DNA of 64,000 nucleotides. Source: Penicillus capitatus. Its lineage: Eukaryota; Plantae; Chlorophyta. Position numbers and translations under genes: made by a program. Each line of letters opens with the position of its first letter. Positions within the stretch are counted from its first letter, which is position 1. Below, piece by piece: positions 1 through 64,000 of this stretch. The stretch spans positions 496,001 through 560,000 of the forward strand of contig OZ287697.1 in NCBI GenBank assembly GCA_965649825.1, written 5' to 3'. The notes beneath the pieces were generated by a model. It saw only the letters and a list, made by a program, of their open reading frames with translations, searched no databases and was not told the DNA's origin.

Positions 1-399
1 TCGGGGAATGGAGGTGTGCACACACGGATGCTTTCTTTCGACCTCTCTGATGCGTTTGTTATGATAGGTTCCTGGATATCGTTTCCAAGAACGCTGGCAA
101 GCTCGAAGCCCTGGAACATATCCGAAGGAAGTACAACTTCGAACATGGACAGACGGTGGCATGTGGAGACTCTGGAAACGACATTCTGATGCTCTCAGGT
201 CGTATAAGAGGACTAGTTGTACACCTAATCCTTCGTTTCTTTAGGGCAGAATCTGGCCATCGTCGTTGGCAACGCCCAGCCTGATTTGCTGGAGTGGGTA
301 AAAGCGGAAGAGCAAGATGCCGGCGAACGGCTGTATCTCACTAAGCAGCACGAAGCCTACGGAATTCTGGAAGGATTGAAGAGATTTGGATTCTATTGA
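1..399 (+). CDS. SPP: Sucrose-phosphate phosphatase (HAD-IIB) paralog, 3' part only (5' end lies outside the window)
   Basis: Spliced translation ...WRFLDIVSKNAGKLEALEHIRRKYNFEHGQTVACGDSGNDILMLSGQNLAIVVGNAQ...GILEGLKRFGFY*. Contains HAD motif GDSGND and two GT-AG introns. Near-copy of 28777-29177. Confidence 0.9.
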
Positions 400-428
400 G
401 AGAATTGAAGCAAAAGCGTTTGCGTGAT

Positions 429-912
429 TCAGAATGTCACTCCGAAGACAGTGCAGAGGCAGTACATGGTTTTGTTTTCCCAACGAACTGTCTGGCTACC
501 GTCTGTCGAATTATCCCAGTAGCAAGACATTCCAGTGTGCAGGCCTGCCCCTGTCAAACAATCTCGATCTATCTCGATGTTGGCGTTTGGCAAGGAATCA
601 CCCGTTTTCTGCATAATGGCGCAGTTGACGACATATTTGAACGCTTGCTGTGAATCGGCTAACTCTTTCACGATCTGATCGAGGCATTGTGCTGTCCATT
701 TCTTAGCCTGAATAGATAGAAAGATGCATCAGGCGAGAGAAATCCAGCGAGCGAGATACGTACGTGCTGGGGATCGTACTCCTTCGACGCGAGTACCCCG
801 TCGACAGCAGACGTGACCACCTCGCTGATGCGATCCGACATAAAAACGCCCTGAATGTCATATTCTGAAGCGCGATAGGCAAAACAATGAGAGATACGGT
901 CGTATCACCCAT
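429..912 (-). CDS. TCTEX1: Dynein light chain Tctex-1 type
   Basis: Spliced: MEYDIQGVFMSDRISEVVTSAVDGVLASKEYDPQH/AKKWTAQCLDQIVKELADSQQAFKYVVNCAIMQKT/GAGLHTGMSCYWDNSTDGSQTVRWENKTMYCLCTVFGVTF*, the classic Tctex1 signature. Confidence 0.92.
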
Positions 913-1197
913 TCTCGTTGTGTGACCAAATTGTTTATGCGTCCGACGTCTGGCAGTCAACGGGAAGCGTCAGTCACGACGCACTCAATGGTCGTTGACT
1001 CTTTGAGGGAGATCACTCATACTCATGAATGAAATCGAACGTCGTGAGAGGGCTCTGGGACAAGTGACACATACAAGTCCCCCGTCGCCATGCATCGCTC
1101 AGGATGCGAAGTCTCGTCGCGGCATCGCACACTGTTCGACAGGGTCAGGGGCCTCAGTTACGCATCCGATCGTCGGACATAACAAAAATTGCCAACG

Positions 1198-1964
1198 ATG
1201 TCGATGTGTGGCCACGCAACGTTTTCTCTTGGCCTGCGTCATTTCGCCTTTTCCAAGCGTCTGCCAGCGACGAAGGCGAAAGGGGTGACGAGAAGGAGTA
1301 TCCGAGATCGATGCCGTGGGGCTACACGAGAAGGGACAGTGCGACGAGCCGGACGACAGATCGAGAGATTCTCGACAGCGGCAGTGCACGAAGGCCGCCC
1401 TGGCAATGCAGCAGGAAAAGGAAGGCATGCAATCGTCGTGGCCAAGTTCAATTCTCTCGTCACGAAATCGCTCCTCGAAGGGGCACTCGCTGCCTTGAAT
1501 CAACACAGCTTCGATAAAGACGCCGTCGATGTCACTCTCACACAAACCTTCACCGCTTCTGGAAAGGTGTGACTGGTCTATTAGGTTTTTTGGGTGCCGG
1601 GCAGTTTTGAGACACCTCTTGTGGCGAAGACGTTGGGCAAGAGTGGGAAGTACTGTGCCATTATTTGTCTAGGCGCCATCGTAGCAGCCCCTTTCTCACA
1701 CTTGTGTGACCTGGCGTTGTGTAGATTCGTGGTGGGACCTCTCATTACGAAGCAGTCGTCAGTGCAGCTACCAGTGGTGTGCTTCAAGCCTCCATGGATT
1801 CTGGCATCCCTGTCATTTTCGGCGTCCTGACATGCGATACCATGGAACAAGCATTTGACCGAGCTGGTGGCAAAATGGGAAACAAAGGATACGAGGCTGC
1901 AATGACAGCTTTGGAAATGACAGATCTCTTATCGCACGTTCAGACAGGCACACTCGCCTCTTAA
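1198..1964 (+). CDS. ribH: 6,7-dimethyl-8-ribityllumazine synthase, with plastid transit peptide
   Basis: [72 protein letters not shown]. Introns of 54 and 44 nt restore the frame. Arg/Ser-rich N-terminus. Confidence 0.95.
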
Positions 1965-2209
1965 ACTCTTGATCATTGCCGACGCTTTTGCGACGACAAA
2001 TCACTCAGTACTGCTTTTCTCCGCTTCCACAGTACCGGAAGGAAGTACGCAACGATCAACGTGAGGAAAGGAGTGGAGAGAATGAACGCTACTCGTTTTC
2101 CTCTGCCTCTGCCTAAATGTTAAGAATGCCGATACCGAAGGTCGTCGATGTCATGATTATCATCTCCGTTGCTTTGGGCACTCTAACCGTCGCTCAGTTG
2201 AGAGAATAC

Positions 2210-4418
2210 TTAATTTGACAAACAGTCCATGACATGGGATTGGAGATCATGGGCAACCGTCGCCGAGAATTCCAAGTGTCCGTACTCAAACTCCCGGTAC
2301 GAAACCTTGACACCCTTGTTCAACATATGCGTGACATGCATCTGCACACATTCTGGCGGAATCACTCCATCATTTTTGCCCGCCACAATGTCCACAGGGA
2401 TATCTATTCTCCGGTACTCGGAGGCCAGATCAAGTGGCTTGTCACAACCATAATGCATGCTGTTCTCTTCCGGAGAGCCATAGTCATAGAGACGAAACTG
2501 CACAGAGCTCACGAGCTGAACAAAATGGAGACCTGTGTGCACTGCGATTCCAGGCATGGATGTCACATCATAATGCGGCAGCTGCATCACCGTTTCCCAT
2601 GGACTGACATCGCCATTCATCAGCCATCGAATCCCACGTTTTGTAAATTCCCGAATGGCTGGGTACTGCATGGCATCTTGGAGAACCTTAAAGAGAATGA
2701 GACGTGTCAATGCGCCAGGGATAATCAAAGCAGCTCCCTTCTGCCTCAGGACATGCTCCATAAACCACGCAGCTGGTGGAAGGATAAATCGGAGAGGAGA
2801 AAACAGAAGGGGATAGACTGGATGGAATCCAGCAGGCGACATGAGAATAATGCGCTGCACGTAATGACGCTTCCCGTAAGCAAGGGCCGTGACTAAGTAC
2901 ACCAGCAAAGCAGCCGCACCGAGGGAATGGCCGACGACGTAGAGCGAATACGGCAATGCATCTTGGCTGTCATCCTGTGGCGGATCGATAGAATCGCGCT
3001 CCAAGAAGCCTTCGCTTCTGGAAGTATGCATGGGTATCTCCGTTTCGGAGAGGTCCTCTTCTCGAAGCTCAAGACACTTCATCGCGTGAATGTACTCGAT
3101 CTGTGCCCTAATGTCTTTCATGCCCAGTTCGTTCAGTGTGTAACGCCAGTATCGATCGTGCGTTATGTTCGGATTGATGTGACGTCTGGGTGGATTGGAA
3201 CGTGTGTTGCCCAGCCAGACATCGTATCCTTGATCCCACGCAGCGAATGCCAACGAATCGGTCACGCCGCTGCAGACCCAACCGAGAGCAGTGTCCAGGA
3301 CTCCGTGCTGGAAGAAGACAGTTCGCTTGGCATTCGGATGTGGGAGACGGTGCAAAGAAAGAATGTACCCATCCTCTGTTGTCACATCATGCGATTCTTG
3401 GGGATACCCAGCCTCTGTGATGAAATGCTCAGCTGTGATCGGAGCTGAACTCGAAGGCGGAAGCGAAGCGGAGAACGCCGGCATAGACAGGGCACGTGTC
3501 ATCCCCACGCGCATCTTTCTGTGCGTCTCGACAGACGATGGGGACATCTACAGACACATGTCTGCTTTGCTGCACGCTATCTCCTTATCCGACACCTGTG
3601 GCGGTTCTGTATGCGTTTCTGGGGGTAAGGCAGCAGGAGGTGGTCGGTTTCGGACGAGTAGAAGGATTTTGGCGACTTTCCGGAGGGCGTGGAAGATACC
3701 GGTGATGGCCATTTCTGAAGCGAGATGCACCTCTTCGACCCAACCGCGCCGCCGTCCTCCAATCCACAGGTGCCAATCTGTCAAAGATGCGCTCCAATTG
3801 AGAACAGAGTGTTCAGGACGTCACCAAAGCGTCGTTCCAGATTCAGAGCTGGAAAAAGAATGGTCTTCAATGGACGTCTCTGCCGTGTCCAGGACATCCA
3901 CTGGGTCACTCGGTGTCTCAGTCGGTTCATCCAGGTGACCTTGCCCTTCGAATCGGACCCTCGCTCGCCATCTCCTATCGACAGGCGACACTCTCGGCGA
4001 CACGCTGCTGTGACGAACTTGTTTGTGAAGCGTGTTCAGTCTGGTGACCGATTTCGCGTTCGACGATGGAATTGAGTGTGCTTGGTCGCAGATTCTCCCA
4101 TGCGATTCGGTGGATGACGGGCGTCCGTGAGCCTCCATGTGTCCACAGCTTGCTAACTTTGTCGCCAAGAGAGACGAGCCATGCAAAGATGCCGTTGACG
4201 AAACGGATGAAGTGATGGAAGCTTTCGCGGACGAGGGATTTTGCGAATTCTTCCGAGACACCGAGTATCAGTTCCAGCCAGTACTCGACGCACGGTCGAT
4301 AGACATGGAAGTAGTACAGATGCAGTAGATAGACGACACCATGAAAGGCGCGAATGATGACGTCGCACAGAAGGCAGAGAAAAGCGAGGACCCAAACAGA
4401 ACACTCAAAGACGCGCAT
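2210..4418 (-). CDS. Alpha/beta-hydrolase lipase (abhydro_lipase, plant LIP-like) with N-terminal extension
   Basis: ORF 2210-3547 has YPQESHDVTTEDGYILSLHRL, FFQHGVLDTALGWV, the nucleophile elbow GHSLG and YGHLEF. An upstream exon (KSLVRESFHHFIRFVNGIFAWL) resembles the N-terminus of plant homologs. Confidence 0.85.
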
Positions 4419-4545
4419 CTGCAAAGCATCTTGATGACGAAGAGAACGACGTCCGCTTGAACGTCACGTCAGATATCATGGCGACAGCTGGAATCGACGC
4501 AATGGGTTGCCGAAGGACGACGCAACGATCATAGAAACAAACGCT

Positions 4546-4850
4546 GGCAGAAGAGATGGAGAACAGAGCTGACCGTGTATGAATCGTTCAGAAGTTAAAG
4601 GCGCTACAGAGAGCTCAGTCGTTTTTGTAGCAGGGATACTCATTGAGGACAGATCTTATGCAGAAAGAGTGATAGGGGGAAACGAACTTAATGCACCAGA
4701 TTCATATACATTATTCTTCCGTGATTTCGGGGATGACCTGTTCATTTCCAGCCGTTCATTCAAGCGTTAGAAAAGAGCGTTCTTATTATCTGGCCGACGA
4801 AAGAGACGTTCAAGTGTAAAGGGAAATCAGTCTCATGTCGATTTTGAAAG
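4546..4850. repeat. About 300-bp diverged direct repeat, copy 1 (copy 2 at about 5805-6105), part of the Kazal tandem duplication
   Basis: Both copies start GCAGAAGAGATGGAGAACAGAGCTGACCGTGTATGAATCG and align to about CTCATGTC. Each lies downstream of one Kazal gene. Confidence 0.9.
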
Positions 4851-5026
4851 TTTGCGTCTTGGTACGAATACCTAGTCCGCCTTTATGAGAATCTGAAACA
4901 GGTCAGTCGACCTGGCTAATGTGCGCTTCGTCGGCACCAGATGAACAATATTGAACACTAAACATCATTCGGCTTTATATGATTCGAGCCACATTCGCAA
5001 GGGAGCGGTACTGTAATCGTGCAATT

Positions 5027-5571
5027 TCATGCACAGGGACATTCGCCTTCGCATTCAACTCCCACACCAGCGCAACGGGCAAAACAGTCGTTTGAGTATG
5101 TCTCTCCATCCACTCCACAAACCGGATCGAAGAGTGTTATGCAAAAGCAGTCGTCAATCGGGCACGGACATTCGCCTTCGCAGGCAACTCCCACACCAGC
5201 GCAACGGGCAAAACAGTCGTTTGAGTATGTCTCTCCATCCACTCCACAAACCGGATCGAAGAGTGTTATGCATACGCAGTCGTCAATCGGCGAGGGCGGG
5301 GGAGGGCATGGACATTGGCCTTTGCAGGCAACTTCCACACCAGCGCAAGCCGCGCATCCGTCGTTTGAGTATGTCTCTCCATCCACTCCACAAACCGGAT
5401 CGAAGAGTGTTATGCAGACGCAGGGTTCTACATAGGTATCAAAAGCACACAGAGAATAACGCCGACTGAATGAAGCAAGCGAAAGGCGTTCTTACCCGAA
5501 TTCTGTCCGTTCGTGGGGACTAGGTAGAGCAGCGCCAGAAAGGAGAGAAACGCAAATCGCATCGTCTTCAT
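5027..5571 (-). CDS. Secreted Kazal-type protease inhibitor, 3 domains (gene 1)
   Basis: Signal peptide MKTMRFAFLSFLALLYLVPTNG, one intron, then three repeats of C-x-CITLFDPVCGVDGETYSND-x(n)-CAGV-x-V-x-C-x-G-x-CPC. Confidence 0.9.
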
Positions 5572-5804
5572 CGTCGAAGAACGCAATCGTCGAACAATCG
5601 CAAGGAATCCGTCGAAGATACTTGGCTCTTGTGTTCCAAACGGACGAAATAAGGCCCTTTTAAAGATGGACACGACGCGGTTTGCTATCGCGTCGATGTC
5701 TGTCCGCTGTTCCGAGAGTAGCTGCCGAGTAGCGCTCAGAAGCTGACTCCGTTTGCCACCTGTCCACAACGTAGAAGTTGTACGGTACAGGTAAGTACAC
5801 CGGC

Positions 5805-6105
5805 AGAAGAGATGGAGAACAGAGCTGACCGTGTATGAATCGATCAGAAGTTAAAGGTGCTACAGAGAGCTCAGTCGTTTCTGCAGCAAGGATACTCATT
5901 GAAGACAGACCTTATGCAGAAATGTTCGCAGGCAAAAAAGGACTTAAAACACTGAGGTTACACACATTTTCTTTTGTGATTTCGAGGGATAACCTATTAT
6001 TCATCGCCAGCCATCCATTCAAGCGTTAGCAAGATTAAGAAGCGTTATTGTGATCTGGCCAACGAAAGAGCCGTCCAAATGTAAACGAAAATCTGCCTCA
6101 TGTCA
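5805..6105. repeat. About 300-bp diverged direct repeat, copy 2 of 4546-4850
   Basis: Direct alignment by eye to 4546-4850. Confidence 0.9.
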
Positions 6106-6179
6106 ACGGCAGTTCATGGAAGATTTCAGATAGGCTCAATCAATCATGATAGACGATAGGCAAAACACAAGAAGCGTAA

Positions 6180-7259
6180 CTAGCGACACTTGGGGCATTC
6201 ACGCATGCATTCTTTCTTCATCGTCGATATTATCAGATCAGCGCCGCCATCGTCATCGTTATTGGAAGCTTTGACGCAATCCGTACAACACTTCAATCCC
6301 GGGCAACAGTCATCCGTACTCGGACGACTTTTTGGTGAAGAAGAGACTACACATGTCTCGCCCTACAACAGATACAGATGGAGATGCACATCATGACAAG
6401 CGTGCCTACTTCTTTCTTGCAAGTTGGTGGACGAATGCTTGGGATTGGTAGAGGGAGGCTTGGTGAAGGTGAGAGACCTACACATCATTGGATGAGCTGT
6501 GTACCCCTGAGAAGAAGATTGTGGTACTGCAGTCGACGATTTCACAGCCGAAAACATAGACGGCAGAACAGCCGCATTGTCCTGCTGCAATGCACTGAGC
6601 GTTCGGAAATGCAGGACAGGAAGGAATGGAGCATGGAGCTAAACAGGATATAACTGCACAGCGAAGCACAGGTTCACCTGAAATGCCAGAGAAGCAATCA
6701 TGACATCCACTTTGAGAAGTTTGGATGCTGGGCGTACATGGACATGAGCTATCGCAAGCGACCTGGACGCCAGCCTGTTTTGCCCGGCAAGCATTCAGGT
6801 AAGTAACGCCGTCGGAACCACAGACTGGTTTTGGATCGCAGGCACATTGGCAGGGACATGGGCCTGTACACGCGACAGAAACTCCGGAGCAACGGGCAAA
6901 ACAGTCGTTTGAGTATGTCTCTCCATCCACTCCACAAACCGGGGCGAAGAGTGCTGGGCAAACGCAGTTAATCGGCAGAGGTGGGGGAGGGCATGGACAT
7001 TGGCCTTTGCAGGCAACTTCCACACCAGCGCAAGCCGCGCATCCGTCGTTTGAGTATGTCTCTCCATCCACTCCACAAACCGGATCGAAGAGTGTTATGC
7101 AGGCGCAGGGTTCTATATAGGTATCAAAAGCACACAGAGAATAACGCCGACTGAACGAAGCAAGCGAAAGGCGTTCTTACGCGAATTCTGTCCGTTCGTG
7201 GGGACTAGACAGAGCAGCGCCAGAAAGGAGAGAAACGTAAATCGCATCGTCTTCATCAT
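6180..7259 (-). CDS. Secreted multi-domain Cys-rich protein: 3 Kazal domains, a Cys-rich domain, a Pro linker and a knottin-like tail (gene 2)
   Basis: Same signal exon and first Kazal domain as gene 1. Introns of 50 and 47 nt join in frame to ...DCSLSPSPSLPLPIPSIRPPTCKKEGETCVVSSSPKSRPSTDDCCPGLKCCTDC...KECMRECPKCR* (TAG at 6180-6182). Confidence 0.82.
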
Positions 7260-8168
7260 CGAAGAACGCAAACGTCGAACAATCGCAAGGGATCTGTTGA
7301 AGATACTTGCTGTTGTGTTCCAAACGGATGAACAAGGCCTTTTTAAAGATAGTAACGACGCGGTTTGCTCTCGCGTCGATGTCTGTCCGCCGTACGAGTA
7401 GCTGCCAAGTGGTATTCAGAAGCTGACTCCGTTGCCACCTGTCCACGATGCAGAAGTCGTACGGCATAGGTAAGTATAGAGATGGACAATCTCGAAGGTA
7501 AGACGCGGGTTGTTTGATGAGCCTGCCAAACATTTGAGAAATGTGAACATCCTCGTCCTGCCTAGCTACTGAAGAGTAGCACAACGCAAAGGAGCGCCTT
7601 CAACGCGATCTTTTAGCTCTGCTGAACTTTAATCTTTATTTCATGATGCTCTCGCATGAGCTCTGCGTCGAACATGAACGTACGAACACCTTCTTTTTGA
7701 GAAGAGTTTTTAATGCCTCGTGGCATGGGCCGGCAAATTGACCGGGTCTCGGCTGACTCGAACTTGCTGACATGCCCACGATCCATGCGTTAATCTTCCT
7801 CGTGCTGCTATGATGCGTTCGTCTCCCTCTCTGTCATTTCCAGGCTATTGTTACATGACGGACTAGACTTTCAGGGTTATTTCGCACAAGCGCAAAATTG
7901 GCGGTGTCTGCATGCACCATCTGCGTTGAAGCGACATTTGTTCCAGCTGGCAGTCATCAATCGGAACCTATACGAAGTTCGCCTGAGTCTGCGAAGCCGT
8001 TGAAATACGTGTCTAGGTGACAGCTGTCACCATTTGACATCTTCAGCGTAAACTCTGTTCGCCTAACCCATCCGAACACGGTACCTGACTACGGTGCATC
8101 GCCGCCATCTGCTAACTTCTCCTATTTGCCTCACGGCAGTCAGTTATCGGAATCGCAAAGCCTTGACC

Positions 8169-10081
8169 ATGTTGCCCACGGTTTTGATAGCGTTTCTTCT
8201 TAGCATCGCGTCCGTTACGGTCGTGCATGGTAATGCCTTGTCAACACCCAGCAGTGGTTACCATTGTCCGCACAGGCCAAAGAGGAGGACTTGCTCTCTC
8301 CAGCGTTGCCGAGTTTTCTAGCATCCCGATCCGAGAACAGTCTCTCTCGGTTGTTGTGTCGGTTGTTGCGCCCGCATCTGTGGCTTCCGCTAGCCGTGCG
8401 CCTGTCTCTGTCTCAGCCGTTTTGGACCGTTCCGGGTCCATGCGAGGTAATCAAAGACTCACGCTATTGCCGTCCGGAAGTACAGAGCAATGCACAGGAG
8501 AGAAGATTCGCCTTCTCAAGTTGTCCACGGAGTTCTTGGTCGACCGCTTGACTTCCAACGATTTCCTCGGCGTCGTCAGCTACAGCTCAGACGTAACTGC
8601 CACTGCTTCCGGACCTTCGTCGCTCAGTAGAAGCGTAGGTCACTGAGGAGTTTGGTTTGACGGCTACAACGCAATCAGCTAAGGGAGGCTTGCGCGAAGC
8701 GATTGATTCTATTGTTGCCTCCGGAAGCACTAATCTTGCCGGCGGTCTTTTTGAAGGTACCCGCCTATCATAGTGTCTATATCCTTAGGCGATTGTGCTG
8801 TTCAGGTATTGACCAGCAGACGCGGGCAGACATCCCAGGAGCTGTGGTCCAGTCGATCATTCTCTTCACAGATGGTCTGGCAAACACAGGTGCATCGCCA
8901 GTTTCGTATTTTCCATCTGATTCTGCCGTAAACAAGGCGTAACGGATATTGGAACGATCACATCCAGAATTGCGAATCAGCTGAACGGTGAGTCTACTTT
9001 CTGAGTGAATGGGATAACGAATGATGAGATCTTAGGGCCACGCCCACCGACGGTCTATGCTCTGGGCTTCGGAGGAGATCATGACGCCCAATTTCTGCAG
9101 GTTAGATGGACGTCGATGACGACGCTCAGTTTCGTCATTCCAATGAGAAATTTAGGCCATTGCTGAAGCGGGACGCGGATCCTATGTCTTTGTGCAAAAC
9201 GAAAACTCCATTGCAACGGCGATTGGTTCGATTCTCGGTGGATTGCTCTCGGTCACAGCTCAAGATATTGTCGTGAGATTCACGCCCTTGAATGGCGCCA
9301 GGATTGTTGCCATCCGCGGAGGCAATGTCGATGCTGCACTCACCAGGTTGGCCTTACCCAACAAGATTGCTGACTGAGATCTGCTTTCCACTGTGCAGCA
9401 CAAGGTTTCCGGATCTCTTTGCCGAAGAGCGTCGTGATGTTTTGGTGGACATGCGCATTCCTGTCTTGGACGACGCCCTCGACAGACAAGAAGTCCTGAG
9501 GGTGCGACTGACATACTTTAACACCGTCACAGGTTCCTCTCTCTATGGAATCCCGATATTGATCTCATCCGTGTGGACTGCACTAGAGCAAAGGGAGGAG
9601 CGGGAGACAACGGTGGTTGTTGACCGCAGTCTGGATGTCGTCGCGGCCACTGCCGCTCCACTTGTCGCCACTACGCGTCTGAGATTCCAAGTTGCAGATG
9701 TAGGACTGTCTCGTTAGGCAGCAGCGGATTGGCTAATTGCACGTTGTTTAGGATCTCACAACTGCAGCGCAACAGAGAAGTGCAGGCGACACAGCAGGGG
9801 CTTCGGCGACGTTGGATGGTACGTTGCAGAAAATCTCGGATTCCAGTGTTGCGGGGACACCTGAAGCGGAAGCGCTGGCTGCTGATGTCCGAAGCACACA
9901 ATCGGAAGTCGAAAGCGCGAGCTTCGATACGGCGGCAGCCAATCGCGTCCAAGCTGGTGCTGCCTCTGTGTCAGCCCAGCGTGCCGCTGCGCCGACAGGG
10001 TTAGCTTCGGCACCCGTCACGACAGCCCAGAGTGCTTCGGCTGGGGCGGCGTTGAGTTTTGTCTCCGGCGGCGGAAACTGA
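8169..10081 (+). CDS. Secreted von Willebrand factor A (VWA) domain protein
   Basis: Signal peptide MLPTVLIAFLLSIASVTVVHG, MIDAS motif VLDRSGSM, SGSTNLAGGL, IILFTDGLANTG, and an Ala/Ser-rich C-terminus. About 8 short introns. Confidence 0.85.
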
Positions 10082-11050
10082 AGAATCGACATTCTTATGT
10101 TTCTACCTTCACCTGCAGTCGGTTTCTTTCTTTTGTCTGGTTTTGGACGCTGCATTAAGTTGCTTGACGTCCACTAACGCATCTTTCTCTGTAATTTCAC
10201 ACTTTTCGCTGAGACGGAAGCCATTCGACGTCATCGTATCGACAAAACAAAAATGATATGCCGGGGAAGGGAAATCTTGGCCCTTCTCCTCGTCGAATAC
10301 TAACCGACCGATTTGCAGCTTGCTCACATGAAGGAGAAAACACGAAACACCTTCTTTGTGGGCAGAATGTCATTGACTCCTTCTGCTGAATAGCCACAAT
10401 TACCTAGATCCTTCCTTGCAACGACTAAAACGACACATCTAGCGATATCTAACGCAGCTGAATACTTAACATCATAAGATTTCATTGTGCATGCCCGTCT
10501 TGCTAACTTTCTGAAAAACCCCCATTCGTTTCTTAAATCACTGAAACCGTTCGTTCTCGGCGGCGGCAGTCACGATCTTTGGCTTTCTCGGAAGCGCATT
10601 ATGTCTCTTGTCAAGAAGAATTAGCGTGAGTGTCTGTGGACATTCAAATACGTCTTAACACCATCTCGTCATCATCGGCATCAGCCTCGTTGTTCATCTC
10701 CTCTTATGCAGCCGACCTTCGAATGCTGGCAAACGTATGTGGGAATTACCACAGACGCTGGGTGTCATATCATGACGTGTCTTGAGATCTTAGTGGAATT
10801 CAAGACACACGGAGCGGTCCATGCCATCTTCGCATCGCTCATCCGGCGATGCATGTTGCTCTTCCATTCCGTCGATCTCGTTTTCGTTCGTCGTGATCAA
10901 AACGCGCGATTTGCCGAAAATGCGTTTAGATTCCGATGCTGAATGCTACATCACGTCGACGAACGAACATCGATCGAAATTTGTCCGTTTTGACATTCAA
11001 GCATCTTTGCGTTAGTGCGTTTTTGCGAGCTGAGTTTTTCTGCAAATTCC

Positions 11051-11110
11051 TGCGACCTTGCGAACTGCGACCTTGCGAACTGCGACCTTGCGAACTGCGA
11101 CCTTGCGAGC
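11051..11110. repeat. 15-bp tandem repeat, 4 copies (TGCGACCTTGCGAAC)
   Basis: Three perfect units and a fourth with one mismatch. Confidence 0.97.
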
Positions 11111-11749
11111 TCTTCTATTCGCAATGGATCACGAATCCAGCGGTAAATGCAAACGTTCACCTCAGAAGTCTTCCAATCCTCCGGTCAACCGACCTTGTTG
11201 CAATCCCATCGAGACACCGCCGCATCGACAACTTGTCGGGAATCGTGTAAACACTTCGCGAAACTGAGGGTCAATGTACACGCGAACGACGACGATAACG
11301 AACGCTCAAACATATGTTAGCGTTGCTCAAATTTTCGCGCTTGTGCGTTTTAAGACAAATTTGGCGACACGAAAAACCCTTCCAAAAGTCTAGAAGATTC
11401 GACGTTCAACAACAACAGTCGACTTGGATGTCCCAATTCATTGACTTCAATTTAACCATGCATTCGAAGGTTTTGGACGCTTCCGGCCTCATCGATCCCA
11501 TCAGTCCCATCTTACGCCGCTCACAACATAGCACTGGGAAAACGAGATTAATTACAGGACGTTGTCGACGTTAAATACTCGCGATGGTCGGGGATTACCT
11601 AACCTTGAGTGCTAACGGCTGTAAACTTCAGGCCGCAATCTGTATCCATCACCCGATGGTTATTTAAGAGTCGGGTGTTGAGTCGGACACCCGTCGCGAC
11701 CGATGCTCAGCGCGCCAGGGTGGTTCTGTGCTGACCTAACCGTTTCAAT

Positions 11750-13151
11750 GGCTACGGTTGTCGCGCGGAGGCGACGCGTTTGAACGAACTCACAGCGGAA
11801 GACTTACAGTTTTCAGAGCAAGGTGAAACAAGGTTCAGTTTGTCCATTAAATATCCGCATGGTGACGTGACCTCCCTATGCAGGTGACTCAGCACCGCTT
11901 CAGAACCAGAGAAAAAGGACCCTTAACGGGTCCACATGCCCAGTGACAAGACAGCCAGTGGCCCAAAGCAAGATGCACCCCTCCCGAACAAGACAGTCAC
12001 ATCGCCAGACCAAATCTTGGCGACAACGGCAGGCGACGTGACTGCTGCATATCCTGCACAACCCTTTTAAAAGCTCTTTCAGATCCTTAAGATGTTCAAG
12101 GCGGCTTCACCTGGAGACGGGCCATTCGAAGATGCTTGGTACTTCACAGTGCTGGAGCAGGGGTGGTAAAAACGCCACATGTGAAACGCCCGGCCGAGCA
12201 ACTGTTGGGAACGACTTGCCTGATGAGAATCGGATGATGTGCCCGGCCACGCGGTCGCCAAGCGCCCCGCGACGGACGAAGGAACTCAGCACGAGCAAAC
12301 GCGAATGCTACAGGTAGGTCCACACAGTCAGCTTTATACCCTCTGTACCCCGCGGACGGGCGTCACATCGCGAAGCTGCAACGTGTCCGACCCGTGGGGC
12401 GGAACTCGGTCAGAACTACGCGACATTGCCCGCCAGAGTTGTCTTCCTCATCTCACCCTCCTGGAAAAAAATGCGCTAATAAATCCATTGGGCACATCGG
12501 GTTCTGGAGGAAGTGTACCCGGAGACCCAATGGCTCCATCAGGTTCTGGAGCCGTCAGATATCGAAATCATCAATCCTCTTTCCTCATACTGGACACGCC
12601 AATCATCGAAGCATGTCAGTAATGATGATGATCTGATGTACAATATTGTTGCCTTCTCCATGTTCCAAAAAGATGAACAAGCAGATCCAGAAGAATTCAT
12701 TCGGCGGCAATCTTTCCCTCTGAATGCCTACAGCAATGCTCGAGACCTCAAGGATCAGCAGCCAGTTGACAATCCTGCTCAAGTGACCCAGCCAAGTACC
12801 CATCAGCGACCTCCAGACGATGCATGGACCGGCAAAATTTTCTTCCGTGAATGCGAAATTACTGGTGCCACAGCAGAATGCCCAATTTCATTACCTCCTC
12901 GACTCAAGATCAAATTAAGGGTACCTTTGACATCCGTTCTCAGAATGGTTGAAGACCCAAAAATCAAAGATTTCGAGCATCACTTCTTCTACATCACTCC
13001 CACTACGCCCAATCGCCTTTTTCATAAACGACTGAGCCATCTCAAAGAGCGTGAAGCCGCTGGTGTTGTGCATCTCCATGAATTCAACAGCACTCACTCT
13101 ATCTCGTTCCTGCTTCATTCACCGTATGCCTCTGGCTGGAGGCACGTGTAA
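11750..13151 (+). CDS. SPOC-domain protein (5' exon structure uncertain)
   Basis: AWTGKIFFRECEITG...LPPRLKIKLRVPL...FFYITPTTPNRLFHKRLSHLKEREAAGVVHL matches the SPOC pattern W-x-G...LP..L.I..R...F..L..YL.....AGV. Upstream exons are inferred. Confidence 0.6.
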
Positions 13152-13174
13152 TCTCAAATTTTTCCCTCTGTCTG

Positions 13175-13581
13175 TGACGGGTGACATTTGCCGCCTGCCA
13201 GGAGACACAGGAGCAGAACTTCGAAAAAGAAAGGCAACGGATCGAGAGCGGAGAGCCGCTCGAGGATGCCGAATCGGATCAGCCCGCCGTCAAATCGACC
13301 ATCCACGTGGCGGACAAGGAGACAGCGTCCGGTCTAGAAGGTGGGAAACGCAGGGACCCTCAGCCCCGTGATCGTAAGAGAATGCGTTCTAGACGATGAG
13401 GACATGGCCTTTCAGCCGGTCAGTGAACTGAACGACGAAATCCAGCAGGAAAGAGGAGGCCAGAATCCGTCCGACGACCGAGCGTCGCCTCCGGCCAAGA
13501 AGGCAAAGTACAGATTCCCTTGCCGCCAGTGCTCGATCGAGCCGTGATGTGTCTAGGCTCAACGACGAGGACGAAAAGTAA
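13175..13581 (+). pseudogene. Orphan duplicate of the pinin 3' exons
   Basis: ETQEQNFEKERQRIESGEPLEDAESDQPAVK...AKKAK is near-identical to the pinin C-terminus at 46512-46900, but no pinin 5' exons lie upstream. Homology starts inside a pinin intron. Confidence 0.75.
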
Positions 13582-16500
13582 GCACCGAAAGGGGCCACCC
13601 GGTGTGGGGACCGAGAAGGACTGCTTAGCGCACCTTCCCCTTTCTCACTCTTCTCTGCTGTTTTAGGAGGAGCTCGGAGGTAGAGGAGCAGAGGGAGTCG
13701 TCATCGTGATGCGATTCTCCTTAGCAACGAGGGAAGACGAAGAGAACGTTCTTTCTTAGAGAGCGAGCATGTTTGACAAGGAGATAGTCTCGTGGCACTG
13801 TTTAACAGCCAGAATGGATCCAAAAGAATGAAAGAACGCTTTCCCGAACAAATGAACAGAGTGACTCAAAATCTGAAAAGGCCTCACGAGGTGCGACTGT
13901 CATGTTGGAAGGAGTCATACATGTCTCGTTCAAACGGCGCGTGCATCTGCACCGTTCCCGTTGTCGAATCACCCTTCCAAGGGATGTCCGTTCTCTCTGA
14001 ATCGTGTGAATGACCTACAGCTGATTCAGCCATTGGATCTGATTCTTGATTCCAAGCTTCGACTTGGTGTTCGTCGTTCTGCTTTGCCCAGGAAGTTGTC
14101 ATAACCACTTCTCCCTTCTCGGTTGCATAAAAAACGTCAGATCGATTCTCTGGCTCTTGATAACTGCTGCTGGAAGTTCCCTGTACGACTTTGATTCTTT
14201 CTGTCCGAGATCCTCCTGTCAGACTGTGGACAGAAGAACCGTTGCCATGGTTATCGATCGACAGACTTGTCATTTCGTTCTCATTATTCATCTCATTCGA
14301 ACTGCTCGATCCATTCTCCACCCTTCCATTGCAGATATCTTTTCCGAACTGATGGCGTCCATGAATACTACCACTCATTGTCTCCTCATCACTGACCCCA
14401 GAAATAGAGCATCCTATTCTGGACTCATAGAACTGTACAGCTTGTTCTTCTAGATCCATCTGTTCTTTTCTCTTGAGGCTTTCCAAAATCTCTCTTTCGC
14501 TTGGACAAGGCAAGTCTCTTTTTCTGTAATAGAGTAGATAGGCATCCTGACTCACAACAGAATGTGCATCAATGGCCGTAACCCAGCTGTCATTGAACTT
14601 GTGCCATTTACCACCTGGAGATTTCACACAGCTGGTGTAGTGTCCCACTTTCGGTCCATCGCCCAAATGATGGCAAACACCATACAGGTCATAGATGGGA
14701 TTGTCCTCCAGCTGAGGTGCATAGTACTCACTTAGGTCCAAACCTTCGAGGGGAAACTCCACCAATTGTTTCAACTTGATCAGACGATCGAGGGCCTCGC
14801 AATAGTCAAAACGTTTCAGTCCGATCAACAAAATGTCGGGCGTTTTCCAGAGACGCATAGATTTGATGCCGTTGACCATTTTCTTGCACCCACCACACTT
14901 CCATAAATTGTCACCGTCCAGAGCACGGGGATGCGGCTTGAAATCGTGAGTCAAGCAATCATGAAGTGTGCAGCTCTCCAGCATCTTGCGACGTCTCTCT
15001 TCAACGCCTTCGGCGGTTTTGTCCAACAGCGGCTGCTCCAGTGTTCGGAGATTGTAGTGCTGTTCTGCATTGGTATCCCAATCAATGACAATGGTCCGTG
15101 CTTCGTCTGCCCGTGGCGTGTCGTTGGATTCGCACAAACTATAAGCTTCGGATGCTGCAGACGCAGCATTGAGTGGTAAGGAACGACTCGAGCTACAACT
15201 AGCCCCGAAGCCTGTATGATTCGATGCCAGCATCGTTGTTTCACGGGGACCGTCATTCACCCCTTCAAACAAATCGCCTATATACGGATCGAAGTCTTTG
15301 TGATCATCTTCTTCTGCTTCTTCCTCAACAGTCGACGAGGCTGGTAGAGGTCCAACTTGGGCCGAGCTTCCACCAGATCGCAGTGTTGCCATTTCCATTT
15401 CCATCGGTTTTCTTTGCTGACTTGGTTCCGCCATCTCCGTGTCGTTTTGTACCGCGCTGTGATCCTCGGGTGGCTCCTTCGCGTCAGGAACTGCTTCGTC
15501 GTGATAAGCGTCTTCCCCAACCTGATCGTTCGCAAACTCTTTCGGATCGAGGCTGTCCACTCTGTCACTGGAGGTGGATCCGTGGGCAGACACTGAAGAC
15601 GTTGCTTGTCCAGGCATCTGATCATTTCCAGATTCCTCACATTCCATGGCATCATGCTCGGTGGACAAGTACAGAGACTCTCGTTTGTGGTCTTTCTGTT
15701 CCTCTCCTTCTTGCAGGGCAGCCATATGTGGACGCTTGAAGGGACGTAAAGAGTTCTCCAAGATATCTAGAACACATCCGTTTCGTGTAAATATCCAAAG
15801 CAAATGGCAGGCAGGCCAGGTGACACACCTAGGTTACCTTGGAATGTGCGCTTCTTTGTGGAGAATGACCAATCGTCTGCGTCGTCGTGAGGTAGCCACA
15901 GGACAAGAGGATATCCAAATTCCCGTTTCTCCTCGTGACGTGGGTGAAGAGAGTAGCAGCAAGAGGTGTAGTACGGAACGTGGAAATTCTTCTGGTGAAT
16001 GAAGCACGTCTTCTGGCCACCAGATGTCGGCCCATACTCACATCCTGTGTAGGAATAGAGCAACAACTTGTCGTGCACACTAAACAACCAAGCATGTGAG
16101 GGCACAAAGCTCATCGGCACGTATGTTGTCATACTTTATACGCTCCAGCGGGTCTGAAGGTTGAAGAAAAACCAGCTTTCTTCTGTTCAATACGAAGCAG
16201 AGATGCTCCCAAGGCCTGTCTTCCCTGCAATCGATCAGTTTTGCCGCTTCGTGATAGAGGTCTTCCACCGAGATGTTTGAAGATAACTCCAAAGCATACT
16301 TCTTTGGTGGCTGATTCCCACAGACTTCGATCAGTGTAAAGACGATGATGCGCATGCTTGGAGGGGGCAGACCCACTTGCAGCACTGTGAAAGAATCAAA
16401 CCTGCGCGATTTGAAGTCGCAGTTTGGACACTCTGTCAGAATACGATACTGTCCGTGAAACTTGTCCGTTATAAAAGAATTCGACCGGTCCCTGAATCGC

Positions 16501-17430
16501 ACACATTCTCACTCAAACCAACGGTCATCCGAAGACTCACGCGTGATAGGTCCAACATTCATCAGCCATCTCTATATCAGATTTGCTGGCATCTTCCTTA
16601 ATCTGTTAACAGGGTAAGAGAAAGGAGAGTAGAGGGATAGATGACCTCTTTGTAATAAGGTTTTGGTATCGTTGCTTTGTTACAGTCTTCCATCAGTCCA
16701 TCTAGTACCGTCTCTGCCAATTCCGCCGTATCATGCTGATCTTTTTCAGCAAAGAGTTCGTAGTACTCAGACAGCACCATCCAAAACGAGTATGGATTCG
16801 TCTGGTCTTGATCGGTCTAACAGCCACACCCTTATGACTGTCCGTCGCCGCCTGTCTTACCAGCCAGATGTTGCGCATGAGTTGGTAGAAAGCGTCTGCA
16901 AATTTTCCCGCACAACCGTCTGGATTTCTCTTGGCGATATCGTTCTTGTATTTCTCCGTGAGAAAGTAGTGCATCAACTCAGGCGTATGCAACAGACATT
17001 GCAGACTCGAATTCATATAGCAGGTGTTTCCAATATTCATCAGTCCCACCTTGCCAGAATGCCTCCCCAGTCCACTCTACAGATGCACACCTAATCAGCC
17101 TCACAACAGCTGATGGACATCGACGACGACGGACATAAGGAATGAGACAGAATACAGCACGGTTCTCAATTTGCAATTCGGCAAGCGTTCTCTGGTCGCG
17201 TGCCACATAAGACATTCTCCCAACGGGATCGAACAGGTACGGAGTGGAACGCTGAAATGGCAGATCTCGATAAACACGTTGCAGCACTTCATCCATGGTC
17301 GTCTGCATTCCAAAAAGTCCTTTGACTGCTGCTTACGTAAAGATCCGTCATACCGTTATCGGGAAGAGGTGTTTGGTGATGGTGTTCTTGTTAGCGTAGC
17401 GCCGTCGACTGTAGACTTGCAGTTCAATGG
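13175..17430. repeat. Left arm of a large inverted duplication (partner 43140-46918)
   Basis: 13175-13930 is highly similar to the reverse complement of 46918-46170. USP exons and introns align through to about 17430/43140. Confidence 0.92.
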
Positions 17431-17893
17431 TCGCAGCTTCGGGCTCTTCGTTCGAAACCCCATACCAACGCTCAAGGCGTTCCCATACAGCCCGACAGAT
17501 CGGTTTACAGTCGCCATCGTCATCCTCGTCCTCACTCCACCGTTCGACGGGTCCTGGATGCTGAGGTGTCTCGGACGTCATATCCTCTGTGTCAATGTGG
17601 TCGTCGACATCGTCGTGTTCGAGGAAGCCGACGTAGCGAGTCCACTTCACCCACCAACTAAACAGCGCCTGTTGCTGGAAAAGGAAAAGCGACAGAGCGA
17701 CGCACCTCTTGCGAACGTAGCATTGTTCGCTGTCAGTTTTGTCCATGTTTTGAAGGAGTTCGTGAATTTCTCTGGCTTCATTGTCGCGCCGAACGGTCGA
17801 CGTCGTGACGCTGCTCTCGGCAGACGTTGAAGAAAAACCGCGACGCCCACGCGTCGACCCTAGGTGCGAGGATTGCTCAGGACTGTGCACCAT
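13884..17893 (-). CDS. Ubiquitin carboxyl-terminal hydrolase, USP4/11/15-like (plant UBP5/8/9/10/11 group), with DUSP domain
   Basis: DUSP (WWVKWTRYV...PGPVE...AVWERLERWYG), Cys box GLMNIGNTCYMNSSLQCL, QHD, CPNC and CGGC zinc knuckles, His box YDLYGVCHHLG...GHYTS...WHKFNDS. Confidence 0.93.
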
Positions 17894-18098
17894 CCTTGAG
17901 AGAAAGACAGCGAAAGGCAACGCGCGTAATCGAAGTGGGACGCAAAATTCCAAGCGGATACGATGCGACAGACACGAGACGTCCCATCATTCCCGACCCA
18001 CCACTAGACAACATGACGGCCCATCATCAAAATGTCCCCAATCTCCTGCTCCCCAACATGTATCTCGTCTAGAGATATAAAAAGAGTGAGAAACGGCA

Positions 18099-18787
18099 TT
18101 ATGCAGTGAGAAATGGATGACTCTTGAAGAGTGTGACAAGAGAGCTGAGATCCGATGTCGCATCATAGGACAGCGCTTTCCAGATCTCGCACTTGATGCG
18201 CATCTCCTGCCGAAACTTGGATCTGCTAGTCAAGGAATAAGACTGCTCAATGTGGAGAACGGTGTTTGGTGCACCTGACAGTGACCAAACCATTATGCCG
18301 GTGCAACAGAACAGTCATCGGGATCTTTGCGTTTTCAGATGCCTGAACGCATCTCTCCAACTGTTGTACGGTATCATGAAAGATCTTCCTGTCACATCAT
18401 ACATTGTCCACAGAGGAGGAAAGCCACTTCTAACTCAGTACATGCAATCACGAAACAATCCAAAGAGCATCTCACATTTCTTGGTTTGACAGGCAGTGAG
18501 CGTCTCTTTGTCGATCACGACAGCACGAACCTGTGCCTTTTGCACCGTCTAAAAGTAGAGGTCCTGTCACGTCAACATCGAGACTTGTTCAGACCTCCAA
18601 TCCGTCGACGTTCCGCAGCACGTCATCGAGAATTCGGCATGCTTCGGACTAGATCCAAAGACGGACACGATTCCGTCGCTTCTTCACAGCTTCCCACCTG
18701 AGTCTCACGCCACTGCAGCACAGCGTCCGACGCCCTGTCGTAGAGTCTTTGCATTCGAGAGTAGATGTTCGTCATGTTGGCGATCAT
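18099..18787 (-). CDS. Uncharacterised protein of about 165 aa (weak resemblance to the C1orf109/AIRIM family)
   Basis: Four GT-AG introns (46-53 nt) join five exons in frame: MIANMTNIYSRMQRLYDRASDAVLQWRETQ/SEACRILDDVLRNVDGLE/TVQKAQ...DCM/KIFHDTVQQLERC...VTVS/RSKFRQEMRIKCEIWKALSYDATSDLSSLVTLFKSHPFLTA*. The family call is a guess. Confidence 0.65.
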
Positions 18788-19194
18788 GAGCGATCCAACA
18801 GATCACCTACGTCACGACACCCGTCAAATGTCACGTCGCCAGACAGCCACGTCGACCGTTCGCCTTCTTTTTTCGTCCAGAGAACACAAGGCCTCGATTC
18901 ACCAAGGCGTTTCACCCGTCGCTCTAGTCTGACGAATCCGAAGCTCATCTGATGGATAGTCTGATCGGCCAGGAGTTCCGTTATGCGTTGGAGTCTCGCC
19001 TTCCACACGATTTGAGCACCGTCCGTCTGCAAAGAGGTACTCCAACGGTTCGCCCTTTGTCGCGTCGCGTCGGCGGTTTCGTCTGCTTTCCCTACTTGTT
19101 CAGCGGTGCGGGACCACTTCGTGCGTTTCTCACATTGCTTTTCACTCAGCGCACGCGTGTTCGTTTGTTCGTGACATCAGTTTGAGAGGAGACC

Positions 19195-20391
19195 ATGTTT
19201 TCGACCGGCGCAGCAACTGGACCTAATCTCTATGCGGCTTTTCCTTCAGGTGCCGGAGGCAATGTCTTGCCACCAATGCGTCGTCTGGACTACACGCATG
19301 ACGTTCCCCCTCTGGGCTGCAACCCTGACGCCATGAAACTGTTTGTGGGGAACATTCCGAAGACATATACAGCTGATAGCCTCCGCCCTCTCTTCGAGGC
19401 CATTGGCACCGTCGTGGAACTAGTGGTGGTGCGTGACAAATTGACGGACGAGTCGAAGGGAAGTGCGTTTGTTTGGTATCAAACACGTGCCGAGGCGGAA
19501 CGAGCTATCGCTGAATTACACCTACGCCGCGTCTTGCAGGATCCGACGGGGGAACAAGATCGTCCCCTCGTCGTGCGACGAGCAAATCCCAAGGTGGCCC
19601 CCGTCCTCATGTCATCTCCTATCATGCCGAGTCCGCCGGCATACCAATCCATGGCGGATACGGATTTGCCTGCGCATCTGCAAGGTGCTTCTTTCTTTCA
19701 ACCGCCGCGAACCAGCATAGATGCGGCAGCGCATCTCAGTCAGCATAGCAATGCAGCATCCCAAGTCAGTCAAATGCAAATGATGCAAGACCAGTTCGGG
19801 TCATTGGGCTTAAACACGACACCCCTCTCTGCACCTGGGACAACATTACCAGATACAGAGCAACTTTTGAGCAGAATCGCAGCTAAGAATGCCAATTTCG
19901 GTCAGTTTTTGGATCAGACGAGTCATTGTTCACTGCTGGGACAGACGACACCACCAGCAGGTATGCCAATCACTCTGCCACAAGACATGCTTATGAACAT
20001 GCTCGCTGTGTGCTGTTTAGTGTTCCCATCTCTCTCTAGTGGTCATCCAAGTGCTCCAAGGGGTAATGATTTGTCGACCATTCTTCATTCCACATTAAAT
20101 CAGACTCTTCAACAAACCGGGGGAAACGCTGCTGCCACAACGAATAGCAATGGTACTGGTGGAAACATGGGGTTTGGCCAAATGACGCTGGCACTTCATG
20201 TGAGCCGAGCCCACGTCGCACTGGTGGCCACCAATTTACACACCATCCAAGGGAACACAGGAGCAATGGTTCAACTGACGCCCGGTTCTGGTGATGGATA
20301 CGTGTTACTTCTTTCTGGCAATGACTCAAACCTGGATGCGGCCAAGACGCTGGTGCACGAGCTCGTAGCACAGTCTCCCCCCTCTGTTTGA
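19195..20391 (+). CDS. RNA-binding protein: CELF/FCA-like RRM plus a C-terminal KH-like segment, intronless
   Basis: RNP2 KLFVGNIP, RNP1 KGSAFVWY, RPLVVRRA. C-terminal LHTIQGNTGAMVQL...LLLSGNDSNLDAAKTLV is KH-like. Confidence 0.85.
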   Translation: MFSTGAATGPNLYAAFPSGAGGNVLPPMRRLDYTHDVPPLGCNPDAMKLFVGNIPKTYTADSLRPLFEAIGTVVELVVVRDKLTDESKGSAFVWYQTRAEAERAIAELHLRRVLQDPTGEQDRPLVVRRANPKVAPVLMSSPIMPSPPAYQSMADTDLPAHLQGASFFQPPRTSIDAAAHLSQHSNAASQVSQMQMMQDQFGSLGLNTTPLSAPGTTLPDTEQLLSRIAAKNANFGQFLDQTSHCSLLGQTTPPAGMPITLPQDMLMNMLAVCCLVFPSLSSGHPSAPRGNDLSTILHSTLNQTLQQTGGNAAATTNSNGTGGNMGFGQMTLALHVSRAHVALVATNLHTIQGNTGAMVQLTPGSGDGYVLLLSGNDSNLDAAKTLVHELVAQSPPSV

Positions 20392-21191
20392 TTGCTGATT
20401 CCTTTGTCCACAGAAATCTTTTCTATCTTGTCGTTCGTTCGTTCGTTCGTTTGTTCGTTCTTCCTTGTTGTTGTTGTGACTGGCAGTCCACTCTCCTTAC
20501 ATTAGATGATCCTTATGTGCTCATGCATGTCTTATTTTCTAGCGTGCTATCATATGTCCATGTTTTTTGTTCTTCCCTGTGGCTGTGTTGTCGCTGTACT
20601 TTTATCCCTGCGATAAAGAAGCACTGGTGGTGTGTTTCTCTGATCTGGGTAGGTGAATGCCAATAATCACATAGAGAATCGGTTGACGGCTCTCGCCTAC
20701 CAACTTGTCTAATAACCAAGTCTTGACAGTAAGTGAGTGAGTGGGCTTCCGAAAGAACTGCTTTCGTCCTCTTGATTCTTGTATGGTGAAAATGAACCAA
20801 CCCACTCTATACCGACACTCCGTGGCATGATGGTTTCACCAATATCTTATATCGCCTTTGTGATGCTGGCCACGGATCAGTAAGGAGGAGTTGTCACACG
20901 AGAGCCAACTCCTCTGGAGTTCGTTTTTTCACTACACGGTGTAAATGTGTCGAGACATCTGAACGGCATTATCAGATGGGGATTAGAAAAAATATTCCAT
21001 GCAAATGAGTGCAGCAGAACATTTCAGTACTCACCTCATTGTGTCATGGATGATGTTATGTTTGTGCATCCTTCGAAGATACGAATAACTTTTGTGTGTG
21101 GACATGTGCGTTTGGCGTTTTTCTGGAATAGATCGATTGGTTGGTCTCTTCGAAACCTCATGTGTGCGTTCATGTGCAAGATCTGTGGATG

Positions 21192-24100
21192 TTACTGAAA
21201 AAGCTGGTAGACATTCTTCAAGTGTGGCATCACAGACTGAACATGTTGGAAAGCAGTGTGATTTATCTGACCGGCATAGAGCGCGTCGTAAAACATCTTC
21301 AAAAAACACAGGCGATCGCTGTGGGGAATACTCCCATGATCATCTCCTCCTTCCAAACACAGAACAGCTGAGGCGCCCGATCGGAGAAAACTCTGAACGA
21401 GATCATCCGACAGATGTCGCGTCGAACTGATCACGGCACTCTTGATGAGCGCGTGAAGACTGGGAATGTCGCGCGGTCTCACGATCTCATCCGGATCTGA
21501 TCTCGCAAAGAGATGCAGAGATGCAGGTACAGGATAGTGAAATTCCTGTTGTGCCATCCACTGACAGTAACCGTCACCATAACGGAACAATGCCCGATGC
21601 TTTAGCGCTTCGGCCAGAGAAATGTCTTCCTCCACCCCAAGGTTCGATTTTAGCGTCGCCGCTTCGGGACCTGATGGCAAAGATGCCTGTGGTGCTCGAA
21701 CAATAGTATTGGGGCGTACTTGGATCGATGACCGACCAGAGCTTCGTAGACCATCGGAGGATGAGTTGACTGTTGTCTTTTGTTGTCTCCATGTCCAGGT
21801 GCACAGCTCCCATCTGTCCTGCAATTCTATTTGAAACTGCCTGCAAAAACGCCTTCCCTGTAGAACAGCAACATTCCCACTCTGTATCGCAAACACACAA
21901 ATGGAGGACCTTGTACAGCTGGAGCAGCAGCGAGAGAGGAGAGACGGAAATCTTTACAACAGGCCTCGTGAGATAAGACGTGCCCTTGGTGCACATCGAC
22001 TGTCCCTGCACTGTAGTCCAAGAAATGTAGTGGATGGCACGTCTGCTCTTCATCTCCTGATTCTCTGAGTGCCCTCACGATCACCAGTGGACGTTGCTCT
22101 CTCCATAAGGAACCGTTGGAAATGGGCGCTATGGTCTGATAGGTGTCTTTTCGAGCCATCAGAATTTCTGCAGCTTTGGCAAAGAGGGATGCATTTTTCT
22201 CGATGTAATCCATCGTAGCCGCTTCCAAGCTGCTCCATTTCTCGGCATCCAAGTCATCCAAGGCCAAATCGCATCGCTTGTCCACAGGATTGAAACGAAA
22301 GTAATTCATTTCTGGCAGCATCGTTGTCATCAGAGACATCGCCTCGTGCGTGCGTTCAACGCTGCAGGAGCTCTCTATCAATACACTGCCATTCTCGATG
22401 AAAGAGGCACTCGATTTCTCCCGTTGAGCCGCAGGAACCGCCCCCAGACCGACAGAGATCACACAGTCAATGTCCTTCTCTGGCCACAGAAGCTTCGCCT
22501 GTTGGACAGCCAATGCTGTTGGATTGTTCGCTGTGGTCGCACCATCCTGAAAATGCAGACCGTCTAATTTGAAATCCTCAAAGAAATATGGCGCCGCCGA
22601 TGAGGCACGGACGCCTTGCCAGAGATGAAACTTTGAGCTTCCCAGCGACGAATCGGCTCGCATCTTTGCCGATGTCTTCTCGACAGAGAATTCATAATTC
22701 CGAAACAGAAACGGCATGGCTGGGATGATGCTGGTCAGCGTAGAGGCGGCAAAGACCTTTGGCCCTCCCAGCACAGCTGAGTCAATATAGAGAGGCCCCG
22801 TTGCCTTTTCTTCTAAGGAACGGCACATCTCTTGCAGCAACAGCTCAAACGTCGACGCATCGTGTTTGCAACCAGCCATCACAACACGCAGTCCTTGTTG
22901 GCCACTTCTGTACATACGGATTAAACTGTCCTTCCATCCAGTCTGCTCCTCCTGGTGCGCCTGATTGAAGACACGGTGGCCCAGTTTCTTATAGATCTCA
23001 TCGCATTGCTGCAGAGAGTACTTCAGAATGCCGAGCGATACAGCCAACATGGCGCCGGATGAGGTACCGCCGATGAGATCAAAAAGATCCCAGATACGAC
23101 GGCCCGTTCTGTTTTCCAGTTCTTGCAACATCTTCACCGCGGCGAGTCCTTTCATACCACCTCCATCGATTGCCAGAATCCGAATGCCTCGATTCTCTCG
23201 AGGCGGTCTGCCAAGAATAGCATCGACGGCATCGTGTTCGCCCAAGACAGACAGACAACGACAGGCCAAGAGACGACTGCGCCGATCGACACTGGGAGAG
23301 TTGCTGCTGGCCAGATCCTTGAGTGAGGTCTTCACATCTGTTACGGAAAGCAACACATGTCTATTCTCCATAGCGAAGGCGAGATTGCCCAGCGTCTCGA
23401 GAGCGCGATGCCGGACGCTTGTCTTGATAGAAGGGTCGATGAAGGATCGCAGCTTCTTCACGAGTGCCGGAGTGAGCAGCGTCACGGCAATCCCATCAGA
23501 CGTCATCGCCAATACGGACAGAGCCTTGAGTGCATAGGTCTTCGTTTCCGGCCTATCCGATTCCAAGACGGTCAGCAGCGCGTCCAAGATGCCGTTCCTG
23601 ACCAGCGTTTCCGCCGTGGAGACAGAATGGACGATCAGCCCTATCACTCTTGCCGTCTGTTCCTGTACGACGCTCTGAGGACTGAGCACCATGAGAATGA
23701 GTTGCTGCAGCGGAGCACCCGGCTGTTCCAGAATCGCATCACAGTTGATTCGGAACTCAGCCAATCGACCAAGAGCGCCAACCATGAGTGGATGCTGACT
23801 GGAGCTGCGACTGAAGAGAACAGAGAAGAGTGGATTGAGCTTTGTACCGCAGGCCAATGCCGTTGTCCCTTCAATCGTCACTTCAAACTGTGAGTAGGAG
23901 CTGTCCGACCACACACGCAGATTCATAAGCGACAGCGACCGCAGCTCGTGGCAGACAGAGAGCTCCGGAATGTACTTCAGCGGATTTCCATACAGCTGAA
24001 GCGAATGCAGTTTGGGAAACTTTCGCAGATCCAAGACCACCGTCGAGATGCAATTGAACTCCAAATTGAGATCTTGAAGATGACAGCAATCACACAAATC

Positions 24101-24778
24101 CGCTGCAAGGCCATGCGTATGCTTCTCTCTTCACAGGAGCGTTGTTTTCTTACTTGGAATGGCAACGAGTTGATTATGATCGGCCACAAAGACTTCCAGA
24201 TGTTTCAGGTCGCCCAGTTCACGTGGGAGTACCGTGAGGCGATTGTGTGAGAGTCTCAGTTCACGCAGCAGTGCGTAATTGCCCAGAGAGGAAGGTAATG
24301 CCACGATTCCAGCATTGACGAGATGCAGCTGCTCTAGGGACTGCCATTGCTGCAGAGGGACAACGGCAGGGAGGAAGAACGGAAATCCTTCGTAGCACTG
24401 TACACGCGTCACTGTCGTGAGATCCAAATGGCCGAGCGCCTTCAGAATGTAACGTTCATCGCATGGACTGTTGCCATGGACTCTGGAAAAGGTGAGGCTC
24501 TGTAGAATGGGCTGTTCTGTGTGGACGTCAATTTCGACGGCCACTTGTTGAGGTGTCGTTATCTGTAGACGCACTTCGCATCGTTCGCAGAAGGACGATG
24601 CATGGAAATCGCGAAACGACGCTTCGAGTTTTTCGCGCAGGGCGTTCCATGGCTCCGCTCCATCCCAAGCCACTTCCACCGCAGCGCATTTCTCGCCGTC
24701 TTCTTTCGCCTGAAACTCAAGGTCGAGGCGAAAAGTCGACGGCGGTCCGGTGAGGAAGAGCGAAAAAGAAGATGTCAT
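21192..24778 (-). CDS. PLA1: Phospholipase A I (LRR + ARM + patatin; AtPLAI-like)
   Basis: LRRs, then ARM repeats, then patatin motifs IRILAIDGGGMKG, GGTSSG, VRASSAAPYFF and FQDGATTANNP. Confidence 0.92.
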
Positions 24779-24871
24779 GTTTTGGAGATGACGTTGCGTT
24801 TCCGCAGCTGAACATCGTTTTCGCAGCTTTTCCCATTGGAGGCGATTCCGAGCCCAGTGATCCTTCCATTC

Positions 24872-25504
24872 ATGTGGCGGCTGTTCTTTTCTCCGCCGCG
24901 TCGTGTCTCTATGGCTCTGAACACAATTGAGCCCACGCTGGAGACGGGAGACGTGATGCTGTTCGCAACAACTGGCCCCGACGATTACTTGGCGAGATTA
25001 GGATCGTGGCATGCGTCATCTCAAAGCGGTTTTCTCATACGTCAGCGTCCTGGACTTGAAGGACTACAGCTATGCCACACTTGTCTCAATCAAGGACCGC
25101 AGATGGGAACGACACAGCTCATCTCGCTTTCTCAGTTTTTTAACGAGTCTATGTTCGATACCGTCATCATAAGAAAGCTCCGCGTTCCGCTCAGTAATGA
25201 CCAGAAACGTCAAGTCGCAGATTTTGCTCAAGAAAGTGTGGGAACAGAGTCGAGTCACAAAGTCACACTTCTCATGCAACGGATAGATATGCCACTACTC
25301 TGTGGATGTTGTCTTTTCTCATCACGATCGATCGAGCGATTCATTTGCTCCGAGCTCGTCGCCAAGATGCTGTTGAATCTGGAATTGGTTCGTGGGAAAA
25401 ATAACGAGTATACACCTGTCACATCATCGCGAGATGGTCGAAGGATTTGTGATTCAACACTTTACGAATCGTCCATTATTGTGCAGAGGGCCCAAAATGT
25501 GTGA
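24872..25504 (+). CDS. Permuted papain-like (NlpC/P60, YiiX/YebB-like) protein
   Basis: LETGDVMLF, TTQLISLSQF, VIIRKL, FICSELVA match the family pattern. The expected SHVG His reads SQSG. The start codon is uncertain (24872 or 24911). Confidence 0.65.
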   Translation: MWRLFFSPPRRVSMALNTIEPTLETGDVMLFATTGPDDYLARLGSWHASSQSGFLIRQRPGLEGLQLCHTCLNQGPQMGTTQLISLSQFFNESMFDTVIIRKLRVPLSNDQKRQVADFAQESVGTESSHKVTLLMQRIDMPLLCGCCLFSSRSIERFICSELVAKMLLNLELVRGKNNEYTPVTSSRDGRRICDSTLYESSIIVQRAQNV

Positions 25505-25592
25505 GCCATATATAATCAAAATCCCTTTCCCCCTCACTCAGGAATTATTTGCACATTGAGACAACATCTGTTGTGTAAAGGTCTGCCTGTCT

Positions 25593-25877
25593 CTATTTGA
25601 TCCAGGACAACTTCATGTCGTCTTCGTCGAAATCGTCTGGAAATTCGTTGAAGAAATCGTGGTCGACGAGAAGCTCCTTCTGAAGTTCTTTGGGGTCGTC
25701 GGCACCGCCAACACCGACGCTACGTCCTCCGAAATGCGATTTCTCTTGACCGGCTAAGAAATGGTCGATTTCGAATTTCGAGCCGCCGCCACTTCCGCCG
25801 CCATTCCATGCACGATGGTCCATTCCATCGTCTTCGTCCGAATGAACGTGTGCGCTCGTTCCAGGCGTTCGTGACAT
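25593..25877 (-). CDS. CSN9: COP9 signalosome subunit 9 (CSNAP/MYEOV2-like)
   Basis: Small acidic protein ending LVDHDFFNEFPDDFDEDDM, matching the CSNAP F/D-rich motif DFFNDFEDLFDDDD. Confidence 0.75.
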   Translation of the reverse strand: MSRTPGTSAHVHSDEDDGMDHRAWNGGGSGGGSKFEIDHFLAGQEKSHFGGRSVGVGGADDPKELQKELLVDHDFFNEFPDDFDEDDMKLSWIK

Positions 25878-25937
25878 TGTTAAACAAAATGCGTCGAATG
25901 AATAGACGGACGGTCTGCTAAACAATCGATAAGATAT

Positions 25938-27048
25938 TCATTGTTGGTGATGTTGAATGAACTGGACGACTTGATCACGCACCATCCAGACGATCGCCTG
26001 TCCAGGAGGAATACGCATCAGACGCGGAATCAGGCCTTTCCACAATGCCCGAAGGCCTTCCTCTCGTGGAATGGTCACAAGAGCATGGATCAGTCCACGA
26101 TAACGATGTGTCCCTGCCTTCTCTTGTGCCATCAGACGGGTCTTGACCACGTCGAAGGGACCGGTGAGCACCGGACCGAGGCATCCGGCGAACAGACCCG
26201 AAACGAGAGACTGCCAGGAAGCGAGTTTTTTCCCATCCCCTTCTCGGATGTCCCACAGATAATGATCCCATAACGGTTTGGTGAAGAAGAGGGACATCTG
26301 ATTCGTTCCATTGCGGAGAACGGTTGGCGATGCACCCTTCCATAAACCAAATACCCCTTCTTCTTTCACAATCAGACGAGCCGCATGGACAGGGCCCTAA
26401 ACAAGGCATCGATCAGCGCCGCCACAAAACGAGTACTCCCGATGCACTTTGTATTTGAGCATCTCCTTCTGGAGGCCCTTTTGTTTTTGAAGAGCGATTT
26501 TGATAACTTCAAATGGCGTCACGATGGCCAAAGCTTCGACAACACCAGCTCCCATCCCAGCCCCCAATCGACCAAAATGCGAAAGAGATCCATCTCGGGA
26601 TCGAAACATGTCTTCGAACATGGCGTTCGATCCAAATCGAATGGCATATTTACAGAACAGATGTGTGGCAAACGGCGTCAGGCCTTTCCATAGAGCACGT
26701 ATCCCTTCTTCGTGCGCCACTGTCTGGAAACAATGCCGAATTCCTTAACAGAGACGCGTCGTCTCGCGGTCCCTCTCGAGTTCTGATGTGACCTTTGTAT
26801 TTTCCTGTATGATCCAATTGTATTCGGGTTTTAACCACGTCAATAGGTTGTAGGCAACATGCCTCGACGGCTCCACCAATGGAACCTATGTGGGAGGGAG
26901 GGTCACATGCTATGAGGTTGTTGGTGTCATGATGACCTCCGAGGGCTTTGGCAACGGTGGACGGAATACGGGACCATATCCAATGCTTATGGGCAATGAG
27001 AGACGCAGGTGTCGCGTCTGATGTCTTCTGCGTGAAGGTCGTCGTCAT
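25938..27048 (-). CDS. SFC1: Mitochondrial carrier, succinate/fumarate transporter
   Basis: Three carrier repeats (LQPIDVVKTRIQL, VTPFEVIKIALQ, TGPFDVVKTRLM) and the SFC1-typical LWKGLTPFATHL..KYAIRFGSN. Confidence 0.9.
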
Positions 27049-27727
27049 GCAACGCCCGTCGAGACGTCACGTTGTTCAATATTCTGTCAAGCGAGAAACT
27101 GCCGGAATCGCGACGGAAACGACCTCCGAAATCGCTCGCGACAGAGGAATGCGTTCACAGCGACAACGACAGAAATAATGATCAAGAATACACGATGATG
27201 CGACAGACACTGTTTGTTTTCCATGTGGCAAAACACCCAAGACTTACACAGCATCTTACAGCTCAGCAGAGATCTTGTCTCCTGCGCTCTGCCACATAAG
27301 AATCTGTCTGGGCTAAGAAAATGCATCAGATAATGGCGCCATTCTCCACCAGCTGATGTACCCTGGTGAAAATTCCTCATGCTCTCTCCACGCAAGGGCA
27401 GTTGCGAAGAGTTCTATACAAGATTCGCAACAATGTGCTGTTCGAGTTGAGCTCAGATGCTCGTTGCAAGAAGGGTAACGGTGTTCCTTGTGAAGAAGAG
27501 AAGTGTCGTGCTGAATAGAGTCGATATGTGTGTGCAGCATGACGACGCCATCGATGATGGATCTATCCACGGCATCCTCCATTTCTGTTCGATTGATCAT
27601 AACCAGCAGCTCAGATGATTCGTCTGCAAGAATATGCACGGCAGCGGATTGTGAAAGATGCCACCCAGATCCGTCAGTGCCTCTCGAATTCGATGACTCT
27701 TTGACGTCTCCTATCGTCGTATCGAAC

Positions 27728-29177
27728 ATGCAAACACCGAATTCACCTTCGATCGTTCTGACGCCGATAAGTGAAGAATCCGAAAAAGTCGTGATCTATT
27801 TGCGTGTCCCTTGGCCTCGCCCCTTCCTTCGACACTCGATCAAGGGCGGTGTGTGGCAACAAGTCCCCTTCCAGCAAGTAACCAACCCTGTTCCGCTGTC
27901 GAGAAGGCGTCGGGAGCGTTCTCCAGATACGCGACAGCGGTTGGCATGTACTGACGGTCGACATAGACGGCGAAGAAAACACCCAATCCAAAACGATCCC
28001 CCTTCTGGCATTCGCCATCACAGACCAAAATGGTTCATGGCAAAGACCCATGAGCGGTGCAGCCTCCGTTTCCAAGTGTGGTCGCGCCGTCTATATTCTC
28101 TTTGTGGCAGGGGGCAATTACACCATCAACTCCTCTGGATCCTATTCGATTGAAGGAGGCATGATAATATCCCTTCATTTGAAGCCATTGATGCTGGTCA
28201 GCGATTTGGATGGCACCATGGTCGGTGATGATGTCGCAACGATGGCATTCCGACGCTTCTGGAGGAGACACAAAGCAGTAACGGATTCCGTTCTTGTTTA
28301 CAACACTGGCAGGTTATGCACTGTCTCTATGCGTTGCAGCTTCTTGAGTGCTGCTGTCACTTCAGGAGCTTAGCGTCCTTTCTTCGACTACTTGACAAGA
28401 AAATGAACTGCCTTGACATTCCAGATGCTCTTGTCTGTGCTGTTGGAACCAAGATTTATTCGTATCGTCTTGGAGAATGGTTGGAGGATAAGGCTTGGAC
28501 ACAGCAGCTCACCGAGGCATGGGATCTCAAAACGGTTCAAGATGCAACGCGGAACGTCCTCGAGTCAGCAGGATCTGAAAACCTGTGCTTTAGGTATGAC
28601 GGTACCATCTCTGTGTGATCTTTTAGGCAATACTCCGTTCTGTAGGTCGACAGCAGAGCAGAATGAACACAAAGTCACCTGCAACGTCAAGAAGACGATA
28701 TTGAACAGTGTGGTGCAACACATACGGGAGAACTTGGATGCGCTTCATGTTCAAGCAAATTTCATTTCCAGTGGCGTCGGGGAATGGAGGTGTGCACAGA
28801 TAGATGGCGATGTTTCACTGTAATTGGCTGAGTTTATGTCAACAGGGTTCTTGACATTGTTTCCAAGAACGCTGGCAAGCTCGAAGCCCTGGAACATATC
28901 CGAAGGAAGTACAACTTCGAACATGGACAGACGGTGGCATGTGGAGACTCTGGAAACGACATTCTGATGCTCTCAGGTCGTATAAGAGGACTAGTTGTAC
29001 ACCTAATCCTTCGGTTCTTTAGGGCAGAATCTGGCCATCGTCGTTGGCAACGCCCAGTCTGATTTGTTGGAGTGGGTGAAAGCGGAACAGCAAGATGCCG
29101 ACGAACGGCTGTATCTCACTAAGCGACATAAGGCCTACGGAATTCTGGAAGGATTGAAGAGATTTGGATTCTATTGA
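27728..29177 (+). CDS. SPP: Sucrose-phosphate phosphatase (HAD-IIB) with an N-terminal CBM25/26-like domain
   Basis: HAD motif I LVSDLDGTM, VYNTGRS, CAVGTKIY, GKLEAL, GDSGND. N-terminal VVIY...W..P.LRHS..GG.W...FAITD..G.W..P..GGNYTI. Six short introns. Confidence 0.92.
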
Positions 29178-29312
29178 GAGAATTGAAGCAATGTCGTTCT
29201 CGTGATTCAGAAGGTCACTCCGAAGACAGTGCAGAGGAAGTACATCGTTTTGTTTTCCCAACGCACTGTCTGGTTACCGTCTGTCGAATTATCTAAACAG
29301 CAAGACATTCCA
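28777..29312. repeat. Direct duplicate of window positions 1-534 (SPP 3' end plus Tctex1 last exon)
   Basis: Colinear with 1-534 (offset about 28776). Confidence 0.95.
29207..29312 (-). pseudogene. Tctex1 last-exon fragment
   Basis: SGMSCCLDNSTDGNQTVRWENKTMYFLCTVFGVTF*. Homology stops at about 29312 and the upstream exons are absent. The conserved YW reads CL. Confidence 0.85.
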
Positions 29313-29669
29313 CTTTGTAGAGAGACATGCTCTGCTTCCACATTACCACACTTGCCTCTCTCGCCACTGAAGAAACCTGCGTGGCAAATCAATTAAGGCG
29401 CCGAAGCCATCGAAAATTATAAATGCAGCAGAATTTTGGTCGGAGATGGATCTTTGATAGCTTCTTCGATCGATTGTATTTCGAGGTTCGCTTCGTAACG
29501 AAAGTCGTGACACAATTCATCGACTCTTAAACAACACAACGGATCTTCTTTTGCTGTACTTTTGGCCTTTTATAAACTGATCTTCATCATTTTCTACTGA
29601 CGGCCGCATCTCCTCGCCTCTTTGTGCAAGGCAGGTAGCATGTGATTCTACTGAAGGGATGAAAGGATG

Positions 29670-30143
29670 TTACACTGCTATATTCAAAGTGAGCAGCTGT
29701 AGGGATCTCCGTTTCAGATCGAAGACACTTTGACGGTGTGTATATTCTATCCAGTCGTTGTTTCTAGTCTCCTTTTCGCTCGTAGACTTCTCCATGGCGC
29801 ACGATTTCGGTGGACTATCGGAAAATACCATGCGGATAAGGATGAATAAGGACTGACTGGTACACTCACCCCCGCGATTCTGTCCATACATCTTCGTTTC
29901 CTCTCACGTCGAACGCCACGATCACTGTCTGTCTTCTCCGCGTAATCCAATAGCACAGAATCCGTTTTGTCTTCCTTTGATTCCTTATGCGATGTACAGA
30001 GGCGCGCTTTCGAGACTCACACACAGGACGGCATCGCCCTCCACCTTGTCGCCGTCCCGATCTCCTTTCTTTCTATCCTCGTTGTTTATCATCATAGCCT
30101 TCGGATGGTCTGGTGGCGGGGATTGGGAGTCTGAAGGTGACAT
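29670..30143 (-). CDS. Hypothetical small hydrophilic protein (3' end uncertain)
   Basis: MSPSDSQSPPPDHPK...DGDK/ESKEDKTDSVLLDYAEK...RRERKRRCMDRIAG, joined by intron-like GT-AG segments. No recognised domain. Confidence 0.35.
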
Positions 30144-30328
30144 GAAGCCAAAACGGGCGATTTTGCACCTTATGCTGGTGTCGACATGACGCGCTGAATG
30201 GCATTGCGGTTAATGGTCCTGATGACGAGCCAAGGGTGATGACTTCTCGCAGCGGCATCTCTTCCACGCGTTATAAACGTCACTCGGCCGACAGTGACGC
30301 TCTTCTGACAAAAAGACTACGTTTTACG

Positions 30329-32215
30329 ATGGCAGAAAATGGCAGTACCTCTGCCCAACCGCACTTGGACGTATCGGACCCGGACTTCGACCCTCCCCGA
30401 CTTGGCGAACGCAACTGGATTGACCGGGCGGAATATCTCCGTCTCATCACCCAGTCATTGAATGACTTGGGCTACGCGCGACTCGCGACGGAACTCGAGA
30501 TGGAGTCCAACGTTCGACACGAAGAACAAAATGTTGTCGAACTGCGTTTGGCTGTCTTCCATGGTGACTGGGACAAAGCTCTGGACCTGCTTGAGAACGT
30601 TCAGCTCGATTGTGACGTTGATAGACGACGTGCTCGGTTCCTTTTGCTTGAAGAGAAGTTTTTAGAAGTGCATCTCCACGATGCATCCGTCCATGCCACG
30701 AGATGTTTGCCTTCTTAGTCCGTGGAAAAGAGAGAATGGAAAACGGCATTGAGCTATCTGCGATTGGAAATGGCTCCATTGAACGTCAATACAGAGCGTC
30801 TGCATGTGCTAGCTTCTTGTCTCCTGTGCCCGACTGTTGAAGATTTAAAAGGCGTGGCTCAGTGGGATGGCCCGACAGAAGCGACAAGAGACAAAGTGCT
30901 GCAACGTCTGCAGGTAAGGAGACGTTGAAGAAAGGCATGACCTCACGAGTGCCGATCTCAATGCAGGGCATCGTGCCAGCTCATGTGATGCTGCCTCAGA
31001 GACGTTTACTAGGATTACTGGAGCAGGCCATACAGGCACAAATGGAGAACTGTGTATTTCATAACTCCGCTCACGCAACGCCTTCGCTCTTTGTGGACTA
31101 CGCTGTGGGAATGGAACAGATACCGACGGAAGTGATCCATGAGTTATGTGATCACATGGACGAAGTGTGGCACGTTCAGTTCAGCCATGATGGCAAATCC
31201 TTGGCCTCATGTTCACAAGACGGTGTGAGCATCATCTGGGAAGTCAGAATATCACCCAGAACCCTTGCATCTCTCAATCTCTCTTTCAGGTGCGGAGTCG
31301 CGAAGTGATTACGAAGAAACTGGAGCTGAGTGGCCACGAAGGAGCGGTGATGTATTTAGCATGGAGTCCAGATGACAAATACTTGGCGACGACCAGTGAG
31401 AAACACATCGTCTGTAAAACAAAAACGTGTGAGGGTTCTCAGGCCAGGATTCCACTTTGAGAGTATGGGATACCAACACGGGTGAGTGTTTTCGGATCAT
31501 CTCGGATCATGCGGATCACGTGACATCCATGGGTTGGATGCCGGACAGCAAGCGGTTTATCAGCGGATCCAGAGATCAGACACTGGTGTGCCATTTCATG
31601 TGAAGAACAAACAAACCCTGAGAGAGTGATGTGCAGCATATGTGGAATCTGGAGGGCAAGAAGTTGAGAACTTGGACAATGTCTCGAGTTCAAGATCTCG
31701 TTGTATCGAAGGCTGGCGATCGATTGATTGCCGTGGGGAGCGACAAGAAGATCAAGATGTTTGATTTGGGAGGTTCAGAGAAGACAGCCTCTATTGACTG
31801 CGACACGTCTGTCAGTGCTATCACGCTATCGAACGATGGACTTAAGCTCTTGGCCAGTACCCAGAGTCGCGAGATTCATCTGTGGGAACTCAATCCTGAT
31901 CTGAATGGTCCTCAGCCAGAACAACCGAAGAAACGTTACAAGCTTCCGTACCTTGTCACTGAAGATCAGAAATACATCATTCGGACGTGTTTCGGTGGAC
32001 ACAATGAAGCCTTTGTGTTGAGCGGATCAGAAGAGTGCAAAGTTTATATGTGGCACAGACGATCTGAGAAACTGGTTGCGTCATTGGAGGGGCATTCAGG
32101 ACTGGTGAATTCCGTGAGCTGGAATCCGGTTGACCCTTTCATGTTTGCCTCAGCAAGCGATGACAAATCCGTTCAGATTTGGATGACGAAAGCTAAAACG
32201 AATACTCAGTGGTGA
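30329..32215 (+). CDS. WDR26: LisH/CTLH + WD40 protein, WDR26/GID7 homolog
   Basis: IDRAEYLRLITQSLNDLGY (LisH), GDWDKALDLL (CTLH), FLLLEEKFLE, LPQRRLLGLLEQA, then WD40 repeats ending HSGLVNSVSWNPVDPFMFASASDDKSVQIW. Confidence 0.93.
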
Positions 32216-33076
32216 CCCATAAGGCTACTATACATTGTGTAGCTTCTCTTGTGCTCTACATTCCATGTTTGAGAAAAACACATGCTGATACTATCGTCCG
32301 TTCAAAAGTTACGTGTTTGAGGATGGTGCTGTGATATGGCGAAGCGAGATTTATAATCGCGAGCGCTATTCTTCGATACTCTGTTCTTCGGAACATTTCT
32401 GCTGCTTGAAATCTCTGTGGTGGATCGGCAGATTGGTCTTCAGAAGATAAAATCGATATACAGTGATGATTCTATGGTGCAATGACGATGGTGAACCGAT
32501 CGCGCGTGAAGTCGAAATCCGTTGGACCTGCATCTAATAACGCAATCTACGTGGATATGCGCTATGCCGGGCAAGTGAACTGGTGCAGCGAACAACGGAG
32601 CTATCTCCGGCCGTGCTTATCAAGTCGATCCTATAATTAGGTCGAAGTTGGTGCAATCCCTGGCCATCGGAGAAATGGCAATAGCAACATCAACCTTGTG
32701 GCGCCGCCTTGAATTTTGAAAACGAGGATTCCGATCACTTTTGCGAGAAAGAAGTAGCGGTGCACAGAAAAAAAAAACTTCGACGACCCGCCATCATGCG
32801 ACTCGAGATATACTGTCCTTTACCTCACGTATAGTTGAAGCTGGTAACCAAAGGATTCACTTGAACACTTCATGAGCAGGACGGGCGCTCTTAGAAATAC
32901 AGATCGCTATACGAGCGCGTACACTAGCTCAAATGTAGTCGAGAACGACTTGGGAACAAAGCAAGACGTAAGGTGGATTCAATAAAAGATTCAACATACC
33001 AACTTTGAGATTTCTCAACTTACGTCGCGTTTTTACTCAGTTTTCGTCGGCTTAAGGGGTCAAAGGTGAAAAGGAC

Positions 33077-33287
33077 AAAAGTTTTTGTCCGGGTGGTGAT
33101 GACCCTATCGTCGGCCCCCGAACTCAGCGCGACGTTGTCCTTTCCCCGCCGTAACCCATCCAACTCGGCGCGGGCTCGCCAGACTCAACCGGGTCAACTC
33201 TGATGGGACACCCTCCTCTGAGTCCGGCGCAGGAATCGAACCCCCGCGGTCGTACTTCTCGAACTGGTCCAACTGCACCATCCGCAT
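33077..33287 (-). ncRNA. Putative Pol III unit (tRNA-derived SINE-like), about 210 nt; second copy at about 38462-38672
   Basis: A box TGGTGCAGTTGG (33269-33280), B box GGTTCGATTCC (33232-33242), and the first T4 run at 33077-33080 inside the hairpin GGACAAAAACTTTTGTCC. No complete cloverleaf. Confidence 0.45.
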
Positions 33288-33381
33288 TCGGGTCGATCCC
33301 CACAGTCGAGAAGACGCCGTCGCCAACTTATGCGCACCCCTGACGACTCTCCCGAGCACTTCCTGACGACTTTGCGGCCGT

Positions 33382-34194
33382 TGTCGTGTTCGTTGACGGA
33401 CAACGGGTTGACGACGAAGGCGTATAGCTTACAAAGACTATTTGTACAATGATTGTAAGAATTTATATAATCCTTTGGACAGCTGCACGAAGGTGGACAG
33501 CTGTCCACTGACATGTGCCCACCCCCTTTCCGTTGTGCAGACTCCGAATAATGCGAACGGAACACATTTCACGATAGTCGGGATGTCATCAGGCTGGCCA
33601 GGAGTCGAACCAGGGCCATCGTCACGTGGCTTCTCCCTCTGCGGCCCATTCGCCGCAGCTTTGTAGCTCTTACGTCTCTGAGACTTCAGCGCCGACTCTG
33701 GAAATTCGAACCGTACTTCACAGCGACAACACGTCCGTGGTGACCCAAATAGAAAACGTAAACACGGACAAAGTAACAACGAACGTAAACACAACAATGC
33801 GCAACAGCACGCTTATCGCAGCGTGAAACTGAAACGCAGCAACTCGGACGGTGGAACTGAAACACAACAACTCGGACGGTGGAACTGAAACTTAGCAGCT
33901 CGGACGGTGGAAGGTGGAACTGAAACACAGCAGCTCGGACGATGGAACGAACTACAGACTGCAGGTGGTAGGTAAAACGCTGTCACAACGGTCGTGTCTT
34001 GGAAAGTCTTCAGTCTTCGATGACGGGATTCTATCGCCGGAATCTTTGTCGCTCCGAAACCATGTCGTGTTCGTTGACGGACAACGGGTTGACGACGAAG
34101 GCGTATAGCTTACAAAGACTATTTGTACAATGATTGTAAGAATTTATATAATCCTTTGGACAGCTGCACGAAGGTGGACAGCTGTCCACTGACA
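33382..34194 (-). mobile_element. Non-autonomous miniature LTR retrotransposon (TRIM), 813 bp
   Basis: Identical 132-bp LTRs (33382-33513, 34063-34194) with TGTC...GACA ends. PBS-like TGGTTTCGGAGC (34051-34062), PPT GGAAAGGGGGTGGG (about 33518-33531), and TSD CCGT (33378-81, 34195-98). Empty site at 38763-38766. Confidence 0.95.
33827..33947. repeat. 28-bp tandem repeat, 4 copies, inside the TRIM
   Basis: AACTGAAAC(N5)A(A/G)CTCGGACGGTGG units start at 33827, 33855, 33883 and 33918; the third unit is lengthened by a 7-bp duplication. Confidence 0.93.
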
Positions 34195-34819
34195 CCGTCC
34201 ACCGTGTGCCCGTGACGACTTCACCGACGACTCCCTGACGACTTTGTCCACCGGTCTACTGTGTGCCCGTGACGACTCTCCCGACCACTTCGCCGACGAC
34301 TTTGTCGGCCGCCCACCGCGCGCCCGTGACGACTTCGCCGACGACTACTTTACGACCTTTGTGACAACACGAAAGGCGTAGAGATTGTGAGGAAAGCTAT
34401 AATGAGACCCTTCTCATTGTTACTCTGCATTGGTATTTTTTACAATTAGCATTCTTGTCATTTCTATGTCGATCTATGTGTGTGCATGATGCTCTGGATG
34501 CAAAAGAAAATCATCCACTGTAAGTGAAGAGCAGCGATGTCCATGACTCATTCTTTCTTCGCTTAACCTGCGAAGTTCCTTCTTGCGGAAGAGGGGTCAT
34601 GCGAAGGAGGTTCAAACCAAGTACGATTTCCGTCTACGATCGATAGATCAAAAAAAGTCCTCGAGATAAACTCATTTGATCAAGATTTTCCCGGAAAACC
34701 ATTAACCGCTACTTCTAACGATGTATCTATGCTCACATCCGACGACGTCTTAGGCACGTTAAAGAGATAGATCTCTGCGAAAAAGATTCGACATCGCAAA
34801 AATCATTTTCTTGCACTGT

Positions 34820-35807
34820 TCACAGTTCCACCATTTTGCTGCGATTCTTATCGACCGCAGCTTTGCGGCCAGCGTCATCTTCCACCATTTCCTGCTCATT
34901 ACATTGTCTCTTCGGATGTACAACTGACAGACAATGATAGGTACCTTCCTCATAGCGCCTTCAGGAACATCGATGCCTTTCCGCGTTGCCTCTCTTGCGT
35001 AGATGCGTTTCATCCAGTCCTGCGCATTGACAGATGGCCACGTCAATGACAATCTCCTCTCACAACGGTCACTTTGATTGAGGGAAACTCGTCGACGTCG
35101 ATGGCAGCGTGATCGGCATACAGCACCCAGCAGAAATTGGCGATATCTGCTAGAGTAAATTGATCTCCTGCCAAATACTCGTGATCTTTCAAGCGGCTCT
35201 CCAGTACGCCCAAGAGACGTTTGCTCTCATCGTGAAAGCGCTTCTGTCCGTATGGCACCGGTTCGGGTGCTGCGTGTATGAAGTGGTTTGTTTGTCCCAT
35301 CATGGGACCCACTCCTCCCATCTGAAACATCAGCCACTGGATCACTTCGTATCGCGCATTTCCCTCTTTGGGCAGTAGAGATCCGTCACCGTAGCGTTCT
35401 GCCAAATACATCATAATGGCACCGCTTTCGAAGACAGACAGATTTCCATTGCTATGGTCCACTGCGGCAACATGGTTTGGAAGGAAGTAGACACGAACCG
35501 ACTCGCACCTATGGCAGGAATGCGGCCGTTGGGGTTGATTTTGAGAAACCAGTCCTGCTTCTGCTCCTTCTCGCCGAGTTTCATATTGTACACGTCGTAC
35601 TTGATCCCGAGTTCTTCAAGAGTGACGGAGGCTTTAAAACCATTCGGCCTGGGTGCGCTGTAGAGAGTGATAGGCGCCGCATGTGCTGTAGGCAAGATCA
35701 TCAGTTTTACGGTGTTGGCAATCGGTCGTGGCAAGAGGCTATGAGACTTGATGCGACGCCTTAAACGAGAACGAGAATGACTAGCTCTAAGGAACTCACC
35801 TCGACAT
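34820..35807 (-). CDS. Glutathione S-transferase, Ure2p/YfcG (Nu)-like class
   Basis: ITLYSAPRPNGFKASVTLEELG, INPNGRIPAI, VFESGAIMMYLAE, WLMFQMGGVGPMMGQ, YLAGDQFTLADIA. Start and last exon are approximate. Confidence 0.92.
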
Positions 35808-36235
35808 ACCGACGCGTTTCTCAAAAAAAAAAAAAACGCATCGTAGGTTGAGAATCGTACGGAGCTGAGGGAATAACCTGCAGCACGTGCAGCGGAAAGT
35901 CTCTGCATCGAATTGGATTGGATGTGCATTGGTTAAACATGTGCGCCGTGTTCAATCGTTCAAATCGTTTTCTTATCGTTAGAACGTCACCATCTGCTCA
36001 AGAAGACTAAGTCCTGCGCTCAAATCATGTTAAGTGAATCGCCAATGCTTCAAAAAAATCGAAGCATTTTTGGCTTCGATCATCGTTTGTATACGGACCA
36101 GAGGGAATTCCACTCGGCTGAGATGTGTTTGTTTTAGTGCCAGAACTGAAGAATACACGCAATCGTCCATCGAAACGGAGCCGTCAGTTGGGATTGCGGA
36201 TTTAGGGCGTGAAATGTGCGAAATGCGAGCCCCGT

Positions 36236-38004
36236 ATGTTTGTACAGGTAGTAAGAGGAATGTCATACCGAAGTGCCGTTTCCACATCGAAGGTTTCTGT
36301 TAGGGGTCTGCAAAGCGGCCCCGCGGTAAATCCTGAACGCGTCGTCCGATGGAAGGGGCCCTCGGCAAACACGAACAAACCCGTTCTCTATTGGTCTGTC
36401 TCCTGAAACACTTCCCAATACTAGACAGTCAGTCACCGAAACAGGATGTCAAGAGACATACGCGTCTCAGATAACTGGGCCCTGCTGCATGCCGTGGATG
36501 AGGCGCAGCGCACCAATTCTCCTCTCGCCACCGTCTTTACTCTGGTCACCATTTGGTGCCTCGTTCATTCGTGGATGATTCGTTTCTGCAGGTCGACGAT
36601 TTTTTGGACCGAGGCGCACGACAGGCGTGCTTTATGCTGCGAGGGCTGCAGTTAGTGGAGAGGAAGCTGAAGGAGAAAAACATTCCGTTCTTCTTGTTGC
36701 GGGGAGATCCCGGACAGACGCTGCCTGAGTTTGCGCTTCGATGCAAGGCACGTCTCATAACCATGGACTACTCTCCGTTGCGTGAGGCACGGAAATGGAA
36801 GCATGCTGTAAGCAGAGATATCTCTTCTATGTCGGAATGAGAGCTCCTTCAGGTTATGGACAACACCGGCTGCGCCTTGGAGGAAGTAGATGCTCACAAT
36901 GTTGTACCCGTCTGGCTAACGAGCTCAGTACGCGAAAAGGCGGCTTTCACCATCCGTCCGAAGATTCACTCGAGACTCGGTCAGTTTCTAACCAACTTCC
37001 CTCCGATGAAGCCTCTTCCCACAAACGCCTGGCCTGCAAGCTGCACGGCAGATCCAATCGACTGGGACGCCTTGCAGGAGGAGGCGCGGCACCGCGGGGC
37101 GGATATTCCCGAAGTGTCATGGTTGGTGCCAGGGGAAGATGCAGGGAAAGACGCTCTGGCCGCCTTTCTGCAGAGGAGAAGACTTTCATTATATGCTCCG
37201 AAGCGCAACGATCCAACTGTCCCAGAGGCACTGTCAGGATTGTCCCCCTATCTCCACTTCGGATTCTTGTCACCGCAGCGAGCGGCATTCGAGGCACAGA
37301 AGCAGCGCCAACACCTTAAGTCTGACTATTCTCTTGACCGAGCCAAAAGAGTTGCGAGCGCTGTAGGGAGAGTGTCGACAAATTTTTGGACGAACTCATC
37401 ATTTGGAGAGAGCTCTCGGAGAACCTCTGTCACTACGAGCCTCGCTACGATTCCCTGGAAGCAGCGGCTCCTTGGGCCAGGCAGACGCTGCAGGAGCACC
37501 TTGCAGACAAACGAGAGTACATGTACACGAGGTAGGACACCGCCCTTTGTCTACTCAATGCAGAAACGAGCGAAGGGAGGAGTTCGAAAAAGCGAGGACG
37601 CACGATAATCTGTGGAATGCGTGCCAAAAAGAGCTGCTCTATGCGGGAAAGCTTCATGGCTACATGCGCATGTACTGGGCCAAGAAGATCTTGGAGTGGA
37701 GCGCCACAGCTGAGGAAGCTCTAGATACGTCGATCTATATGAACGACAAGTATTCGCTTGATGGGACGGATCCTAACGGATACGCCGGATGTCAATGGTC
37801 CATCACCGGCATTCACGATCGAGTAGTCCCCGCATTCGCTGTTGCCATACAACGTCCATTGCTGCTTAGGAATTTCACGAACGCCCAGTAACTGGCAAGA
37901 TCCGTCCGATGACGTTCCGCGGATGCAAGAATAAGTTTAACGTCGATGCGTACATCGCCCGCGTTGACCGCCTCGAGAAGGAATACAAAAAACCGCTAAT
38001 CTGA
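36236..38004 (+). CDS. PHR: Class II CPD photolyase
   Basis: [69 protein letters not shown]. Several short introns. Confidence 0.95.
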
Positions 38005-38456
38005 TTGGTTTCCAAAGGTCGATTTTTTTTTTCTAGTCTCCGCTGTAGATCAAAGATGATTTATTCTTTAAAGTATTCTTTGCTTGTATGTTCTTGTTTC
38101 TGCTTCACACAGTGAGCAAATCGGATTGGATACGGTGTGGCGCAGCCGAGGCCGCGAAGGCCCTGGCATGTAGACCACGACTTTAAGCTCTTCGGCAAAG
38201 GCGTGACAATCCGAGTGTTTTCCAATCAATACTCCGAAAAGGAGACAGCAGCGAAGAGAAAAAGTAAGAATGTAGAATAGGAGCCAATGCAAATGACTAG
38301 TGTCTTATTTACAAGAAATTTGTAAACACAAAACAGAGTCCGACTGTTTTGGCTAGTTCTGCTTATCGCATCGCGTAACGTCGGACAAGTTCGGACGGAA
38401 ACGAAAGCAGTTTTTACAGCCCTGTTTTTAGAATGCAAAAAGAATGAAAGGGAAAG

Positions 38457-38872
38457 AGGACAAAAGTTTTTGTCCGGGTGGTGATGACCCTATCGTCGGC
38501 CCCCGAACTCAGCGCGACGTTGTCCTTTCCCCGCCGTAACCCATCCAACTCGGCGCGGGCTCGCCAGACTCAACCGGGTCAACTCTGATGGGACACCCTC
38601 CTCTGAGTCCGGCGCAGGAATCGAACCCCCGCGGTCGTACTTCTCGAACTGGTCCAACTGCACCATCCGCATTCGGGTCGATCCCCACAGTCGAGAAGAC
38701 GCCGTCACCAACTTATGCGCACCCCTGACGACTCTCCCGAGCACTTCCTGACGACTTTGCGGCCGTCCACCGTGTGCCCGTGACGACTTCACCGACGACT
38801 ACCTGAAGACTCTCCCGACCACTTCCTGACGACTTTGTCCACAGGTCCACCGTGTGCCCATGACGACTTCTG
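38457..38872. repeat. Host repeat copy 2 (uninterrupted; carries the empty TRIM target site)
   Basis: Reads ...GACTTTGCGG-CCGT-CCACCGTGTG... continuously, where copy 1 has CCGT-[TRIM]-CCGT. Confidence 0.95.
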
Positions 38873-39239
38873 ATGATTTTTGAGAAACGCAATTTCTCCT
38901 TCGTCAGTTTTGAACGATACTCTCGCAACTTTTTGGAAGCCTTGCTTAACCGAAACAGGACAACTGCTGAACTTTCTCTGTGCAAAGTGAAACTCTGCTA
39001 GTCTTTTGATATTCGATATGCAAATTTGTTATGCATCAAATTCGAGACTTAAATCTGAGGAACTCAAACGGAGACCTTCGATTGTAGTACCACTGCGCGC
39101 ATTTTAGATTTTTCTTTCGATCTCGTTATGTAAAAGAATACAGCAAAGTTTGTTTCACTTCGGTTCTTGAACAATCCAATCCTTTGGAACTGGGGCGTTT
39201 AAGTTCATTGTGAATCACCCTTCGACGCTCAGGGCTCTT

Positions 39240-40730
39240 ATGATGTACATGGAAAATGTTCTGGAGTGGTTGAAGCTGAATGTACAACTTCCCGACAGCC
39301 TTTCAGGCAGCGAAGACGGATCGTTGTAGAAGCTGGATGTCTGCGTCGAGGCATTCAAATCCTGAAGAAGTTAAAAAAGGCTGGCATCGTGTCGAGAACT
39401 TTACAGAGAAATCCTGCGATCTGCTTGGAAAGAAGAATGCCAAGCGGTTGTTTTTCCTAATCGATGCTTTTGTGGATGTTGAAATCGTACTGGGTTTGAT
39501 TGAGACAGACAGAGAAGGCATGTTCAGTTGAAGTGGACGGATACACGCGGTTCTAGAAATGGCCGGAGGGCGAGACATCACGCGGCGAATATTGACAGGT
39601 GCATTGAACCTTACACGATTCTGAAGAGAAGCGATGTTTATCTCAGACACCAAGTGATTTCTTGCTAATGGGTACAAAACAGATGAAGCGTTCGAAATCC
39701 TTATCTACGAGATCGAAGCATGCCAATGAAAAGACGAGGTGAAAGAGAGACATCCGTGGATATGGGAAAAGGAGATGATTACTCTCATCAGAGAATGCAT
39801 CAAATGGTCACTTAACACAGTGATCATCCGCACGATCTTAACAACAGGAAAAGCATAGTACCATTAGAGACGAAGGGACTTGCAATGGGATACAGTCTTG
39901 GTCCCTGCGCTGCATGTGTGACTCCGTAGGCATTGTATGAGAAACCGGCAAAGAAGCACTTTATGAGAGCATGTGGATACATGGACGTTATATAGATGTT
40001 GTGATACTCATCACACGCCAGGAAAGTACTCTTAATTGGAAAGAAGAAGTGGCTGTATGGCTGAAGGTCACATATACCGACAGATTGGAGACCATCAAAC
40101 TCACAGCGACCCATGGAATGAACTCCGACAGCGTGCCTTTCCTCTTTCTAGATATAGAAACGGACATTTAGAAACGGACATTGAAGGGAGCATCAGCAAC
40201 AAGGTAGATACATCTTGTTTTAGTAAACCACCAGTACGTTTTAGTATATCGAGCAATCCAGAATACATCCGTTCAAGATGTTTAAGGCCATTGTGCAACA
40301 AGAAACCAGATGCATGATAGGCGACAACATTAAGAATGAAAATGTTGTTTAAACTGCTGAAAGAAGAGGCAATTCGTTACATCAGAAGAGACTACCATGT
40401 TAAAGAATTGTGGCAATAGATACATTATGCAGTGAAAACAAATGCAAAAGGGAAGGTTTGTCAGAAGCAACGCAAGGGATTACGACAGTTTGAAAGAAGA
40501 TAGCTGGAGCGTCGCAGAAAGCCCTTTGATCAGAGCAGTCGGATATGAAGATCCCGTCAAACACATTCAACAAAAAAACCAACAAGATTAAAAACCGGGA
40601 TCAGTTTCTGCCGTTAAGAATACATTTTTCTCATCAACTACGAGCCTGGAGCCCGGAAACAAGTTGCACGAAGCACACGAAGTAGCTTGTAGAAACTTGT
40701 CAATCAGTAGAAATCTTGATCAATAGCAAA
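39240..40730 (+). mobile_element. Decayed Penelope-like retroelement (PLE) reverse transcriptase
   Basis: Frameshifted motifs in the expected order: FISDTK*F...DEAFEIL, LIRECIKWSLN, TKGLAMGYSLGP (39876), RYIDVV (about 39986), SVPFLFLDI, IHPFKMFKAIVQQE, VACRNL. Many stops and frameshifts. Confidence 0.75.
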
Positions 40731-43007
40731 CTGACAGGCTTTAAGTGGTGATCTTTATTTTGAGTTAGAGTGGTTTCGAGCTCGCCAAACTAACTACTTT
40801 TGGAGGTAGACCTTGAATCGGGTTATTCAAATCTTCCGATCGATGTTAATTTGCAACCTGTTCGTTTTTCACACATGAGAAGACCTATACCTGCGAGATC
40901 TTGCCTCAGGGCTGGCCAGGCTCTACAGGACTTTTTGACAGTGGAATGAGCGACATGTTCGTGATCTTGATGTAGTGTCGTACATAGACATTTGATTGTC
41001 GGGGAGGCGAGATCCGCCATATTGCTTTCTCCATACGGATAAACCGTCGTTCTGTTGTAGCGGACCCGGTCATCGCACACGAGGAGAATGCTAGAACGTC
41101 AAACCAAGCACCCTAGTTACTCCACGCTGAATAAACCATGTAGGCATTTTCATTGAATGCACGCTCGTTCAACAAGAGTAGTAAAGCTTTAAAAGACATT
41201 CATTTACAGATACTCTCCCATTTCCCACTAGGAATTATCCCAACTTTCAAGACGCATGTACTAGGAGGCGACGAACGTTTGTTTAAAGGAGGAGTTTGTT
41301 TGGTCAATCGCCTCCAATATCCTCCTGGTCCGGCGGAACGACTATGCGAGCGCGATCGATTGCCACAGAGTCCAACATGAAAACGTCATGAACGGTAAAC
41401 TGGTATCAGTTACAATATGATTCCGAAAGGAAGCAGGTCAGCGCCAACACCGTTCAAGGCATGTCAAGTTTATGAACGCTCTTGCCTGATCTGTGATCTA
41501 CGGACTGACGACTTGTTGTTTAGAAGCGAGGACGTGTACAGTAAGTAGGTGGATTGCAGTGGTAGATAAAAGTAGTTGGAACTTGTTTGTGATTCCATGT
41601 GCGATGAGACCTCAGACATACATAAAGCAGCATCGTTTCCTTGCTACACAGACCTGTTAAGTCGAAATAAAGCGCGTTAAGTTTTATCAGAGTGCTCTGC
41701 ATTAAAACACCGCAAGTACAGTGCCGTCATCGAAAAGCGGTAGCTTTAGTAGAGTCGAAAGCTAAAGCTTCCTTGTTTAAAGCGCGAGTTAGATGAACAG
41801 GAGAGAGAGAGTAGTGAAGTTGCTAACAGGACAGAAGAAGATAATAGTAACACTAGCATCGAGGACAGTACTTTTAAGCAGTGTGCTGTCGACGGATCGA
41901 TGATTTGCTGAAGGCGAATGCGTCAGGCACACACGAACTGTTGAAACATTGCGCAGAATAAAGCACATTCCAAAAATCGTTGTTCCTTAACCAGGTAGAC
42001 GGCCAACGTCGTTTTCTAGCTGCCATAGATTCTCGACTGTCGTCGACGAAGGCACTGCATGCTTTTAACCACCTTTTCCTGAGTGGCAGAGCAACCTCGA
42101 GTACCTAAAGCACTCATTATCCCACGTGGACCAGAATGGCCGTTTTCAGATATCGGCGATAAACAAGTCATACAAGTGCGTGACTGGTCACCACTGAGCG
42201 AACACATGTTATTTATTGTTCAGAAATCTCGATCTGCGCGTCGTCTTACTGCATGCAGATTATGATTAATCACCGCAACTGTCACAGACTGCACACTCTT
42301 CACACCTTGCAAAATTCGCACGAGCGGAAAAGTAGCCTAGCCGATGATGATTCGTCGGTTGCTCTGATCTCTTCACATGGTGCTTGCTTCCCATTTCCTA
42401 AAGTACGGACTTTCAATCTTCGAAGGGCTTTTTGCTAAAGTCTCATGGACAGCAATGATCGTCAATCAATAGGTGTGGTATTCGTGTATGTTACCTGTTG
42501 AGAATGACAGCTGCTCTGCAAACGACAGACGGATGATGGAGTTGCATCTCTTACTCTTCGTCACACTGAAGCATTGGGCGGAGGTGCAGTGAAACAGACT
42601 GAGTGATGAGGTCGAGCTGAGTTCGATCCGAAACGCGTGTCAACTCCCAAAGTTTCCAATATCTAATGCGTCCTTTGTTGGGAATTCTCTTCGGTCGAAG
42701 TCGGAAATGAGGTGATGATGCGTGAAGAGACATGCATCTTACAGATGCGAATGGTTATTCCTCAATCGCTGTCAGCTCCCTCACTCAAAATCACGGCAAC
42801 GTTTTGTCGACTGCTCGGTGCGACAACGAAGCCGAAGAATTTAAAGAACGGACAGAAACGGAAAAGACAGGACCGACAGTGAGCCGCGGTACCTGTTTTG
42901 GCAGACGTGCTATGTGGTTGTTAGGCTTCTTTCGTGGAAAGACTCGTCGTATACCTGTCGTTAGCGATTGAACTAACTCCTAAGGCGGTTCCATTGACCT
43001 AGGCGAC

Positions 43008-46000
43008 ATGAGCTCAGAGGCGATACCAAATGCAGAACCCCGCGAACAGCCGCTAGGGGGAAATGCTAGTGAAACGGTTAACGTCGATTTGTCCGAACAC
43101 TCTGACAATCCGCACGAAGCCCCTAACTCTTCCGACACTCTTGCGATGATCGAACTACACTTGTACAGGCGACATGACCATGACTATGAGAACGAAACGA
43201 CGCTCTGCTGCCCTAAATCAGTATAGACAGATCTTTAAGTGAGAGATCGTCGAGAAACTCTGTTTGTGGATTTCAGATCACCATGAATGATATACTGCAG
43301 ACCGCTATGGATGACATAATGCAATATATTCCGTGCGAGATTGATCACTACATTTTCGATCCTGTTGGGAAAAGGGTCTTCCGGGAACAAGACCAAAGAA
43401 CGCTCGGCGAATTGCAGATCGAGAACAATGCTGTATTCTTTCTCATTCCTATCAAGGTTCGTTGGCGTCCATCAGCTGTTGCGAGACAGATAAGGTGTGA
43501 ACGGTAGACAAAGAGCGGGGAATATTCTGGCAGAGTGGGACTAAATAACATCGGAAACACATGCTACATGAATGCGAGTCTGCAGTGTTTGCTGCACTCG
43601 CCGGAGTTGATGCATTACTTCCTCACTGAGAAATACAAAGAAGAAACTTTAGAAGACGACTTAGATGAAGATGCGTTGAGACTCGTAGATGCTTTCTGCG
43701 ATCTCATGCAAAACGTCTGGCTGGTAAGACGGACGGCGAAGGACAGTCATGAGGGTGTGATTGCCAGACGAACCAGAGAACATATCATCCTGAGTATTTT
43801 TGGCATGAACTTAAAGCGTACAATGAGGAATTTGACAACCACTATCAGCATGATACAACAGAATTGGCCGAGACAGTGCTGGAGGGCCTGATGGAAGGCT
43901 GCAAGAGAGCCACGATGTTTGAAGCCTGCTCTTCGGAGGTTGTGCCATCCTTGTGTTCTGCTGTTTTTTATTTCTTTAGCAGGTGAAGAATGACAGCGAA
44001 ACGTCCGACGAACAGATGGCCGCCGAGTGTTGGAGACAACACAGGTGAGGAAATGAGTTGTTGATCTGAGCGAGAATCTGTGCGATTCAGGAATAGGTCG
44101 AATTCCTTCATAATGGACAAGTTTCATGGGCAATATTGTGTGCTGACACAGTGTCCAGACTGTCCCTTCAAATCGAGTATGTTTTGTTCTTTCGCTGTGC
44201 TCCACGTAGGCATTCCCCCTCCCAGTGTGCGCACCATCGTCTTTACGCTGATCGAAGTCTGTGGGAATCAGCCGCCAAAGAAGTATACCTTGGAGTTATC
44301 TTCAAACATATCGGTGGAAGACCTCTATCACGAAGCAGCGAAGCTCATTGATTGCAGGGAAGACAGGCCTTGGGAGCATCTCTGCTTCGTCCTAAAACGA
44401 GAGGAATTCATATTTCTTCAGCTTTCGGATGTGCTGGAGCGTATAAGGTACAGCAGGATAAGTACAGACGCGTTTTGTGCCCACAGATGCCTGGTTGTTT
44501 AGTGTGCACGACAAGTTGTTGCTATATTCCTACACAGGATGTGAGTATGGGCCAGCATCAGGCGGCCAGAAGACGTGTTTCATACATATGAAGGATTTTT
44601 ATGTTCCATACTACAACTCCCACCACTCCACTCTTTGCTACCGGGAGAAACGGGAATTTGGATATCCTCTTGTCCTGTGGCTACCTCACGACGACACAGA
44701 CGATTGGTCATTCTCCACAAAGAAGCGCACATTCCAAGGTAACCTAGGTGTGTCACCTGGCCTGCCTGCCATTTGCTTTGGATATTTACACGAAACGGAT
44801 GTGTTCTAGATATCTTGGAGAACTCTTTACGTCCCTTCAAGCGTCCACATATGGCTGCTCTGCAAGAAGGAGAGGAACAGAAAGACCACAAACGAGAGTC
44901 TCTGTACTTGTCCATCGAGCAGGATGCCATGGAATGTGAGGAATCTGGAAATGATCAGATGCCTGGACAAGCAACGTCTTCAGTGTCTGCCCACGGCTCC
45001 ACCTCCAACGACCGAATGGATGGCATTGGTAGAAATAATTCTATGAACGATCAGGTCGGGGAAGGCTCTCATCGCGAAGAATCAGTTGCCTCTACGAGAT
45101 TCAAACTTTACGATTTGTGCGATATCGACCGCACCGATGAGAGAGGCGAGACAAAGACCGTTCTCGTCGATTGGACTACAAATGCAGAACAGCATTACAA
45201 TCTCGAAGCACTGAGGCAGTCATTGAACAAAACAGCCAAAGGCATTAAAAATCGCAAAATGCTGAAGTGCTGTGCACTCTATGCTTGCTTGAATCACGAA
45301 TTCGATCCTCATGGTTGCGCTCCTGACGCAGACAGTTTATGGAATTGTCGTGGGTGCAACGAGAAGGTTAATGCAACCACTTCTTTGCGTCTCTGGAGAC
45401 TGCCTGATACACTGTTGATTGGACTGAAACGCTTTACGTACTGTCCAGTGAGCAGACGCTTGATTAAGACGTGTCAGTGGGTGAAATTTCCTCTCGAAGG
45501 TTTGGATTTGAGTAAATATTGTACATCCAAGGAAGGAGATGATCCTATTTACGACCTGTATGGTGTCTGTTATAATTCCGGAAGCACTCCTGAGTCAGGA
45601 CACTGCACAAGCAGTGTGAAATGTCATGATGGAAAATGGCGTTCTTTTAATGATAGCTGGGTGAAGGTTATTGATGAAGGAGACGTTGTCGCTGACGGAG
45701 CATGTCTGCTCTTCTACAGAAAGAGAAACTTGCAGAGTCCAAGCCAAAGAGAGATTTTGGAGCTCATGTTGCGAGACTTGAAACAAGAAGAACAAGCTGT
45801 TAAGTATTGCGATTCTATATTGAAGGCTGCAACACCCTCTGGAGACGCTATTGACGAGACTATACGCAGAGACGTTCATGAAAGCCATCAACTTGACGGT
45901 CACGGCAGTCATGAATACTTTAGAGAGCAAAGATATGAATCAGTGGAGGCAGGAAACGTGCATAGATCTGACGTTTTTTATGCAACCGAGAAGGGAGAAG

Positions 46001-46209
46001 TGGTTATGACAACTTCCTGGGCAAAGCAGAACGACGAACACCAAGTCAATGCTTGGTATCAAGAGTCAGATCCAATGCTTGAATCAGCTGTCGGCCTTTC
46101 ACTCGATTCAGAGAGAACGGGCATCCCGGCAACGGATACGGTGCAGATGCATGCGCCGTTTGAACGAGACATGTATGACTCCTTCCAACATGACAGTCGC
46201 ACCTCGTGA
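43008..46209 (+). CDS. USP paralog lacking the DUSP domain, strongly diverged
   Basis: GLNNIGNTCYMNASLQCL, QHD, CPDC and CRGC, YDLYGVCYNSG...GHCTS...WRSFNDS. Same intron positions as 13884-17893. The exons checked are in frame. Confidence 0.85.
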
Positions 46210-46918
46210 GGCCTTTTCAGATTTTGAGTCACTCTGTTCATTTGTTCGGGAAAGCGTTCTTTCATTCTTTTGGATCCATTCTGGCTGTTAAACAGTGCCA
46301 CGAGACTATCTCCTTTGTCAAACATGCTCGCTCTCTAAGAAAGAACGTTCTCTTCGTCCTCCCTCGCTGCTAACGAGACTCGCATCACGATGACGACTCC
46401 CTCTGCTCCTCTGCCTCCGAGCTCCTCCTAAACAGCAGAGAAGAGTGAAAAAGGGAAAGGTGCGCTGAGCAGTCCTTCTCGGTTCCCCCACCGGGTGGCC
46501 CCTTTCGGTGCTTACTTTTCGTCCTCGTCGTTGAGCCTAGACACATCACGGCTCGATCGAGCACCGGCAGCAAGGGAATCTGTACTTTGCCTTCTTGGCC
46601 GGAGGCGACGCTCGGTCGTCGGACGGATTCTGGCCTCCTATCTCCTGCTGGATTTCGTCGTTCAGTTCACTGACCGGCTGAAAGGCCATGTCCTCATCGT
46701 CTAGAACGCATTCTCTTACGATCACGGGGCTGAGGGTCCCTGCGTTTCCCACCTTCTAGACCGGACGCTGCCTCCTTGTCCGCCACGTGGATGGTCGATT
46801 TGACGGCGGGCTGATCCGATTCGGCATCCTCGAGCGGCTCTCCGCTCTCGATCCGTTGCCTTTCTTTTTCGAAGTTCTGCTCCTGTGTCTCCTGACAGGC
46901 GGCAAATGTCACCCATCA
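43140..46918. repeat. Right arm of the inverted duplication (partner 13175-17430)
   Basis: Reverse-complement alignment. Homology ends at 46918, inside a pinin intron. Confidence 0.92.
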
Positions 46919-47851
46919 AAGAGCCAGCAAGAAACGACCGCACCCGCCAGGAAGCGTGATCTGATGCATGGGAGTCCATCATGGCCTGAGTTGTCGTGCT
47001 GTGCTTTGCAGGGAGCCAGTAGATCGCTGGATGCGTGGAGGTTGACAAGAAGTGCAGCAGCAGTTCTCTGTGCTTAAGTCTCTTGGCGTATATCAACTGC
47101 AGTCCCTTTACTTTTCGCATCATGTCCAGCTCCTTCAGTTTCTCCGTCTCCTGCTGCCTGCCAGTCACATCATCCAGCCGTTCTGTCACATCACTGCATC
47201 TGCAGCGCCGATCCTCACTTCTGTTCTTCCCACTCCTTCTTCTGTTTCTCCCGCAAGCGGACGGATTCCTCAGCCGTCTTCTGTTGGGCGCGTCTTGCAA
47301 TCTCTTCTCGCTTTTTCCACTTTTCTGATTTCTCCACATTATCATTCTCTTCCCTTATTCCAAAGATATGTCCAGATATCTCGATCGAGGCCATAACGTA
47401 CCTGAATTTCTCGAGGGTACTGAGCAGGGATGAGAACATTCGCCTATTGCGATTCTTCATCTTTGGATCATCATCCATTCCGTGCGTCGCAGGACGTTTC
47501 AGAATCACTGGGGGTATAAAATCTCTCTACATTCACCACCATATGCCTCGGCATCTTTCTATTCCCCTCACCTGAGCATCATCTCTATACGGTCCAGCAA
47601 TGGATGAGGCCACACGTGGCTCCGGAACATTCCTTTCAGTCTACAGTTCTCGTCTGTCGACTATCCTTAGTTTGTTGTCCGATACGCACCGTCGGCACTC
47701 CAGTGTCATTCCAGCGTCCTCCGTCTGGCGGCTGGAAGCTTCTTCCAAAGAATCGCCCGCGACCGCGTCCACGAAAACGTCCTCTCCCACGACCACGTCC
47801 CCTTCCATATACCTCGAAGAGACGGTCGTTGGTCTGGATAGTGTCAGCCAT
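46512..47851 (-). CDS. PNN: Pinin/SDK/MemA protein
   Basis: RG-rich N-terminus, KNRNRRMFSSLLSTLEKFR, coiled coil, FLSTSTHPAIYWLPAKH. Confidence 0.88.
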
Positions 47852-47978
47852 CAGAGTATCGGAAGCACGACAGGAGACAGGAAAGTACCTGTCGGTATTC
47901 GTGATCGATCTGGCGGATTTCGGCCGAGAGCTCCTGCACGTTGAAGTCCATGGCGCGAAAGGGCGGAATGAGACGGTG

Positions 47979-49428
47979 ATGTTTTCATTGATGCAAGAAT
48001 GCGGATGTGCACGACTGGGACGCCTAGCGACGCAGCGTGGCACCCTAACCACGCCAGCGATGCTCCTGTCGGTTCGAAAGGGCGATCTTCATGGTCTGAC
48101 GCCGGAGGAGATCCACTCTCTTGGCCATCTGCCAGGAATCATCCTCAATCCTTTCGACTTGTGTGAAGAAGGCTGAAAAACGATCAGAGAGAAAAGTGTG
48201 ATGTAGTGTGACAGAAGCTGTTCAGAAGAACTTGGATGGAGATGGCCGACAAACAGGATCCGAGCTTTTCAATTTGAACTCTCCTTTGACCATCGCAGTG
48301 CCCAAAGATGAGATGCAGAATGAATTTCTACCGTCGAACAATGACAAGGGCGTCTCCGTCATGCTCAGAACGGGAAAGAGACAGGTAAGACGCATGTTAA
48401 AGAGTGAGAACCAAAGGATCCATGGTTACATGTCAAAAAGATCACACCCGCTATGTACAGCACTCTGATCCGAAAGATACAGCCAGATATCAGTACCTGC
48501 CTTTGGGATGAGGCAATGCACTGGAATCGTTTGTCGTGATCTGAAAAGCGTGTGTGTATTCCGAAGGTTCCTGCCAATGCCAGCGACAAGAGAGTACAAG
48601 GTGCCGTTTTTCGCACGGCGAAGGTCCAAGGATGGAAAGTGTGTCGGATAAGGAGGTCACTTTTTCGCTGTAGTGGCTGGAGGACGCGATGAAATCGGAA
48701 AGGAATGAGGATCGGTTGACATGGGCCAATATTGTGGGTGGACCTTCGCCTGATCTCCGTCGCCTGTCTGCACAGAAGGTCAACGATTTGAAGCCGGATG
48801 GTTATGTACTCGGTGGTTTTGGCGGCGGCGGCGGCGGAGTCACCTCACCGTATAGCGATGCTGCACTGGAAATCACCCTTTCGCATCTCGATCCTCAGAA
48901 ACCGAGACTGATGACAGGCATTGTACGTCAAGCCGTGTGCATCCACACCATAGCGGACTTTTATGCTGTGATGGCAGCTGTCTCCGATCGACATGTGGAA
49001 GGTCATTGGATTGGGAGTGGACCTCGTTGACAGCAGCTTCATCTGGGACATCTGTTCTAAGGGACAAGCTCTGGTACAAGAGCCCACAGAACAGGACAAC
49101 GCATTTCGTTATCGGTTGCTCAATATGTACGACACGGCTTTGCAGTGGGTCGCCTGCACATTCTGAACGCTGCTGTCCACGTGTGTGTCTGCACAGAGGA
49201 GATGCACGTCCATTGGCACCGGATTGTCAGTGTCCCTGCTGTCAACGCCATTCGAGAGCCTATGTCCATCATTTGCTGACCGAGAACGAAATCTTGGGCA
49301 CCGTGCTACTGCAAATGCACAATCTATTTTGGATCTTTGCATTCTTTCGCCAAATTCAATTGTACATGCAACGAGAACAGCGGCTACAAGAGTTTGTTGT
49401 CGAAGGCCCTCGTACTTTATGCCCTTGA
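47979..49428 (+). CDS. QTRT2: Queuine tRNA-ribosyltransferase accessory subunit
   Basis: ARLGRL...TTPAMLL, GYVLGGF, zinc site CQCPCCQRHSRAYVHHLLTENEILGTVLLQMHN. No DSGG catalytic motif was seen. Confidence 0.88.
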
Positions 49429-49898
49429 CAGTTCAGTATCAAGTGAAAAGAATATTCCAAGTAAAGCAACAATTGAAGGTAAACACACACAGGCTTATGC
49501 ACGTCCGTTCACCTTGTGAGTTCATTATGCTTGGTTCAATCCCATTATGAGATTAAGAGATCAAATATATCAAATGGTATCGCACATAAGATCCGACAAA
49601 AGTGTGCAACAGACAACTCCGTGCCGATTTATTATTGGACAAGGACGGAGTGCGATGCTTTATTCTGAGTCTTACTGGTCGTCTGAGAATTCGGCCCAGA
49701 GAGCGACCAGCTCATCTTATTCATGAAATACTGAATGTCCGTGTTAGTGGGGACTTCAGTTTCTTGAAAGTTGAAAAAAGCGACTAGTGAAATGCATTTC
49801 CAAGTCTAATCTAAAAACCTTTTGCACAAAGCGAGTCATCATCATAGATGGAAACAAGATTGCAGTCGCGCTTTTATTCAGTTCCGTACAGGAATGTG

Positions 49899-51836
49899 TT
49901 ATGAAGTGCCAAAAACAAAATGAGCGTACTTATGCGTATTGAGAGGAGATGACGAGCCATCTGAATCTGTGGCAGTCGAATCAAATAGCGGAGGATAAAC
50001 GTTTCTTGGAAGGCTACTGGTTTTGCAGAAATTGTTGTTGTTGTTACTGCTGCTGTTACTGCTGTTGTTTATGAAGTGAGGTTGAGAACATGCCAAAGAT
50101 TCGATGAATGTAAAGTGCTTTGGAATCTTGGTGCCGCTTCCCACGTCCAAAAATAGTTGAGCACTTTGATTCGCCATGACCCAAGAGCATAGACTGCGTC
50201 TCTTCAGATCCAAGGCGTCGATGAGGTAGTGCTCGATATACGCACCCTGACACGATATCTCTTTGACCGACAGCACGAAGCTCCCAGGCTCAGAACTGAT
50301 CCGAACGAGAAAAGTTCCGGGGACCTCTTGTTCAAGGATTTCCTCGCTTTTTGTGCGATCGACCCAGAAGGGACAGATCCTGACCATGTCATCAGAACAC
50401 CACAGGAAGTTCTCCCTCTTCAGAGAGACAAGGCAAGCCAAGTACCACTTTGCAAACTTATCGAAAAGCCGACGATGGTCTTCGACGCTGCTCAAATACC
50501 ACGGCTCACTCACTAGATAGAACACGCACACGCATACGATGCCATTTGGCATTGGCCAGCGATTGACTACTTTGTGTAGTGAGCCCCTTTATTCCAAGCT
50601 TCACGCCAAGGAATCCCAGATCATAGAGCGTCAGGCCTCGATTGAAGTGGCACTGGTTGTATGCAGCGAGGATCCATTCCCTGACATCTTGCGGAATAGA
50701 CTGTTGCTGCGAGCCTCCAGCAGGGTCCTTATTACATGAAGAGGAAGACTGAGGTATCTAATCACAGCAACACACCACAGCACAGCACAGCACGAAGTCA
50801 GCACACACACGATGGTGGACGGAATCAGAGCGCACCGTCTGAGACGTTGTCAGCGAGGATCTGTCAGTTATTTCCAAGAACGGATGGTCATTAGCCAGTA
50901 TGCAGCAAGCTTTGCAGTACTGGTCCGTTTTTCTGCAAAGCAGCCAAGAGAACATCATCTAGAGGATGGATGGCTGTGTCCTGTGCCGTGTTTACCTCGA
51001 AAGGACGATCGTAGGACGTTTATAGATAATACAGAGGATATCATCTCGAACACGAGCAACAAACAGCAGCCACCTCAACGCCATCCTTGACGAAGTCTTG
51101 AAGTGCATGTCTACAAATTCGAAAGTCTCTTGGACGCTCGTATACGGTTCGTCCTTATTCGTTTGGCGATTCTGTGCCAAACACACCGTCATTCATCTCA
51201 AGCCTCGGCATAAAGCATTCAGAGCAGAGATGTCATACCTCCAGGCACTTGTAAATGGAGGCATTGGCTAAACCGCTATCGGATGGGAGGGTGGCGAAGC
51301 TGTTTTGCGATGCTTGTTTCAGAAACGACGCCAGAGAGTCTTTCGTGAGAGAGTACACATTCACCTTGATCGGCACCTGAGAACAATGCTTCCCAAAACA
51401 CGCTGAAATTTGAACCTGTCAGCATCCACCGACCCATCCATGGTCCATCCCATTTTTAATGTATCTCCAGACCTTAAACGGCGGCGAGCAAGCTTTCTTT
51501 TGAGTGACTGGCTTTCGGAAAGAAGGCGGAGCTTGAGAAATGGACATATCGACCGTGAGCAAGTCGTCCATCTTCACAGCCGATGCCCGAGTGCACGCCT
51601 TTTCTTGACAGTTCCATTGCCGTGACTCGACAACTGCACACACAGACCCAACAACATTCGTCTCAATTCTGCCGTCACTTATCAGCCGAAGGCAATTACT
51701 TTTTTGCTCAGGAAGATAGCAGACGAGGCTGAGCTGCTCCTGAAGTATACAGCCAACGTGAGACACGTCTCAAGGATCCCTGCGGTACGGTTACTTCGCG
51801 GGTTGGCATTATGTCTGCTTTTTGCATAGAGCTCAT
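49899..51836 (-). CDS. STAT-like SH2-domain protein (plant STATL/SH2 domain protein-like)
   Basis: SH2: ICPFWVDRTKSEEILEQEVPGTFLVRISSEPGSFVLSVK...IEHYLID. Linker-like EWILAAYNQCHFNRGLTLYDLGFL..KL and FDKFAKWY. Upstream SISQAPPSFRKPVTQKKACSPPFKVQI. The 5' exons are approximate. Confidence 0.8.
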
Positions 51837-52093
51837 GATTTGTTGATGGCAAAAGAGCGCGAGAGCGTCGTAAACAATATGCGGCAGTCAATGGGTAAGA
51901 ACGATCACTGGACAAAGGCGTGTGCTGAAATGAGCGCGTCCTGTTTTCAATTGGATACCCAACCGAAGCTAAACACGCGCTTTAGAGAATTGAGACCAAT
52001 CAAGATTGCTTGCTCGTCAACCGCCGTCTACATTAAGCGGGACTGAACGGAATAGACGGATTCATCCGACAAAGCTACGCTTGCGGCGCGATC

Positions 52094-53587
52094 ATGTTGC
52101 GCGCCGTCACTCGGAAACGTTGTCTGTGGACGCCAACGTATCGTCTACTATCGGGAACGCCATTCGAAAACGCGTCGCCGTCGACGGACCTTAAGGACGT
52201 CTTGAAAGAGAAGATCCCTGAGAAGCAGGCAGAAGTCAAACAGGTCAGAACAGAACATGGCGAGAAGACACTGGGAAACGTGACGGTCAACATGTGCCTT
52301 CGCGGGATGCGTGGCATTCCGGGTCTCCTATGGGAGACGTCTCTTCTCGATCCCGAAGAGGGCATACGTTTTCGGTAATGTCATCATAGAGGAGGATGTC
52401 GCGATGTATGGCAGTGCGTGATAGGGGCTACAGCATTCCGGAGCTGCAGGAAACGTTGCCCGCCGCCGTGCCAAAGGGAGAGCCGTTGCCCGAGGGCCTA
52501 TTGTGGCTTCTGTTGACCGGCGACGTTCCTTCTAAAGAACAGGTCAAAGGAGTGACAGAAGAGCTGCGGACACGAGAGAAACTCCCCGGACACATTCACG
52601 GCGTTCTGGATGCAATGCCTCCGAACACGCATCCGATGACGTACTTCGCCCAAGCCATTCTCGCATTGCAGCCAGCCAGCCATTTCGCCAAAGCGTATGA
52701 AAGCGGCGTGCACAAATCGGAGCTCTGGCAGCATTGCTACGAGGATTCCATGGATATCATCGCAAAGCTTCCGCAGATTGCTGCTCTGATTTATCGAAAG
52801 CTCTACAAAAACGGAAACCTCATTCCTCCGGATGGATCTCTCGATTGGGCAGGGAATCTGTCGCATATGATGGGATACGATCGCGAAGATGCACAGGAAC
52901 TGATGCGTCTGTATCAGACAATCCACAGTGATCACGAGGGCGGTAATGTCAGTGCCCATACCTGTCATCTGGTTGGCAGTGCTCTGTCCGATCCCTATCT
53001 TGCCTTTTCGTCCTGTCTCAATGGCCTGGCTGGTCCATTGCATGGACTGGCCAATCAAGAAGTCCTCAGATGGCTCAATACTGTCACCAAACAGGTATAC
53101 CCACCTGTCGATCACGTTTCTCACATATGCTCACTCTTTTGTGGTGTAGTTAGGAGAGCGTCCTTCTCAGGAGCAATTGACAGCGTTTATATGGGATACG
53201 CTGAAATCGGGTAAAGTGGTGCCTGGATTCGGCCATGCAGTTTTGCGCAAGACGGATCCACGTTATACCTGTCAACGTGCCTTTGCTCTTAAGCATCTTC
53301 CCGATGATCCCATGTTCAAGCTGGTCTCCGATCTCTACGAAGTGGCGCCGAAAGTGCTGAGCGAGACAGGCAAAGTGCAGAATCCCTGGCCAAATGTCGA
53401 TGCCCATTCCGGCGTCCTACTACAGTACTATGGCATCACAGAAGAGAATTTCTACACCGTCCTCTTTGGCGTTTCCCGTGCTCTGGGCGTCATGTCTCAA
53501 GGCATCTGGTCCAGAGCTCTCGGTCTGCCCATCGAACGACCCAAGAGTCTCACTCTCGCTGCCCTCAAACAACGCATCGCTAAATGA
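52094..53587 (+). CDS. CS: Citrate synthase, mitochondrial
   Basis: [81 protein letters not shown]. Confidence 0.98.
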
Positions 53588-53622
53588 AATGCATCATCAT
53601 GAACTGAACGATCGTAGATGTC

Positions 53623-54249
53623 ATGGGAATGAATGTACGACGGGTAGATGGATTGACACATCTGCTGGCGTTTTGCGATGCTCCTGAACGCCGCTTCTCG
53701 TTTCCCGAACGTCGCGCGCCTCGAAGGCACACGCGTCGCTGCACGGTCCCGACGCACGCCACGCCGGGCGTCTCTCCGACCCCGAGCAACGGCAGGTTCT
53801 TTACGAATGGCACCCACTCGCCCTCCCACACACATGCGTTCGTGGCAGAGTCGGAGACGCAAGTCCAACAGTCGACGCTAGAACTCATGCGTCATTTCTC
53901 CGAGACCTACTGCAAACGGTGCGTCGCCATTCTGCCTCGGGCAATCACCGACAGATGTCCGATGATCAGGAGTGATACCTATTTCTGCGCGGATAAGTCG
54001 GTGACAGCGACGGTGATCCATGGTCTGGCTGAGCATAAGGAACGTGTGGGTGCACCCCTGTGTCCTTGTCGTCACTATGACGATAAAGTAGCCGAAGTGA
54101 AGAACGGTTACTGGAACTGTCCCTGTGTGCCCATGAGGGAACGCAAAGAATGTCATTGTATGCTGTTCTTGACGAAAGACAACGCTTTTGTCGGCGAAGA
54201 TCAGGATATCTCGATGGAGGAGATTCTTGACGCACGTGGCGCTAAGTAG
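53623..54249 (+). CDS. FTRC: Ferredoxin-thioredoxin reductase catalytic subunit (plastid)
   Basis: GAPLCPCRHY, YWNCPCVPMRERKECHCMLFL. Transit peptide and one intron. Confidence 0.97.
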   Translation: MGMNVRRVDGLTHLLAFCDAPERRFSFPERRAPRRHTRRCTVPTHATPGVSPTPSNGRFFTNGTHSPSHTHAFVAESETQVQQSTLELMRHFSETYCKRCVAILPRAITDRCPMIRSDTYFCADKSVTATVIHGLAEHKERVGAPLCPCRHYDDKVAEVKNGYWNCPCVPMRERKECHCMLFLTKDNAFVGEDQDISMEEILDARGAK

Positions 54250-54327
54250 CTCGTTTTTGTGAAGCGGTGTCAACTGCGTCGTCGTCGTCGTCGATCGAAT
54301 GGTGTGCGCCAAGTGATGTGACGTCTC

Positions 54328-55996
54328 ATGGCCTCCAGGCATCCTGGCATCGCATGCGTTGGCGCGATGCGTTCTGTGCTGTCGTCCCCTCGGTCTTGCG
54401 CACAAGTGTCTCCCGCAAGGTCGGTGGCGATCCCTTTCGCGCGACGGTTGGAAAAACGACGGTGTCGACGACGCGCTCGCCTTCACAGCACCGACGCCAT
54501 GAATAGCTCCTCGCACTCGACACCCAATAGCGCGTCTGCCAGCGCAGCTGAATCATGACCGAGGCCTAAGTGTTGTCTAGGCGTGCTGTCGAACGCGACA
54601 TATCTATACGAACATGTATGGGAGAGTTCTCAGCCTTCGAGTGCCAGGTCTGACAATATTTCCCGCAGCAAACCGCGTCTCGTTGTCTTCAGCGGTGGAA
54701 CGGCCTTCAACAGCGTGGCAGGTATCGACGCCTTGTTCAGCACCGGCCCCAAGGCATCATCTCATGATGTGATGCATCAGAGAGGTTGACCAAATGGACA
54801 ACCGATGTGGCATACGTCCTGCCCGTTTCTGATGACGGCGGCAGTACAGCAGAAATCGTACGTGTGGTCGGCGGTCCTGCCGTTGGAGACATTCGCTCAC
54901 GTTGCCTCCGTCTCGCCGACAAATCCGACACAGAGGTCTCTATGGATGACATCCGTCGATGATGTGACAGCCCGCTCGTGTGTAGAGCCGTGCTGTCCGG
55001 ATGCTATTGGGACATCGTCTGTCATCTCAGAACGGTGATGAGGCAAAGTGTGAGTGGATGGAGATCGTGGAAGGAAGACACATGATGTGGAATGATGTGA
55101 CAGAGCCATACAAACACACCATTCGTGCCTTTCTCATCTTCTTCCAGAACGAAATCCTGCGCAACTGCCGCACGCATTTTGACTTCCGGAACGGATCGGT
55201 GGGAAATTTCTTCTTTGCTGGAGCCCGTCTCTTTTTCCATTCCTTAGAAGCGGCGATCTTTCTCTTTTCGAGAGTGACCCGTATTCCTGAGGGATCCAAA
55301 GTTCTGCCTGCCATTCAGACAGAGGAGCGCATTACACTTGGGGCACAGCTAAAGAACGGACTGTTTATCAGAGGCCAGAGTCAAATCTCACATCCGCAAG
55401 GGAGCAATATTCATATCGTGGATAAGCAGTGCGATGGCGGACCGTTGCCGGCTGCGATTCACAGAGTGTTCTATCTAGCCAGCGAAGGGACAGGTGTGGA
55501 GCACGAAGTGCAGTTCGAGGCAAATCGCTCCGTGATCACCGCTTTGGAACAGGCCGATATGATCGTCTACGGAATGGGCTCACTCTATACGAGCATTTGC
55601 TCCACACTGATCCTCAGAGGTATTGGAGAAGTGATTTCGGAGAAGTCTTGTCCAAAAGTGCTGCTTTTGAATGGGGGTCACGATCGAGAGACATACCTAT
55701 GTCGCTCGTCTGTGAAATCGGGCCCCATGTCGGCGAAGGACGTGTTGGAAGCGGTCGTCGATGCGCTGAACAGAATCAGTTGCGAGGGACTGGAGAATCC
55801 AGTGGAAAGATACGTCACGACGATTCTCTTTCCCCGAAACGGACGGATCGATATCAATCGGACGGAGTTGGAAGTCATGGGCGTCCGATCGATCATCGAA
55901 GTGGATTCGGTCACCGATCACAAATCCGCTGTGCGTTATCGGCCAGATGCCCTTGTCCAGATACTAACAGAAATCTCCGAGAGTCCCTGGACGTAG
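54328..55996 (+). CDS. UPF0052/YvcK/CofD-like protein (plant MEE18-like)
   Basis: LVVFSGGTAFNSVA, LPVSDDGGSTAEIVRVVGGPAVGDIRSRCLRL, GSVGNFFFAGAR, IVYGMGSLYTSI, KVLLLNGGHDRET. Confidence 0.9.
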
Positions 55997-56217
55997 TGGA
56001 TCCGCGCAAAACGGATCGAAACGCGATCACTGTCGAGTGGGTGGTGGTTGAACAGATGGGAGAAATTGGGAGAGAACGGATGATGATATCTCCTTGTCTG
56101 ATAACAATTCATGACCTCCATGCGTAACAAAGTGTCACACAGCACCGATCGTCGAAAAGAGATTTCGAGTCATCGAGTCGATAGAATCGTGGGACAGTCG
56201 TAGATACACCTGTCCCA

Positions 56218-56647
56218 TCAGTTACACGGATGGTCATCCGACGCACGGCGCTTGTGTCTTGTCTCCTGACAACGGACGACATCTGCATTTCCAACGGTAA
56301 ACGCTCCGCACCCTCCTCTCAAAGCCAACACCTGTCATCGCCGTCACATCATGGCGGCCGTTGTGATGTCGCGCGTACCAAGTGTAGAACGGACCCGCCC
56401 TCGATGTTGTACTCTCGGGCGATTTTGTCATCGTTCATCTGCTTTCCAGCAAATATCAGACTGCGATCGAAACAGGACAGCAGTGAAGAGGGAGGGATGC
56501 TGTCGACGGACAGATGCTTTACCGTTGCTGGACGGGAGGAATCCCTTCCTTCTCTTCCACACGTTCTTTGATTCGATAGATGGTATCTGTGGGATCGATG
56601 TCAATCTCAATCTCTTTTCCTGTCAGTGTCTTCACTTTTATCATCAT
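56218..56647 (-). CDS. RUB1: NEDD8/RUB1 precursor
   Basis: [76 protein letters not shown] plus an extension. Two introns. Confidence 0.95.
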
Positions 56648-56908
56648 TCCGCCACTGAATCCACGAAGCGAGATGTCAAGCGAGCGGCAAAGGATTTGTG
56701 GTCACCGCAAACCAAGGTCGCAAATCTCCCAGGAGGATGTCGACTGCCGGTACTTTGCCGAGGTTCGTGGCGAGAGAATCTGCCGGACGGCGCTGTGGCG
56801 ACGTGAATGCTCTTCCGTAGACGGTCGTTGCATCGAACTGCCGAAGCAAACGACGATAGAGCGATTTCGAATGACGGTGCGTTTACGGCGCAATGGCTCA
56901 TCATTCTC

Positions 56909-57968
56909 ATGGCTGCGCTTCACATGGACGATTTCGCAGCGCATGGCCTTAGACTGTCGACAGAGAAAAAAGTATGCCAGCCGCGACGCCCTACGTCAAA
57001 CATCCAGACGCATCCAAAGGTTGCCATCGCCATGTCGCTCAAGGCGGAAGAGCGACGCGGCAAGTATTCGCGTTTGGCATTTTGGGGCGTCATTCAGACG
57101 GAGAACGGCCAGGCATTCATGCGCTGCGTCCTCCTCAAGGGCAATCGGAATGTGTGGTCGTGTGTAGGACTACTATCTTCTGAGAGCCGAAGTGCCGACA
57201 CTCGGATCGGACGATCTCTATCACTCCGAAAATCGCTACCTCGCCAGTCAGGATGGCACGACGTGGTTCTTGCTACCGACAGTCGACGCATCCGTTGCGT
57301 CCTTTGCCCTCTCACTGACGTCTCGCTTCTCGGGTCGACGCGTATCGGAACGATCGCGATTTCAGCCGTTTGCCGTTTGACAGGCGACATCTCGAAAACC
57401 TATACCGTTTCGGAAGATCGGGGAACGGAAGACGGCAACGATGCGAAGCGATTGGAGATCACAGAGCAACAGCGATTGCGTGCCGTCGTCGATGCCATAA
57501 CGCGTGATACCGATATCGCCCCGCAGGTTTACACGTGCGCACTCAGGCAATCGATCGTTGGCGTATCCGATTCGACAGGGCAGCGAAGTGCGTGCACCGG
57601 ATGGTCGACGCTACGCCAATCCACATTTCCATGGACTGTCATATCCAGACCATCTCTCTTCCTATATCTACCGAACCACCGGTGTGGATCCTCCCTTTGA
57701 GGTGCTTCATGAAATAACGCGGACTGGCAGGTCATGTTCTCTCTGAAGTCCACAAGGAACGATGGCATCTGGCCTACGATGGCCTTCACGTGCGTGTGCA
57801 TCTGTCTGCCCATGCTCGATCGATATGTATTTTCAGGGCGGCGCTGTTTTGAAGCATCTCTACTGGCTTGGGTATGCGTTCTGTTTCGCCGGTGATACAT
57901 GTATCACGTGGAATGGCGTTTATATTGGAAATGGATCTCCGAACTCTTACATTTCCTTCATGCTCTAA
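56909..57968 (+). CDS. RSPH9: Radial spoke head protein 9
   Basis: GLRLSTEKK, LAFWGVI, EQQRLRAVVDAITRDTDIAP, HLYWLGYAFCF...YIGNG. Confidence 0.8.
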
Positions 57969-58208
57969 CCGACGGCGTAAATGTTTCTTCACGGCTAACC
58001 AGAACGCGCAAAGTACATAGGATTGGTGGTTACCGAAGACGTTCAAAAGGGCAGCAGCAGCTGTTGTTTCTTGAATCATTTCATCGTTGTCCTGAGCGTC
58101 ATTCTTCTGTCATAGTCGGGGACGGTGTCTTTTCACGTGTGCTAAGTACAGCCCTATAGAAAGTTGACCCGCCATTATCTCCGGCTGTCGATTTTCAGGC
58201 CGACCTGT

Positions 58209-58820
58209 ATGATGAACTGCGGTATATGCCGCGAGCGGTTTCGCTTGACTGAGGACCGCGTTCCAAGAGTGTTCCCTTGCGGCCATTGCTACTGCCACAA
58301 ATGCATTGACTTGCTTCTGAAGTTCTGTCCTTCACGTCAGCGTTGTCCAGAATGTCGAAAGATGATCGGCGGCACACGTCCAGAAGCGTTCCCCAAAAAC
58401 TTCAAGCTCCTCGACATCATAAGCAAGAAGAAACCGAAATCAAAACAGACAGAACTAGCCAAGGCTTCTGAAGCAGTAAGGCATCGTCAACATATCAAAT
58501 TCTGGGTGTGGTTCAGTCAGTCGCTGTAGTAGAGTCCAAGTTTGGTTGGGCATTGGAAGACATTCTACGAAAAAGCTGCTATGTTCTGCAATAAATCCCA
58601 GCTTTTAGTAGACTCTTTTTTCCGCAAGGATGCAATCGTGGGGCAGTGCAACAGTGAGGCGGTGTTGGTTCTGGAGCAATTAAAGCGCCTTTCCCGCAAG
58701 CTTAATGATCTCCAGCCCACACTGGCTGTATCGACAGCGCATCAGGAGGTGCTTATGCCCAAACGACACTCTCAAAGACGATCTCAACCACCACAGCCGA
58801 GACAGCGCTGGCGCTACTGA
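58209..58820 (+). CDS. RING-HC finger protein (putative E3 ligase)
   Basis: CGICRERF...PRVFPCGHCYCHKC...CPECR followed by FPKNFKLLDII. Confidence 0.85.
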
Positions 58821-59338
58821 TCTTGAATGCCGTGCATTTTGCCTGTCAACAAACAATATGGCCTTCTCTCCTAAGAGACGTCTGACGCGCACCGCCAACC
58901 ACGAGTCATGTCTCCTGCACTTGATATCAAGAGATCTCAAAGGGATCGGAATTTGCTGTTGTTCCTTCGATGCGTGTGTGTGTTTGTTAGATGTCAAAAA
59001 AATACCAAAAAAAGCCTATCGATTGCTCAATTGTAAAGCTCCTTTAGTTTGTATTAGGATCTTTTTCGTGAAACCGTATATTACTGGTGACAGGCAGCCT
59101 GTTATCCAATCTGAGATCCGGTTTAAAGAATGGCCACTACTTACTCTTTCATGTAAGAAAGCAAGAAGAGAGGAGCACTTACGAGTGGTGACTGAATGGA
59201 CAGACACCCTTAGCACCTTACCTGCCTTTAAATGACAGCATTGTCAAGCAACACTGGGTGGTACATGTAGGAGGGCCAACCACAACACGCCTGTACGATC
59301 GATCGATCGCATACGACAATGTCGTGCAGCCGTTGCAT

Positions 59339-60988
59339 ATGATGAAGGTCGTTATCATCGGAGGTGGCATTGCTGGTGTCTGTTGCGCCGAGGAGCTCGC
59401 TGCGATTCTGACCCAACCGACTGATGTCGTTATTCTCGTCTCTGCTTCGAACGTCCTGAAAGTGCGGTTTCGATCCGATGCGGTCACTTTTGTAACGTCG
59501 GCGGTCAGGGAGTCGGCAATGTCCAGAGACTCACACCACACATCGAGCAATTTGATGTGATCGAGAAATCGGTGGCATCGCTAGAAGCCACGCCCCGTCT
59601 GTCGATAGTAAAAGGAGCCGTTATGGACATTCGTCTGCAGAAGAAGGTTGCTTGAACATGGAGACATGCATGGATGAATGGTATCTGTGTGTTCTGGACG
59701 TACAGGAGGTCGTCCTTTCCAGTAACGTTGTCCTTGGATTCGATAAACTCTGCATTTGCACCGGGGCCAAGCCCAAAGTCGTATCGAAGCCTGTCATGTG
59801 TGTTGGGTGTGGAAAGTGCAATTACGTGTAGGTCTTGTCCTCGAGTCCCCATGTCTTGACCCTCCGAGACATGTACAGTGTGCATCGTCTTCAGGAGAGA
59901 CTGACAACGGCACAGTGCGTCATGGTTGTTGGCAATGGTGGCATTGCATTGGATCTCATGTCAGTTCTCGGATGCCCAATGGCGATGAACTCAATCGTGG
60001 CTTGTGGTGTCAGGTCTGGTCTGACGGGATTCGAGTTGATTTGGGTATTGAAGCATGGACACATCGGCGAGGCGTTCTTCGATCGCCATACAGCAGGCTT
60101 TCTACTCGAAGGGTTGTCCAAGAGGCCATCTGGCGTACCGACACCCTCTGCGAAGCCGACCTCAACCCCGGATCCCAGTACAGAAGACTGTCTGGGCGAA
60201 GCGGTCGGTCCAAATTGGATTCAGAAGATCTCCATGTCTTCTTCCCGCCGAGAAACGCACGTCACACTCGAAACGGAATGCCAAGTGGCATCCATTGAAG
60301 ATCTGCCAGAGGATGCCGAGCACCGTGTCCGAGTTGTCTTGACAAACGGACAGGTGTATGAGGTGGATGTCGTGATCGCTGCTATTGGCGTCGATCCCTT
60401 CCTTCGATGGGTTCCCACCGAGGTGCAACGCGGAGAGGATGGTGGACTGCTCGTCGATCAGAACATGCAAACGAACCGTGAAGATATCTACGCTGCTGGA
60501 GACTGCTGCACTGTCGATTGGGGCTCCGATGCATCACCTCACTGGTTTCAAATGCGCTTATGGACACAGGTCGTCCTCCCGACATGCATACCGTGACTGT
60601 TTATGATGATATGAGAGCGATACAGGCGAAGATCATGGGCATCCATGCTGCTCAATGCATGGCAGGTATGGCCGACGGCCCCGGGATTGCTTTTGAGCTG
60701 TTCACGCACGTCACACGTCTTTTGCAGCAAAAAGTGATTCTGTTGGGGCAGTATGCTCTTGACAGAGATCCAGATGCACGCGTCGTTTGCCACCATCGGA
60801 TCTGGGAAACTGAGAGTGGGCGTTGCTATGCTCGTGTGCTGCTGGTGGATGGCAAAGTACAGGGAGCTATCCTGATTGGAGATACGGAGCTCGAAGAGAC
60901 CATGGAGAATCTTATTCTGGACAGATTGGACGTCTCTCGTTACGGTGAACATCTGTTGGACCCAGACATCGATCATGTCTTCGATTAA
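59339..60988 (+). CDS. PYROXD1: Pyridine nucleotide-disulfide oxidoreductase domain-containing protein 1
   Basis: VVIIGGGIAGVCCAEEL, VVGNGGIALDL, HIGEAFFD, IYAAGDCC, WFQMRLWTQA, FELFTHVTRLLQQKVILLGQY. Confidence 0.93.
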
Positions 60989-61013
60989 ACATACAACGAC
61001 ACAGCGTTCCTGG

Positions 61014-62754
61014 TCACACAAAACGCAACACGGGTGAACGCGCGAACAGGCGATGGTGAATTGTCCTCGGGACGTGCCGTCTTCTCGGAGCAGCTATTCT
61101 GAGAGAGCCTCTCGTGGGAATGTGGCCATTGGAGCGATGGGGTGGTGATGGATGGTGTGGTTTTGCCTTGCCATCGCCGATCAGTTTCTGCAGTTTGGGT
61201 TTGAGGTCCGTCATGCGATAGTTGTAGGGAATAGAGATGAAGCCAGATTCCCATGCTTGGTAACTACTGTCGATGGCAATACCGGCATCTGATAGATCCA
61301 CCGACTGACGGATACTCTCTGCATTCTCTATGAGCCTCTCGGCTGCCTTGATAGCCTAAAACACGAGATGCCTGTGGCGTCTACGCTTTAAGAATGCATT
61401 TCCCTTACCTGCTGTCGTTCGTAAACGGAGCAGATGCGGATAACATTTTTGGCTCCCAATGCTTTTCTGGCCTTTTCCAGAATCCTCTGCTCTTCCAAGT
61501 CATCCGTCAGCATCTCACGTGCTTCGTCTTTTGCATTGAGACATCGATCGGATTGCACGTAGTTCAGTAGATGCATGTGGGAGCAATCGGTTCGTACGTG
61601 CAGTGTAGAAGACGCGGCAGAGTAATCGACCATTGGGGCACTGTCATCCGAATGCACCAACAGCATCAGAGGTAATGGCCGCCCTGCCAGCTGTTTCCCC
61701 ACTTCCTCTCGGTTGACAAGAATCGACCCGGCCCACAACACAAACTGCTGAGCATTGGATCCAGTGGAGATATCGCAGAGAACGTCTTCCACTTGAAACA
61801 GATCCTTCATCGAATTGCGCAGTTCATCTGCTCGCCGTTCCCAGAAGGAATGCAATCGAGTGAGAAGTCCTGCACGATCCAAGTCCAATCCCTGTAGCGT
61901 TCGGGAGATCTTGTCCGGTTTCACCACCAAATGCAGACAGCCATCATCTGAGATCCAAGATGATAGAGGGTCTCTTTGGGTGGTGAGAGGCATAGGAGTG
62001 CTCTCGGGCTGATGCACGCAGAGACTCAAATTTGCAAAGAGTTGAGGCACCTCATAGGTGAGCTGCTTCATGGCGTCGTCCAAGAGCCCCAGCAACTCCA
62101 GCTGCGTCTTCAAGTCCTGCACTCCGATATCAAACTCGGAACCCATCTACCAATATGGCAGAGATCATTGGGAGGCCACATTGAGATGCGCTTGCTTTAC
62201 ATGGAGGCTTTTGAGGCGATAAGCAGTTTCCATTTCGGCTTTTGTGTGGATGAGTTTTGTCTTGAGGGCAGCGTGCCGTTCTCCATCCTCGACGACTTTG
62301 CCGACAAAACCCTTGAGCCAGTCCAAGAGATCATCATCCATGACATGATCCGGCGCATCTGTATGTCATGATGCTCATTTCTGTGATCTTAATTGACGAT
62401 GACACCGTACCTGCAGTCCATTGGAGGTACTCCTGATGCGAAATAAGCCCCAATGCATGATAGAGCGGTGCCAAGAGGCCATCGCTTTCTAGCCTTGTCG
62501 CGATTTCTTCCAAAGTACTCTCTTTCTTGATCCAGAATCGCAGTGAGATGGGTTCCGGTCGTGTATGGAGTGCCAGTTCATCCAAGTAGTGATTGAGCTT
62601 CTGTTGATAGTTCCGTGAGAGTGGATGAAGCATGGAACAGGAAGTGTACTTTCAGAGCAGAGGCGTTGATCTCTTGCTCGGTGGGATAGGCAGAAAAGAG
62701 ATCTGGATGCAAGAGACGCATGACTGAGCGAAGCAGCGCTTTCTCCTCCTTCAT
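61014..62754 (-). CDS. TCAIM-like protein (DUF4460/DUF4461)
   Basis: RLLHPDLFSAYPTEQEINASALK/KLNHYLDEL...PISLRFWIK matches the DUF4460 pattern HPD.F...P....N..SL..L..YL..L. C-terminal GFISIPYNY. Start uncertain. Confidence 0.7.
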
Positions 62755-64000
62755 GTCGCTTCAGCTTCCTGCAATGATGAATGATGTGACGCACGAAGAT
62801 CGAAAGGGTGCCCGGATCTCGGCCATATCGCTGATGGCTGTGGGGATAGCCAGATAGAGATACGTAAGATAAGACGCGTCAAGGGGCATCTATTCCTGAA
62901 CGCTCGTTTGTGAAAACTCTTAAGACGCATCCGTCGTTTCGATTGAACGCGTCTCGATTTGTGCTTTACGAGGTTTTCTGAGAAAATCGGAGAGCGATGA
63001 AGATTCGTGAATGCTGGCCAGTCACACTTCTAAAAGTGTGATGTATTGGTTTTTCGCCTAAAGGAGAATCCCTTGTTGGATGCCCTTCAAGCGCGTCAGT
63101 AGATAAAGAGTGAGAACTACATGACTGTCCATCTGCCTAAGCATAGGACAATATATTGACCCATTGTCATTGCCGAATCGCCCAGCCCTAGAGGCCGATT
63201 TCCTTTGAGGTTGGTCCACAGCAATTGTAGATACCGACGTGGTTGACGAGAAGATGAGTGTTGTGGCCGTGTTCGTGCAAAACGAAGAGAGCTCCAGGAA
63301 GGTTCACCGTCACAGGACTTGTTTTTGGTCGCCATCGTTTTTGCCTTCTGCTAAAGTGTGTTTTGTGGATGCGTCGTGTGATCTGTGATGTTTACATGTG
63401 GACGGATGGTTCTGTTTTAACAGATCTACGGTTGAGCTTTTCAGACTGTTTTGTTGACCCCATCATTGCTGAATGCCAACCGATGCGAAGCATGGAAGCG
63501 TGATTAACGTATCTTTAGATGTAAAGAATCCACAACGAAGTGAGACACAGTGCGGCCACTATAAAGCAGAACAGGCAGACAATGGAGACCATGTGATGAG
63601 GGACTCGTGAGTTTCCGGATGTAACGCAAACGGACGCTTCAAGAGAGCCAAAGGCTCAATCAGTAGCTGTAAGATGAAGAAGTCAGAAGGGCGGAGCATC
63701 ATGTGGTCAAGGACGGAAGCTTGTCGCTCGCTCTGGCTACTTACCACCTATCAGTAACTTCTTAACGAAGCACAGACATAACTAAACCCATCTAGATGCG
63801 AATCGCCCATAGCTTTTCGTTATACCCGTCCAGAGAGCGACCACTCCACTCTGAATGAATGTTGTGGCATCTCTTTTGTAGAAATGAAACGTTTCCATTG
63901 CCGGTTGACACGTTTACCGCATTAAGGTCGCCGTCGTCTCTACGACGACGGCATTCTTTGAAGTGCTAAGAAGGAACGATCGTTTAGATGGACATGAAAG

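What the first reader, a model, noticed from the sequence alone, without database searches (positions are those of the whole stretch)
13175..46918. About 4-kb inverted duplication with reciprocal gene truncations: footprint of a 30-kb inversion with staggered breaks
Left: pinin 3' fragment plus a complete USP with DUSP. Right: complete pinin plus a USP without DUSP. The duplicated block (pinin 3' + intergenic + USP minus its 5' end) is in opposite orientation at the two sites. This is the geometry expected if an ancestral convergent pinin-USP pair was cut at two staggered positions and the segment 13175-43140 was inverted, duplicating the overhang. Such inversion-associated duplications are known in Drosophila. 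Here one appears to have produced a new USP gene. An inverted duplicative transposition is the alternative.
Basis: partly seen in the sequence, partly recalled or inferred. Interest (0 to 1): 0.7.

Follow-up and report, generated by a model that had tools for sequence, protein, structure and literature searches.

The report
Old tandem gene duplicate, later inverted
Two copies of a deubiquitinase gene face each other across about 25 kb in this green-alga contig, but a sister genome and an outgroup show that the gene was first duplicated in tandem and only later flipped by an inversion, which is ordinary genome evolution that happens to be well documented.

Summary
The inverted duplication is real. 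The arms are 13171-17239 and 46922-43349, with weak colinear homology reaching 17801 and 42806. The arms are not of one age. Two patches are 95-99% identical, and the rest is 55-82% identical (dS about 1.0-1.3).

USP-R was not cut by a breakpoint. It keeps decayed remnants of the DUSP-coding exons, and it has an intact 902-aa UBL-UCH reading frame with all shared splice sites conserved.

An outgroup contig carries a single USP in the order patatin, RRM, USP, pinin, TGT.

A sister genome (dS about 0.45) already has both copies. They are orthologous one-to-one with the window's copies, lie in direct (tandem) orientation about 9.5 kb apart, and are colinear with the outgroup. The L copy there also carries a pinin 3' fragment.

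The duplication is therefore older than the inversion and was most likely tandem. In the window's lineage, a block of about 20-31 kb holding USP-L, RRM, patatin, the mitochondrial carrier and WDR26 was later inverted.

The 3' patch is about 97% identical within each species and about 87% identical between species. This shows independent gene conversion in both lineages.

So the inversion is supported, but the staggered-break origin of the duplication and the "new gene" claim are not.

The parts
13171..17801 (.). Left arm (L) of the inverted duplication: pinin 3' fragment, 3' UTR region and almost the whole USP-L gene
   Evidence: Searches give BLAST and MAFFT identity. Searches give weak colinear matches up to 17801. 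Beyond 17801 no homology is detectable.
42806..46922 (.). Right arm (R) of the inverted duplication
   Evidence: The outer edge at 46922 lies inside a putative 52-nt pinin intron, 46943-46892.
13171..13547 (+). Pinin 3' fragment next to USP-L: half an intron, the penultimate exon, an intron and the last exon. There are no upstream pinin exons.
   Evidence: It is 97-100% identical to 46922-46546. No further pinin remnant was found elsewhere.
13884..17893 (-). USP-L: intact 9-exon gene of 1199 aa with a weak DUSP, a UBL-like region and a UCH domain. Introns are 43-62 nt.
   Evidence: Between the window and the sister, dN/dS is 0.02. Its closest relatives are eukprot g256.t1, a Logan USP and the Bryopsis USP.
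42732..43145 (+). Decayed remnant of USP exons 1-2 (the former DUSP region) upstream of USP-R. It has two in-frame stops at about 42969-42983 and no DUSP match.
43146..46209 (+). USP-R: intact 8-exon, 902-aa reading frame with UBL-like and UCH regions and no DUSP. All seven shared introns keep GT-AG, and the Cys, QHD and His boxes are kept.
   Evidence: Between the window and the sister, dN/dS is 0.38. R-specific residues are shared by both species.
46546..47478 (-). Complete pinin gene, convergent with USP-R and divergent from the TGT gene
   Evidence: The homologue eukprot g3905.t1 is 60% identical.
13171..14146 (.). Young gene-conversion patch, paired with 45962-46922. It covers the USP C-terminal tail, both 3' UTRs and the pinin 3' end.
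   Evidence: Over 565 shared columns, the window's L and R copies are 96.8% identical and the sister's are 97.3% identical, against 86.7-87.3% between species.
15600..15932 (.). Youngest gene-conversion patch, paired with 44644-44975. It includes a 62-nt intron that is 100% identical and a disordered acidic coding stretch.
   Evidence: 4-fold sites identical at 34 of 35. The sister's two copies are only about 80% identical here, so this patch is specific to the window.
13397..33244 (.). Block colinear with the sister genome but in the opposite orientation relative to the USP-R, pinin and TGT side. It holds USP-L, RRM (19195-20391, +), LRR-Arm-patatin (about 21718-24997, -), mitochondrial carrier (25941-27066, -) and WDR26 (30146-32212, +).
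   Evidence: Searches give the alignment to the sister composite. Searches give the Pfam matches. Searches give the gene order in the outgroup and the sister.
33245..42473 (.). Window-specific stretch between the inverted block and USP-R. It holds a GST gene, photolyase-like ORFs, 320-bp direct repeats and an ORF-poor 3 kb. It has no counterpart in the 40.6 kb of sister sequence available.
42474..42805 (+). USP-R upstream region still colinear with the sister. Colinearity ends at 42474, so this is a rearrangement breakpoint about 260 nt upstream of the remnant start codon.
11224..11725 (.). Conserved non-coding element Q. In the sister it lies in the spacer between the L-copy pinin fragment and USP-R.
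   Evidence: No Rfam or tRNA match.
10403..10621 (.). Anchor P. In the sister its homologue lies about 450 nt beyond the WDR26-side end of the block.
   Evidence: 70-72% identity, E 1e-20 to 1e-27.

Best explanation
The ancestor had the order mitochondrial carrier, patatin, RRM, USP, pinin, TGT, with a single USP convergent with pinin. After the split from the Logan outgroup and before the split of the window species from its sister, a unit was duplicated in tandem. The unit ran from about 260 nt or more upstream of USP to a point inside the 3' part of pinin. This left a pinin 3' fragment behind the upstream copy (USP-L).

The copies then diverged unequally. USP-L stayed under strong constraint. 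The pinin-adjacent copy (USP-R) let its DUSP exons decay and evolved about 17 times faster at non-synonymous sites, yet kept its UBL-UCH frame, splice sites and catalytic boxes.

Later, in the window's lineage only, a block holding USP-L with its pinin fragment, RRM, patatin, the carrier and WDR26 was inverted. The block is at least 13171-33244 and probably about 10.7/11.2 kb to 42473. This turned direct repeats into inverted repeats about 25 kb apart.

Interlocus gene conversion has repeatedly re-homogenised patches in both species.

Shown: the order and orientation in three genomes, the one-to-one orthology, the relative ages, and within-species identity above between-species identity in the 3' patch. 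Inferred: that the copies were tandem at birth, that the window is the derived state, the mechanism of the inversion, and that USP-R is expressed.
For: - Outgroup L004 has patatin(+), RRM(-), one USP(+), pinin(-), TGT(+), with no internal repeats.
- The sister loci L002 and L005 overlap exactly by 2007 nt, giving a 40,648-nt composite. Its order is TGT, pinin, USP-R, a 5.2-kb spacer, the pinin fragment, USP-L, RRM, patatin, carrier, WDR26. All of this is colinear with the outgroup.
- The two sister copies are direct repeats: 10644-11214 vs 20122-20692 at 97.4%, and 12381-14104 vs 22216-23958 at 80.5%.
- Window against sister: the R side aligns in one orientation and window 13397-33244 aligns in the other.
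- NJ tree on regions without recent conversion patches: winL+sisL 100%, winR+sisR 99.7%.
- His-box region, 211 codons: dS between L and R is 1.0-1.3. Orthologue dS is 0.45 and 0.48. Every comparison with the outgroup is saturated. dN/dS is 0.02 for L and 0.38 for R.
- DUSP exon remnants sit upstream of USP-R.
- Mosaic identity and identical introns.
- The 3' patch groups by species, not by copy.
Against: - Polarity rests on parsimony. A staggered inversion-duplication in the common ancestor followed by a re-inversion in the sister also needs only two events.
- The rearrangement is not a clean two-break inversion. Element Q keeps the orientation of the non-inverted flanks.
- The window's 33245-42473 and the sister's 5.2-kb spacer have no counterpart in the other genome. 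A clean tandem junction is therefore seen in neither genome.
- The edge of the pinin fragment differs between the species: 46922-equivalent in the window and 46696-equivalent in the sister.
- In the protein tree the R clade falls outside all L-type sequences (76% bootstrap). I attribute this to long-branch attraction, because synonymous distances to the outgroup are saturated.
- All three genomes are single metagenome or SRA assemblies, and no reads were available.
Confidence: 0.72

Rival explanations
1. One inversion with staggered breaks in the common ancestor of the window and its sister created the two copies already inverted (window-like). The sister lineage later re-inverted nearly the same segment, restoring colinearity with the outgroup and placing the copies in direct orientation.
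For: - Within the window alone the geometry fits. One arm continues into the rest of pinin, and the other continues into the RRM and patatin context.
- It needs the same number of events as the tandem model.
- Inverted duplications at inversion ends are documented in Drosophila (PMC1885836, found).
Against: - It needs both breakpoints to be re-used in the sister, so that the outgroup order is restored exactly.
- Homologous exchange between the inverted arms cannot produce the sister's direct repeats.
- USP-R carries the DUSP exons, so the proposed break inside USP did not happen.
- The near-identity that suggested a single recent event comes from later gene conversion.
Confidence: 0.1
2. Assembly artefact. 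The inverted orientation in the window, or the direct orientation in the sister, is a mis-join or mis-orientation in a metagenome assembly.
For: - Both contigs come from single metagenome assemblies.
- A second sister contig (L003, 99.5% identical to L002) ends inside the 3' repeat patch. The repeat therefore does disturb assembly.
Against: - The arms are about 80% identical overall, with at most 205 identical bases in a row in the window.
- The points where colinearity breaks (13397/13171, about 33244 and 42474) do not lie between two near-identical repeats.
- The sister's two independently fetched loci overlap perfectly.
- The contigs are 1.46 Mb and 4.08 Mb long, at 41x and 180x coverage by their names.
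Confidence: 0.05
3. Inverted duplicative transposition. A copy of pinin-3' plus USP was pasted in inverted orientation about 25 kb away.
For: Two inverted copies with one sharp outer edge.
Against: - The copy that lacks the rest of pinin (L) is the one that keeps the ancestral RRM and patatin neighbours.
- The sister has the copies in tandem.
- The neighbouring genes are inverted together with USP-L.
Confidence: 0.03

Closest known systems
Inverted duplications at inversion breakpoints from staggered breaks (Drosophila; Ranz et al. 2007, PMC1885836)
   Same: Inverted copies of a few kb sit at or near the two ends of an inverted segment, with a truncated gene fragment at one end.
   Different: The relative without the inversion already has both copies. 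The copies are more than twice as old as the species split. One arm lies inside and the other outside the rearranged block. The duplication was therefore not made by the inversion.
Tandem segmental duplication with asymmetric divergence of the daughter genes
   Same: There is a single copy in the outgroup at the same site and two direct copies in the sister. A fragment of the downstream neighbour (pinin) sits behind the upstream copy. One copy is conserved (dN/dS 0.02) and the other is fast-evolving with domain loss (dN/dS 0.38).
   Different: No clean unit-to-unit junction survives. The sister has a 5.2-kb spacer, and the window has the inversion.
Concerted evolution of paralogues by interlocus gene conversion
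   Same: There are sharp-edged patches of 97-100% identity, including an intron and non-coding DNA, in arms that are otherwise diverged. Within the 3' patch the copies group by species.
   Different: Only about 1.3 kb of about 4.5 kb is homogenised. In each species the patch runs right up to that species' own outer edge of homology, which is unusual for tracts that need homology on both sides.
USP4/USP11/USP15-type deubiquitinases (DUSP-UBL-UCH)
   Same: USP-L has a weak DUSP-like N-terminus, a UBL-like region and a split UCH domain with a long acidic insert. USP-R keeps the UBL-like and UCH parts.
   Different: The DUSP of USP-L is below Pfam's threshold. USP-R has none. No biochemical data exist.

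Membership tests
Staggered-break inversion-associated duplication | Inverted copies of the same sequence at the two ends of the inverted segment | tested here: inconclusive
   Within the window the arms bracket 17.8-42.8 kb. The block that differs from the sister includes the L arm and possibly 2 kb to its left, and it stops 330 nt short of the R arm.
Staggered-break inversion-associated duplication | Relatives with the standard (non-inverted) arrangement carry only one copy | tested here: not met
   The sister genome has the standard orientation and both copies. Only the more distant outgroup has a single copy.
Staggered-break inversion-associated duplication | The duplication and the inversion are the same age | tested here: not met
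   dS between L and R is 1.0-1.3, while the arrangement differs between species separated by dS of about 0.45. One-to-one orthology of the copies is supported at 100% and 99.7%.
Tandem segmental duplication | Single copy at the same site in an outgroup | tested here: met
   L004 has patatin, RRM, USP, pinin, TGT, with no internal repeat.
Tandem segmental duplication | Two adjacent copies in direct orientation within the ancestral gene order | tested here: met
   Met in the sister composite: direct repeats 9.5 kb apart, colinear with the outgroup. Not met in the window itself.
Tandem segmental duplication | A head-to-tail junction joining the end of the unit to its start | tested here: inconclusive
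   A pinin fragment follows USP-L in both species. A 5.2-kb spacer in the sister and a rearrangement in the window separate it from USP-R. No homology between the regions upstream of L and R is detectable.
Interlocus gene conversion (concerted evolution) | Paralogues within a species are more alike than orthologues between species over the tract | tested here: met
   3' tract: 96.8% and 97.3% within species, against 86.7-87.3% between species.
Interlocus gene conversion (concerted evolution) | Non-random clustering of identity, including silent and non-coding sites | tested here: met
   The longest perfect run is 205 nt against a null maximum of 55. 4-fold sites are 97% identical in 15600-15932 and 57-58% identical in the old exons. 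One intron is 62/62 identical.
USP (peptidase C19) deubiquitinase | UCH domain with Cys box, QHD motif and His box | tested here: met
   Pfam UCH E-values are 1.5e-29 (L) and 1e-26 (R). The motifs are conserved in both copies of both species.
DUSP-UBL USP subfamily (USP4/11/15-like) | N-terminal DUSP domain | tested here: inconclusive
   USP-L scores 17.4 bits against a cutoff of 29.3, although several relatives carry PF06337. USP-R, including its hypothetical N-terminal extension, has no match at E <= 1.
Pinin | Pinin_SDK_memA conserved region | tested here: met
   The two exons score 34.0 and 33.2 bits against a cutoff of 25. The gene is 60% identical to eukprot g3905.t1.

The most novel reading that the evidence does not exclude
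The two arms may still interact physically, as the recent conversion patches suggest. Now that they are inverted, they could drive recurrent flip-flop inversion of the 25 kb between them, giving a structural polymorphism in natural populations of this uncultured alga. In either case USP-R would be a deubiquitinase without a DUSP domain that evolves rapidly under its own selection, rather than a decaying copy.
Probability: 0.12. Interest if true: 0.5.

Novelty: new member of a known kind. Interest (0 to 1): 0.3.

Why it matters
It matters mainly as a worked caution. An inverted repeat pair with reciprocal-looking gene fragments in one genome looks like the signature of a staggered-break inversion. 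Two related genomes show a different history: an older tandem duplication, a later inversion, and patches refreshed by gene conversion.

It also gives three usable results:
- a dated example of direct repeats becoming inverted repeats;
- gene conversion acting independently in two sister species on the same 3' tract;
- a strongly asymmetric paralogue pair, with dN/dS of 0.02 against 0.38 and domain loss in the faster copy.

None of this is unexpected to a specialist in genome evolution.

Tried and rejected
- Homology beyond L 17801 / R 42806 (start codon, 5' UTR, promoter): global alignments were no better than shuffles. The true inner edge stays unknown.
- More pinin sequence at the other junction or in the sister spacer: none found.
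- An 11-nt match (GGAGACACAGG) left of the sister's fragment edge hinted at an internal deletion. MAFFT gave no convincing homology, so I dropped it.
- Synteny with Bryopsis (L001): only USP and patatin are shared, and their order differs from all three closer genomes. It is too rearranged to set polarity.
- The first protein tree placed USP-R basal to all L-type sequences. I rejected this as evidence of an ancient split, because 4-fold and synonymous distances to the outgroup are saturated while L-R distances are not.
- The codon tiles were contaminated by tblastn reading through the tiny introns. Those dN/dS values involving winL are discarded in favour of the single-exon His-box analysis.
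- The NG86 "saturated" dS values overstate divergence. 4-fold sites give K4 of about 0.5-0.9.
- Transposon-like content at the breakpoints: no suggestive ORFs in 38.8-43.1 kb. No inverted repeats around element Q.
- Element Q as an RNA gene: no Rfam or tRNA hit.
- The "SPOC" label: no Pfam, PDB or sister homologue.
Full report
**1. The observation**

A self-comparison of the window finds one large inverted repeat pair. The segments are 13171-14146 vs 46922-45962 (94.8%), 14482-15096 vs 45761-45156 (70.5%), and 15489-17239 vs 45087-43349 (79.1%). A global alignment shows a mosaic:
- 94-100% identity at 13171-14146;
- 98-99% at about 15600-15932;
- 55-82% elsewhere, with two stretches (about 14150-14480 and 15100-15490) that are absent or cannot be aligned in the right arm.

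The longest run of perfect identity is 205 nt. The maximum in 1000 shuffles of the mismatch positions is 55 nt.

**2. The genes**

The sequence is eukaryotic, with tiny GT-AG introns of 41-62 nt.
- On the minus strand I could assemble an intact 9-exon USP of 1199 aa, USP-L, at 17893-13884.
- On the plus strand there is an intact 8-exon, 902-aa reading frame, USP-R, at 43146-46209. All seven shared splice sites are in the homologous positions.
- Both copies have a strong UCH match. USP-L has only a weak DUSP match (17.4 bits, cutoff 29.3). USP-R has none.
- The right arm ends inside a complete pinin gene (47478-46546, minus strand). The outer edge of homology at 46922 falls inside a putative 52-nt pinin intron.
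- The left arm therefore carries only the last two pinin exons (13171 to about 13547).

**3. USP-R was not truncated by a break**

Upstream of the reported inner edge there are colinear weak matches into USP exons 1 and 2:
- L 17215-17239, 17279-17307, 17542-17597 and 17758-17801 match R 43373-43349, 43324-43296, 43047-42992 and 42849-42806. The last of these has 80% identity and E 2e-6.
- At the protein level, L residues 32-157 align to R 42807-43202, with two in-frame stops.

The duplication therefore covered at least all but the first 92 nt of the coding sequence, and the DUSP region of USP-R decayed in place. Beyond 17801/42806 nothing is detectable.

**4. Ages within the window**
- 4-fold degenerate sites are 57-58% identical in the Cys-box and His-box exons. 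They are 97% identical in 15600-15932 and 91% in the C-terminal tail.
- One intron is 62/62 identical.
- The identical coding patch includes a disordered acidic stretch that is not conserved among orthologues. Selection therefore cannot explain the identity.

This is the pattern of an old duplication with later gene-conversion patches.

**5. Related genomes**

Best hits place the window in a siphonous (Bryopsis-like) green-alga lineage. It comes from ENA metagenome assembly ERZ25074695, contig ctg340516.

Three comparisons were possible.

(a) Outgroup. A Logan contig, whose patatin protein is 66% identical to the window's, has the order mitochondrial carrier(+), LRR-patatin(+), RRM(-), one USP(+), pinin(-), TGT(+). 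It has no internal repeat.

(b) Sister genome. This is ENA ERZ26696514, contig ctg303836.
- Two loci overlap perfectly, giving 40,648 nt.
- The order is SH2, TGT, pinin, USP-R, a 5.2-kb spacer, a pinin fragment, USP-L, RRM, patatin, carrier, S6PP, WDR26. All of it is colinear with the outgroup.
- The two USP copies are direct repeats: 10644-11214 vs 20122-20692 at 97.4%, and 12381-14104 vs 22216-23958 at 80.5%.

(c) A EukProt species. Patatin is g254, one USP is g256, pinin is g3905 and a second USP is g3906. Its two USPs are each other's closest relatives. This suggests a parallel duplication or gene conversion in that species. No contigs were available to check.

**6. The inversion**
- The sister aligns to window 57372-42474 in one orientation (88% in the flank, 73% across USP-R).
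- It aligns to window 13397-32691, and on to 33244, in the other orientation (85-90%).
- The block with USP-L, RRM, patatin, the carrier and WDR26 is therefore inverted in the window relative to the USP-R, pinin and TGT side. The sister and the outgroup agree with each other.

**7. Order of events**
- An NJ tree on regions without recent conversion patches pairs winL with sisL (100%) and winR with sisR (99.7%).
- In 211 codons of the His-box region, which lies within a single exon, dS is 0.45 for the L orthologues and 0.48 for the R orthologues. It is 1.0-1.3 between L and R and saturated against the outgroup.
- The order is therefore: outgroup split, then duplication, then species split, then the change of orientation.

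Because the genome without the inversion already has both copies, in tandem, the duplication was not produced by staggered breaks of this inversion.

A formally equal-length alternative exists: a staggered inversion-duplication in the common ancestor, followed by a re-inversion in the sister. It requires both breakpoints to be re-used, and I rate it at about 0.1.

**8. Selection**
- dN/dS between the species is 0.02 for USP-L and 0.38 for USP-R.
- Both R orthologues keep the Cys, QHD and His boxes and share many R-specific residues.
- USP-R is thus an old, fast-evolving paralogue that is probably still constrained. It is neither a new gene nor an obvious pseudogene.

**9. Gene conversion in both lineages**
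- Over the 565 columns of the 3' tract shared by all four copies, identity is 96.8% within the window and 97.3% within the sister. It is 86.7-87.3% between species.
- The 15600-15932 patch is specific to the window.

**10. What remains unresolved**
- The rearrangement is not a clean two-break inversion. A conserved non-coding element Q (window 11224-11725) lies in the sister's spacer, between the pinin fragment and USP-R. One inversion with breaks left of Q and at 42474 explains the order of all anchors but not the orientation of Q. A break at 13171 explains its orientation but not its position.
- The window's 33245-42473 and the sister's spacer have no counterpart in the sequence I could reach.
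- The pinin fragment ends at different points in the two species, at 46922-equivalent and 46696-equivalent. In each species high identity runs right up to its own edge.
  - Either the ancestral fragment was at least as long as the window's and the sister lost 226 nt, or a conversion tract in the window ran past the old edge.
- No reads were available, so an assembly artefact and present-day polymorphism could not be tested. The diverged arms and the positions of the breaks make an artefact unlikely.

**11. Verdict**

The inversion and the ancestral pinin-USP pair are supported. The proposed mechanism (duplication by staggered breaks) and the "new USP gene" are not. This is a well-resolved but ordinary case of tandem duplication, inversion and gene conversion.

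Noticed in passing
window 33062-33381 and 38447-38766 (also 33382-33513 = 34063-34194): Two 320-bp direct repeats, 98.75% identical, flank a 5.4-kb segment holding a GST gene (35046-35932, -) and photolyase-like ORFs. A 132-bp repeat is 100% identical. The sister has a single copy of the repeat unit (composite 39833-39968) and none of the interior, so this looks like an insertion or duplication specific to the window.
   Followed up: partly
window 1-542 and 28777-29320; sister composite 35297-35776: A dispersed repeat, 89.7% identical between its two copies in the window. It is present at the orthologous position of the second copy in the sister. The family is unknown.
   Followed up: no
window 4541-7476: A tandemly repeated region with units of 129-144 nt and two larger copies of about 1.7 kb. 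It encodes Kazal-type protease-inhibitor domains (ORF 6481-7176, -).
   Followed up: no
window USP introns, e.g. 16860-16817 vs 43724-43767: The tiny introns of the two paralogues are 75-84% identical, while 4-fold sites in the flanking old exons are only about 57% identical. This suggests strong sequence constraint on 41-62-nt introns in this genome, or very small conversion patches.
   Followed up: partly
window 42732-43220: The decayed DUSP region upstream of USP-R is an open frame from an ATG at 42732, apart from two stops 15 nt apart (about 42969-42983). A 39-nt GT-AG interval would remove both stops in frame. USP-R may therefore have a longer, highly diverged N-terminus.
   Followed up: partly
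L003 (sister sample, contig ctg287459, 45.6 kb): A second contig, 99.5% identical to the sister locus, ends at position 10855. This is inside the 97%-identical 3' repeat patch. It is either a second haplotype or strain, or an assembly break caused by the repeat.
   Followed up: partly
EukProt proteins g254/g256 and g3905/g3906 (P0089, P0001, P0084, P0002): In another species, one USP sits two genes from patatin and a second USP sits next to pinin. The two USPs are each other's closest relatives. This could be a parallel duplication of the same gene at the same site, or concerted evolution.
   Followed up: partly
window 11224-11725; L002 15907-16192: A non-coding element of about 230 nt has long conserved blocks between the two species (about 70% identity overall). 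It has no Rfam or tRNA match, and its position and orientation do not fit a simple inversion.
   Followed up: partly
window 11050-11108: A perfect 15-nt tandem repeat (CTGCGACCTTGCGAA, 3.9 copies).
   Followed up: no
The ORF has no Pfam, PDB or sister homologue and may not be a gene.
   Followed up: yes

Follow-up and report, generated by a model that had tools for sequence, protein, structure and literature searches.

TRIM-type non-autonomous LTR retrotransposons have been listed by Gao et al. (2016) from two green algae, with 6 subfamilies in Chlamydomonas reinhardtii and 5 in Volvox carteri. The criteria used there were a length below 1-1.5 kb, two or more complete copies that differ in their TSDs, and the lack of retrotransposon proteins (PMC4717578). 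An earlier note on the DNA analyzed here had called TRIMs little described in green algae, which is a fair statement as long as the families of Chlamydomonas and Volvox are kept in mind (PMC4717578). Plant and green-algal TRIMs (Witte et al. 2001; PMC4717578) are shorter than 1 kb and have short LTRs, an initiator tRNA-Met PBS, a PPT and a TSD of 4-6 bp; they encode no retroelement proteins, occur in several copies with different TSDs and include recent polymorphic insertions. The element described here resembles them in all these respects, but the likeness is structural and no sequence relationship is claimed. It differs from the plant TRIMs of PMC4717578 in its TSD (4 bp instead of 5 bp) and in a PBS that appears adapted to a U1:A72/G4:C69 variant of the initiator tRNA.

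Three other groups of small retroelements are also comparable. Plant retrozymes (PMC5680766) are non-autonomous LTR elements with a 4-bp TSD, a tRNA-Met PBS, a PPT and a noncoding core of 300-600 bp, as is the present element; however, they carry a hammerhead in each LTR and have LTRs of 300-400 bp, whereas the LTRs found here were 132-165 bp long and had no hammerhead. The Cassandra, Helenus and Ajax TRIMp3 elements (PMC10886601) belong to the same class of miniature LTR retrotransposons mobilized in trans, and animal Helenus also gives 4-bp TSDs, but the present LTRs have a TATA box and not a Pol III promoter derived from 5S or tRNA. MRC1 and the other non-autonomous Chlamys Penelope-like elements (PLEs) of Chlamydomonas are likewise small, noncoding green-algal retroelements with terminal direct repeats. 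Chlamys PLEs are active, have pseudo-LTRs that arise from partial tandems, are biased toward microsatellite targets, lack a PBS and a PPT and have unclear TSDs (PMC8557442, PMC9940879). In contrast, the present element has a canonical PBS and PPT, TG…CA ends and exact TSDs. The yeast elements Ty3 and Ty1, which integrate in a Pol III-directed manner and use initiator tRNA-Met as primer, share initiator tRNA-Met priming with this element, but no evidence of Pol III-adjacent integration was found for it.

Here, we describe an 813-bp element at positions 33382-34194 of the window (the whole 64,000-nt stretch that was analyzed). We identify it, with a probability of roughly 93%, as a recently inserted non-autonomous LTR retrotransposon of the TRIM type in an uncultured alga of the green lineage.

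Materials and Methods

Related contigs came from the ENA metagenome assembly ERZ25074695 and were reached through protein look-up; structural support for the insertion consists entirely of assembled contigs. Further copies were found by searching a spurious 119-aa ORF of the element against 1.8 billion protein representatives. Loci L006 and L007 were counted as one insertion, since both are located within the near-identical 5-kb core of a duplication spaced 25 kb. For the primer, JGI metagenome contigs were scanned for tRNA-shaped genes in which the 3′ strand of the acceptor and the discriminator pair with the PBS.

Results

Structure of the element

Self-comparison of the window gave two direct repeats of 132 nt each that were 100% identical (Table 1). 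Their starts were spaced 681 nt apart, which gives a unit length of 813 bp and a core of 549 bp between the LTRs. The element has its sense orientation on the minus strand of the window, on which the order was 5′ LTR, PBS, leader, 28-bp tandem repeats, PPT and 3′ LTR; the plus-strand reading had neither a PBS beginning with TGG nor a purine tract. On the sense strand, the 5′ LTR (34194→34063) started with TGTCAGTG and ended with ACACGACA, i.e., with inverted TGTC…GACA ends, and the PBS (34062→34051) began at the very next base. The 3′ LTR (33513→33382) was directly preceded by CAACGGAAAGGGGGTGGGCACA. Each LTR contained TATATAA at LTR position 45, TGTAA at position 81 and a 12-nt palindrome, GGACAGCTGTCC, at positions 8-19. 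TGTAA is the customary poly(A) signal in green algae.

No Pfam domain was detected in the ORFs of the element (E ≤ 0.1), and in the longest of them, a sense-strand ORF of 119 aa, indels between the copies disrupted the frame. None of ten translated ORFs of the element had an exact database match. A search of positions 32800-34500 against Rfam (E ≤ 10) gave no hammerhead, 5S or tRNA-like RNA, and a motif scan gave no B-box within the LTR. The identical 132-bp LTRs, the TGTC…GACA ends and the TATATAA motif reported in the earlier note were confirmed base for base, and its statement that the element has no coding capacity agreed with the missing Pfam domains and the broken frame of the longest ORF. 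The note had also placed a PBS against one LTR and a PPT by the other; both were present, all listed features were at the positions given in the note, and the one correction was the assignment of the sense strand to the minus strand of the window.

Table 1 Coordinates of the element, its parts and the host repeat in the window
Feature	Position	Strand	Remarks
Target-site duplication, left copy CCGT	33378-33381		Single CCGT at paralogous empty site
3′ LTR, 132 bp	33382-33513	-	TGTC…GACA; TATATAA 33463-33469; TGTAA 33429-33433
PPT GGAAAGGGGGTGGG	33518-33531	-	4 nt from 3′ LTR; invariant in three of three family members
Internal region, 549 bp	33514-34062	-	Without conserved ORF, without Pfam domain
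Tandem repeats, 28/35 bp, 3-4 units	33823-33947	-	Within internal region
PBS TGGTTTCGGAGC	34051-34062	-	Abuts 5′ LTR; 12/12 complementary to green-algal initiator tRNA-Met variant plus CCA
5′ LTR, 132 bp	34063-34194	-	Equal to 3′ LTR; TATATAA 34144-34150; TGTAA 34110-34114; palindrome GGACAGCTGTCC
Target-site duplication, right copy CCGT	34195-34198		Sequence outside element end
Host repeat copy A (insertion target, outside element)	33041-33381, continuing 34195-34362		Repeat comparison
Host repeat copy B	38426-38870		Repeat comparison
Paralogous empty target site	38763-38766		In host repeat copy B

Insertion site and age

Copy B of the host repeat read GCGGCCGTCCAC at 38759-38770, with one CCGT only. 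When the flanks of the element were joined with a single copy of the TSD, they matched this paralogous site without a break across the junction, and this continuous match confirmed both the 4-bp TSD and the uninterrupted pre-insertion site that had been proposed beforehand.

The related contigs contained both states of the locus. Contig ctg257545_15x_l (locus L002; 9,215 bp, 15x) was 100% identical to positions 33353-42567 of the window and carried the element. Contig ctg340516_41x_l (loci L001, L003 and L004; 1.46 Mb) aligned collinearly with the window (96.7-99.98% identity), and in it (L004) window position 34209 was joined straight to 33379, with the element absent and the junction reading GCGGCC-TCCACC. 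This junction is an allelic empty site, or that of a very close strain, and the insertion is polymorphic. LTR elements are not excised precisely, so the absence of the element is the ancestral state.

Divergence between the two haplotypes in the flanks of the insertion was 2.3-3.3%. For an insertion of the same age as this divergence, the probability of observing identical 132-bp LTRs would be approximately 0.01-0.05, and for this reason we place the insertion after the split of the haplotypes. The insertion is recent, as its identical LTRs and its polymorphic state between haplotypes show, and transposition of the family probably continued until recently. The very young age suggested previously was thus upheld by the identical LTRs and, in addition, by the allelic empty site in the diverged haplotype contig.

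On one side of the element is a plus-strand WD40 gene, whose exon extends to 32215, and on the other a minus-strand GST gene (exons 35043-35701); the surrounding stretch is intergenic and rich in repeats. The element is approximately 0.85 kb downstream of these GST exons, and approximately 0.56 kb separates it from an 84-aa ORF call at 34759-35013. The possibility that host repeats A and B are themselves LTRs, belonging to a larger element, was set aside; the 4-kb interval between them contains GST and photolyase-like host genes. The proteins encoded by the ORFs of the window are of common eukaryotic types (patatin/ARM/LRR, UCH, RRM, citrate synthase, CofD-like, WD40, SH2 and Kazal). The citrate synthase shared 69-74% identity with chlorophyte proteins (Chromochloris, Polytomella, Coccomyxa and Botryococcus), and in a single-gene tree it grouped with environmental sequences. 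These data place the host among the green-lineage algae, above the level of class.

Other members of the family

Two unannotated ORFs, spurious calls like the query itself, were matched in the search with the 119-aa ORF, and their contigs carry further copies of the element. The copy at 9711-10452 of contig ctg340412_28x_l (locus L005) was 742 bp long and had the TSD ATGT; its LTRs of 128 and 129 bp differed by 7 substitutions in 125 sites (5.6%) and by 2 indels. The copy at 9475-10272 of contig ctg340446_32x_l (L006/L007) was 798 bp long, with identical LTRs of 165 bp, and its TSD was either GTATC (5 bp) or TATC plus one chance base. TGTC…GACA ends were present in both. Together with the window copy, there were three complete and independent insertions with different flanks and TSDs, and the family therefore comprises at least three. 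A third match of the same search (P0132) proved to be bacterial, a repeat surface protein with DUF7927/DUF11, and was discarded as irrelevant.

On each point of Gao et al. (2016), the family agreed with the TRIM class: the copies measured 813, 742 and 798 bp, there were three insertions, and no Pfam domains were found. The same was true of the structural features, namely TG…CA LTRs, a PBS adjoining the 5′ LTR, a PPT by the 3′ LTR and a TSD of 4-6 bp.

Alignments of the copies showed that the LTR was conserved over its initial 34-38 nt and its final approximately 50 nt, that the 12-nt PBS and the PPT were kept in all three copies, and that the leader of approximately 110 nt after the PBS was almost invariant across subfamilies. 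The U3 differed between copies by a 33-nt block, and the spacing from TATA to TGTAA was 36 nt in the window copy and 35 nt in the L006 copy, in which the U3 is different. The tandem-repeat units became fewer step by step, from the window copy through L005 to L006 (alignment gaps of 63 and 91 bp). The comparison thus shows that constraint acts on the LTR ends, on the distance between TATA and TGTAA, and on the PBS, the leader and the PPT.

Neither solo LTRs nor additional copies were present in the window or in approximately 120 kb of host loci, and a word-based search of 5.8 billion proteins gave no more ORF-bearing copies. The flanks of the L005 copy were unique, with no paralogous empty site in the adjoining 10 kb. 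An exact 23-mer spanning the LTR end and the PBS had 0 matches in JGI metagenomes, and a conserved 43-mer of the leader and a degenerate LTR-end/PBS pattern both had 0 matches in IMG/VR. No reverse transcriptase (RT) or integrase domain was detected in the larger window ORFs scanned (all but about 10, mostly overlapping) or, for the genes of the fetched loci, among their precomputed Pfam hits. The earlier note had advised looking genome-wide for copies, their TSD lengths and an autonomous partner; the searches described here yielded two more members, with the TSDs ATGT and GTATC/TATC, and no partner.

Primer tRNA

The scan for tRNA genes that pair with the PBS gave 55 loci, approximately 36 of which carried tRNA-Met(CAT) at the match. 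The dominant matching gene, TTCGGAGTGGCGCAGCGGAAGCGTGGAGGGCCCATAACCCTCAGGTCCCTGGATCGAAACCAGGCTCCGAAA, was identical on 24 contigs. It contained GGGCCCATAACCC, which gives three G:C pairs in the anticodon stem, and GGATCGAAACC, which gives A54 and A60; these are hallmarks of a eukaryotic initiator. This initiator tRNA-Met variant has T1:A72 and G4:C69, whereas plants have A1:U72 and A4:U69. The contigs that bear it belong to Trebouxia, as the neighboring SDHAF2 exon was 98% identical to that of Trebouxia sp. C0005.

In all three copies of the element, the PBS was complementary at 12 of 12 positions to nt 64-75 of the Trebouxia initiator tRNA-Met (with CCA added). It differed from the canonical plant iMet PBS, TGGTATCAGAGC, at exactly two positions, both of which are compensated in the Trebouxia initiator genes, so that the 10/12 match to the plant primer noticed previously became a complete one. 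No tRNA genes were found in the window (ARAGORN) or in five host loci (approximately 110 kb of related contigs), and the assignment of the primer, which draws on the tRNA genes of another green alga, is accordingly made at the level of a likely counterpart in the host.

A recently active element that keeps a perfect 12-nt match in its PBS suggests that the host itself uses the U1:A72 variant. Our tentative reading, to which we give slightly less than even odds, is that the PBS reports the primer of the host and that the initiator tRNA-Met used by the host has, as in Trebouxia, U1:A72 (and G4:C69) in place of A1:U72. The 3′ end of the host initiator tRNA-Met is then predicted to be …GGCTCCGAAA.

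Relation to Pol III genes

The insertion had been said to lie about 100 bp upstream of a Pol III A box, in a manner recalling Ty3 and Ty1. The motif exists: on the minus strand, the host repeat contains an A-box-like 12-mer, TGGTGCAGTTGG (33269-33280; 1 mismatch to TRGCNNAGTNGG), 101 nt from the insertion point and a perfect B-box, GGTTCGATTCC (33232-33242), 38 nt further downstream. These motifs are what would be expected if the host repeat were a Pol III unit and the element were targeted to Pol III genes, a reading that we consider very unlikely. No tRNA was detected in the window by ARAGORN, nor any tRNA, SINE or 5S in 32800-34500 by Rfam (E ≤ 10). With one mismatch allowed, A-box-like matches were as frequent as expected by chance (19 vs. 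18.9). There were three B-box matches, without strong excess (2 of 100 shuffles reached 3), and two of these were the two copies of one host repeat. The third (33601-33611, in the core of the element) was a point variant specific to the window that reads GGCTCGACTCC in both other copies, and it was rejected as a chance match. From a reading of the sequence, the putative T-stem and acceptor of the host repeat pair improperly, and the host loci searched contained no more copies of this repeat. The earlier note had also advised determining whether other copies lie upstream of tRNA or Pol III units; no tRNA gene was present within approximately 10 kb of the L005 and L006/L007 insertions, and the fetched loci lacked B-box motifs. 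Neither a tRNA nor a SINE was thus detectable in the vicinity of any of the three copies. Pol III targeting is therefore not supported, although three insertions are a weak test and too few for statistics.

Discussion

The structure of the element, read together with its relatives, bears on several other identities. TRIMs are thought to originate through internal deletions, a full-length ancestor could have left its traces in the leader and in the sequence next to the PPT, and few copies were found; all this would suit an isolated deletion derivative of an autonomous LTR retrotransposon that does not propagate as a miniature family. We regard this as most unlikely, since the three independent insertions fall into two or three subfamilies (LTRs of 132, 128/129 and 165 bp) and all have in common a short internal architecture whose deletion boundaries coincide, which indicates that the short form itself transposed repeatedly and diversified. 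Identical LTRs in two of the three insertions also speak against a one-off copy. An error of assembly or a simple tandem duplication might be suspected, given that the source is a metagenome assembly and that the carrier haplotype is a short 15x contig, but it is scarcely credible: the same structure was present in both the window and the L002 contig, three other loci on two other contigs had the same architecture with different flanks and TSDs, and the logic of PBS, PPT and TSD is beyond what misassembly can produce.

The remaining two alternatives concern other classes of small retroelements, and both are extremely improbable. In green algae, MRC1 was at first called a non-autonomous LTR element before it was moved to the Chlamys PLEs (PMC9940879, PMC8557442), so that such confusion has a precedent, and the internal tandem repeats of the present element would also be compatible with a non-autonomous PLE of this type, with pseudo-LTRs formed by partial tandem insertion. 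However, an exact PBS, a PPT by the 3′ LTR, TG…CA ends and discrete TSDs with empty sites are not PLE features. The insertions are outside (CA)n and (C)n microsatellites, neither 5′ truncation nor tail extension was seen, and we also count the lack of a hammerhead match in 32800-34500 (Rfam, E ≤ 10) against a Penelope-like identity. A retrozyme, or a TRIM with a Pol III promoter of the Cassandra, Helenus or Ajax type, was considered in view of the 4-bp TSD, tRNA-Met PBS, PPT and similar overall size of plant retrozymes (PMC5680766) and of two strings in the core of the window copy, CTGATGA…GAAA and a B-box-like 11-mer. Both strings are internal and outside the LTR, and neither is conserved: CTGATGA is mutated to CTGATGT in L005, and the B-box-like motif is replaced in both other copies, as described above. 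The hammerhead-like string was ruled out on the basis of this mutation and the null Rfam result; the same search gave no 5S or tRNA-like match, and LTRs of 132 bp without a ribozyme core contrast with the 300-400 bp of retrozymes. With no hammerhead and such short LTRs, a circular-RNA life cycle is not expected.

We thus return to a TRIM-type LTR retrotransposon, for which a life cycle can be proposed from its anatomy and from the established biology of LTR retrotransposons. Pol II transcription would begin approximately 30 nt downstream of the TATA box of the LTR, and polyadenylation would be directed by the TGTAA of the 3′ LTR, 35-36 nt from the TATA box; the position of the R region would follow from these two putative sites. 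The RNA may be packaged in trans, through the conserved leader of approximately 110 nt, by the Gag and Pol of a presumed autonomous LTR retrotransposon. The host initiator tRNA-Met, in its U1:A72 variant, would anneal to the 12-nt PBS and prime minus-strand DNA, the PPT would prime the plus strand, and the integrase of the partner would join the TG…CA ends to the target with a 4-bp stagger. On the same grounds, the family may still be active.

The family adds to a class that, among green algae, the literature consulted here reports from only Chlamydomonas and Volvox. It is a recently mobile TRIM that can be seen as a presence/absence polymorphism between haplotypes, and the insertion could serve as a marker for population work on the alga. 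The by-product concerning the primer is of greater interest, as it suggests that some green algae have an unusual initiator tRNA with U1:A72. The A1:U72 pair is described as almost universal in eukaryotic initiators, and the Ψ1:A72 of S. pombe is the single listed exception (PMC5393177). If the tentative reading of the PBS is true, a green-algal lineage would be the second exception to the A1:U72 identity rule of initiators, and the PBS of its retroelements would have coevolved with it by two matching substitutions relative to the plant PBS TGGTATCAGAGC.

Host repeat and haplotype divergence

The TRIM was inserted into one of two copies of a host repeat. These copies were in direct orientation, 5.4 kb apart, and 92-99% identical, and both were also present in the other haplotype. 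The repeat opened with the hairpin GGACAAAAGTTTTTGTCC and closed with 57-bp/11-bp tandem units; the interval between the copies contained a GST and a 250-aa ORF, as well as a fragment resembling photolyase. An old duplication, an unknown transposable element, and a gene-conversion tract are candidate origins for this repeat.

When window positions 32399-57996 were compared with the 41x contig lacking the TRIM (loci L004 and L001), we observed that divergence was a mosaic. The most diverged block coincided with a separate 15x contig (L002) and appears to be a region, either heterozygous or variable between strains, that the assembler resolved as a bubble.

Coordinates of features, with identity or complementarity where applicable
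Feature	Sequence	Position	Value
Host repeat, TRIM-carrying copy	Window	33041-33381 and 34195-34362	
Host repeat, second copy	Window	38426-38870	
Identity to 41x contig	Window	32399-33379	97.7%
Identity to 41x contig	Window	34209-38811	96.7%
Identity to 41x contig	Window	38719-53456	99.2%
Identity to 41x contig	Window	53001-57996	99.98%
Second tRNA-complementary stretch TTCGGAGCCTG	L006	10073-10083	11/11
Second tRNA-complementary stretch	Window	about 33540-33550, minus strand	10/11
Palindrome GGACAGCTGTCC (LTR positions 8-19)	Window	34175-34186 and 33494-33505	
Initiator-type tRNA-Met, T1:A72/G4:C69	L009	7540-7611	
Initiator-type tRNA-Met, T1:A72/G4:C69	L011	3062-3133	
Initiator-type tRNA-Met, T1:A72/G4:C69	L016	5963-6034	

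Duplicated segments

Two ubiquitin C-terminal hydrolase (UCH) paralogues were located inside the window (13171-17233 and about 44773-46209). The DNA of the second region matched that of the first at 79-95%, which indicates an intra-window segmental duplication. On the contig carrying the 798-bp family member (L006/L007), the segment at 7750-13000 was duplicated, with two copies 25 kb apart. These were nearly identical over approximately 5 kb centered on the TRIM and 3-20% diverged further out, a pattern that suggests a recent event, either gene conversion or a nested duplication.

As a separate observation, one long minus-strand ORF (window 21827-24097) joined LRR and armadillo repeats with a patatin-like phospholipase domain.

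Motifs within the TRIM

Approximately 25 nt upstream of the PPT, the TRIM contained a second stretch, TTCGGAGCCTG, complementary to the 3′ region of the tRNA that matches the PBS. Complementarity over 11 nt was reached by only 4 of 300 shuffles (L006); this second match could be due to chance. Near the 5′-end of U3, the perfect 12-nt palindrome GGACAGCTGTCC, with CAGCTG inside, was kept in all TRIM family members and is a candidate protein-binding site.

Variant initiator tRNA-Met genes

Among the JGI metagenome loci with tRNA-shaped genes pairing with the PBS (L009-L062), initiator-type tRNA-Met genes on contigs of Trebouxia, a lichen photobiont, carried T1:A72 and G4:C69. Besides the three genes listed in the table, such genes were found at about 30 others of these loci. 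Some tRNA-Met copies had an anticodon-loop intron (L012, L032, and L055), and other sequence variants were present at L010, L061, L049, and L017. S. pombe is the sole eukaryotic exception to initiator A1:U72 listed in the literature (PMC5393177).
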